From positions 4,030,001-4,094,000 of the forward strand of contig OZ176057.1 in NCBI GenBank assembly GCA_964247055.1: a DNA stretch of 64,000 nt, in the 5' to 3' direction. Of the stretch, positions 1-64,000 are shown piece by piece; the first letter of the stretch is position 1, and each line of letters starts with the position of its first letter. The translations under genes and the position numbers were made by a program. The notes below the pieces were generated by a model. That model did not search any database. It was not told the origin of the DNA and saw only the letters and a program-made list of their open reading frames with translations. Source of the DNA: Paragordius varius. Its lineage: Eukaryota > Animalia > Nematomorpha.

Positions 1-555
1 ACTTTTTTAATATAATTTGAGGATGTTGAAAATATCAATCAATTGGTATACAATATTAGTTTGCCTTAATTTTTATATTAGTATTGTATTTTATAATAAA
101 AATTTAAAATAAAGCAATGAACCTTTTAGAAATCTTGGGCATCGAATTACATAAAAATCTTTAAGCGTTTTATACTGTTTCTTTCATGACACATTCTGAA
201 GTATGCTTTAACATAATTTAATATTATATTTTTGAAAAAAGTACACTTTTTTTAAATTATTTCTAGTTGATTTTAAAATTTAGCATATATTTAAAACTTT
301 ATCGCGATATCCCACTTTGGCGTTTATGTTAACACTTAAAGATAATGTGACCAGATATTTAAAACCCTGGCGCAGTACAAAATTAAAACACTTTGCCTAT
401 TTTTTAACCGGATTTTCGGTGTTTTATATTAAATGATATTGTTCTTTACTATTTATAAGCTCATAAGAAACAATTAAAATATCCAACAATAAATTTATTA
501 AAAATTAAATATAAATGTATGTACATATAATTATATATATGGATATATAATGATA

Positions 556-1070
556 CTAGCATTAAGCAGCCCGAAAAAGTCCTTCGGACTGGGGGTGGGG
601 GGGGGGGCTATTAAAAAAGGGACAATAAAATGATCCACATATGTGGATTATTTCGAAACATTATTTATTAGCTATGATCTCATAGGAATTTCAAAACGGT
701 GCATTCATACTAATATATTGTTTACTTGGGCGAAAAATAAATTCAAACAATTACTTAAGATTTTTTTTGGAAAAATGACATTTTACGGGAGGAGCGGGTA
801 AAGCGCAATCGAAAATAAGTAAAAAATCATATTTTAAATTGAATGGTCCATTTTCCAGAAAATTCTCTCAAAGACACGATTTCTGTGGACTTCTGTTTTC
901 AAAAAAAACCGTTTTTTACACGGGGTAGGCCCGAACTGGGGGCCTAATATAAAAAAAGGGCCAAGTTGACGGGGTATTCATCAATGATTATTTCGACATT
1001 TGGATTTGAATGGATCTACCGGTTTCCCGGAAATAGATCACCAAGCTTTCCATTTTTATAAATATATAGA
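556..1070 (-). mobile_element. Non-autonomous Helitron, family H, copy 1 (internally deleted)
   Basis: On the minus strand it reads A|TCTATATAT...CTAG|T (TC start, CTAG end, inserted between A and T, no TSD). Body is shared with 37830-39498, 46975-47540, 54000-55812 and 60695-61465. The 3' hairpin is partly deleted relative to the copy at 46975. Confidence 0.7.
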
Positions 1071-1419
1071 TTATAAATGGTATGTTTGTTTTAAAAATGA
1101 TAATTGACAAAAACAATATAATTACCAATATATGATAATAAAAATAGAGGGAAACAATATATCTGGTTTTTATAAGATGTTGCGGTGCAGATAAAATCAT
1201 CACACGATCTTATGAAAGTTCTGTTCCTTAGCTTTTTAGAAAATATTACTATTTGACAGCAGGTAAAACTATGCGTTGATGAAGAAAAGATAGGTGAATG
1301 GATAGAAAATTATTCAAATGCCGACTTTGCTACAGTGTAAAATTCAAAAACAATTCAAATAGTTGTGAGTCTATCCAATCAATGGTATATGACGTGACAT
1401 AATTATTAAGAAATAATTA

Positions 1420-2544
1420 CGCTAGACAACAAATTTTAACTTTTTTTAACTGCCATTCTTGTAAATTTAAAATTTATTTCATTAAAGTACATAATTAGTA
1501 TATCTGAAAAGAAAATTGGTCCTGCATGCAAGATTTTTTTTATATTAGAGATTATAGATAATTTTTGACCCCGATTTAACATTAAACTCGAAAGTTCGAA
1601 AATTAAAAGTTTTAGATATGAAGCCATGTATTTTATATCATTCGAAAGAGTGCAAAAAACTGCATCTTTAAAATGGTAGTAAGTCATTTAAATCAATCGG
1701 ATGTAAAAGTTATTTGGATTTAAATGGTCGAAATTCTCAATTCTTAAATAAGTCAAGAATTTTCACAGACAAAGTAATTTGAAAATCATAAATATTATTT
1801 TAATATAATTATTAGGGTTATATAAGTATTTAATTAAAAAAAAATGTTTGAAAAAGCTTTTGGTTTGCTTTTTTAATAAAAATTATTATTATCATAATTA
1901 ATTTACCTACTGGATACTAAAATGCATAGTTATAACTGTAAATTTACTACATAATGGCTATAAAAGATCAAAAAGACCTTAAACTTTGTTTTTATATTTA
2001 AAATTTCGAAATTATCAGCCTCGTAAAGAAAATAAATTAATATTGATGAGATGGTAATTTTTAAAAAAGAAAAAAACTTAAAAATGGCTGTTTTGAGTGA
2101 CATAAAAGCAATAAAAAATGTTATAATCAAAAAAACTTTCTTGTGTTATCTTTTTTGGACATTCATCACCATCTAAACAAAGTTTGAGCTATTTTTATCC
2201 ATTAGTTTTAAAAATATATTAATTAAAAAAAATGCTCTCGCTTCGAGCGTTTGTCGCTCTTTGTGTCCAATATTAACTGTCGATGTAATACATAATAGTA
2301 TGCATTTTAGAGAGTTTTTATTACTCTTTCGAATGATATATTACAAATGGGCATTACTTGTTTATTTTCAAAGAAAAACATTTTTTAGTAAAATTTTGAT
2401 AAAGAGGGCGCATTATTAAAAAAATCAAATTATACAAAATTCTTCCAACGAATTATAATTTTTATTTCAGATTTACTGTTAAAATGATACTAAATATCAG
2501 AAAATGCAAAAAACTCGAGTGGCAGAAAAATTTGTTGTCCAGTG
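1420..2544. mobile_element. Non-autonomous TIR element, CMC (CACTA/Chapaev)-like, copy 1
   Basis: TIRs C(G/A)CTRGACAACAAATTTT at both ends, flanked by TTA/TTA. A reverse-oriented copy at 20700-24203 is flanked by TAA/TAA. CACT termini with a 3-bp TSD fit the CMC superfamily (inference). No transposase. Confidence 0.7.
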
Positions 2545-3785
2545 TTATTTTTTATAATAGTAATAATATCTAAAAATAATAAATTATATATATTTTTCAA
2601 ATTTATGTATTTCTCCTAATAATTTATGGTTTTGCGAAATTTTATCTAAAAAAGCTTTACAATTTTTTTCTGTATTTTTGACTATTACAATTGCTTCCAA
2701 TGTATCTATTGTGAGTTGTTTTTTCCGTAGTCCATATTTTGTTTATAGGAAAAGGCACGGAAAAGAAAATTAAAATGAAAAGAATTAATAAAAAAAATTA
2801 TTATGTGTGTGTGTGTGTGTATGGCAAAATTAAAATAGGTGTATCAATTTGTTTATGCACAAAAGAATGAAAAGAAAACTGGCTAAAAATTAAATAGGGA
2901 AGCAAAATAAGGAACATACCTCCAAGTTTTTTTTTCCTAGAAAAAAAAGGTTATATCGAAACCAAATATAACGAATTTTAAAAATAATATGTTGCGGAAA
3001 TATAAAAATTTTCCGTTTGATAATTATAATTAAAGTAAACTCAAATTTAATTTAGCTGAAACTTATATGAAACAAAATGAATTTTCAAAAGATAAATTTA
3101 CTAAAATATTAATTTATTTTTATTTTTGCGGTCGCTTTTGCGGAAGCCCTGAGTGAAAGGTTGGCCTAAATCTGGAGTCTTATATTGATAGTTCCGTCAC
3201 TTCGCGAATGGCTGCATTCATAAGCGATTTGACCGGTCCAAAACCCAATTCCTTGTATAATTAGAGCAGAAAATAAAATATTAAAATTAAAAGCCATAGT
3301 TTTTTACAGCAAAAAAACCATTATTTATTTTAACTAAGGGTACTCTATCGAATTCTACAAACAAAACTTGTAAAAATAAATGGTAATTAAACATATTTAT
3401 AAAAAAAATTATTTCAAAAAGCAGTACAAAAGTCAGCGCAGTACAGGCGCGGTTTTTTTTCGAAAATCCAGTACTGTACTGCGAAAAACAGCCTATCTGG
3501 TCACTTTACTTAAAGAGGGTTTTTTTATTTTGTCCACGATGACTGATACATTTTACTCCCAAATTTAAATCTTGTAAATAAACTATTCTTTTGTAAATAA
3601 TTTTATTTAAAATTAATTATGAAGCTCTCTCCTGTATTAGATAAAATGCCGTTTTTTACAGTTTTGTACCTAGAGTCTAAAATTGGGACAAGTCTAAAAC
3701 ATAATTAAAGTAAGCTGATTTTGAAGTCAATAAATAACCAGTTTTTAGCGGTAAAATCAATATTGAAAGTTAATTGTTTTAATTA

Positions 3786-4857
3786 TGGTGCTTTTAGTTT
3801 TGGCCTTCACTAGTGGTATAAGAAAATCATTTTGTGATAAGTGCTCCATATCAGAAAATGACAAAATTTGACTACATTTTTGTGATTAATTTTTTTGATG
3901 ATATAAACTAATTATAAAAAGCAAAACAATTATTTTATGATGTTTTAATTTTTAAGATGGCTCCGAAAGTCCAAAATTTTATGCTCTTCAAAAGGGGCAA
4001 CTTCTTCCATAAACGCAAAATGCTGGAATTTTGCGATATAATTTTTAAATATATGTAAAATTTTGACATAAAAAATATTAAAAATGCTCACTTTCAAAAA
4101 TTTAATTTTTAGCAAAATTTTGTTGAAGCTACTTTGAGCTATTTATATGCATGATGGAAACGGTATAAAAACGCTTTTAGATATTGTACACCTTTTTTAT
4201 ATAAATGAGCAGAACTTTTTTAACGTCTGAAATTTCAATTTAAAGGTTCGTTAACTTTTAATTTTCAGTGAATTTCATATAAATACACAATTTATATTTG
4301 ACATAAATTTGAAGACAAACGAATTTTTTAATTAAATTCTGAGGTGATAGAAATGTTTTGCATCATGAAATTATTTAAAAAAATAATTTTATAAATCAAC
4401 CGTTTTTATTTCGTTTTTATCACGTCTAACAAGAATGAAGTAGGCATCAACAAAATCAAGATTATATTTTTGATTTTATACAAAATATTTTTTTGATATC
4501 TAAAGTAGATATTTAAATTTTTTATAGCGATTCAGCATTTTTTCGTTTTAATTAAAAAAACTAGCCCGTATTAGAAGAGCACAAGATTTGGGACCGTCGG
4601 AGCCTACGTTTAAAAATTAAAACTTTTTGAAAATATTAGCTAGCTTATAATATATTTTGGTGATATTTTTTAAAATGAAGCATTTAGTTTTTATCAAAAA
4701 ATTTTATTACAAAAAATGTGCTCAAATTTTGCCAAATTCTGATACGGATAACTTTCTTATGTCACTCGTAAGTGAAATTCCGAATATAATTTTCTATCAA
4801 ATAACAAAAGAAATAACTTTCTTATATCGCTCCTAAGCCCCAAAACCAAGAGCACCA
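3786..4857. repeat. Long-inverted-repeat (foldback-like) element, family C
   Basis: 3786 TGGTGCTTTTAGTTTTGGCC is inverted relative to ~4835-4857 CCCCAAAACCAAGAGCACCA, and 3960 CTCCGAAAGTCC is inverted relative to ~4590 GGGACCGTCGGAGCC. Further fragments at ~4950-5260. Ends approximate. Confidence 0.55.
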
Positions 4858-5647
4858 TGAGATTTCTGATACATTATTCTCTTGAAATATATATTTTATC
4901 ATAATATTTTATTGTATTCGAATATTCATATTTTAGCTCTTAGATATAAAACAATCCCAAAAGATCACGAAGTGTCAAGATAATGTCCAGTTTGGAGGAG
5001 CGAAAAAATTTGGGACTTTCGAACCCATATATGAATTTTTTTATATGTTTAATATATTTTTGTCATTTTTTTGGAATAATTAAGTTTTTACAAAAAAATT
5101 GTTTAACAAAATATGCTCATATTTGTCATTTTCGGAGATAAAGTTACTACAAAAGTAATAATCACCCGTAAGATCCAAAAACAGGCACGATAATATCTGA
5201 TACCTCCTATCCAAATATATATCATCAGGATATATATATTTACTCCCAATTTGGGGCGCAGTTTAACTTACTATTTGGCTTTGGTCGCCTGCTTATATTT
5301 CACAGTGTCCGCAAAAATAACTTCATGAATATATATTCTGGCAGGAAAATGTATCAGGATTATCTTGGTGCTTTTGGTTTTGGCCCTTATAGGGACATAA
5401 GTGTTTCGCATCAGAAAATGTCAAAATTTACGCATATATTTTTAAAAAATATTTTGGTAAAAGCTAGAGACTTTATTCCAAATATCGCTAAAATATATCA
5501 TAAACTACATATAAAAAGCAAAACAATATTTTTAAAAAACTCTAATATGTGGGCTCCGAAAGTCCCATATTTTTTGCTTATTGTTACATATGCATATTAT
5601 AATTTTGTTTTTTGTATGTATGATAATTTTAGTTACATTTGCATAGT

Positions 5648-5885
5648 TGTTAAGTTGGATCCTACTGTCGTAGACACAAACGCACCTATATAATTGTAAA
5701 CACTTATATCTCTTTGTGATACACCTAGTTAATGTAAATTGTAGCTTCAAGCAAAATAGTTAGTATATAATTGCTGTATTATAATATCACACACACTTGT
5801 TTGATTTCTGGTATTTTAATAAATGTTTTCTGTTTAATATAACTTTTCTTCTATCATTCTGTGTAATATAACTTAACTTCTATCA
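5648..5885 (+). repeat. 5' LTR of the Mag-like element
   Basis: TGTTAAG...TATCA; direct repeat of 9687-9924. Confidence 0.95.
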
Positions 5886-5896
5886 TTGGCGCGGTA

Positions 5897-8800
5897 ATGA
5901 ACTTGGCAAAAATTTCTCTAGAAAGCTTTGATGAAAAGGAAAATTTGGACCGATAAGTTATATACATTCAGCGAATGCTAGCTGCAAAAAACAAGACGGC
6001 AAACGACAACAATTGCAAGACGTTATTTCTCGCTTACGCAGGAATGTCGGTCACAAAGAAATTCGAACAATTCCTTTTACCAAATTCGCTTGATAATACC
6101 TCCTGGCCGGACATCATTGAAGCCGGCAGGAAAATTTTTGAATCGAATAGGACAAACATATTTCAGGCCAGATTCAATTTCGTAAAACTTCGCTGGAAAG
6201 AAAATGAAACATTTACGGAATTTCTTTTACGAGTCAAAAACCGAAGCCGCAAAATGCAACTTCAAGCTTGACATCGATGAAAAAATGCGCGACATGTTTA
6301 TTGCAAGCCTGGGAGTGGAAAAATTAGAACTAGATCTGTTTACTAGATTCCCCGATGCCATGTGGGGAAACGAAGCTGTAACCCTCAAACAAGTGGTAGA
6401 CATTGCCCTCATCTATGAAAAAGCACATCAACTAACAACAAGGCCATATGTTGCAGACTACAGTTCGGAAATATCAAAACAAGTGTCAATTCGGGTTAGG
6501 TCATGCACCCGGCAAATGCCCAGCTTGGGGCAAACAATGTTATAAATGCCAAGGCTGGAATCAATCACTTCCAACCGTGCTGCAAGAAGAAAAGGATCAG
6601 CAACGTTCAGCATGTTGAATCTGGATCCACCCCCAAGATAACAATAATAATAAATGGCAAGCCAATACGCATGATTATAGACACAGGTTCAAGCGTATCC
6701 ATAATTGATTGTCAAGCGTGGGAAAAAATTGGGGAGCCCGAGTTGCAACAAACAGGCCCAGATTTGTATAGCCATGGTGGACAAAGAATCAATTCCAAGG
6801 GTAGTTGTATGGTTACACGGTACAATGCGATGGTAAAACAAAATCTTTGGCGTGTATGGTTGTAAGCGGCAAGAAGGCCCCAGCAATTCTTGGTTGGGAT
6901 TGGCTACAAGAATTCCCGAATGCCATACAGTTGATAAATTGTCGTAAATGTTTTAATATTAATTTTGGGAAAATTCATTTGTTAATAAATTTAATTCACT
7001 TTTTGTGAAAAGTTAGGGTGTTTCACTGGAACCCCTATCAAACTTTTATTTAAAAAACAATACAAAACCAAAAATTTTTAAGTGTCGCCGCATCCCGATA
7101 CCGTTAAAAGAAAAAGTCAACAAATTAAGAGACTTTTAGAAGCGGACGTAATCAAACCATTAGACGCTACGACTGAGAAACTAAACTGGGCCACCCCTAT
7201 TGTTTGTATAATAAAAGCGAATGGTGCTTTAAGGTTATGTGCAGATTATCGTGTTACAATAAATCCACATCTAGTAGATGACAGTCATAATATACCGACA
7301 TTTGACGAATTAGTTTCAAAAATAGGATTAGGAGTATCATTTTCGGTAATCGATTTGAAAGACGCATATCTGCAATTGCTAATAGATCAAGAAAGTCAAA
7401 AGTTACTAACAATTACCACACCCCTAGGGTATTTTACATATAAAAGGCTTCCCTTTGGCCTAACAAGCGCCCCCTGCATTTTTCAAAATTAATGGATAAG
7501 ATATTAGGTGACTCTGCCCAGTAACAGCTGTATATTTAGACGATATTTTAATAACAGGAAAAAACCGAAACAAACATAAAAGAAACTTAGAAAAGGTATT
7601 TAAGGGTTTAGATGATTCTGGTTTAAAATTAAGTAAAGGCAAACTAAAACTTTTTCAACCGTCTGTAAGTTATTTGGGATATGTTATATTACCAGCTGCC
7701 GATAAAGTTAAAGCCATACAAGACTCCCCAAGACCCACTGACAAAACAACACTCAAGTCCTTCTTAGGCTTAATAAATTTTCACACACACGATTTCTCCC
7801 GAAATTACATGAGTTTGGCTATACTTCACGACCTAAGCAGTTATAAAAAACCTTGGATATGGACCAAAAACCACGAGGACTGTTTTAACAGAGTTAAAAA
7901 ATTAATATGTAATACTGTTAAACTAACTCCGTTCAATCCTGGGTTACCTATAATAATCGAAACAGACGCCTCGAATAAAGGGTACGTAGCAGTGTTACTA
8001 CAGAACGCGCAGGAGGGCATAAATAAACCCATTGCCTTATCTAGAAAGTGGTCTAAACCCGAAGAAAATTATTCAGTGATAGAAAAGGAATCATAAGCCA
8101 TACTTTTCGCTTTTGAAAAATTTAGAACGTTCATTACGGGGAAGAGGTTTAAACTGCGTACTGATCACAAACCACTAATAAAGCTGTCTGGAAATAATCG
8201 TAAATTAGACCAAATAAATAATTCCAAGCTATTACGTTGGATATATAAAGCTAGCGAATTTAATTACAATCTACGGTACATTAAAAGCCACGAAAACATT
8301 GCAGATCCATTGTCCCGCATGCCGACAGAACCACAACAACAAGACACAGAAAGCCTTCAAACAGCAGAACATGTATGATTTTTCAATAGTAATCTATTCA
8401 ATATAAATCGTGACCATATTAGAAGCCAGACCGAAACCGACCCTGTATTAAAACAGGTAATAAGGGCACTAAGAACAAACAACTGCTCCAATAAAATATT
8501 ACATCCATTCCAAAGTTTTAGAAATGAAATTAAAAATACATACGGGTTATTATATTGGCATGATAGATTAATGATTCCCGAATCTCAAAAAATAAATATC
8601 TTACAATTATTACACGTCGGACACCCCGGATCCAAAGCAATGTACGAACAAGCAAAACAAATTGTCTTTTGGCACAACATGGAAAGCGACATAAAAAAGT
8701 GGGTAGATACGTGTAAAAAGTGTCAAGAAAACCGTCCGATGCGAAAAAATCCCGCATAAAATTGGAACATGAATACAGCAATATGGGAGAGATTACATCT

Positions 8801-9480
8801 AGATATAGCAGGCCCGATAGACAATTATTATTGGATAGTTCTTATTGACAGTTATTCTCGATGGGTTGAAGTTAAACTATCGAAAACGATATCGACCAAA
8901 AATATCTTAAATTTCCTAGACGAATGTTTCAGTCGATATGGATCTCCAAGAATGATAGTAACCGACAACGCGTCTTACTTTACATCTGAGGAGCTTAAAA
9001 AATTCATGGAAACGGGAAACATTAAACATGTAACATCAGTTCCCTATCATAAACTAACGGAATGGTGGGACGAGTGATATATACCCTAAAAACACATTAG
9101 TCAGCAGAAGACGATGACCCACATTCAAAAATAAATAACAGGCTTTGGGGATACAGCACTTACATACACAGTGCTACAAATACATGTCCCGCTCAACTTT
9201 TCCTAAAACGTACCCTACCCAATCCAATCACATGGCTACAATATAAACAAACAGACTTCTTAGACGATGTACAACCGAATCAAGAATACCATGAAAACGA
9301 AAAAGTCTACATAAAACTTGAACTAGCGAATGGGTGGCGAGAAGGAATTGTAGATAAACGACTCGGATTACTCTCATATGAAATACAAGATGATAACAAA
9401 ATCATCCGAAAACACGCCGACCAACTGAGACCAAGGGAAGGAGGTGAAAGAATATTGGATTAGACAATTTCACCCACTCC
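5897..9480 (+). pseudogene. gag-pol, disrupted by frameshifts and stops
   Basis: Gag with tandem zinc-knuckle remnants (GHAPGKCPAWGKQCYKC), protease IDTGSS, RT WATPIV...LCADYR...YLDDILITG, RNase H ETDAS, integrase LHVGHPG/CKKC, HLDIAGP and VTDNASYF. Split over at least 8 ORFs. Confidence 0.93.
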
Positions 9481-9686
9481 ACCATCGCATGACCTATATG
9501 TTAGGTACCCTACTGCCACGACTGAAGCCCCGACCTTACCTCCGCCCCAACCCTCGGAATCCATCATTGTGTTGCCATCCCAACAAACACCCATTATAGC
9601 ACCTACCACTGACACTCACACAGAACGGGATACCCTACACGAATCCGACACCTACCACATAGATATCAAGGACAGGGAAAGAGTGA

Positions 9687-9924
9687 TGTTGAGTTAGATC
9701 CTACTGTCGTAGACACAAACGCACCTATATAATTGTAAACACTTATATCTCTTTGTGATACACCTAGTTAATGTTAATTGTAGCTTCAAGCAAAATAGTT
9801 AGTATATAATTGCTGCATTATAATATCACACACACTTGTTTGATTTCTGGTATTTTAATAAATGTTTTCTGTTTGGTATAACTTTACTTCTATCATTCTG
9901 TGTACTATAACTTTACTTCTATCA
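9687..9924 (+). repeat. 3' LTR of the Mag-like element
   Basis: TGTTGAG...TATCA, followed by the TSD ATAGT. Confidence 0.95.
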
Positions 9925-10129
9925 ATAGTCTATATTTTTGTATTATTTAAATAACATATTTATTAGTTTACTCAATATTTTTTTTTGTTTTATTTGATAT
10001 CATGCAAATTAATTTTACACAAAAATATTATATAAAGCCGATGAATAATTAATGAATTATATTTTACTTTTTAGTTTCTACTATTTTTACTTTTGTTACT
10101 TTCTAATTCAATCATTACAATTACATTGG

Positions 10130-10500
10130 TCCAAGACGAGTATCGACTCGCGACCTTCGCATCAGACGAATGAGTAAGGGGTTTTGCTGCTGGCTGTGGT
10201 GAGCGCATGGCCTTATTGCTACCACGAAAGAAACTCCCTTCCAACTGTTCTTTAAACGAGTATCCCCCATTGACCTGGATAAACACAAAAACAACAACCT
10301 CGGACGCACCCAGTCCGCGTCGTGAGTTCTCCATAGACCAACGGATAATGATCAAAAACGAACAGGGTCTCCTGGATGGCGAGCAGGCGAGGTCGTCGAT
10401 AGAACCGGTCTTCTTTCTTACAGCGTATGGGATCAGGAAAACAACAAGATGGTCAGAAAGCACGCGGATCAAATGAAACACGTCCCACCCGCCAACTCAA
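10130..10500 (+). pseudogene. Gypsy integrase C-terminal remnant of the outer LTR element
   Basis: Translated fragments ATTKETPFQLFFKR and LSYSVWDQENNKMVRKHADQMK parallel ATNTCPAQLFLKR and LLSYEIQDDNKIIRKHADQLR in the inner element. Confidence 0.75.
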
Positions 10501-11949
10501 CTACATCGGTTACTCAAAAAATAGTAATGATAGTAGTAACGACATTAACACTAATAATAATGGTAATAGTATTAATATAATAGTAATGACAATATCTATG
10601 ATAAAATAAATGATAATAATAATGAAATTAGTAATATTATAATGTAAATAGTAATAATGACAAAATTTATGAAAATCCGCTCGAGCGTCGCTACCCTGAG
10701 CGAATTCGGCGGAAATTGGTGGGGTTCTCCTAAGGGTGTAATGATTTTACATATGCAAATTATAATTTTTTTTTTAGTATGTCTGATACAAATTAGTGAT
10801 ATTTGAATAGACTATATTTTTATATTTTTATGTAAATAAGAAATCCATTAGTTACTAAAAATAATAATTATTTTATATCAAATCATGCAAATTTTGACAC
10901 AAAAATATTATATAAAGCCGATGAATAACTAAATTACTTTTTACTATTTTACTTTTGTTACTTCCTACACCTCAATTATCATTACAACTACACTCATCTA
11001 AAATGAGCTCTGGTAGCCCGATTAAAATATTAAATACATGCCAAATTTTGATAACAAAAAATATTTTTAAAAAAGGCTTACTTTTCTTAAGTATTTAATC
11101 TTTACTAAAATTTATTGAATCGCACTCAATACTATTGAGGCAGGATGAAAATGGTATATAAACGCTTTATATCATATAACCTTTTTTTAAATGATTCTTG
11201 TTAATATTAAACATTTCTATCTTTTCAATTTATTGAATCGTTTGCATAAAAATTATGGTGAATTTTTGTAAAAAACAATATTCATTTAACTTAATTTGAA
11301 GGCAAGCGAATGCTTTAATTAAAAATCTGAGGTGATAGACGCATTCAGCATTATTAAATTATAAATGTTTTTATGATATTTTAAAGCATTTTTCTAATCA
11401 TTTTCGATATAGTATGAATCACGCTTCAACAATTGCTAAAAGTTATTATGATACAATCATGCGTTTTATTTAGCATATTATATTTTTTTCGGGCAATCCC
11501 TGCATTTTTGTGTTTATTTTAAGAGGACTAGTATATTTAAAAGCTCAAAAAATTTGGGTTTTCGGAGCCTACATCAAAAAATTAATGTTTTTAAAAAATA
11601 AATATTGTTTTACTTTTATATTAGTTTATAAAATATTTTACGTAGCCACTAAAATATTTTTATTTAAAAATGTGCTCAAATTTTACCATTTTCTAAGCAC
11701 CCACCACAAACGTGTCATTAATTTTTTTAAATCCTTAGTAAGGGCCAAAACCAAAAGATCCATGATAATCCTGATACATTTTCCTATCAAAATGTATGTA
11801 TATTTCATCAAGTGATTTTTTTACAACCCAAATTTGGACGCATTCTTTTAGTTTATTTATAATTTATGCAATAGTTATATGCTAACGTCAAAAAGTTTAT
11901 TGATATTAATGATATTAATATACAAATAATAAAAAATTCACAAATATAG

Positions 11950-12960
11950 TATAAGTTTTTTTGGCAAGAAGTGCCAATAAAGTACAAAATTGTTTCCAAG
12001 TTATCCAGAGCGTTTCCCTTCATACATGTGCCTTTGAAATATTTAAGAGATTTCTGTCATGATATATCAGTATTAGAATTGTTGATTAACATATTATATC
12101 CACTTACTTGCTAAGTTCTGATCATAATATTTTTTTAATTACATAACAGAAGCGGCATTTTTCAATTTATATGCCACACATAGGTTTTCTGTATGGAGTA
12201 AATAGCTCCATTTCTAGATTACAACTAAGATGCCTTTTATCATTCCGCTTTCATCTAATTGGTGACATATTGGGCCGGTTTTCTACCCCAGACCATAGAG
12301 TTGTGAGAACCCTACTGTTTTAGAAGTTGTTTTGTTTAGAATTCAGTTAAAAAATCTTATTATCCTGTATAGATAAAAAAATCTTATAATTTTCACAGAT
12401 TTAACTTCTAAAGTCCTAAATTTAGATACCTCCAAAAAAAAAATCAGCAATTATTTAAATTAATATATCTCAAATAATTCCTAAGATCGTGATTTAAGAG
12501 CTTTTAAAAGTTAACTACTTGTAAACCATTATATACTTTTTATCATTTACATTCATGGTGTAAAATTAAAGAAAAAATGGCGGCGAAAAAGTACCAGATG
12601 AGGATTTTTATACTTTTATATTTTGTATTTATGCCTAAAAGCCTAAAGAAAGCATGTTTTTACAATTGTCTTATTGCTAAAAACATTTTTAAGATATTTA
12701 AGTTAATACCCTTGGGTGATAACAAAAGGTCATATAGTGTTAAAACAGTTCCTCAAATTTTTTGTGAATACCACCAATTAATCTAGGAATTTCGTGTTTC
12801 ACTGTACAAACTAATAGTTCCTTTTACAGGATAATAAAAAAATTTGAGTTATGACTCGTTTATTTGGTTTAAATTACTAAAACCTTAGGCTTTTTTTGAA
12901 ATTCGGATTATTTGATATGGGACATATAATCAAATATTGAAGATGTAATATTACAACAAT
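11950..12960 (-). pseudogene. Highly decayed piggyBac-like (PGBD) transposase relic
   Basis: Minus-strand fragments WFTSS*LLKALKSR (cf. DNWFTS) and RVLTTLWSGVE...IR*KRNDK...TPYRKPMCGI (cf. YNKxMGGVD), with many stops. Motif resemblance by eye only. Confidence 0.4.
12572..12660 (+). repeat. Dispersed repeat (AAAAATGGCGGCGAAAAAGTTTGAGATGAGGATTTT), unclassified
   Basis: Similar motif-led segments at ~28431, ~56196 and ~58243. Confidence 0.55.
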
Positions 12961-13429
12961 ATATTAAAGACTTTAGCCCAATTACCATGCCATGAACAAA
13001 TTATAATATCCATTTTATTTTTATTCCAACACGTTTTTGGGTGGCGAAAATTACTAAAAATTAATAAATGTACATTGTTTCGCAAAATTATATAACGCCG
13101 ACACTTCGATTGAAATTGGGGTATGTAAATACTCGGGAATGTATTTAAGTTCATATTTATAAAAACTACTCAACACGGTTCCAAATAATTTTATGCCTTT
13201 AGTTTAATAAAAATATATTAAAAAGCCTAAATAGGAAAAAATTTAGTTTAAAAATTTTATACAAATTTCGACCCAGTTTTTTTTACAACATTTTCGCTCA
13301 TGTTTATTAATCTTAAAACTAATTTAAAAATATGGAATGATATGAAATCATAGCAACAATTTGCACTTATATGACATTAAACATATATAAAAATGTTCCA
13401 TTAAAAATAGTTGATATTACTTAATTTAA

Positions 13430-13991
13430 CACTTCGATTCAAATTGGGGTATCTAAATACCCCAGACTATATTTATTAAATTGTTACAAAACTACTGAAA
13501 GAAATAGTGTCAATTTAAATTTATGCCTCTATCCTAATACAAATTATATAAATAAGCCGAAATATCTAAATAAAATTTAGTTTTGAAAAAAATGTTTTGT
13601 ATCAAACTACTTTAACGACATTTTTATTTTACAACATTTTGGCAAAATATTGTGTTTTTTTGATTTTAAAGCTAAAATATAAGCTAATTTTTTATTTAAA
13701 TCACATCTTACATTGATAGAAACATAAAAAGTGGTTTATTATTATTTTTAAATTTAGCTAATGCAGACATGTCTACTAATTTTTTACCTTGTGATTTTAC
13801 CTAAAAATAAGTAATATCAGGTATTTTTGGATGATATTTTTTATATATTTCGGTTTATAAATGTTATAGAAATTTTACCCATTGTATTAATACATTCTAT
13901 ATTTTTTGAATTATTTTATTTTAAACGCCTGGGATATCCAACTACCCCAATTTGAATCAAAGGACTAAAATGAATGTGTTTTATCCAAGTT
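13430..13991. mobile_element. piggyBac-like MITE, copy 1
   Basis: TTAA|CACTTCGAT...ATCCAAGTT|TTAA. Body shared with 14441-14945 and 20057-20639. Partial or inverted copies at ~13100-13330, ~14030-14400 and ~14950-15160. Confidence 0.7.
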
Positions 13992-14440
13992 TTAAGGTAA
14001 AAATTAAGTCAACAAAAAAGAATACAAATAAAAGCACTTTTTTTCTATCAATGTTAGATATGATTTAAATAAAAAATTAGCATAAATCTTGGCTTTAAAA
14101 TTAATAAACACGATTTGCAAAGATGTTGCAAAAAATTAACCCGAACTAGTTTGATAAAACTTTTAAATTATTTATCTAGAAATTTCAGCTTATTTATTTA
14201 ATTTTTTTAGGGATACATAAATTTAAATTGGGTCTGTTTCTGTTATTAATTTTTTAAAAATATCAATTTATATATTGTGTGGTGTATTTAATTACCTCAA
14301 TTTAAATCGAATTGCTAAAACTTATATTTTATAAATCACATCTAACATTGATAGAAGAAAAGCGGTTTATATTATTTTGAAATTTTGCTTATGCAAACAG
14401 TCATGGTGATCAAATATTTACCTTTGGGTTTTCCCCTTAA

Positions 14441-14945
14441 TACTTCGATTCAAATCGGGTATCTAAATACCCCAGACTATATTTTTAGGATTTGATAAAA
14501 ATATATGCTTCTTTCCTAATTAATGATATAAATATGCCAAAATATCTAAAAATTTTGTTTTGAAAAAAAGTTCTATGTCAAACTACTTCGTCGCCATTTT
14601 TATTTTACAAAATTTTTGAATATTGTCTTCATTTAACTTTAAATTTTTTATTTAAACTAAGTCTAACAATAGAAATAGAAAACTTTATTTTGTTAATTTT
14701 TCATATCACCATTGCACAAATGTCACGATGACTAAGTTGTTACCTTTCCGTTTTAGTTTAAAATAAGTAATATCAATTATTTTTGAATAAAATTTTTTAT
14801 TTATTTCGGTTTTTTAATGTTAAGTGCAAAATTTTGCCATGGTTTCGATTCCTTCCATACTTTTTAAAGTATTTGATTTTAAACAGGTCTGATGTATTTA
14901 ACTGCCCCAATCAAAGGACTAAAATGATTGTGTTGTATCCAAGTG
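14441..14945. mobile_element. piggyBac-like MITE, copy 2
   Basis: TTAA|TACTTCGAT...ATCCAAGTG|TTAA. Confidence 0.75.
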
Positions 14946-15188
14946 TTAAATAAACACGATATTTTGCGAATATTTTGTGAAATAATGGCGTGAAGTAGTT
15001 TGACACACTTTAAAACGAAATTTTTTTAGATATTTTGGCTTTATATATTTTTTATTTGGATATAAGGATAAATTTAAATTGGGACTGTTTCCTCCGTAAT
15101 CAAGAGATTTATTTAATTTTATTCTGGGGTATTTAAATACCCCAATTTAAATCGAAGTGTTGAGCTGTTGAAATTGCAAAAATATATT

Positions 15189-15203
15189 ATTCTAGAAATT
15201 TCT
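15189..15203. promoter_or_regulatory. Heat-shock element (3-unit nTTCnnGAAnnTTCn)
   Basis: a-TTC-ta-GAA-at-TTC-t, ~110 bp upstream of the polyubiquitin ATG. Polyubiquitin genes are established HSF targets. Confidence 0.6.
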
Positions 15204-15225
15204 TTACTAATGGCACTTTTTTAGA

Positions 15226-15233
15226 TCACGTGA
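15226..15233. promoter_or_regulatory. TCACGTGA E-box (CLEAR/MiT-TFE-type)
   Basis: Perfect palindrome ~80 bp upstream of the ubiquitin ATG. Function inferred only. Confidence 0.4.
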
Positions 15234-15271
15234 ATTTTTTTTTATACAATAAAGTGAATTTTAATTTTTAG

Positions 15272-18171
<2,900 letters not shown>

Positions 18172-18779
18172 ATTATCTTTTAGATTATTTGGTTGTTTAA
18201 AAAATGTTTTTATTCCAAATAAATTCTTATTTCAAATAATTTGTTTTAAATATTATATTACAACATTTAAATGTTTTTATTCAGTAGATTGCTGTGTTTA
18301 AAAAGCCTTGTGACTTTTTAATATTTATAGATAACTATTTAACAAAATAAATGTATATTTCTTAATCATTTTTAGTTGTCATGCTTGCATGGGACTTTAT
18401 TTTAATCCATATTATAAATATGTTGATAAAATCGTCATGTGTAAAATCACAATTAAGTCACCTCTTCGAAATCATCAGTATTATAATTGCCAATAATATA
18501 TCAGGTCGTATCCTAAAATAATTATTGCCATTTTTGTTGCAAATAAAAATTATTGAAAAGTTGAGCCTTTTCATTTATTAAATAAAAACAATTATATATT
18601 AATGTCATACTATGTAAAATTTTTCGCGCCTCTTTGTATGTTTTGGCTTAAATTTTTGGGCCTAAAATAAATACATACCTAGCAAAGTTTTAAGTCTACA
18701 ATCATCAACCAGTGTTTTTCTCTCAAGAGGTCTGACCCATATTAAATAAAAACATGGATTAGTGATGATAAAATATATT

Positions 18780-19745
18780 TTGTGCAAAATACTCTTTTAA
18801 AAATAATTTTTCTGAGAAAGCTTATGACCATCGTATTCGATTGCCGTAAAAATTTTTATTTGTTTCAACCTAGTTTTTGAAATATTGGGAGAAAATCAAA
18901 ATCAGGCAAAAAGTGAAAAATAAGATAATTAATTATTATTTAAAAAAATGATAATAGAGATATTATGGTTTATTGTCATTTTTAGGAGATATTTTCAATT
19001 TATAAATAAAAAATCATATAGGAAGACAAATTTTATATGAAACTATTTTAATTCTTTATTATTTACCAGCTAAAATCACTATTAAAATCTTAACATTCAT
19101 ATTTTATTCAGTAAAAAATACTTTTATATCAAAATAAATCAAAAAATATTTTTTTTCTTTTTTTGTATCTGGTTGATGAGCGTAAAATTATACTATTTTA
19201 TTTTGGAATCTTAGATCAGTGGGAGTTATAAATTATATAATTTATGAAAAATAGGATTTGAAAGTAGTGGCATATCAACCAACAATCCCTACATATACCT
19301 GTTTTAACACAAATTTATAATTTTACTGAAATGTGTTTGGATTTTTGGTTTTGTAAATTTTACTTTGTATTAATATATACTTTAAAATTCTCGCTCATGT
19401 TTAATTCCGAAATAGTAAATTTTTTATACCGTCATAAACCAGATGACAAAAATGAAAATAAAAACAGTATTTTTATTTTGTTATAGTATTTTTTTACTGA
19501 ATTCAATATGAATAACATTTTAATAGTGATTTTAGCTAGTAAATAATTAAAAATATTTTCACTTTTAATTGTGTTAAATAAAACGCCATCTTTGAACTTC
19601 TTTTTATAGAAGCTCTACTAAATGATTTTAGGCTACTTATATTTTAAAAATATCTCCTAAAATAATAAAATACCATATTTCAACTTTATTGTTTGAATTA
19701 TCCTTAATTTTCACTTTTTGCCCGATTTCGATTTTCTCTTAATAT
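18780..19745. mobile_element. Foldback element (Tc1/mariner-like MITE family), right end truncated
   Basis: Arm ~18870-19130 is inverted relative to ~19440-19745 and is homologous to the more complete copy at 61622-62794. Confidence 0.7.
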
Positions 19746-20056
19746 ACCATTTGCACTTCAAGAGTCTCCTTGAACATTTCAAGTTGTTCCTTTGACTTTT
19801 TTGTTTTTTTTTAACTTTTTTCAATCATATTGTATATTATTCATCTATTTTATTGTTTTTAACCTATTTTCTATCATTAGACATAAATTTTAAATTAATT
19901 TTATCTTTTTATCATCCAGAAACCGTTTGTCTCTATAAATTTCTTAGACTTATTTTGGATATTATAAGATTTTAACACGTAATTCAAAATATATAAGTTT
20001 TCTAGGTTGTTATTTAAAATTTTTCTTTGAAAACATTTAAAAATCAATTTTGTTAA

Positions 20057-20639
20057 CACTTCAATTCAAATTGGGGTATCTAAATACCCCAGATTAAATT
20101 TAAATTAAAATTTTTAAAAAACTACTGAAGGAAACGGTCCCAATTTAAAATTATGCTTCTATCCTGATAAATAATATATAAATATGCAAAAATATCTTGA
20201 TAAAATTTTGTTTTGAAAAAAAGTTCCATCTCAAACTACTTCGACGCCATTTTTATTTTACAAAAATTTTGCAAAATATCGTTTTCATTTAATTTTAAGG
20301 GTAAAACTAAAGCTTATTATTTATATAAATTACATCTAACATTGATAGAAATAGAAAAAGCGGTTTATTTTGTATTATTTTTTAATTTTACAATTTGACA
20401 CATGTCACACGTTGACTAAATTTTTACCTTTCAGTTTTAGCTCAAAATAAGGAATATCAAGTATTTTTGAATAAAATTTTTTATATATTTCGGTTTATTA
20501 ATGTTATATAAGTGCAAAATTTTGCCATGGTTTGGATTGCTTCCATACTTTTTAAAGTATTTGATTTTAAACAGGCCTGGGGTATCCAACTAACCCAATT
20601 CGAATCGAAGGACTAAAATGAGTGTGTAGTATCCAAGTG
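20057..20639. mobile_element. piggyBac-like MITE, copy 3
   Basis: TTAA|CACTTCAAT...ATCCAAGTG|TTAA. Confidence 0.8.
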
Positions 20640-20699
20640 TTAAATGGAAAAAATTGAAACAAAAAGTGGTTTTTGAATAGAATCTTTTATTTACAATAA

Positions 20700-23600
20700 C
20701 ACTAGACAGCAAATTTTTCTGCCACTCGAGTTTTTTGCATTTTCTGATATTTAGTATCATTTTAACAGTAAATCTGAAATAAAAATTATAACTCGATGGA
20801 AGAATTTTGTATAATTTGGTTTTTTTGATTATGCGCCCCCTTTATCAAAACTTTACTAAAAGATGTTTTTCTTTGAAAACATACAAGTAATGCTCATTTG
20901 TAATATATCATTCGAAAGAGTATTAAAAACTCTATAAAATGCATACTAATATGTATTACATCGACAATTAATATTGAACACAGAGAGCGACAAACGCGCG
21001 AAGCGAGAGCATTTTTTTTAATTAATATCTTTTTGTAATGGATGAAAATAGCTCAAACTTTGTTTAGATCAGGGGTGTCCAACACAAATGGCTTGAAGAG
21101 CCACCTTTTCGACCTCAATTCCAAAGAGCCATTTTTTATATATATCAAGACATTGGTAACAAATAAATTTTTTATTAGATGTGCTAATTTTCATATCAAA
21201 AAGAAAATAAACAGTATAAATATAATAATGCTTTGCTAATTATATCAATGTGTAAAGAAAGATACAAATACATGGATATGGTAAACTTATTGCGATTCGA
21301 TAGTATGACTAGAGTATACTGTAGCTAATCGCCAAAATATAACCTTTTATTATATAATAAAAATAAAAGAAATAAATATTGTTCATTGCATAATTAAATT
21401 TTTAATGAGATATTTTTTTTGTAATTTTTTTGCTTAATTTATTCAGATCTATATACAGCACATCTAAATTCATTCCCCAAGTTTTCATCAGTTAATAAAG
21501 AACGTGAAAGAGATTTTATGTATTTCATTTTTGTAATAAAATTTTCGCAAAGATAAGTGGACCCATAAGCACAAATTAATCCTTGTGCAAAAATTCTTAA
21601 ATTAAATTTATCAAACGTTATATTTTTAAAATTCAATTTTATTTGTTTGCCCAAATAATAATTTTAATTCATTATTGGATTGCAAATCTAGTAATTCCAT
21701 TTGTAAATTAATAGGAGCGTTGATAACTTCAACGTAGAATGGACAATTTGATCTGCATATTTTGAAAAATCGTTAGTTATACCAGCTTTAAATCTATTCA
21801 ATTCTGGAAAATGTTCAGCATTATTTTTTTTAAATATTATTCAAATAACATCAATTTTTTACAAAACGCTATAATATGGTTATTCGCTTCAACAATTAAA
21901 TTATCTTGCTGCAAGAATTTATTTAATTGATTTAGTTTTTCGGTAATGTCTATGGAAAAGCATAAATCTGACAAACAATCTTTATTGGTTAATCCCTATA
22001 CCAAATAATTATTCTGCAATAGAAAAATATTTATTTCTTTCAATAAATAATAAAACCTTTTTAAACATTTCCCTCGACTAAGCCACCTTACATTTGAAAA
22101 AAATATAAGATCTCCATATTCTGAATGAAGTTCTTTTAATTCCTTAAACTGCTTATGCTTCAAAGCATGAGATTTAAATTAACTACTTTAATAACAACGG
22201 TCATAAAATTGTCCATTGTCAGAGCATGTGCGCAGAGATTTTCACGGTGAATCATGCAATGCATTATATATATATGGTCAATATTAAAACCATCGGATTC
22301 CTTCTTATTTAACAATGATTTCACGTTCCCTTGTTTTTTCCCATCATAGCTGGGGCACCATCTCTTGTCAAACATGCCCTCATATTTAATTTATTGTCCT
22401 CAAACATTTTAGATTTGCATGAAACCTATCATCTCTGTTAGTTGTATTTTCATCGGAAGTAAGCCTAACTTATCTTCTGTTATATTAAAAAATTCATCTA
22501 CCCCTCGAATAAAGACTACCAATTGTGATATGTTGCTTATATCTGTGCTTTCATCAAATGACAAGGAAAAAGCCACAAAATTTTGAATTGTTTCTTTTAG
22601 GGAAAGTTGAATTTCTTCTGCGATGTCTGTAATTCGTCGACACATAGTATTGCGCGAAAGACTTATACTGGATATTAATTCAACTTTATTAGGCAAAACA
22701 CATTTTATAATTTCCAGTACGCATTCCTTTACAAACTTACCATCAGAATAAGGCTTCATTTTTTTGGCGAGTAAATTGGCAACAATATAATTTTACTATC
22801 GGATAAGGTTGCGTGAATGAAATTGTTGGTTGTAGATTATTAATATTTTTTAAAGATACTAATTTTATTATTTTCATTTCGGTAGATATATTAATAAAAT
22901 CCAAATGCATGGTATTGGCATGTCTTTTTAAATTACGCGAAACCCGTTTGTCGTAAATTTACAAATAAGGCACTCCGCTTTGTTGAAAATTTGAGTAGAC
23001 TCATATAGTAATTCCCAGTCGGGATATTTACTTTTTTAGATTTATGCATATTGAAAGCTAAATAAATTATTTTAAATACCTATTTTTCGCAAGTAATTTA
23101 ATTTTTCAATAGACCTTAATTATAATTCCCAGTATTGGTATGAAAGCTAAATAAATTATTTTAAGTACCTATTTTTTTGCAAGTAATTTTTAATTTAATG
23201 TGAAAGTTATCATCTTGAAGTTGGAAATAACATGCAGGAAAAAATAAGTTTTATAAATGATTTAATGAATGCGATGATAGATATTTATAATAAATTTTAT
23301 TAAAAATTTCTAAAACTAATTTAAATGTCAAAATAAAAATGCATACATATAAAAAATTTTAAAAAAATTAGAAATTATTTTTAAAAAAAAATTTTTTTTC
23401 TTCAAAATTTTCAAAGAGCCACTCAAAATTTTCAATGAGCCACTAGTGGCTCGCGAGTACCCTGTTGGACACCCCTGATTTAATTGGTTATAAATGTCCA
23501 AAAATGATAACACAAAAAAATTTTTTCGTTTAAAACATTTTTTATTGCTTTTATGTCACTCAAAACAGCCATTTTTAAGTTTTTTGTTTTTTAAAAATTA

Positions 23601-24203
23601 CCATCTCATCAATATTAATTTATTTTCTTTACGAGGCTGATAATTTCGAAATTTTAAAGATAAAAAGTTTAAGGTATTTTGATCCTTTATAGCCATTATG
23701 TAATAAATTTACAGTTATAACTTGCATTTTAATATCCACTAGGTAAAATATTTATGATAATAATAATTTTTATTAAAAAAGCAAACCAAAAGCTTTTTCA
23801 AACATTTTTTTTATTAAATGCTAATATAGCCCTAATAATTATATTAAAATAATTTATATGATTTTCAAATTAGTTAGTCTGTGAAAATTTTTGACTTATT
23901 TAAGGATTGAAAATTTCGACCATTTATATCCAAATAACTTTTACATCCGATTGATTAAAATGACTTACTACCATTTAAAAGATGCAATTTGCGCTCTTCC
24001 GAATGATATAAAAAACATGGCATATCTAAAACTTTTAATTTTCGAAATTTCGAGTTTAATGTTAAATCGGGGCCAAAAATTATCGATAAAAAAATTGCAT
24101 GCTAGACCAATTTTCTTTTCAGATATACTATTTATATACTTTAATGAAATAAATTTTAAATTTACAAGAATGGCAGTTAAAAAAAGTTATTTGTTGTCTA
24201 GTG
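20700..24203. mobile_element. CMC-like element copy 2 (reverse of 1420-2544), carrying a hAT insertion
   Basis: TAA|CACTAGACAGC...GTTGTCTAGTG|TAA. Segments 20700-21069 and 23486-24203 are the reverse complement of 1420-2544. Confidence 0.8.
21070..23477 (-). mobile_element. hAT transposon (Buster/SPIN, GTF2IRD2-like), degenerate
   Basis: Perfect 14-bp TIR CAGGGGTGTCCAAC and subterminal GTGGCTC motifs. Minus-strand transposase fragments KPYSDGKFVKEC, LSRNTMCRRI, SLSFDESTDIS, HCMIHRENLCA. Decayed 8-bp TSD GTTTAGAT/ATTTAATT. Confidence 0.9.
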
Positions 24204-24300
24204 TAATAAATATATAATAAATAAAGAAAATTAGGTTTGTAAATAGTAAAATGAAAATATAAATGCAAAAATTATGGTTAATCCAAAATTTAAAAATTTT

Positions 24301-24420
24301 AAGGACCAACTTGAAGTGTTCAACGACAAACTTGAACTGTTTAAGGACCAACTTAAAACAAGGGCCAACTTGAAGTGTTCAAGGACCAACTTGAAGTGTT
24401 AAAGGACACTCTTGAAGTGC
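24301..24420 (+). repeat. 21-bp minisatellite (AAGGACCAACTTGAAGTGTTC) x ~5-6
   Basis: Imperfect tandem copies are directly visible; one has a short deletion. Confidence 0.85.
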
Positions 24421-25148
24421 AAATGGTATATTTCAAAAACTAGGTCGTCCACAAATTAAAATTATATATACATATATAAATATTTAATTAAAATATTATT
24501 ATTGAAAATAGTTGCGCATTTACTTTTGGCCTTTATTTTTTCTATATGGTGTTCAATCAAAATTATTTCGCATTTATTACATCAAAAATTTTTAGATCTT
24601 TTATTATGGAAAAGCATTACCTATTTAAAATAGTGAGCACCCTAATTCATTGTACATTAGTTAATTCAGTGGCGCTTATTTTTTAAAATTTTTGAGGGCC
24701 GTACAAAATATTTATCTTGTCTAAAAGGGGCCCTTCACCATTAATACTAACAAATTTTAAATGGCTGCTAATATGCATAAATTGATATTCCAAATAAATA
24801 CATGGATAATGAATGACAGGACCATAAAAAGCACTTTTAAGTTCGCATGCGGCCCGTGGGCCGCTTTGGTTAAATATTGATTACATATAGTAGATTATTT
24901 AAGCATGAATATGTATTGATTCTGTCTATAACTATTATATATGATTCATATTTAAAGTGATTGTTACATCTAAGATTTAACATTTATGTTTTTTTATTTA
25001 TTGTTAATCAAATTAAATGTTTTATAAACAAAATGACAAAAATGATATAATTAATTACTTTATAAAACTTAAGGTTTATGTCTAAGGATATCTACTGAGT
25101 TTGTTATTGGACTGTGTACACAATCTTTTATAACTATTCCCTATTTTT

Positions 25149-27388
25149 ATGGATCCTACAAGCGACAAAATTAACGAATCAACCAACAATAATAACAACC
25201 CTGAGGAACAAAACGATGATGATGAATTAGACGATGATACAACTGAAGTTACAACAGATAAAACCGCTGAAATTGTTCAAGAGGGTGCCAGAAAAAACTC
25301 ATCCAAAGGAAAAAGGAGACCAAGTACCAACGCTAACAATCGGCAATCCGAATATGAAAATGATGATCGAATATCATCTGGAAAAACAACTGGACGTAAA
25401 AATTCCTCTTTAGTTGAAGGTGAGGAAAGTATTGAAATACCTGACTTCCCTGGTGAACAGGATGAAATATTGACCCCAGCTCCCACAGGACAACCCTTAA
25501 CATCACCCATTGAAAAGGGTGTAAGGGTCAAGGATATTTATACAGTTCCTATCGCTAAACCAGTAACACATATTCCGGCGAGTCCTGGGAGAAAGTTATC
25601 GAAAGATCAACATATAAAAAACAATCCCTTAACAAATTTGTATAAAACTAAAGTAATACCTCCTGTTACCAAGGATACAGATCTTGACGAAATTAGGCAA
25701 CTTGAAACCGTTGAAATGGTTAAAAATGAGATGAATAAGGCCGGACAACCCGCTCCCAAAGCATTCAATTATTTTGGGAAAATAAATGGTGATGTCACCG
25801 CATCTAATAAAAACACATCATCTTTAAACACTACAAAAATGATTGCAAATGAAAGGGCCGATGATTCCAAGAAAACATTGACAGAAACAAATATGCCAAG
25901 GCACACTAAAACAAAAATTGCTAAAATTCGAGAGGTCTGGAAAGAAAGAGATTCCCGTTCTTCCACAGCTTCGAGGACAACCAAATTGGGATTGGGAATA
26001 AGTACTCCAGCTCCAAAATTGGCCCTGATCTCTGGTTCTAAACCAGTTACCTCACGATTAGGTTAAAAATAAAATTTATAATGCTTATTAGTTATGGGAA
26101 AATGTTCTAAATCCTATTTATATTCAATCTCGGTTTTTTGATAGGCATGTGGGAAGATAAGATTGAGAGAGAATCAGTTGCTGTTAAGAGCGGTGCTGCA
26201 TATGGATTGTCTGTTAAACAACAAACAGCTAACCGTTTGGCATCAATGCAACCTTCAGCAACCACAAAAAACGATGCTGAACAAAAATCTGCTATTCCAA
26301 AAAAATTAGATATGACTTCTAGTGTGTTTACCAAATCGGCACAATCAACCAAAATCGGTTTATCAAAAGATGTCCTACCAGTGAAAACTTTGACTAAGAC
26401 TGGAATCGGAAAAATTGGAGTACCATTATTGCCATCTTTACCCATTATTGACGCTAAGAAGGGGTTAGGGACATCTGTAAAAGATATAAAACAGACGGTA
26501 GACCTGGCAAATATTCCCCCCACGAAAATTGATACACAAACCGTAACTCAACGTAAAACAAATGATGCCCTATCTAACGTCGATATTAAACCGGAGACAA
26601 GTATGGTTGATGTAAAACCTTCACCATCGAAACCAAAGATGGCTCTTAATTTTAATCCCGCTATGTTGGCCCCTGGTCTTGGTATGAATGTTAAAGCTAT
26701 AAAATCAAGCCAGCAACCTTTAATCCCACTTAAGATACCGATAATTACGGAAGAATCCATATCTAAAATTATGGTAATTGAGAAAGAAATTGAAAAACCC
26801 TTACAAACATCCACCTCATCGATACCAAGTGTAACAGCAGGAGAAAGTGATAATTTGTTTCAATTGCCAACCTCCATTATGGCTTCCATCTCAGGGACGA
26901 ATGTGGCTGGCCCACATAAAAATATTCCCAAAATTAATATTGGGTTGGCTAATGTGGCTCAATGGGGTGCTTTAAGTTCTGCCGTAGCAGGGATAGCAAA
27001 AGTTAAAAAACCAATTGAAGTCGTTGATCAAAAATCTACGGAGCAAGGTATGGTTGTTTCAACAAACAATGCAACAACGATACTACCGATCGATAACCTG
27101 ATAAATCAGCCTAATGTAAACATGAATGATACCATTTTAATCGTTAAAACGCTTATTCCCCCAACCGAACAAGCGAATGGCCCAAATCTGTTAGATTCTA
27201 TCGCAGTTACACAAAATTCAGTACCTGAGATTGCTATTTCTGCGCTAGAACACGAAAAAGCAATGCCAAAATCTTTGATTGAATCCAGAAATGAAAGTAT
27301 CTTAAACAGTTTGTCAGACATGCTCTCAGAACCCGATACTGAAACAGGTTTTCTCTCTCGTTTCAATATTATTAAATTTTTTACATAA
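25149..27388 (+). CDS. Uncharacterised low-complexity, probably disordered protein (~718 aa, 2 exons)
   Basis: ORFs 25149-26066 and 26138-27388 join in phase through an 83-nt intron at 26062-26144 (TTA G|gttaaa...ttgatag|GC ATG). Acidic N-terminus, then K/T/S/P/I-rich. GC content is above background. No recognisable domain. Confidence 0.75.
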
Positions 27389-29937
27389 ACAGGCTAATAT
27401 TGTAGTTGCTTTGATATTAACTCCTTACAAATAAGCTTCTATTTTATATTATATTTAAAATACAATTTGTTAAGCTAGGGCAGCACACAAATTTGGCTAA
27501 TACCTTTGTAAAAATATTAGACGTATCAGAAGGTGGACAATTTAAATAACATATTATCACACTGTATACAAATGAGGGTATTCATACACGGGCAAATTTT
27601 CGTAAGAAAACTACTGATATGACAATCATATGCCGCAAATATTTTAAACCTTCTAGTCGGGCAAGAACAAAAATGCATGGGCAATTAAAAAATATTTGTA
27701 AAAATTATAGTTTTCAATATATTATAATAGATTTTACTTTGAATGGATTATTTAAAACAGCGTAATTATATAATTTAGAGTTAAATTACCTAATAAATTA
27801 AAATTAAATTTTTAATATATTTAAAATACATATAATCAAAAATATTTAAAGCGATCACAACACGGTATTTTTCAATCAGTAAAAATGTCTTCCGACGGTT
27901 CAAAGTTCTTTTTTTTCATTTTGGTGTAAAAAACTTAGCATTTAATATATGAACAGTATCAAGTCTATTACTTTTTTGTATTATTAGTTTGATACTTAAA
28001 ATGTGTCTTTCATGATATCATGATAGTGATAAATTTTTTGTGAAATACACACATTAAAATCTCTCTTAACCACTTTTACCACGCCTTCCTTAATATCCAA
28101 ATATTCTTAAATTTAATCTTATGGGAAAAATTACAATGCAAAATCCAAATTTAGGATAGAATGATTAACACATCATTCATTACCTCTTACTTTTTTAATA
28201 TTCCAGGGCTCAATTTTAAAAAATGTTTGGGTAAAAATATAATTATCAAACATTATAAGGCCTAAAATATGGGCGGCTCCAAAACACGATTGAAATGAGC
28301 AGTTGATATTTAAATCAAAATAAATTAATTTTTTTCTGATAAAATGTAGCCTGAAGCTTTAAAAGTTAATTTACATTTTTAGCTATTATATACATTTATT
28401 TGTCTCGCAACAATTTTAAAAGAATTAGATAAAAATAGCGGCAAAAAAGTTTGAGATGAGGATTTTTAAAATTTTAAATTTTTTAAAAAAAAATTTTTGA
28501 TGTGCTAAAATAAGAAAGCACATTTTTAAATTTGGATTAATACCTCCTTTTGATATTAAAATTTTTAATGGCTCTGGTAATTACTCCAAAAGGTTGTTAA
28601 CATGCATTCATACAAATATATGAATTTATTGTTTGACATAAAGTACAAAACTAATAGCATATCAGTAATTAAAAAGATACATTAATAAGCCTAAGATTGA
28701 TAGAAGAACCGCATTATTCAATAACATTACAATAAAACTTGGCCAATGACTGAGTAATATCATTGAATCTTATTTTATAATTCCATATTTTTAAAAAATA
28801 TTAATATATATTAGGGTCTATTAACTCAAGAAAGTTTTTACCGCAGGAATAAGGCTAAGGTAGAGATATAAAAATATTTGCATTTTCGGTGATTTTTAAA
28901 GTGAGCGGGTGCGACGACGCCATATATCATGAATTTAACGTATTAACCCTCTACTTTAATAATGTTAACAGTTTAAAAAAATTCTTACCGGATATTTTAT
29001 CATATATATGGCTTATGTTTATAAGAATCACATATGGCCAAATTTATATTGCCTTTTACCGCTACTGTTAAAAAAAATGACTTTCAAACATAAACAAAAT
29101 GTAAAAAAATAATGTAAAATTCTTGTAATGAAAATTGTCAAAATTAATGTTTGTTGCCTGGCTAATTTATTCTAAATTAAAAATATACATGATTATGAAT
29201 AAATTAACGCGATAATCAATGATTAACAGGAGGAAAAGAAAGGCTTAGCGAATTATTGGCAAACAAAGAAACACATAAAATGTTAGAATGTATCAATAAA
29301 CCGAAACCACACAAAAGACGGTCCCCTCGATGAACCTCATAATTTTTTATCTGCAATCGAATATTTTGAATTGAAATTCAAAATCATTTTAGGTTATATA
29401 GATGGCATAATATATATTAATAAATAAAAATGTCAATAAAATTTATTTATATGGCCAATTATATAGGTATTTTCTAAAAAGAAAAAAAATAATAAAATTA
29501 ATATTTGGCTATAATTTGGGTAATATTTTTCCAAGTTTTTGTCCTATTATGATGTTATTTCATCACATAGGCATTGCGTTAGTATCGCATATAATTTGTT
29601 TCCTTTGATCATCGCACAATGACTCAATACAATATCTAATTTATCGGTTTTTTTGAAAAAAATTATTTTATAAAGTATTTTACTGCATGGATTCGTTTAT
29701 TTAAGTTTTTCTGTAAAACATATAAGCATATAATAATTTAGTCGTTGTTAAATTATAAAAAAGTGGTCATTCTTGACTTTAATTTCTATTACAAGTTGGC
29801 TGACTAGTATCAATTTTATACAACAAATTTATGTTTATATTACATACATATATATATATACATATTTATATGTTCGAATAAGTTTTAAAAATTAGTAACA
29901 GCAATCTAAATTTATGAAAATATATAGGCGCGTTTCC

Positions 29938-30067
29938 AACCATTTTTCAGAGAAACATTTTCCAAGCAAACGCACAACATTTTTAATTTCGAATGGAATG
30001 AAAAAGTCTTTCCTTAAAAATTATGACGTTTGCTTGAAAAAAAGTTGCTTTTAACTTAAAAATGGTT
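29938..30067. mobile_element. Small MITE (ACCATTTTTCAG ends; CAAGCAAACGCAACATTTT subrepeats)
   Basis: Inverted ends ACCATTTTT/AAAAATGGT. A related element lies at ~58948-59169. Confidence 0.5.
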
Positions 30068-30070
30068 TAT

Positions 30071-33000
30071 CTACCTGGCATAACAGTTTCCATTACATGC
30101 ATCTTGTCTACAGTAAAGAGGGCCCGTGATAGGTATTTGACAGAAAGAAACTCGTTGTGCACATGCATTACAATTGGGAGTAACTGGACCGAATGTACAT
30201 ATTACGTTACCAACTGGTAAAACAGTAATGGGACCGGCCGTAGCGTTTGTAAACAACGGTGGCAATGTTGCCGCCGTCGCTTGCGTAAAAACTATGCAAA
30301 TAAAAGAATGGATAAATAGAGAGCGTGCGTTATATAACTTCTCATAAAACAAAATGGAAATACATGCTTTCAGTCAAAAAAATGCCCGAAATTACCTTTA
30401 TAATATTTTTCTTATATTTTTTCTATTATCATTTTATATGCAGTATGTTACATATTCCGAATCATAATTCTTATTGCTCAGTTGTAAAGATGCGTGTTTT
30501 ATCTCATTTTTATTTATTGATATATTTATTTATCTATTTTTTTGGTTCAATTTTTTGGTTTTATTTTTTGGTTACATTTAAATATTAGTTACTATATATT
30601 TCAGTGTTTATTTTTATCTATTATTAATCTTCTTATTTATTGTATTTTTGTTTTTTTTATGGATGTTTTTTGTAAGGCGTGAAGGCCAGACCCGGCCAGT
30701 CGCTGCACGGAGGTAGGGGCCAATAGGGATGAGGAGTGTTGTAGAGTGTGTTTTGCCAGTATAAATGTTGGTTCGTTAAAAGTAAGTTATATGATTTAGT
30801 TGAAACTATGAAGGTAAAAAAGGTAAAATTTTTGTGCATTCAGGAGACCAGATACCGTGGAAATGGTATTAAGACGTTAGAGGGTAATTATAAAATGTTT
30901 TATTCAGGTTCTACGGATGGTTACAGTGGGGTCGTTATAATAGTGTGTCCAAGATTTGCCAATCAAGTAATTGAGGTTAGACGTGCTTACAGTAGAATTA
31001 TAAGTGTCGACCTATTGTTAAATAAGAGGGTTTTTACTAACTTTAGCTATGCCCCCCCCAGATAGAATTAACTTAACCGGAGAATAAATTTTATGATTTG
31101 TTAGACGCAGAAATGACTTCATTAACAAAAGACAGAGAAATCATATTTTGTGGTGATTTAAATGTGCACATGGGACAAAATAGGAGAGGTTTTGAGCCTT
31201 AGCAGGGCGGAAAAGGATACGGGGATATAAATAAAAAAGGGCCTAGTTTATTAAGATTTGCTCAATCTTATAACGCTATAACATACCTTTTTTACTAAAA
31301 GGGATAGCCATTTAATTACCTACGAAAGTGGAAATAAGTATCGATTATAATCTGGTACCCACGAAAGTCCTTTGAGTTTAATGTGGATTGCAAAGTTAAA
31401 CCTAACCTGCAGATTAGCACCATAATTTAATTATGTGTAAATATATGACAGATATACCAATAGATGCTAAAAAGCCTAAGCTTATAGCGCCTAAGGTAAT
31501 CAAACGGGATTCCTTAAGAAACAGTAAAGAATATGTAGAAACGGTAGGCATACTAGACAGGAACAGCGACCCAGAAAGTGTTTGGTCTCAGGTGGCAAAA
31601 AAATGAGAGAGACGGGAGTTAAGGTGGAATAAAAGGTGGCATAAATCAGGTTTATAGAGAGGCATGGTTGAAAGACGAAAAAATAACTCCGCGAGAGGAA
31701 AGTAAAGCTTTTAAATTGTCGAGGTTTACCCACCATGCAGACGACAAGGAAAAATATAAAAGGATTAAGGAACTTAAAGGTTGTAATTGGTCAAAAAAGA
31801 AAAGACGGCATCAATATATACGGTAAACAGTAAGCAAGGTTTTAACAAAGTTTTTGAAATTGATTGACAAAGACACAGAAGAAATTGCCTCCTTACGCGA
31901 CCGCTATTAAAGATAAAAACGGCAAATTACTCGTTGAGAAAGCGAAAATATTGAAAAGGTGGAAAGAATATTTTCAGCACCTTGAATTGGGCGTCAGTGA
32001 AACAAATTACACCAGATTATATATATGCGATAAAGAAGAAGTCCAGGCTGGTTTAGAAGAGATGTCTATAAATAAGGCTGCAGGTCCAGACGATATTAAC
32101 ATAAATTATTCCTAAATAATGTCAGAGCAAGGTATTGAGTTTTTTGACGGATATTTTTAATAATGTAGTTACTACGGGTATGATACCAACCGAATGGAAG
32201 GAGAGTTTCACTGTTCCCATTTTCAAGGGTAAAGGAGATATTAATTATTGTAATAATTACAGAGGGATAAGATTGATGTCGCATACAATGAACTTATTTG
32301 AAAAATTAATTAGAGAAACGAATGAGAAAAATGGTTAGAGGGTAATCAATTTGGTTTTATTCCAGGAAAGTCCACCATCGATCCGATTCACTTAGTAGAA
32401 GGGCTAATCGAGAAGCATATAGAAATAAAAAAGGAGTTGCATCGTATTTCAATTGATATTGAAAAGGCGTTTGACAATATACCACGGAGTACAATATGGT
32501 GGAGCTTAAGACAAAAAAACGTTTCTGAAAGTTACATAAAGATTCTAAAAAGCATGTACGATTCACACCTAACCAAAATTAAAACACACCAGGAAGTGTC
32601 AAATCCTATTGAAATAAACAAGGGGTCTATCAAGGGTCAGCAATCAGCCCGTTACTATTTATAATATGCATTGACGAAATTTCAAAAGAAGTAGGGCAAC
32701 ATGGTGGCTGGTATTTTCTTTATGCAGACGACATAATAGTGCTGTCCGACGAGTTGCATAAATTGAAAGAATTGGCGGGTAAATGGATTGATGTGCTACG
32801 ACGATGCGGTTTAAAAGTTAATAAAAATAAAACGGAAAAATTTCGGTGGAAAAAAACAAAAAATGGAAATAGTAGAAGGGTGGGTATATTTAGGAGCGAT
32901 TTTAGCAGCAGATGGTTATTTAACGCATGATATTAATCTAAGAATTCGAAATAGTTGGGCAAATTATAAAAAGATCTAATACTTTTTGTGCGATTAAAAT

Positions 33001-35491
33001 ATTAAACTAAAAGTCAAGGGTAAGATTTGCAGTGGTGTTGTATAGCCAACAATGATGTACAACTCACAGACATCGACATTAAAGAAATTAAAAGAGAGGC
33101 ACTTCGAGGTAACTGAAATAAGAATGCTTAGAATGACAAGGTGAGGAATGTTAACATAAAAGAAAATATGGAAATCAAACCGGTAACGCAAAAGATGATG
33201 GTAAATCGTTAGGTTTGGAAGTAGAAAGAAGAGATAATAACTTAAAAAGATTGATGTATTGTGAAAGGTAAGAGGGGAAGAGGGCGCCCTAAAACGCGAT
33301 GGATAGATACAGTTAAGAGGGACATGGGAGAACTCAACCTAAAACGCGAAGACGCCATAGATAAGGTTTATGGCGATATTTACGGATATGAGCGCTCGAA
33401 AGATTGATATTATATAATGTAATTATTATATTTATTAATAAAACAAAATTATAAATGCGATAAAATTTTGCGAAAATGTTGAGGTTAGTAAATCAGTTTA
33501 GTTTATATTTACTATTTATATCTGTTTTTACTAATCACCAAAGTGAGATTTTTTAGAAAATTTTTAACTTTAAGGGATAATTTTGCGGTGGCCATATATT
33601 TAGAAAGGGCAAAAACTGGCATCGTCAAGCAGCAATTTTTGAGCAATTGTTTATATTCCTTATTTAAATTAATCATTATAGTTAATTAAAAAATTCATAT
33701 TTAGGCCTGTCATAACCTTTTGAAAAATAACAAAAAGCTGTATTTTATAAGCTTGGCATGATCAACTGCATTTTAGTTTATCGAATTTATTATATGGCTT
33801 TTAACTCTTTAAATTAAATTTAGTTGTGTGTGTACAATTTAATTTTTTAAGCTCAATCGGGTTGAACACATTATGGTAAGCACTTGTTAACTTTTATTAC
33901 TATTGTATATGTAAAAAATATTTAAAGGGATATCCTTATATTAATAGTAATTTATAACTATTTTTTTATTTATCAATCATATTTTATACAATAAAAATGG
34001 AAATTATACAGACAAAACATAAAAATTATGTAGACAAATATTTTTTCAAATGACCACACTTTTGCATACATTTTTTCCTTTTAATTTGAATTTTAAAATG
34101 AATAATTGATTATAATTAATATCCATTTCTATTTCACGCTTTTCAATTTAAAAGCATGAGAATTATATTTAAAAAAAAATGGTTGATAAAAGTATACAGC
34201 TGTTGTCGTCTGAGCACAAAAAATATTTGCCTTTATATTTTCATGGTTTTGTCGATACAATTTCAAATATGTTACCCTAGTAATTATTACGCAAAAAGAA
34301 CTTTAATTGTTTTGGCCCTATGGTTAAAATTTGTTATGATGTAAATAAAAACCTGGACTTGGACAACAACATCCTTTGGGCTCGAATGCCCGCCGGTCGC
34401 AATATGAAAAGGTGCTTACGAACGGCCCAATGCAATCGGAATCTGTGAAGCATGGCTCCGTTGATGTTGCATTGTTTGGGCATCCAATGCAGACTGGTAA
34501 AAGTAAAGATAAATATTATTTTATTATATATATATATATATATTTGAGTGGGTGGGTAAAATACATCATTTACACCTCAAATTCACCCATAATACATAAA
34601 TAATGTGTTTATATTAAGATTAACCTATATTTTTTTAATTTTTTGTTAGAAGAATTCAATTTTGTTTGAAATTTAAATAATTAATACTGAAAAAATAATA
34701 TACAATAAAGATATATTTCATATTTATGATGAGATATATTGGTCAGAAACACATAATATATTTTTAGCGTCAATTTGAATAGTTTAATTGTGTAAGGGTA
34801 AATTTAAATTTGGTATATTGTAGTACCCTATTAATCAACGTTAAGTGTGTTTATGAACGTTTAAAAAATGAAAAATTTGACCACTTATCATTCCAATCAT
34901 TCATGATCTTAATGAGTAAATTAGTACCATTTAATTATATAAAACATTTTATCAAGTAAACCCAAGTTGATTGCTTCTAATGTGTTAATATCGATAATGA
35001 ATGATAAAAATTATAGATTTTAAAAGAATTTGTATTTTTTCCATTAAATTAACGTTTAAAATCAATATATAATTAATACGTTTTGACTTATTTTCAAAAG
35101 CGCACACCTATATGTAAATATTTAAAGGTTTTCCAATATATCATCTTATGCATTAAATACAAAATTGAGCGCATAAAAATTTTTTTTATGAATAAATAAA
35201 TTTATTTGACAATTTACAATAGGCGCGGTCAAAGGGTGCCGGTTTTTTGGGGAAATTTTTACCGCTACTGGGCCAAGCTTGTGTGCCAATCATCTAATAT
35301 AATATAAATTTTGGGAAAAAATTGTAATAAATTATGAATGGTTGTTTCTTAACCAATCTATAATTTCTATAATTGAATAACTAAGCCTACTTGATCAAAC
35401 ATATATCTAAACAATATAGCTGGCTAATAAAACTTACAGTAAAAATTGAAATAACACGGAAACATAAAAATATAACGACAAATATTTTTTT
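30071..35491 (-). CDS. Cys-rich secreted family gene G1
   Basis: Minus-strand exons 35491-35438 (tentative; hydrophobic KKIFVVIFLCFRVISIFT, no in-frame ATG), 35293-35218 (MIGTQAWPSS...PFDRAY), 34493-34353 (CIGCPNNATSTEPCFTDSDC...SYCDRRAFEPKGCCCPSP), 30279-30071 (TAATLPPL...CNACAQRVSFCQ...CRQDACNGNCYAR*). Phases 0/1/1 are all compatible; homologous to G2. Confidence 0.75.
30670..33390 (+). mobile_element. RTE-clade LINE, degenerate, in the last intron of G1 (antisense to G1)
   Basis: APE motifs FLCIQETRYRG and CGDLN; RT motifs CNNYRGIRLMSHT, IDIEKAFD, LYADDI; C-terminal KRGRGRPKTRWID-like segment. Many frameshifts; ends approximate. Confidence 0.9.
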
Positions 35492-37829
35492 CTAAAATAC
35501 AATCATAATTTTTAAATCTTATTTTTTTAATTAAAGTCATTATTTTAAAATCTAAAGTATAAAATAGAGTATATTAATAGCATAATCAATAACATATTTT
35601 ATGATTGTTAACGAATGATTTTAATATGATAAATTAAAGAGATTTATAAAAGTATGGTTGTCTTAAAAAAAAGATTTGTTTTTATACTTTTACGTTTTGT
35701 CCGTATAATTTATTTTTTAATGTGAAAGCAAATTTCGACAATTTTAATTTCAAATGACAATTAACTCTTCAAAAGGGTTAGTTAGCTCTTGGGTATATTA
35801 TTAACGCATAATATTTTACAAAAATATATATAGTTTAATGCATATGTTAAAATCTGAGAATATAATTTTCGTTCAATGATTGCCTGATATACTGATTATC
35901 TGAGTTTGTAACAAAAAATCAAAATAGTTAGCGGATAATAATAATGTTTTGTCGCATCAAAATGCTTAAATAACATTTTTTGTAGAATGCTTCTGAATTG
36001 CTCCTTAAGCTATAATATATTTATTTTATTAACAAAGAGTTAATAATCATGGCATGGGGAAAAATTTACTCCCTAATACACGGTTTGAATTCTAAGATAC
36101 TCACACAACCTATTTTAATTTAACCAAATTTATGGAAAGTATACCTGGGTTCCCAGAATGACCAGGAGAATATGGAAAATACTTGAGGTCATTTGATATA
36201 TGTATATTTAATAAACAGGGTTGTTATATAAAAATGTGTGTTAAAATTAATATATGTCGATAAAAAACGAATACTTAGCTATATTAATTTTTATTAGCGC
36301 ATAATTTTATAAATATATAGATTAGGTAGTAGATTAAGGAAGCGTTTTTTTTTCATATATTTGTAACTGGATTAGGGGTGTTTTTGATTGATACTTTTTA
36401 AATATTTTTCTAGTTTTATTAATTGAATTAAAGAAAATAAGGGTGGTATTTGCGATTGACGATTGCACAGCATTTACTTCTTAACACTTAATTAGGTTAA
36501 TATGTTGATTATGTAATTTTTTAATAATCATTCTATTAGAGAAATAATAAACTTTAATGAAGGCCAGCTTCATAAATATAGCAAACTAAAATAATGAAAA
36601 TATGAATGTTAGGATTAGGTAGACACTCATGTAGCTAGCTTGTTAGGTAAAAATTATTCAAAGTTTTTACAAGATTTCTCTTATAATTACCAATTTTTAC
36701 TTAATTATTACAATTGATAAAGAAACAATTATCCTGTATTAAAGAGAAAACTTTAGAGTTATGGTGCTTTTAGTTTTAACACTTACAAATCAATGTTATT
36801 TGCACTTATTATAATAATTCCACCGTTGATAAATAAGCGTACATATGTTAAATTATATGTTTTTAAGTTATAATTTTTATAGCCAATTGGCAATGTAATT
36901 AAAAATATATTTGAATATGTTTTATCATATATAATTAAATTATATAAGCTTCGAAAGTTTTACATGCGATAATTCTATTATAATATATTGTGCAATAAAA
37001 ATTTACGCATCTTGCCCTAATAATTCTGTATTAGGAGTTTTAAATATTTCAGAGTTTAGTCAAATATGATAGAATAATCACTTTATCTAATTCAATTTCG
37101 CTTAAGATGTCTAAGTTTTACGTAAATGATTCGTAGTTTATTTGATTAAATCAATTTCTTAAAAGAGAAGCAAGCATATACAGTAAAAGACAAACAAATC
37201 AATAAAATCGGATATGATACATCAAATAAATTATAAAATTGTTTATTAAAAAGTTTATAGCTGTTCATGCCGCAAATCCTGAAACACCTAAAAATTTTGA
37301 ATAAAATAATTTCAAATTCGCCTAAAATTACTTTGATATCATAATCCAGCATATATCCATATATCTTAACTGGAAACTTCGACTCTACTGCTTTTGCTTA
37401 AAAAATACCCCTATTTAAACGTATATATAAAAAAATCTAAAATTGCTTAATTTTTTACCTGCTTTTATTTTGTAGTATATTTTGAAATATTTAGTATAAA
37501 ATTTTGCCTTTACCAAAATAATTGTGTTTTTATACTGATATATTAGCATAAAAATATTTTTCTTACTGACAACATAAAATTTAAAAACCAGAAGAATCCT
37601 TACACATCTTTTTATACAATATAGTGTTCATTACTCACCAGATTTATTATATAATATATAGAGGCCGATATTCATTATTTAATTATCTTTAGTTTATATT
37701 TTAATTTCTTTTTTACGTTACACAAAGATTAATTATAGTAATTAAAAATTCACCCAATAAATTCATTTAATTTTAGCTGAATTATAATGCAATAATATTT
37801 AAATACAATTGCATATACAAGTTTGGGGG

Positions 37830-39498
37830 AGCTATTTGAAAAAAGGGACACTAAAATGATCCATATATGTGGATTATTTCGAAACATTATTTAATAGCTA
37901 TCTCATAAGATTTTCAAAACGGTGCATTCATACTAATACTGGTGTAAAGGCCCAAATTGACGGCTGACGGAAAATACCGCTATTAATTTTTACCTTTTTA
38001 TGGGTAATATTTAAATCATTTATTAAACTCTATGACTTCAGTTTTTTGAAAATTAGCTCCAAAGCCACGCCATTTTTGTATGGCGTTTCAGTTTGAAACC
38101 GGTAGACTCCTACCCATAAGTCTATATGGAGAAGCGGTAAGTTGGATTTTTTGCCTACCATCGTCTCATGGGTCAAAAAAATACCTTAACACTAAATAAT
38201 CGTTATATGATGGCGTATTTTTGCGGCATAAAGGCACCAAATTACCGGCAAAAAAAGGCTACTTACGGGTAATATTACGAACTTTAAATGAGCCCATATG
38301 GCCTAAGTTTTAAATTAGTTGCAAAAAAACGCAATTTTATAGTGGCACATTTTTTGGTGGGTAGCTGCTTACCAAGAGGCAGGTATAAAAAAAGCGTCGG
38401 GCAAAATTTTTGTGTTTATATGAGGATATCTGGAATTATTATGTTCACATGTTCCTATAAGTTATTAAAATATTGCTTCAAAACCAAAAAATTGTTCTAT
38501 GGCGACGAATTTTTCAGGACTTTTCTTAGCGACTCATTGATATAACCTCCTATAAAATATTTGTTTTTTTTGGGTAATTAATATTTCAGGCCCTTAGACC
38601 TGATAGGTTTGATCAAAATTAACTCCTAAACAACGCAATTTTGATATGGTGGCGCAATTTTAGGCGGGTAGCTCCCTGCTCAGAGACTTATACAAAAAAG
38701 CGCTTGATTAAATTTTTTTTACGGTACTTGGAATCATGATTAATTCCATATGCTCATTAGTTTTAAATGGCCTCAAAACAAAAAATCATTCTATGTTGGC
38801 CCATTTTTCACGGCGTAAAGGGCCTATTTAACCGCTAAATTAAAACACCGCACGATCTAAATTTCTACTTTTACGGGTAATATTTAAAACACGGATTGAA
38901 CTCATATGGCCTGATAGGTTTGAATTTTAGCCCCAAAAACACGCCATATCGATATGACCGGTCAGTTTTTAGCGGGTATCTCCTTACCCAGCAGCCATCA
39001 TCAAAGAAACGCTTGATTATAATTTTTGCCGTTTAACAGGGAATACCTGGTACCAATATTGAATTTATACGGTATCATACTTTGGGAGAAAATAGATTTT
39101 AAAAATTATTTTTGTGGACTTATTTTTTTTAAAAACAATGGCACTTTACGGGAGGAGCGGGTAAAAAGAGTGCCTAAATTAGAAAAGCGAGCCGAACATG
39201 TTCGGCCCAAACAAAAATAAGTTAAAAAAAATCATATTTTAAATCGAATGGTCCATCACGTTTTCCGGAAAATTGTCTCAAAGACACTGTGGACTTGTGT
39301 TAAAAAAAAACCGTTTTTCACACCGGGTGGGCCCGAACTGGGGGCCTAATTCAAAAAAAGGACGAAGCTATTGTCGGGGCATTCATTAATGATTATATTT
39401 TTTCGACATTTGGATTTGAATGGGTCTACCGGCTTTCCGGAAACAGATCACAAAGCCACCACTTTCCATTTTTATAAATGTATATATATTATATATAT
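37830..39498 (-). mobile_element. Helitron family H, long copy with ~4 internal ~300-bp tandem units
   Basis: Both flanking segments match 556-1070. Internal units led by (AA)CTCATATGGCCT...ACGCAATTT at ~38025, 38290, 38590, 38900. No Rep/helicase ORF. Confidence 0.7.
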
Positions 39499-40064
39499 GA
39501 AATTTCGATCACAAAATATAGGGTGCTTTCACGCATACAAATCATTTAATAAAACTCTTTATACAGTTATATTGTTATTTTAATCATTAGAAATTAAAGA
39601 ATTTTTCTTCAAAACAATATCCATCCATATTCAGATAGCAGACATTTAATTACCATTTAAAACTGAATGAATAAACCATAATATGAGTATGGTTCTCTTT
39701 TTGTGGCCTATGAATGAAAACTAAAGGTAGAAAATGTCATTCTTGTTGAAAATCAATTTATTAATTTCGGTGCATATAATACATATGTATAAATATTTGT
39801 ATGTGTGAATATATCGATAAAAACATTGAGATAGTTATGAATATTTTTGGTTGGAGTATGGCAGTAAAACAATAAAAATGAATATGGCAAAATAACATGG
39901 TATTCAAAAAATATAAGATTACATTGTTTTATACCAAAAGAAACTCAAATATATAAATAATTATAAGTTAGAAACTTATATTACACGTTTATTGCTTAAT
40001 GGAAAATAATATAAAAAATAATTAAATGTGTTTTAATACAAGCGTATTTAGCAGTGCTGCTCAA

Positions 40065-43000
40065 TTATCTGACAGTAAGGGGCGTATCATTTAACATACC
40101 AGACAGCTGGGTACAAAACATAGGTACGGTACATCTGCTATCAGCACATAACCGAAAAGTGCATTGTAAACAATTATCGATGCGACAATATATGGGTCCT
40201 TGTTGAATGTTGTACGTACAATTACCCGCGAATGCTGGGCAAGGGCGACACGGGTTTACGGGCAGGGTCCCTATGATACCACATGAAGTATATTCTGTAA
40301 ATTGCACAGGAAATATCGATGATACCGTGCTAGTTGTTTCAATACTCGGGAGACCTACTGTCGTTGGGGCTGTAAAAACTAAAATTAAACGTATAAATAA
40401 ATATTGTATTGTTTAAGGTATTGTTATACCTTATATGTTGCATAGTCTGCCGAATTATGGGGCTTATTTGCTACATTAAAAAGATTATATTTTTTGGATA
40501 AAGATATAGATGAGATTATATAGGTCCTTAAAAATAGAAATAAAGCTCCATGGTATAAATGTAAAACCAAATTACGCCAAACAGCTGATTATTGGTTTAA
40601 TGGTAAATTTTTTTAAAAAATATTTTTTCACATAGAGTTTAAACCAGTGATACTCAAACCGCGGCCCGCGGGCCGCATGCGGCCCTAAGAATGCTTTAAA
40701 ATTGCCCTATGACCATTACTTAATTATTTTTTTTATTGATGAATTTTTAAAATACCCTAAACAAATTTTCGCTTACTTTAATATTATTTATTTTCTTTAG
40801 ATTTAATTTTGGTAATTTTTATTTTTTACCGAATTTGAAAAATGTAGAAAAATTTCCCTACATTAAAATGATTTCAAAATTTTGGCACACGTTGTTTCTG
40901 TTTCTGTATTCTATTATCTTTTCAATTTTGAAATTTTTAATGCATTCCTTTTTTGTATTTAAGCAAGCCTTTCACCCAAACTTGCATATACATATTCTTT
41001 TCATTGCTATCCTGCATCATTTTTTATATCATTTCCATATATTTTTCAAATCAACTTCATAAAATTTCGCCCTGTTTTTTATAGCATAATTCAAATTATA
41101 TTCCTATTTTTTTAAAAAAAATTTACATAATATTTAAACATAAATTCAATGGATGACGTTTAATGCTAAAAAACGTAAATTATCCGATGAAAATCACTCC
41201 TTTAAAAAGAATGGGAGAATACTTTGTCGTTCCAAATAAAAATGGTGTTACCAGCCAGGACAACCTAATTATAAAAATACAACATTGAAACACATATTAC
41301 AATCCATTCTCAATTACCAAAAAATTATGAGGAAAAAAACGAAAAATATAAAAGGATTAAGGAACTATACCAGAAAGAAAAATCTATTATGTCCATAGCT
41401 TTCCCCTAGGAAAAAGGTGTAACATTAGCTTCTTATAAAATTTGCTATATTTTAGGAAATACATGAAACCGTTTACTGATTCCCAACTGATAAAAGAATG
41501 TCTAATAAATGGTTGCAGTTTTTTATTTGATAAATTCCATAAAAAAGATCAAATCATGAGACAATTAAGAAACTTCAACTTTCTGATTCAACATGTGTTC
41601 GACGCTTTGAAGATATGTCCAATTATATTTTTAACAATACATTATTGGCTCTGAAAAACGAATATTTTAGTATTTCTATTTCTAGCCCTGATATTAGTTC
41701 AACACCTCAATGTGCGCTCTTTGTGAGATTTTGCAACGACAACATAATCAACGAGGAATATTTAATATATTTACCAATTAATAATACCACGAAAAGTGGT
41801 TTTCTCAAAATAATTATCACTTATTTCGATAATAATGGATTATCTATGAAAATATTGGTTTCGATCTGCACAGATGGCTGTCCCTCTATTGGAATAAACA
41901 AATTTATTCCTTTTTTGAAAAACAGATATAATTTGCAAAATATTTTATCCTTTCACTGCTTTATTCATCAGCAAAACTTGATTTCGCGTGTAAAAGATGA
42001 ATCACTCAATTCAGTAATTAAAACGGTTGTGTATATAGTTAACCCCCTCCGTGGCAGATAATTCAACCGCCGTAAATTTTAAAGCCTTCTGAAAGATATC
42101 CACAGTGAGTTTGACAATATTCTTCTGTAAACCGCTAAGATAGCTAAGCCTTAGAAAAGTATTAAAGAGATTTTTTGATTTAAAGCATGAATTCTATTAT
42201 TTATGAAGGAGAACCGAAAGTCGTGGAAATTAATAGTGATAAATGGTGAGTTTATTAGCCTACCTTTGTGACATTTTATAAACTTAGTTTTTCAATACAA
42301 TGCTTCAAGGGACCAAAATAATAAAAATTTGCTAATCAAATATTTGCCTTTGAATAAAACAAGATATCATAAATAAACACTCCTATAATTTCCGACACCT
42401 AAAACGATTCTTGAATAAAACATGGAACTTACCGCGGAGATTAATTTAATAATAGACAATCATTTAGCATTTTTATCTAATAAGATGAAATTCTTCAAGA
42501 ATTAGAAATATTAATAATTGCTTAAAACTCGTTAAAAATCCATGGCATATGGATATACCAATAATAAGCAAATTAGGAATTTCGGTTTTGATCAGGCTAT
42601 CATAGAAGAATTCGTAGATTTTAAAAATGATTCCAATTTGGAGGCTAAATTCAAGGAGAATCATAGAGAAGAAAGATATGATTTGGCAAGATGTGCCAAA
42701 TAAATACGAAAATATAAAAAAATGTGCTCAAGTTATCCTAACTGTTTTTCCCTCAACTTATACACGTGGTCGGCATATTCAAAAATGAAGTATGCCAAGA
42801 ATTCATACAGAAATCGATTAACCGATGATCACATGGACGACGTATTAAGATTGGCTTGTCATGAGGCAAAACCAAATTTAATGGTGCAAAACGAGTTTTT
42901 AGCTGGATTTACATGCACAAAAAATTCATTGTGGTGATTTAGAGTATAAATATGTGCATATGTGTCAAATAGCTATGGAATATATTCGATTATAAGGTTC

Positions 43001-44094
43001 ATGCCCTCGAAAAAAAAATATATTTTATTTGGCCCGTCAAATTTTTTTAGTGAGTACCACTGGTTTAAACATAAAATACGTTAAACATTTAATGAACCTC
43101 AGCGGTTATCGGGGTTTAAATCCAACATGCTAAATTGCGGTAAAAGCCGAAAATTTATGAGTGCAATTTAACATTGAAATTCTTTAAAGAGATTGGCCAA
43201 TGAATATTTTTTAGGATATTTGACTAAACAATTATTATTTTATTTGTTATGTAAAACAGCTTTTTTAATTAACTAAAATCTTTTTTTTGCAAATTTCAAA
43301 TTTTTTCGCATTTAAGGATGGCTGAACTATGGGCTAAAATGGTGAGGCTTGCATTGGGTTCACAGTGAACTACACTGTGAGTGGAGAAATTAACCTTTAA
43401 CAATCTATTCAGTCGACTTTTTAATATTGAATAAAATAGGATCAAAACTATATGATAACCGTCCTCCTTTCAGTGAGTAGAATCATTGATAGTCAGTCAA
43501 TAATATATAACAAATATTCTTTTAAAATAAAGGGATAGTAAGTTTATATACATGGTGAGGCACAACAACACCCAAATAGTTCAGAAGCCCTTCTGTCACA
43601 ATAAGAATCCGTGGTTGCTTGGAGACAATCAAAATCTGAAGAACATGGGTCTGAAGACGTTGAATTAAACGGACAATCCTTGCAAACTATAAATTTTTAT
43701 TGTCAGTTAAGAATAGAGTAAAACATTAAATAAATATTAAGTTCGAGCTGTCTTTTCTTCAAAAAATCGATAAATTATAATTATTTCCTAACTTACTTAT
43801 ATTATTTAATTAAATACAACTTAAATATAATTATGTAATTAAATTAACCAAACTTACAATAAGCTCTTTCGAATGAGGCAAAATTTTTGCGAGAAATTCC
43901 ACCCTTTTTTGACGAAGGATAAGGTAGAATTTGGACAATCTATATTTATATATGAAAAATTCCTAAAATTTTTGGTGATAAATACATATTTTTAAGGATA
44001 TAATAAAGTGTAAATTTAGTTTGGGATTTTAAAATTAGTGTTGGAAATCTACCGCTAAGTGGAATACAATAATTGCCAGGATGATAATGCTCAT
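40065..44094 (-). CDS. Cys-rich secreted family gene G2 (187 aa)
   Basis: Minus-strand exons 44094-44053 (MSIIILAIIVFHLA, signal-like), 43939-43858 (...SFERAY), 43686-43552 (CKDCPFNSTSSDPCSSDFDC...SYCDRRASELFGCCCASP), 40369-40065 (PTTVGLPSIETTST... plus a 10-Cys domain). All GT-AG; total 564 nt in frame. Confidence 0.85.
40645..43062 (+). mobile_element. hAT transposon (Buster/SPIN-type), degenerate, in intron 3 of G2
   Basis: TIR CAGTG(A/G)TACTCA with a perfect 8-bp TSD GTTTAAAC; GCGGCCCGCGGGCCGC subterminal palindrome. Transposase fragments KPFTDSQLIKECL, SICTDGCPS, FHCFIHQQNL, NRLTDDHMDDVLRL. Confidence 0.92.
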
Positions 44095-44663
44095 GATTAA
44101 ACAAATTTTTTTTGAGATTGTCTAGCAAAATATTATTTATAATTTTATATGAAAATTAGAAACATAATTTAAATTATATGCCACCCAAAATTTGAAAAAA
44201 AACACTAAAATATATTAAAAACCATCTAATTTAATGATGTATTTATTGTTTGTAACAAAAAATTTTAATACATTTTTTAAATAATTTTTACCGATCAGGG
44301 TTTTATTTTATCCTATAATATCATTGCAGTAAAAAATGATAATAATTAATTAATATCGATATTTTTTACGAATGATACTAGTGATTGGAAAAATAGTAGG
44401 CGTTATAATAAAACATAATTTTTTTGTAAAATCAAAACAAAGTATTAGGTTTTGAAATATAGGAGTTTAAATATTTTATGAAACTGTGACATTGAAATGG
44501 ATAAATTATTAATTATGTATGATAATGTAAGGTGTCACAAAAAATTGATATTATTATAAGAAACCACTTTATTCATCGTTCATAGGTGTTTTAATTAATC
44601 TTTTACATAAATTTAAATATTCGGGTGCCACTAATTGTTTAGATAAAAATATTTGATTCCAAA
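44095..44663. promoter_or_regulatory. Candidate bidirectional promoter between G2 and G3
   Basis: Predicted start codons of the divergent paralogs are 570 bp apart. No specific motif identified. Confidence 0.4.
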
Positions 44664-46210
44664 ATGAGTCTCATGCCTATGGTATTACTGCTGGGTATCG
44701 GCATTCAATTTTTACAGGTTTTTTTACAAATTTCTTTAAAAATTTGAGACCGCCAAGTTTTTTTTATTAGCTTTAACTATTTATTATTTGTAAACGAAAT
44801 TTTTATCCCCATTATGTAAAGGTATCAAGCGCCCCATCATATCAAAACTTGTCCACAAATGAACATATGATCGTATCTAGACATAAGCGTTATGCCAAAA
44901 GTTACGATACCTCCATTCTCTTGGGTAAATAAATTTATTCAGCGAAAAAGCTTTAAGAAAAATATATCATATTTTATATATATTGTTTACATCTTTTTTT
45001 CCTCCACACATTTTTTTGGTCAGAATGTCGGGGTTGTCCAAACACAGCGGCCTTGCCAAACACAATATGTGGCGTTAAAGGGGGTATTATGTGTCCCTCA
45101 GGGTACTCATGCGATATCCAAGTTGGTCGGAAAAAATCTAAAGATGATTATGGTTGTTGCTGTCCTATATTTACAACAGGTAAGAATAAAAAATATATAA
45201 TTAATGAATATATTCGTATCTTAAAAATTTTCGAAAAAAACACGCTATTGAAACTGTATCCACGGGAAGCGTTTTGAAGAAATTAATTTTATAGTTCTCA
45301 ATTAGTTAACTCTATTTATTATTTTTGTTTTATAGTCATTAAAGTAAACTTTATGTTTTGTAGTTATCATACCTTAAAACCCAATAAATGTCGTCCGAAG
45401 TTATTATGGGAAAAATATTTAGCAGATAAATTGACTTCGGTTTCGATTTGGAATCTCGGACTAGCTTTTTATACCCAGGGTTTTGTAAATAGAGTCAATG
45501 TTGAATAGTTTAATCTTAATTAGTGTTTTTGCAAATATGGTAAATGTTTTTATCCATTGCTCTGGTTATAAAAATCCAAAATTAGGACTTCCTTTATTGA
45601 TTAATTTTTATTAGAGTAAAAATGGATTTTATGACCTTTAGGCTTCTGGTTATGATAAGTCATATATGCCACTATATAACTTTTGCAAAGTAATCCTGAT
45701 GGTGCTAATATATTATGCTGAATTAATCAATAATTTTAATAATGAAAAAAATATATAGGGTGCTTACTTAAATTCTTATAACCTTTTAGCTGATTAAAAC
45801 TGATATTTTATACATATATAATATATATATGCAGTGGGACGTTTTTCTTTAAAACATTAACCGCAATAAATTGGACATATTATAATTTTTTTGTAGCTGT
45901 CACTGGAGAAACGACCATTATCATGACAACTAGTAACGTTACCACGGCAACCACCGCAAGCACAGCAAGTACCCCAACGTTACCCCCTCTCGCTGTTAAT
46001 CTTTTACCGCCTGTATTGTGTCCCGCAGGTCAGACTACGGTATGTAGTGCGAATCCTTGCTTACAAATTCGATACTGTTTACCCTTTTCAAGCAGTTACA
46101 GTTGTGTTCCTCGCCAATGTTTTGGTTTTTGTGAAGCCGAAGTCATAGCTGATGACACAGCGACCCCAGCTGTCTGCTCCTACATACAGGCCCCGTTACC
46201 CATTGGTTAA
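44664..46210 (+). CDS. Cys-rich secreted family gene G3 (208 aa)
   Basis: Exons 44664-44717 (MSLMPMVLLLGIGIQFLQ), 44822-44924 (VSSAP...SRHKRYAKSYDTSILL), 45024-45179 (ECRGCPN...CPSGYSCD...DDYGCCCPIFTT), 45897-46210 (Thr-rich linker plus 8-Cys domain CSANPC...CVPRQCFGFC). Total 627 nt in frame. The exon-2 acceptor (aaag) is weak. Confidence 0.85.
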
Positions 46211-46974
46211 AAAACAAATAAATATGATAATACCAACAAATATTTACATGAATGCCTTTACCTCATTTTCTTATAAAATATGCATATATCACCATTATCA
46301 CATTAACTTAGAAAATTATGAATGATACATGCCATCTTAACCAAACGTAATAATGTATGTAAAAATGTATAATTAATTTGGAAAAGTTTTATGTGCATGC
46401 GCAGTTATGTGTTTATAAACTTTTTAGTTACCGTTTTGGCTAGCATTCTCAAAAAACACAGATTCACTTAAAAATATTTTCCTGTTTTCTATAATGACAA
46501 TCATAGTTTATAATTTAAATCCCATAAATTTGCGAAAATTATGATTTATGAAACCAAAAAGCACATTTATTACTATATCGTGTTACATTTTTTATTAAAT
46601 CTAGAATTTTAGAAAAAAATCGTATATACCATATATTAATAAAATAAAATCAATCCCAATAAATTAATTACAATTAAAATTGACTATGGTTCATAATGAA
46701 TAAAGCTCTGTGTTAAAGTATTATTTAGGTTTTTGCAAAGCATTAACAATAATACTAAATATAATTTTTATATTAAAAAAATGTTTATTTAAGTTATATT
46801 GGTCCCGCTTATTATTAGTTTGTGAAATAGTGAGTGGATTTTTTATTTAATTTTTCCAAAAAATTATGCTTTTTCTACCAGCTATTTCTAGCATTTCATA
46901 ACTGTAATTTAAATGAAAAACTCAAAAACATGCATTGTTCATGGTAATGGAGATCTTATTATTTTTATTATAAA

Positions 46975-47540
46975 CTAGCGTAAATCTCGTGCTGCTACGC
47001 AGCCCGAGGAAGGCCTTTGAAAAAAGGGAAAATAAAATGATCCACTTATGTGAATTATTTCGAAACATTATTTAATAGATATGATCTCATAGGAATTTCA
47101 AAACGGTGCACTCATACTAATATATTGTTTACTTAAGCGAAAAATAGAATCAAAAAATTATTTTTGTGGGCTTTGTTTTTTGAAAAAATGGCATTTTACG
47201 AGGGGAGCGGGTAAAAAGGGCCTAAATTAAAAAAGCGAGCCGACTATGTTCGGCCCAATAAAGAATAACTAAACAAAATCATATTTGAAATTGAACGGTC
47301 CAACACGTTCTACGGAAAATTGTCTCAAAGACACGATTTTTGTGGACTTCTTTTTTTAAAAAATCCCGTTTTTCACACGGGGTGGGTTCGAACTAGGGGC
47401 CTATTTTAAAAAAAGCTATTGTCGGGGCATCCATTAATGATTATAGTTTTTCGATGTTTGGATTTGAATGGGTCTGCCGGTTTTTCGGAAACAGATCACA
47501 AAGCCAGCATTTTCCATTTATATATATATATATATATAGA
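46975..47540 (-). mobile_element. Helitron family H copy with intact termini
   Basis: Minus strand A|TCTATATATA...GCTGCGTAGCAGC hairpin, 12 nt, CTAG|T: the canonical Helitron end structure. Confidence 0.85.
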
Positions 47541-50500
47541 TTATAGTGATCTTAAAGAATCAATTATTTTATAGCCTCTATGTTTGAATTAAAGTTTTAA
47601 CAGGTCATATCTGGCCGCTTTAGGAGAATAATTATAATATATAATACCAGAATACCATTAATCCGAAGCTAAAATAAAATCCACTACTAGATTATAATAG
47701 AGTTTAATAATTAAATAATTTAGAGGTCCAAAATACAAAATTTTAGTTGATACCTCATTGCCCAGTCCTCTAATAAAAAATCTAAACTAAAATGTACATA
47801 TAAAACATCTGCCCTAATTTATATACTATATATTATTCCTAAATGATTAAGTAATTAATATATTTTTATGGTTGCAAATTTGGTTAATGATGAAAATTTT
47901 TTAGATAGTTTACATTCTAAATTAACTATAGTCATACAATTTACTCCTGTTTCAGTCGCGGGTCCCACCACCCAAACCATAATAAGTTCCTAATTAGAGA
48001 TAATATTAGGTTTTTCACAACAAAATATTTAATAATTTCGATGATGAAGTTTTTTTTACTGAATTCAAACCAAATTTAGTGTCAAACGTCATAACAAATA
48101 TGCCTAACGAAAATGCTCTAAACTACCTCATATATCTTATCCTATGATGCAAAATGGATAATTTTATTTACATTTATTTACATTATATATATTAAAATTT
48201 TTATCTAAAAAACTTTAACATTTCAAAATTATTGAAGTATTGTTCAAAGGTTTTCAAGGATTTAGGTGTTTAGAGTGTCTTTTAAACCACATATATTAAG
48301 AAAACATTTTAATGCAAAACGCTTAAAAATTTGCCTAAAAATTTGTGGTATTTACTATTAATTTGTTAAAACGTTAAATAATTTGCAAATACATATATAT
48401 ATATTTATAATTGATTTTTAATCGGAAAAGCTTTTGATTTCTATTTTGCAATTTTTTGATTATTATTTAATTTAAGGACATTTGTTTCTTTTATATAAAA
48501 TTTGACAACTCCCCATTAGACTCTGGAAATAACGAAGAAGATGTATAAATCGTTTGATAATGATTTTATGTTTAATAATTATAATTAAGACATATTACAT
48601 TAATAAAACATTGTTCATGAATTCAGTTAAATGAAATATTTTATAAATAAGTATTTTTTCCAATCTTTAATAACAGTCCCATATGTAATTTTCATATAAC
48701 TTTAAAAGCCATGAATTTTCATATACTTTTATGGTTTAAGGTGTGTTTGCATCCTAACTTTGAGGGAATCTTGAAAATAAAAAATGATAAAAAAGCTTTG
48801 TTAGCTCTCGACTGTCTGGATTTTTGACAATTGCATAAAATATTAGTATAACTGCAAAACGCTATCATTAAGAATAATATTTATGCAGCTATTATAAGTA
48901 TATTTTGGTTAATAAATCTTACCTAAATATATACTTTTGACCGCAAATTTTTTATTCAAATGAATTAACACATCTATATTTGGTGTCTTAAATTAAAATT
49001 GCTTTAATGCGGCTCGAAAATTTGTATTAATATTAATAACAATTAATAATTTTTTATTCCGGTGCTTCATATAAATTATTTTTAAATTTTATTTTTCAAA
49101 TTATACTTATGACAAATCTGTAAAAGATGAAAAAAACTAAATCTATATATTTAATTTAATTTTATTTATTCAGTTTAAACGGATTATTGGTTAAATAAAA
49201 ATAATTTATGCCGCCTCATTCATATTATCCAATAAAATTTTTATTTATTATTAAAATATATATAATAATAAAAAATTTAATGATTATAATAAAACCGGTT
49301 ATATAAATGTGACAAGTTTATCGTTTCAAGGCGGAAATCGCATTGATTAAGTTTTATTACTATTAATTTTAAAATCACACTTACAAATTTTCTATGAAAA
49401 AAACGCTTTTAGTGATTAATTAATTATATTTTACCGATTGATTTATAAATGAGCACAAAAAAATATAAAATTTTTAAAACATTTTTATATACCTTATAAA
49501 GTTTAAGGTCTCTTAATCAATTTACTACCCTCACATAATTTATGACAAAACTATGTGCAAGGATTATATTATATAAATATTTACATAGAGGGGTATTTTA
49601 TGATTTATATGCTGAAATTAGGGAGGTACTACCAAGTGTAAAGGAATCATGCTTCTGCCCATATCCGTATAATGTATGCAAGAAAATTTGAATTAATTAA
49701 GTCATCGTTTTGCAATTTTTATTTTCGAAATTATTAAAACAACAACGATTGATTTGAAGCTAAAACTTTATTTAATTATAACGCTAATTGCAGTTTCAAG
49801 CAGCAGCCCATCAATCATTTCATTCACCGAGATTTAGATAACAATTATCATTTAAATCAATCAATCTATCATTCTATAAATCAATCAATTAATTAATAAA
49901 AATTATATAATACTAACTGGTAATATTTGCTAAGCCAAATTCATATTGTATCATTTATTTGATCCTATCGGAATAATAGACATTGGGTTAATTTAAAGAA
50001 GATGGCTAAAACCTTTATTCCAAATATTATTTTATTCAAATCCTTAATAGCCGTCATACAGGTATGATAATATTATTATTTTTCGAGAATACGTCATTGT
50101 GTGAAATTACAATTTTGGGGTGTTTACTCGTACTTGTTAGGCTAATCTTTAGCCAATACGTAGCCAAAAAAAGTGTTGCAAATTTCGGTGCATTATGGAA
50201 ATTATCATTAAAAATAGTTATTTAGAGCCTAATTTTATTATTGCAATCAAAATTTGAATTGGAAAATTAAGAAGTTTCCAATACTTATAATACGCTTGTT
50301 TTCTTCAGTTGAGGAGACCTAGTTTTTTCCCGAAAGAGTTATTTAACTCACTAGGATTTGTTTTGCTTAAATAATAAATTCCATAATCATTTTTGACAAC
50401 CAACCTAAATTCTCGTATAGTGTGTTTTAATTCAAAACTAAATTAGATGATTTTCGTCGATTTGATATATTTACTGGCTGGCCCTGTGACGCTTAGCTGT

Positions 50501-50660
50501 GACGTAGTCTCACCGATAATTAATAATTTGAATAAAAGGAAATGGAGATAAAAAATAATAAAAAACATAATTTATAAAAGAATGTCTTTAATTATTTTCT
50601 ACCGGTTTTTGCATAGGCTTAAATATTGTTACTTGAATACGACCATATTTACACTGTCCT

Positions 50661-53500
50661 TTATTATTATTATTGTAGCAAAGATCGTTGTCGATTTATT
50701 GCTTTTTCGAAGGTGTATTTTCTCCAGTTTATTCGATTGTAAGTGAGTGATGTTAGCTGTTGTAAAGAGAGATTGGTTTCTTTGGTTAGGTTTTCGATCC
50801 AGCGCATCTTGCAGCGTCCACGTTTCCTGGATCCTTCGACCTTGCCTGTCATTAGTTGGAATTCCAAGTCATTAGCTCTGGGAATATGACCAAAGTATGA
50901 TAATTTCATTTTGAGGCACATGCCAATCAGGTGTATCTCGGGGTTTATTTTGTCAAAAATTTAGTGTTTTTTATTTTGTCTTTCCAAGTGATTCGAACTT
51001 CCGCCAGCACCAGTTTTCGAAGGCGTTAATGTATTTTTCGTCTACCTTTTTTATTGTCCAGCTTTCTGATGCATATAGCATGCTAGGAAATATTAGGGCT
51101 TTAACTAAACGGATTTTTGTTTTAAGTTTGGTGTCGTGTGATGACCATAGTTTATTATATTTTATCATTTTTGTCTTAGGAATTCCTATTCTTCTTCTGA
51201 TGTCTGGGGTGCTGTTGTTTGTTGTATTTATAAGACTGCCTAGGTAAGTGTATTGGGACACTACTTCTATTTGTTGGTTGTGAAAAGATAAATTGTTATA
51301 GTGGTTATGTGCGTTTATAATCATGATTTTAGTTTTTTTAAAGTTGATGGTCAATCCAAATTTTTGACATTCGTTTAAGAATTCAGTTAGGAGTTTTTTC
51401 AGGTTGTCCACTGAGTTTTACAGCAGTATGTCATCAGCATAGTGAAGTGATGATATAATATTGCCGGCAATGCTTATACTATTAGTTTTATCCATGTTCC
51501 GTAATACGCTTTCTATGCAGACGTTAAAAAGAGTGGGTGAAAGGACACATCCTTGTCTTAAACCATTGTTCATTTGTACCCAATTACCTGTGCCATGTGG
51601 GGTTTTATGTTTAGTGATGAGTTGGAATAGAGGGATTTAATGATGTTTAAAATGTGATCTGAAACTCCCATCTGAGATAGTGCCTTCCACAGCGTGTCGT
51701 GTTTCACGCTGTCGAAGGCTTTTGTAAAATCAATGAAGCAGATGTGGGTTTCTTTCTGAAATTTAATTTGTTTTTCGAATATCCAACGTATATTGCTGAT
51801 CATGTCCCTGCATCCGCGATTGGATCTAAATCCCGTTTGGGTATTAGAAAGTTCGGCTTCAATTATGCCTTGGATACGCCTGTGAATTATTTTGAGGAAA
51901 ACTTTTGATGCTTGATTGATTAGCGCTATAGTTCTATAGTTGTTAAATGATTTAGAATCGTCTTTTTTCAAGATGGGGATGAGTATTGATTTGCACCAGT
52001 CTTGGGGGAATGAGGCGTGAGCAAATATCTTTTGGAATAAGTCAGTTAGGATATGAATTGGGATAAAACGAATGAGTTCGGTTGGAATATCGTTGTACCC
52101 CTCAGATTTGTTGTTTGGGGAATGGTTGAGCGCTCATTCAACTTTCTCTTTGATAATCGGGAAGTCATGTTGATAGATCTTACTGTTTTTATCGGCGTTC
52201 GATGGACTGGAGCCGTATAGTTTTTATACGTATTGTTCCCATTGTTCCACCAGTGTTTTTTTGTCTGTGATGATATCTCCATCTTCCTTTCTCATTGGGC
52301 CTTTGTAGATTTTAGACCTACGCGGAGCAATGTGATCTACTTCAGCAAAGTAGTTGTTTTTATGTTTAGCAGCGTTTTCTAATTTTAAGCACAGCTGATT
52401 GTAGTGATCGTTTTTGTCTTCCCGAGCGCTTTTTTGGAACTCTGCATTAAGTGATTTGTACTCTGCCATATTATTATTGCGTTTAGCTTGGCTCCGTTTG
52501 TCCGCTAAATCTAAACTTTTTTGTGATAGCTTAATTTTGTTAAGATGGGATTTTTGGATAGGGATGCATTCTCTGGCTGTAGTACTAGTGACATTTTGTA
52601 TTGTATTCCAAAGATTTTCAGCGTCATCATCTATTTCGAGTGTTTTAAATCTGTTTTCAAGTAACAAAGGAAACTCGGGGAGATCGCAGAAAAATCTAAT
52701 TTAGGTTTATGCTGAAATTTTGATTTGCGTGAGATAACTGTTTTACTTTTTAGTTTAGCTACAAGGAGATTATGATCAGAATAGCAGTCATAACCGGGGT
52801 AGGTTTTTACGTTCATAAAGGAAGATTTATATTTTTGCATACCGAGAATAAAGTCAATTTGGTTTCTGTGCCTCTTGCAAGGTGAAATCCATGTGCATAG
52901 CCTTCGCTTAGGTTGTTGGAAAAAGAAGTTTGATATGAATAATTTGCGTTCGCTGCAAAATTCTATGAGGCGGTCTCCTCTATCGTTTTAGTCCTTTCCC
53001 ACCAGTGATTTGATGTGTATTATCGTTGCCTACTATCGCGTTGAAGTCGCCCAATACAAATATCATGTCTTTTTCAAAAACTTTCTCAATAGCTGAACTG
53101 AGATCCTCATAAAATTGTTCGGAGTCTTCTTCGTTGTTAGAGATGGTAGGGGCGTAGATTTGGAATATTGTTATTGGTTGTGGAGACGAGTTTAATCGGA
53201 GTGATATTATGCGATCGCTGTGTGGATGGTGAATTTCAGATTTGGCGATTGATTTGTATTAGGGCCACACCGTTTCGTTTAAGAGCATCTTGACCTGAGT
53301 ATAATAGGATGTGATTTTCATATTCTATGTGGCCGTTTAATGGAATGTGGGATTCTGCTATTTCTAATATACTTATGTTGAGTTTCACCATTTCTTTTAT
53401 GATAACTTCGATTTTGTTGGTGGTGCCGCGTGAGTTCCATGTACCAATGCGTAAAGACAGGAATTAATTTTTTTTCGGAACAGTCATTGTCTGAATTTAG
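50661..53500 (-). mobile_element. RTE (BovB/Expander-like) LINE, near full length, degenerate
   Basis: APE LRIGTWNSRG; RT NYRTIALIN, FIDFTKAFDSV, LHYADDILL; C-terminus KLSYFGHI...GKVEGSRKRGR; (TAA)n tail at 50661-50675. The 5' end is approximate. Confidence 0.92.
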
Positions 53501-53999
53501 TTGGTTTAGATGTAGAGAATTAGGGAGGATGTGTTAACAATCGATAGGTTCGTGATGAAGGATATGAGGAAAAAATGAGTTGTATTTTTGAATGATAAAT
53601 GATATTTTGTGGACAATTAATTTTTGGTTTGTGTTTTCTTGAGAATGATGATGTATGGGGATCAGATAAAAGTAGGAGAAATGGTTGATAAATTCTTGTC
53701 TAATGCATTGGATAGAGGCTTTCATTAATACTGTCAAAAAAAGAAAAAATACATCTTCAAAAATAATTGATACTTCTTCAGGAAGGTAGGCATACCAAGC
53801 CTTTCCCACCTCCATCTTTACCGTATGTTTTCACGAACGAAAGTTAATATTCCACTATATTTGGATTTATTTTAAGATTTTCGTTTTACGAAATCTTTTT
53901 TAAAAGTTCTAATTGTGTTCACACAGCTGGGATCAAGGGATATAAAAGTAAATCATTTGTGGTCCCTTTTTAAGGGAAAGAATCATATCCAGAAATGTG

Positions 54000-55812
54000 T
54001 TTAACTGAAGTATGGTGTCTTAGGTTTTTTGAAAATTAGCTCCAAAACGCCAATTTTATATGGCGTCTCAGTTATAAACCGGTAGACCCCTACCCATAGA
54101 CCTATATGGAAAAAGCGCTGAGTTAAATTCTTTGTCTTTATAGGGCAAATATTTGGAATCATCTTTGATACCATCGTCTCATGTGTTATTCTAAAAAATA
54201 CCTTAACTCTAAATAATCATTATATGAAGACCTATTTTTAGGGGAAAAAAGGCCTTAACGGCTGATTAAAAAACGCCTGACCATTTTCACCTAGTTACTG
54301 GTAATATTCTAAGCTTTTAATGAACTCATATGGCTTCATAAATATTCTGTAAATTAGCTCCAAAACAACGCAATTTCTATATAATGGCGCAGTTTTTGGG
54401 TAGCTTATCCAGGGACAGGTATAAAAATAATTTTTTTGCTTTAATATGGGCATTATCTGGAATTTCATGGATTACATATGTTTTTGTTAGACACATGGGT
54501 TTTCTGAAATTCGGCTCCAAAGGCATGCTGTATCGCTATAATCGCAGTTTTATGCGGGTAGCCCCATAACCAGGGGCGAAACAAAAAAACGCTCGATTAA
54601 CATTTTTGCCTTAATTCGAATAATACCTTGAATCATGATTGATTCCATATCCTCTCCTATTATTTTTCAAAAATTGCCTAGGAATCAAAAGGTTATTCTA
54701 TGGTCGCGTTTCAGAGAAAGGGTCTAATTAAGGGGTAATCTAATATAATCGCTCTATTTAAATATTTGCCTTTTTACGCGTAATGTTTCAAGCCCTTATT
54801 AAACTCATATGGCCTGATAAATTATGATGCCTCCAAATTCACGCTGTATCGATATAGTGGCGGTGCTGTTGACGGGTAGCCCCCTACCCAAAGGCCAATA
54901 AAAAAAAGACGTTCGAAAAAATTTGCTTTTAAGGGGAATGCCCAATTATCATTCATTCCATATGTTTTAATAATTTTTGAAAGAATGACTTCACATTTTT
55001 TAGGGCGTAAAGCCCTTATTATTGGCTATTTAAAACACCGCTCAAATAAATTTGTCTTTTAACGGGTTAAATTTTAGGCACTTATTTAACTTATATGGCC
55101 TGACATAAGTTTTCATAAAATTAACTCCTAAACAACGCAATTTTGATATGGTGGCGCAGTTTTAGGCGGTTAGCTCCCTACCCAGATGCTGATACAAAAA
55201 AGTTGATTAAAATTTTGGCCCTTTTACGGAAAATATCTGGAATCATGATTCATATGCTCCCACTAATTTTTGGAAAAATTGCCTCCAAACTAAAAATCAC
55301 TCCATGATGGCGCATTTTCGCGTGAAGGGCCTAATTAACAGCTAATTTCAATAAAACCACACGATCTAATTTTTGCCTTGTTACGGGTAATATTTTAAGC
55401 AGCTATTTAACTCATATGGCCTATAGGTTTTCCTAAATTTAGCCCCAAAGGCAAGCTATTTTAATATGACGGGTGAGTTTTTATGTATCTCTCTACTCAG
55501 CAGCTATCATCAGGGAAACGCTTGACAATTTTTGCCTTTCAACAGGGAATAGTGGAATCCTTTTTGAATTTTTACGGGGCGATCCGACTTTGTTCGGCGC
55601 AATCGATAAGTAAAAAATCATATTTTAAATCAAATGGTCCAACACGTTTTCGGGAAAATTGCCTCAAAGACACGATTTTTGTGGACTTCTGTTAAAAAAC
55701 CCTTTTACACGAGGTGGGCCAGAACAAGGGATAATGATTTTTTTTAGTATAAATGTAAAAGGGTCTACCGGTTTTCCAGAAACAGATTACAAAACCATCA
55801 CTTTCCATTTTA
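54000..55812 (-). mobile_element. Helitron family H copy with ~5 internal ~300-bp units
   Basis: Units at ~54010, 54320, 54820, 55085, 55410 match those in 37830-39498. The right part matches 800-1070. Confidence 0.7.
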
Positions 55813-55964
55813 ATGTTTGATTATCAAATGTAATCATTCTTATAACATGTTAAAAGACATATTATTTTTTATTATAGTGACTTCCTATAATTTTTTATTA
55901 ACATAAATTCAAACTTTATATTATCTAAAATATTTCACCTATGCAGTTTTATTTCTAACATGTG

Positions 55965-58900
55965 ATGAACATTCGACATATTGACTTGCTAAATTTAACG
56001 CTTCATTTTTCACTATCTAATGCTAATTTACATATTGCGGTATATCCCAGAGCTCAATTTTGTAAATAACCCACAGTTTTGTAAATTATTTTAGTTAAAA
56101 TTTTATTAAACATTGAATGTTGAAAGCTTTTTGTATTTACATTTTTTTAACTACATACATTTATTTTCCTCTCGCATAGCGATTTAACATATAAAAAAAT
56201 GGCGGCGAAAAAGTTTGAGATGAGGATTTTAGATTTATAGATTTTTTAAATTTTTTGTATAATGCTCTTAAAAGTCTAACGCATTTTATTAATTCAGCTT
56301 AAAACTTCAAATCAGGGGTGTTCAACATAAATGGCTTCCACATAATCTTAGTAAAATTGAAATTTCTTAAACAATTTATAATTCTGCTTAAATCACATGC
56401 AAGAATAAAAATTGTTATATTGTGTCGGAATTTTCTGATAAAATGAAAAATTTATTGTATGATATATGTAATTTATTTTCTTTTTAAAAGATAACAGACG
56501 TCCCCAACCTAAACGTGCTAGCTTTTACCCAATTCAAACAATATTCCAGGTATTATATCATTCATGATATTTAACAAATTTTATAAATATAAGGTAGTGG
56601 TTTGATATATAGATGACTAAATATAAGTATATTAAAGACTTGCCATCTTAAACACTTAAGGTCACTTCAGTATAGCATATCTAGCATATTTCTTATTTTG
56701 ATTTTAGCTTATGAGTACCAAATCATAAAGCATTAATTTATTTGCCTAGCCGGAAATATATTCTTTATAAATATTAAATATTAGATTGGCTTAATAAAAT
56801 TTTTGAAAGTTTAAATAAACTTAACTCATATTCTCAACCTATTTGAACAGCGATTAAAAAAATATTTTGTTTAATTCTAGATATTAGTACACAATATTTT
56901 GAATTTTTATTGATTAAATTACAAACAATTTTAGAACCAATTATGGCCATCAACCCATGCTCCATAGGTATCAACAAGTCCTCTTCAATCAGAACCGACA
57001 TTACAAACCTAGGATATTTTTTCAACGATCTGACATGATACCAATTTATTATGATAATCGTATGCCGCAGGCTCATTATCCCTCTTCCAATATAATTAAA
57101 CAGCAAAGATGGAATCCCCGTTTTCCAAGTTACTACCAAAGAGATCATTTGCAAATGGCTCAGCAACAAAATATGGAAACATCATATCCAGAAACAGGAT
57201 ATCATTATCAAAATCCTTCTGCCCGATACACCAACATGCATGAAATGGTTGAATCAAATAATGTTGGAGATGATTTAACTCAAATGAATGCACATGAAAA
57301 CAGTGCTCCAGCCCCTAGACTAATCTTTGATGAATATGGTTTTATTGATGAAAGTCAACAAAATGAGGAATCTCGATCCAACAATTACCCCTATGTAACC
57401 GAGCCAGAAAACTATAATACTTATAACTATGTACCAAACAACAATTACAGACCCATGAACATGAATAACAGGGAAAACAGATTAGTAATGAACTCCTTAC
57501 AGCAAGTCACACGAAGGAGACATCCCATATTACAAATGCTCTATAATGCATTCCTACAAAATAAACAGCGCTATGATAGAAACAATGAACAAATAAATTC
57601 CCACAACAATGAAGATATGATGCAAAAGAATCAGGTCCAAGCCAATAAAATTTCGGTTTCAAGCGGTTACGACCCTCGTAAATCCTATGATGACACCATA
57701 AATATAGGTTTATATACAAAATATTATGTATATATTTTTGATTTAGTTAATATATGTTAAAAGATATTGATATATAATATTGAATATACAAGAAATGTTT
57801 ATGATTAATATACCAAATCCACAAATTAAAAATTAAAAGAGAAGCTTTTGAGCACAAATCTCATTATTTTATACGAAATTAATGTGATTTAAATGCAATT
57901 AATAATTTACTCAAAATTTAACACGAAAACGCATTTTTATAATGGGATATTACTAAAGGCGTGATGGTAAGTAGGTAGGGCGCCGGACTCTTACACTGCC
58001 TGCCAGAGATCGAACACCCAAACTATGCAATTTTTTCATCAACACTGTCAGCCCTGGGAAGGGTTTAAAGCCTTGACAAGTCCGGATAAAATTAATAAAA
58101 AAAGATAAAAGAGACTCTAAACTGTATATAATGGGAGATTACTAATGTGATTAATCATTTTTTAGATATTTACACTTAATGCCCTTTCAACATTTTGCAT
58201 GCGATGACATTATTTATTGGAGATTAATAAAATTAAGAAATAAATTGGCGGTGAGAACTTTTGAGATAAACATTTTTTGCAATTTAACATTTTATTAAAA
58301 AAAATACTATGATGCGTCTAAAAGGTTAAATAAGGCATATTTTTATATAATACTAAATTTTTTAGATATTTTAATTATATATGGCTTGGTATAAAAACTA
58401 CGACGAAAGTTCATGAAATGTTAAAAATCAAAATGACTATCAACTGCTTGTTTCATTTTTTTTCTCCTTGACACTCGTAGATATTAACCCAAATTTAAGA
58501 CGCTACTATAGTATAATATGTCAAAGTTTGTCAAAATATTGGTGTTTTTTCATCTTAAAATCTTAGATGGAGGAATCGATTAGCTTTCAGAAACTGAAAA
58601 ATTTGGTTCATTGCATATAAAAAAGATAAACTTAAAAAGGTTTTAAATGTAGCCAGCTATGTTATGATGTATTTTAGCGATAATGCGTAGTAAACGCCTT
58701 CTATAAAATTAAAAATTGAAACACAAATATACTATTTATGTATTTTACTAGTTTAGCTATAATTCATTAATGAAACACATGTATTCATTACACGATGGCT
58801 TGTCAAAAGCAGCTGTTAACCTACCGTAAAAAATCATTTCTTTGCGTTATTTTCCTTTGTGAACCCCAAACATTTTTGAGTTTGGATTTGTGTTTCTCTT

Positions 58901-59974
58901 TAACAATACTTTTTGCATTTTAAATTTTATATAAATTTCTACACTTATATACTAATATTCAGTCAAAGGCAACACTTTTCAACCAAATCAACATTTATTC
59001 AACCAAAGGCAACATATTTTCATTCAAACGCAACACTTTTCAAGCAAATGCAACATTTTTTCATTAGTCTTTGCTTAAAAAATATTGCATTTGCTTAGAA
59101 AATTTGCGTTTGCTTAAAAAAATGTTTTGTTTAATTAAGAAAATGTCGCGTTTGACTGAAAAATGGTATACTAATATAAACAGAATGTCGTGGATGTGCT
59201 AACAGTGTAGCTATACCAAATACTGTATGTGGAGGAAAGGGAATAATGTGCCCAGCATCTTATTATTGCGACATCAATACCAATATCAAGCATCCTGACC
59301 AGTATGGTTGTTGCTGTCCGTATCCTACAACAGGTATAATTTACACATTAAAACTAAATTTCAGAGTTGAATATGTAGTATAAAAAAAACTTTTGAGAAG
59401 TCTTTTTGGTGGTATAGAATATTATTATTCAGTTTGGTTTATTTTATTTACACCGTGGGAATAAATAATATTTGCAAATTTGTGATTGTTTCAATTGGCT
59501 AAATAATTTTAAATATAAATACTTGCAAAGATATTAAAGATTTACCTAAATAATTAAGTCATCTTTAGTGCTCTTGCACACATTCCAAAACAACATAAAT
59601 TAATTACGTTCTTTAGCTATCTGATTAATATCACAAGCGAAAATTTACACCAAATTTCAAAATTTTCATTTTTCAAATATTATTCAAAGTATTTTTTTAA
59701 CATATTAAAAATGGAGTGATACATTAATTAAATAATATACATATAGGCCATGCTATATTTTGGACTTAAAATTTGACTCTTTATAAAATTTCATATATTT
59801 TGAGAGTTGTCTTTTAAAATCACTACATTTAACAGTGGGATGTGTATTTTAGCGGATTTTTATAGATTAATTGATTAATTATTATATACGATTAAGCTCC
59901 AAGATTTATTGATATAAATCATTAAGAAAGCGCCTTAAAAAATGCCTTAAAAATTTTTTTAGTTAATATCAATG

Positions 59975-60006
<32 letters not shown>

Positions 60007-60395
60007 AAATAACTTTAGTTGGACCCAGTGTGACAATTTCAGCAATAACAACAACTGTAAATAGCACAGCAGTTACAAATACTTCTTTAACAACTGTGGC
60101 GCCATTCCCTCGCTTCCCGAGAAGGATAACGAATGCTAGAAGGGAACTTCCCCAAGACTGTGAAGTGTTCAATGTCAATTGCAGAGTGAACCTTTGTGAT
60201 TCCATCGTGTATGAGATACTCTAATTTTTTTAATTTTTTTTAAATACATTAGAAGTTGATAATAAAGGCGACTTGATATAGTAGATAAGGCACCGGCTCT
60301 TACACTGTGTCTTTGGTGTGCCAGAATTCGTATTCCGAAATTACGAAATTTTTTCTACACTGTCAATTAGCCCAGGACCTGATAATACAATTTAT

Positions 60396-60429
<34 letters not shown>

Positions 60430-62874
60430 TGCAAGTTTTGTATGAATTATGTCCATATAGCATTTGGATACAGTAAAGAGATTCTTGGTTAAAAAATCTT
60501 TTTTGCCCTTTACAACATTAATAATTCTCATTGCTGTATCAACTTTCTTTTAACAAATTAAGAAATAAAACAATGTTTGGAAAACTGTATTATAAAATTA
60601 ACTATGAAATTTTCATTAAATATGGGCTTCATAAATTCATTTTAATTAAAAATATTTATATCGTTTGGGACCTCATCACATGATATTTTTATATAATATT
60701 CGGCGCAATCGAAAATAAGTAAACAAAAATCATATTTGAAATTGAATGGTCCAACAAGTTCTCCAAAAAATTGACTTAACCCATTTTTCACACGGGGTGG
60801 GCCCAAACTGGGGACCTAATTCCAAAAAAGGGCGAAGCTATTGTCGGGGCATTCATTAATGATTAAATTTTTTCGATGTTTGGATTTGAATGGCTTCACC
60901 GGTTTTCCGGAAACAGATCACAAAGTTATATGAAAAATCAGTTTTTAGCGGGTAGCTCCTTACCCAGCAGCTATCATCAAATAAACGGTGGACTAAAATT
61001 TTTGCCTTTTAACAGGGAATACGTGGAATCTTTATTGAATTTTTACGGTCTCATACCTAGGGCGAAAAATCGATTTAAAAAATTATTTTTGTGGACTTTG
61101 TTCTTTGAAAAAAATGGCATTTTACGGGGGGAGCGGGTAAAAAGAGGGCCTAAATCAAAAATGTGACTCGACTATGTTCGGCGCAATCGAAAATAAGTAA
61201 ACAAAAATCATATTTGAAATTGAATGGTCCAACGCGTTCTCCGGAAAATTGTCTCAAAAGCACGATTTTGTGGACTTGTGTTTTTTAAAAAAACCCGTTT
61301 TTCATACGGGGTGGGCCCGAACTGGGGGCCTAATTCAAAAAAAGGGCGAAGCTATTGTCGGGAGATTTATTAATGATTATATTTTTTCGTATTTGGATTT
61401 GATTGGGTCTACCGGTTTTCCTGTACCAGATCACAAAGCATTTTCCATTTTTATAAATATATAGATTAGTTTACATTTTGTGGCAAATATTAGGCCCGGG
61501 ATTAAAATTAATATGTACTATTGGAAATAAATATTAAACATTATATATCGATTTATTCACATAAAAGCCGTTTTTTCATAATTCCCCTTTATACTCCAAT
61601 ATACATATATGTATATATAAACACTGTGTGCAAAACAATTTTTAACAAATTTTTTTTTCATGAGATAGCTTACGACCAGTGAATTCATTTGCCGCAAAAA
61701 TTATTATTTGTGACAACCTAGTTTTTGAAATATTGAGAGAAAAGCGAAATCGGGCAAAAAGTGATAATTGATAAAATTTGAGTTATTATGGTTTATTATT
61801 ATTTCCGGATATATTTTCTATATAAATAGCCTAAAATCATATAGTTAGGGTTTCTATAAATTTCAGCTCAAAAGATGGCGTTTTTCTTTTAACACCACAA
61901 AACATTTTTTAATAAAACTATATTAAAATAATTTTCATTAATTATTTGCTACCTAAACTCACTATTAAAATTTTATTCATATTTTATTCAGTATAAAATA
62001 CTTGTATATAAAATAAAACAAAAATTTTATATTTTATTTTAGCATTTTTTGTCTATCTGGTTTATGAGTGTATAAAAAATTTATACTGTTTTATTTTGGA
62101 ATTTTAGATGAGAGGTAATTTTAAAGTATATAATTTTGCAAAATAGGATTTAAAATAATGGAAAATTAATCAACGATCCGTACAAATCACAATACAAATA
62201 TTAAAGACTTGTTACAAGAATTTGTAAGGATCGTTGGTTAATAATCCACTAATTTAAATCCTATTTTTCATTATTTATATATTTTATAAATCGCATTCAT
62301 GTAAGATTCCAAATAAAACAGTTTAATTTTTTAAACACTCACAAACCAGATGACAAAAAATGTATAAAAAACAATATTTTTTGGTTTTATTTTAATATAT
62401 AAGTTTTTTACTGAATAAATATGGGTGTTAAGATTTTAATAGTGAGTTTAGCTAGTAAATATATATTAATATATTTTCATTAAATATTTTTTGTCTTTTA
62501 AGAGTGATAAAAGAAAAACGCCATCTTTTGACCTAAAATTTTATATATAGAAACCCAAACTATATGATTAGGCTATATATATTAAAAATATAATAATAAA
62601 CGATAAAATTTCAGATTTTATCATTATTTTTTGAATTATCCTTAATTATCTCTAATTTTCACTTTTGCCCGATTTCGATTTTCTCTCAATATTTCAAAAA
62701 CTAGGTTGTCAAATAATTTTTTTACGGCAAATGAATACGCATAAGCTATCTCATGAAAAAAATTTTTTTTTTACCCTGTTTTTTGTGCACAGTGTATATA
62801 TATAAATATGTATATAAATAAATATGTCTATATATAGTAAAATTTTATATTATACATACAAAATGTAAAACAGC

Positions 62875-62910
<36 letters not shown>

Positions 62911-63700
62911 CGGATAAAAAAGAAACTCAATAAAAAATATTTCAAAATCATAATTATTTGGTTAATGTAGAAATTAAACTTTAATTAAGTATGGTTCCTA
63001 AAAATATTTGTCGCTCGGAAAGTTCATTAAATGTCTGAAAAAATATAAATTTATTCACAGTTTATGTTCACAATTTCAATTTTTTTATATTTTATATGTA
63101 TAATAAAATCGCTTTGGCGTAGTTAACTGTAAATATAATCGAGTAAGGGTAGCCAAAATTAATCTTACTTTTGTACCACCTATAAATTTCAATAATATCT
63201 CCCACTAAATTTATTATTTTAAATCTAAGTTTACCAAAAATCTCTCTGTTTTATAGATAATACGCATTGTGAAAATTATTATAAAGAGCCAAATTTTAAA
63301 ATAGTTTATTTTTTTTAACCCAATCTACATACATAGTTCTATGGACTACCTCCAATTTTTATACGGTAACGAGAGCTTTTGTAGCCCATTTTGGTATTCT
63401 TTTTCAAAAATGTAACTAATAACAATGAAAAATGTCATACATGGTATTATATTTGAATAATCTTTTATCCATTCACACTATCGTTATGGCTTAGATTAGT
63501 GCTAGTTACTGTAAAAAATAATTCGTATAAGTAATTATCAAATCAAATCAAATCAAATGCTCCTTTTTTATCACAGATGTTACCCAGAACCACCTCCTGA
63601 CGCTATGTTAGTATGCCTAGTTCGAGGTTGTTCGCACTGTGATGTTGTCGTTAGCAATGATGGAATTCCACTAACCTGCTTTTCAACTCTCCTACCTTAA
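55965..63700 (+). CDS. Cys-rich secreted family gene G4 with a long Q/N/Y-rich pro-region (>431 aa)
   Basis: Exon 1 is tentative (55965-56039 or 56020-56061). Then 56491-56549 (tentative), 56935-57707 (Q/N/Y-rich, ends KSYDDTINI, cf. KSYDTSILL in G3), 59184-59333 (ECRGCANS...CPASYYCD...DQYGCCCPYPTT), 60019-60208 (Thr linker, CRVNLCDSIV), 63577-63700 (CYPEP...CLVRGCSHC...LTCFSTLLP*). Phases 0/2/1/1/2 are all compatible. Confidence 0.75.
57958..58090 (+). mobile_element. Possible tRNA-derived SINE (second copy ~60266-60385)
   Basis: GGCGTGATGGTAAGTAGG (A-box-like)...GATCGAACAC (B-box-like). The segment GG(G)CRCCGG(A)CTCTTACACTG...CACTGTCA is shared with 60266-60385. Confidence 0.4.
58948..59169. 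mobile_element. Small MITE with ~20-bp subrepeats, ending ~15 nt before a G4 acceptor
   Basis: TTCAGTCAAAGGCAACACTTTT is inverted relative to AAAATGTCGCGTTTGACTGAA. Same family as 29938-30067. Confidence 0.55.
60695..61465 (-). mobile_element. Helitron family H copy (5' part, with internal duplication), intronic in G4
   Basis: Ends ...ATATAGA|T (minus strand A|TC). ~60700-60930 duplicates ~61175-61430. Confidence 0.7.
61622..62794. mobile_element. ~1.17-kb foldback element, Tc1/mariner-like termini, intronic in G4
   Basis: CACTGTGTGCAAAA...TTTTGTGCACAGTG|TA. The arms are inverted over ~550 bp around a short spacer at ~62185-62225. Confidence 0.85.
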
Positions 63701-64000
63701 CCAGCATAAAATCGGACGCATTTCATATTTTTTGAATATATATATATATATATATATATAACTAATAAATTATAGCTAATACATTATTGATCGATCGGCA
63801 AAAATTATCATTTTAATAAATCAAACCGTTTAACTAAATCCAGCTTTCACACAAAAAGAAAACCGATTTAGGATATATTATTAAAACATCGGCTAATCCT
63901 GTACTAAACCCAAATGCATATTTTAGTTCCAAGATTTGTTTTATGCATAAATTGATATATATATATATAAAATATTTTGTAGTAAACTTGTAAAATTTTT

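Follow-up and report, generated by a model that had tools for sequence, protein, structure and literature searches.

A cluster of four intron-split genes for predicted secreted two-domain cysteine-rich proteins in the hairworm Paragordius varius

Organization of the Locus

The window, a 64,000-nucleotide stretch of the Paragordius varius genome, was found to contain four genes (G1 to G4) that were confirmed as genuine and intron-split, with the splicing predicted from sequence (Table 1). Four exons that a sequence-only reading had proposed to encode eight cysteines each lay exactly where it had placed them, were bounded by AG and GT with phase 1 at both ends, and had an invariant CD and GCCC. 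The cysteine spacings proposed for them held in the initial x2 and in the general pattern, but the remainder had to be corrected to x9/10 (not x9/11), x5-7, x5-10, and CD-x7-12-GCCC. In the translated models, each exon joined in frame, as had been claimed, to a Thr/Ser/Pro linker and a second cysteine domain. T, S, and P made up 38-53% of the linkers, and the N-glycosylation sequons that had been cited were all found in the sequence. The hydrophobic leaders reported for G2 and G3 were indeed present as first exons, and G1 has one too. The spliced models were searched exon by exon, and the joined proteins were translated only as a check of the frame.

The eight-cysteine motif occurred four times in the window and in none of 100 dinucleotide-block shuffles, and a profile built from the four exons found no fifth copy in the window. 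The GC content of the exons was 0.35-0.55 as compared to 0.15-0.28 in the flanks. Synonymous sites were saturated between G3 and G4 and between G1 and G2 (pS 0.78 and 0.87, respectively), with a pN of 0.26. Judged from these coding sequences, the four eight-cysteine exons are under purifying selection.

Table 1. Exons of the four genes, in window positions
Gene	Feature	Position	Strand	Description
G1	Exon 1	36145..36192	-	Signal peptide, phase-0 donor; added in follow-up
G1	Exon 2	35263..35293	-	Signal-peptide end, phase 0 to 1, AG/GT, GC 0.55; added in follow-up
G1	Exon 3	34353..34493	-	Domain 1, 8 Cys, spacing 2,9,5,10,9,0,0
G1	Exon 4	30071..30291	-	Thr/Ala/Pro linker and domain 2
G1	Exon 5, probable	29563..29635	-	Follows a 439-nt phase-2 intron; raises domain 2 to 10 Cys
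G2	Exon 1	44053..44094	-	Signal peptide
G2	Exon 2	43858..43939	-	Short basic pro-segment, phase 0 to 1
G2	Exon 3	43552..43686	-	Domain 1, spacing 2,9,5,8,9,0,0
G2	Exon 4	40065..40378	-	Linker and 10-Cys domain 2
G3	Exon 1	44664..44717	+	Signal peptide
G3	Exon 2	44822..44924	+	Pro-segment, furin-type site RHKR
G3	Exon 3	45024..45179	+	Domain 1, Lustrin-like core, spacing 2,10,7,5,14,0,0
G3	Exon 4	45897..46210	+	Thr-rich linker and 8-Cys domain 2
G4	Small upstream exon, tentative	56498..56549	+	Phase 1 to 2, GC 0.42, AG/GT, frame fits next exon
G4	Long Gln/Asn/Tyr-rich N-terminal exon, probable	56935..57707	+	257 codons; link newly proposed
G4	Domain-1 exon	59184..59333	+	Spacing 2,10,6,5,13,0,0
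G4	Linker exon	60019..60208	+	Linker and domain-2 Cys 1-3; phase-2 donor
G4	Last exon	63577..63700	+	Domain-2 Cys 4-8 and stop

G2 and G3 lie head to head with their ATGs 570 nt apart, and their predicted proteins are 190 and 208 aa long. Five strong candidates for a hydrophobic phase-0 first exon were present in the window, three of which are the first exons of G1, G2, and G3. Exon 2 of G1 joins in frame, and with it the exon phases of the gene run in the order seen in G2 and G3. At the other end of G1, domain 2 has seven cysteines if exon 4 is read to the TAG at 30071. With exon 5, exon 4 ends at 30075, and the predicted protein has an open frame of 169 aa with 18 cysteines. The cysteine pattern of exon 5, which was picked post hoc, was given by only 2 of the 2471 acceptors in the window. 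It is probable that this is a real fifth exon, which brings domain 2 of G1 to 10 cysteines as in G2. Two other candidate segments were discarded: an alternative 5′ end of G1 (MKYIFIVYYFF, 34721), which was too short and had a GC content of 0.12, and a G2 mini-exon (40470-40430), which broke the frame.

The long N-terminal exon of G4 is assigned by its phase-1 donor, which among 2372 donors was the best non-self match to the end of G3 exon 2, albeit by a narrow margin (19 versus 17 for the runner-up). Two proteins of the hairworm Gordionus (P0003 and P0007) have ~230 residues ahead of domain 1, paralleling this exon. No convincing signal exon was found for G4 in the window, as the candidates fell in repeats or a LINE. 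The cluster is thus wider than the exons originally noted, with G1 starting at 36192 and probably ending at 29563 and G4 probably starting before 56498. A tandem cluster of divergent cysteine-rich secreted paralogs missed by an open reading frame track is ordinary for an invertebrate genome.

Relatives in Gordionus

The secreted proteins of hairworms are poorly described. Among 1.84 billion proteins, the only three matches to a domain-1 profile were uncharacterised proteins of Gordionus (Nematomorpha). The relatives in Gordionus sp. m RMFG-2023 are LOC135929293 (XP_065321875/6), CAK9298394-6, and LOC135931430 (XP_065324600, CAK9294201). Contrary to the claim of a hidden family, its Gordionus members are already present in databases, annotated as uncharacterised proteins. 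The further claim of a lineage-restricted, secreted two-domain family is supported by Gordionus as the sole source of database relatives and by the hydrophobic first exons of G1, G2, and G3.

The annotated full-length Gordionus forms consist of domain 1, a linker, and domain 2 with a cysteine spacing nearly that of the G3 type. This shared layout provides independent support for the G3-type model, and the Gordionus gene annotation was guided by RNA-seq (10.1101/2023.06.26.546503). Domain 1 of these proteins resembles that of G3 and G4 in spacing (2,10,7,5,14/15,0,0) and is 52-64% identical to it (56-64% for G3 and 52-56% for G4). The linker is ~50 residues of Thr/Ser-rich sequence, the eight-cysteine domain 2 has a spacing of 9,2,5,8/9,4,3,13/14, and both short and long N-terminal variants are present. 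P0001 and P0004 are modelled without a clear signal peptide and P0003 without domain 2. The Gordionus loci are on three separate large contigs, in contrast to the single 34 kb cluster in P. varius.

The match to the Gordionus layout (both domains, linker, and order) is full for G3, extends to domain 1 and the cysteine count for G4, and is weak for G1 and G2. In a comparison with a small database, exon 4 of G3 was 36% identical to P0001 (E=3e-11). Protein homologue searches with the last exon of G3, an extended frame, and a domain-2 alignment returned no matches, a result whose meaning is limited by the length window.

Are G1/G2 and G3/G4 one family? The two pairs appear to be tied together mainly through cysteine pattern, exon phases, and position. 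Both have the eight-cysteine layout with its invariant CD and GCCC, exon phases 0-1-1, a linker followed by a second domain, and a place in the tandem array. Furthermore, the last exon of G1 matched P0007 (E=2e-4), and 40 of 1000 shuffles reached the score of G1 domain 2. An alternative is that G1 and G2 form a separate family that resembles G3 and G4 in cysteine pattern alone. The tree split between the pairs is deep (99/98), G1 and G2 had no Lustrin match, and Gordionus yielded no protein of the G1/G2 type. With cysteines fixed, domain 1 of G1 and G2 scored only marginally against a G3/G4/Gordionus profile (a score reached by 68 and 47 shuffles in 1000, respectively), and domain 2 of G2 gave no signal against the hairworm profile. 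Weighed against the shared architecture, a separate origin is distinctly improbable.

Domain 1 and Lustrin

Domain 1 had been held to resemble Lustrin/WR1-type repeats only loosely, and its triple-cysteine end not to be assignable to a named family. However, domain 1 of G3 and G4 was found to span nearly all of the Pfam Lustrin_cystein model (PF14625), and a protein with a Lustrin domain ranked first by predicted fold. Residues 4-47 of G3 domain 1 aligned to positions 2-46 of the 46 in PF14625 (E=7e-4). The 20.3 bits of this match, the best score to PF14625, fall below the Pfam gathering cut-off of 27 bits. The match of G4 was partial (E=0.12), four of the seven aligned members matched at E<=1, and there was no match in G1, G2, or the full-length Gordionus proteins. 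In a structure search of the Atlas, the top hit of the domain-1 model was a nematode cluster with Kunitz and Lustrin domains (TM 0.60, 43 aligned in residues 1-51, pLDDT 64). A features search of the Atlas also gave a likeness to Lustrin (score 0.76), taken as a lead only. These findings weakly suggest that domain 1 of G3 and G4 is a Lustrin-like six-cysteine core with one extra cysteine pair. The triple-cysteine end would correspond to the CC of Lustrin plus one cysteine, whose counterpart is one extra cysteine at the N-terminus.

PDB sequence searches for relatives of solved structure gave nothing credible. The nearest solved folds of the domain-1 model were RaCI1 (Z 3.5, rmsd 2.7, 39 aligned; far under the tool's stated meaningful range), colipase, evasin-3, and tachystatin, and Foldseek returned no match at E<=0.001. 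The predicted models are of low confidence (pLDDT 64 for domain 1 and 56 for domain 2).

Domain 2 and a Widespread Unnamed Module

A module with a C-x2-NYCGGC-x-A core was found in at least 120 metagenome contigs. The search pattern for this core served as a lead only, all scoring being done on database sequences. A lone viral match to it proved to be a chance hit in the wrong reading frame of a chaperonin-like gene. No Pfam match was found for the module in 10 carrier proteins. Its eight cysteines are spaced ~5-8,4,4-5,7,4,2,12-14 in 28 non-redundant copies compared. Domain 2 of G3 (7,4,5,8,4,3,14), G4 (6,4,4,11,4,2,12), and Gordionus has the eight cysteines and the spacing of the module, whereas G1 and G2 carry 7-10 cysteines. 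G3 domain 2 scored 11.9 bits against the module profile, reached by none of 1000 cysteine-fixed shuffles, although the module was chosen after G3 had been seen. P0004 was marginal (27 of 1000 shuffles), other hairworm copies were not significant, and an hhalign comparison of domain 2 with the module was not significant either (E=0.13). Furthermore, the NYCGGC core is degenerate in every hairworm copy (RQCFGFC in G3 and RNCNYVC in Gordionus). By sequence comparison, domain 2 of G3 is a putative divergent copy of this widespread module.

The last exon of G4 matched positions 30-49 of the hairworm profile (28 of 1000 cysteine-fixed shuffles). Fold searches with the poor domain-2 model found nothing, and no relation was detectable between domains 1 and 2.

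A Proposed Role in the Extracellular Matrix

G1 to G4 appear to be old, intact paralogs of a hairworm family of small glycoproteins that are predicted to be secreted. Each would have a signal peptide, a variable pro- or N-terminal segment (with a furin-type site in G3), a Lustrin-like knot with an extra cysteine pair, a Thr/Ser/Pro spacer open to O-glycosylation, and a further module of 8-10 cysteines. The disulfides of the knot would pair the six Lustrin cysteines among themselves, with a C1-C8 clasp in addition. What might such proteins do? The likeliest model is that they act as two-headed, non-enzymatic binders or linkers in the extracellular matrix of the worm itself, whether in the cuticle or precuticle or in the egg string or cyst. 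The spacer would keep the two binding heads, both resistant to proteases, at a distance from each other.

This reading, in which the proteins are secreted, glycosylated binding proteins of matrix or cuticle, is the best one, and its chances stand at about even. It is favoured because Lustrin domains occur in matrix proteins, such as abalone lustrin A (cited in PMC13388995) and MLT-11 of the C. elegans cuticle (PMC13181417). In MLT-11 the Lustrin domains are dispensable, which leaves the Lustrin domain without a demonstrated activity. The lack of any catalytic or known inhibitor domain also favours a matrix binder, and the conservation of domain 1 across two hairworm genomes suggests a partner in the worm's own matrix rather than an arms-race effector. 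Against the matrix reading stands the rapid divergence of domain 2 and of the N-terminal segments, which is also compatible with a host-facing role. The sub-threshold Lustrin score, the low confidence of the structural models, and the Gordionus models with no clear signal peptide or no domain 2 count against it as well.

In such a role, the knots would bind immune or signalling proteins of the arthropod during the parasitic stage. Tick evasins and RaCI act likewise in vertebrates, and RaCI1 and evasin-3 are among the nearest solved folds of domain 1, with scores as weak as noted above. Hairworms do parasitise arthropods (10.1101/2024.06.11.598342), and the family is small, disulfide-rich, lineage-restricted, and tandemly duplicated. 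However, only 3-4 copies are known per genome, domain 1 is strongly conserved with no recent expansion seen, and a mucin-like spacer is presumably commoner in matrix proteins. Host-facing binders are thus unlikely, and the more specific proposal that the parasitic juvenile secretes a hairworm-specific two-headed knot family into the host, there to bind immune or signalling proteins through a clasped Lustrin knot and a module of no known fold, is less likely still. If true, host binding would be the first activity for Lustrin-type domains and would provide the first defined secreted effector family of the phylum.

A comparably doubtful alternative is that the proteins are double-headed inhibitors of moulting proteases or of host digestive or melanisation proteases. 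Nematode Lustrin domains adjoin Kunitz domains, and in metagenome proteins the domain-2-like module is found next to domains of the Kazal, Kunitz, antistasin, and pacifastin types. Neighbouring inhibitor domains do not make the modules inhibitory, however, and neither the exons nor the Gordionus homologs matched Kunitz, Kazal, WAP, TIL, antistasin, or pacifastin at E<=10. A soluble binder of ligands or growth factors in the worm's own signalling, with an IGFBP-N or colipase-like knot, is highly improbable, since the IGFBP N-domains that recur among the weak structural neighbours of domain 1 are all non-significant matches and, despite the CxxC at its start, the GCGCCxxC signature and any IGFBP Pfam match are absent.

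Comparison with Known Systems

The component modules are less new than the sequence-only reading had supposed, as they resemble modules of other animals and microbes. Among the papers searched, none treats nematomorphs together with lustrin. RaCI1, evasin-3, colipase, and the IGFBP N-domain show a faint likeness, with no significant score or sequence signature, to the predicted disulfide-stapled beta-hairpin of domain 1. With Lustrin_cystein, domain 1 has in common a six-cysteine core ending in CC, a CPxGYxC turn, and a secreted context. It differs in the extra cysteine at each end (the CxxC start and the CCC end) and in occurring as one copy per protein with no Kunitz domain, whereas Lustrin domains are repeated between Kunitz domains. 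G1 to G4 would carry small, single-copy versions of two modules otherwise found inside large mosaic proteins, which would make them convenient objects for the study of structure and binding of the Lustrin-type knot and the unnamed eight-cysteine module.

Gene models

The family formed by G1-G4, four genes for Cys-rich, putatively secreted proteins, is real. All four exons encoding the 8-Cys domain 1 were found where the sequence-only reading had placed them. AG and GT flank each exon, the phases are 1/1 throughout, and every exon continues in frame, as that reading had proposed, into a Thr/Ser/Pro linker followed by another Cys domain (domain 2). The Cys spacings that the sequence-only reading gave mostly stood, with corrections to x9/10 and CD-x7-12-GCCC. 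The domain-1 motif matched four times in the window and not once in 100 shuffles; no fifth copy is present in the window. The window is AT-rich (GC 0.29) with numerous transposon remnants, and exon GC exceeds flank GC by 10-29 points. Synonymous sites are saturated (pS 0.78 for G3 vs G4 and 0.87 for G1 vs G2), while pN is 0.26 in both comparisons. Thus, G1-G4 are old paralogs under purifying selection, neither fresh copies nor pseudogenes.

We infer all exon junctions of the four genes from sequence; database searches used single exons, and the joined proteins were checked for frame only. G2 and G3 lie head to head with an ATG-to-ATG distance of 570 nt, and an RHKR furin-type site precedes domain 1 in G3. 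G1, G2 and G3 supply three of the five strong signal-exon candidates of this type in the window, and a search of the window found no signal exon for G4. When ended at the first stop, G1 domain 2 has seven Cys, an odd number. With the extra exon that we tentatively assign to G1, it would have ten and the 4,4 spacing seen in G2. G4 alone carries an intron within the first half of domain 2. A long ORF is probably the N-terminal exon of G4, because its phase-1 donor is, narrowly, the best non-self match when 2372 donors are compared with the terminus of G3 exon 2, and because one family member from Gordionus sp. m RMFG-2023 likewise has ~230 residues ahead of domain 1.

Predicted gene parts of G1-G4 and other features of the window
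Feature	Position	Strand	Description
G1 signal exon	36192-36145	minus	newly found; intron phases match G2/G3
G1 second exon	35293-35263	minus	newly found; intron phases match G2/G3
G1 extra exon (tentative)	29635-29563	minus	via phase-2 intron, 439 nt
G2		minus	predicted 190 aa, four exons, intron phases 0, 1, 1
G3		plus	predicted 208 aa, four exons, intron phases 0, 1, 1
G4 N-terminal ORF (probable exon)	ends 57707	plus	257 codons, Gln/Asn/Tyr-rich
Ty3/Gypsy-like gag-pol element	5975-10476		fragmented; RVT_1 at 7082-7489
Ubiquitin-unit array	15314-18171		apparently one exon per unit
Transposase-like fragment	22409-22759		weak DUF4371 match
Two long low-complexity ORFs	25149-27388	plus	305 and 416 aa, 71 nt between; no Pfam match; probably exons of an unannotated gene
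Decayed LINE	30700-33400	plus	within G1 intron 3; reverse-transcriptase match 32326-32589, E=1e-13
hAT-type DNA transposon	40637-43070		within G2 intron 3; ends in 12-bp inverted repeats (CAGTG...); flanking 8-bp target duplication GTTTAAAC; transposase-like ORF remnant 41615-42061
LINE remnant	50670-52700	minus	between G3 and G4; RVT_1 E=6e-17
Nested inverted repeats	61599-62815		G4 last intron; MITE or foldback-like element
Dispersed repeat family	60696-61438, 725-1073, 38962-39487, 47137-47543, 54545-55814		internal units ~480-510 nt; copies 72-85% identical across window

Relatives and family unity

A profile built from all four domain-1 exons, searched against 1.84 billion representatives (E<=0.001), matched three proteins, all uncharacterised Gordionus proteins encoded on contigs of 31.8, 54.6 and 93.7 Mb. 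These matches agree with a hairworm source for the window; as no identical protein turned up, the species is probably a hairworm other than this Gordionus. The proposal of a lineage-specific family has held up, in that members have so far been seen in hairworms only. These members are already public as uncharacterised annotated proteins, and the literature searched contains no description of the family. In the full-length Gordionus proteins, domain 1 has the Cys spacing 2,10,7,5,14/15,0,0 and is followed by a Thr/Ser-rich spacer of 47-54 residues and a domain 2 of 8 Cys (9,2,5,8/9,4,3,13/14). G3 is 56-64% identical to them in domain 1 and 24-36% in the last exon. Annotation of the Gordionus genome (26.9% GC) was guided by RNA-seq (10.1101/2023.06.26.546503), and its models therefore lend independent support to the joined G3-type architecture.

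G1/G2 form a deep second branch of the tree (support 99/98). Outside the cysteines, their similarity to G3/G4 is borderline: in three comparisons the score is reached by 40-68 of 1000 Cys-fixed shuffles, and for G2 domain 2 against the G3/G4 side by 216 of 1000. That the two pairs make one family is very probable, given a common Cys pattern in which CD and GCCC never vary, matching exon phases, the same layout and their position in one cluster.

Origins of the two domains

G3 domain 1 spans positions 2-46 of 46 of Pfam Lustrin_cystein (E=7e-4) at 20.3 bits, under the cut-off of 27; G4 domain 1 gave E=0.12, and G1 and G2 did not match this family. A language-model search ranked a Lustrin cluster third, with a low score, and an Atlas structure search with the domain-1 AlphaFold model (pLDDT 64) placed a nematode Kunitz+Lustrin protein at the top (TM 0.60). 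Because these matches point to Lustrin, the triple-Cys end, earlier held not assignable to a named family, is now best understood as the CC of Lustrin with one Cys added, offset by an extra N-terminal Cys. We also infer a C1-C8 disulfide clasp. Solved-structure neighbours of the model are weak knottin-like folds, namely RaCI1 (Z 3.5), colipase and evasin-3.

Domain 2 presumably resembles a module with an NYCGGC core. A pattern scan found >120 metagenome loci (L002-L121 among them) that bear out a genuine 8-Cys module, for which Pfam names no family. The module is widespread and occurs in many secreted proteins, where it adjoins Kazal, Kunitz, antistasin, pacifastin, collagen, hydrolase or PETase-like/type IX secretion domains, and it deserves a separate family entry. 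Against a profile of 28 non-redundant copies, G3 domain 2 scored 11.9 bits, reached by 0 of 1000 Cys-fixed shuffles, the module having been picked post hoc on G3; for domain 2 of the Gordionus protein P0004, 27 of 1000 shuffles reached the score. The remaining family domain-2 sequences were not significant against this profile, nor was a profile-profile comparison of hairworm domain 2 with the module, and a fold search from a poor domain-2 model gave no match. Kinship of hairworm domain 2 with the NYCGGC module is likely but unproven.

Putative role

What might these proteins do? The signal peptide would direct export, with convertase trimming optional, and two compact disulfide-rich heads on a glycosylated spacer would act as a bivalent non-enzymatic binder. 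This reading is suggested by the signal peptide, the heads and the spacer, and by the fact that no catalytic or canonical inhibitor domain was recognised in the G1-G4 exons. Lustrin domains occur in the abalone shell matrix protein lustrin A (as cited in PMC13388995) and in MLT-11, a cuticle protein of C. elegans in which their deletion had no overt effect (PMC13181417). These matrix precedents, together with strong domain-1 conservation from one hairworm genome to the other and a small number of copies, make a function in the worm itself (cuticle, egg string or cyst) the leading reading, at about even odds.

A binder of the same two-headed build that faces the host is unlikely beside that conservation and copy number, and a host-directed effector family is somewhat less likely still. 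Protease inhibition is just as doubtful: no canonical inhibitor domain was recognised. Growth-factor binding is improbable; IGFBP N-domains appear among the domain-1 structural neighbours with non-significant E-values.

Both domains appear to trace, if weakly, to modules known elsewhere. The G1-G4 proteins can be classed with the Lustrin-type Cys-rich secreted proteins, but not as formal members of PF14625.
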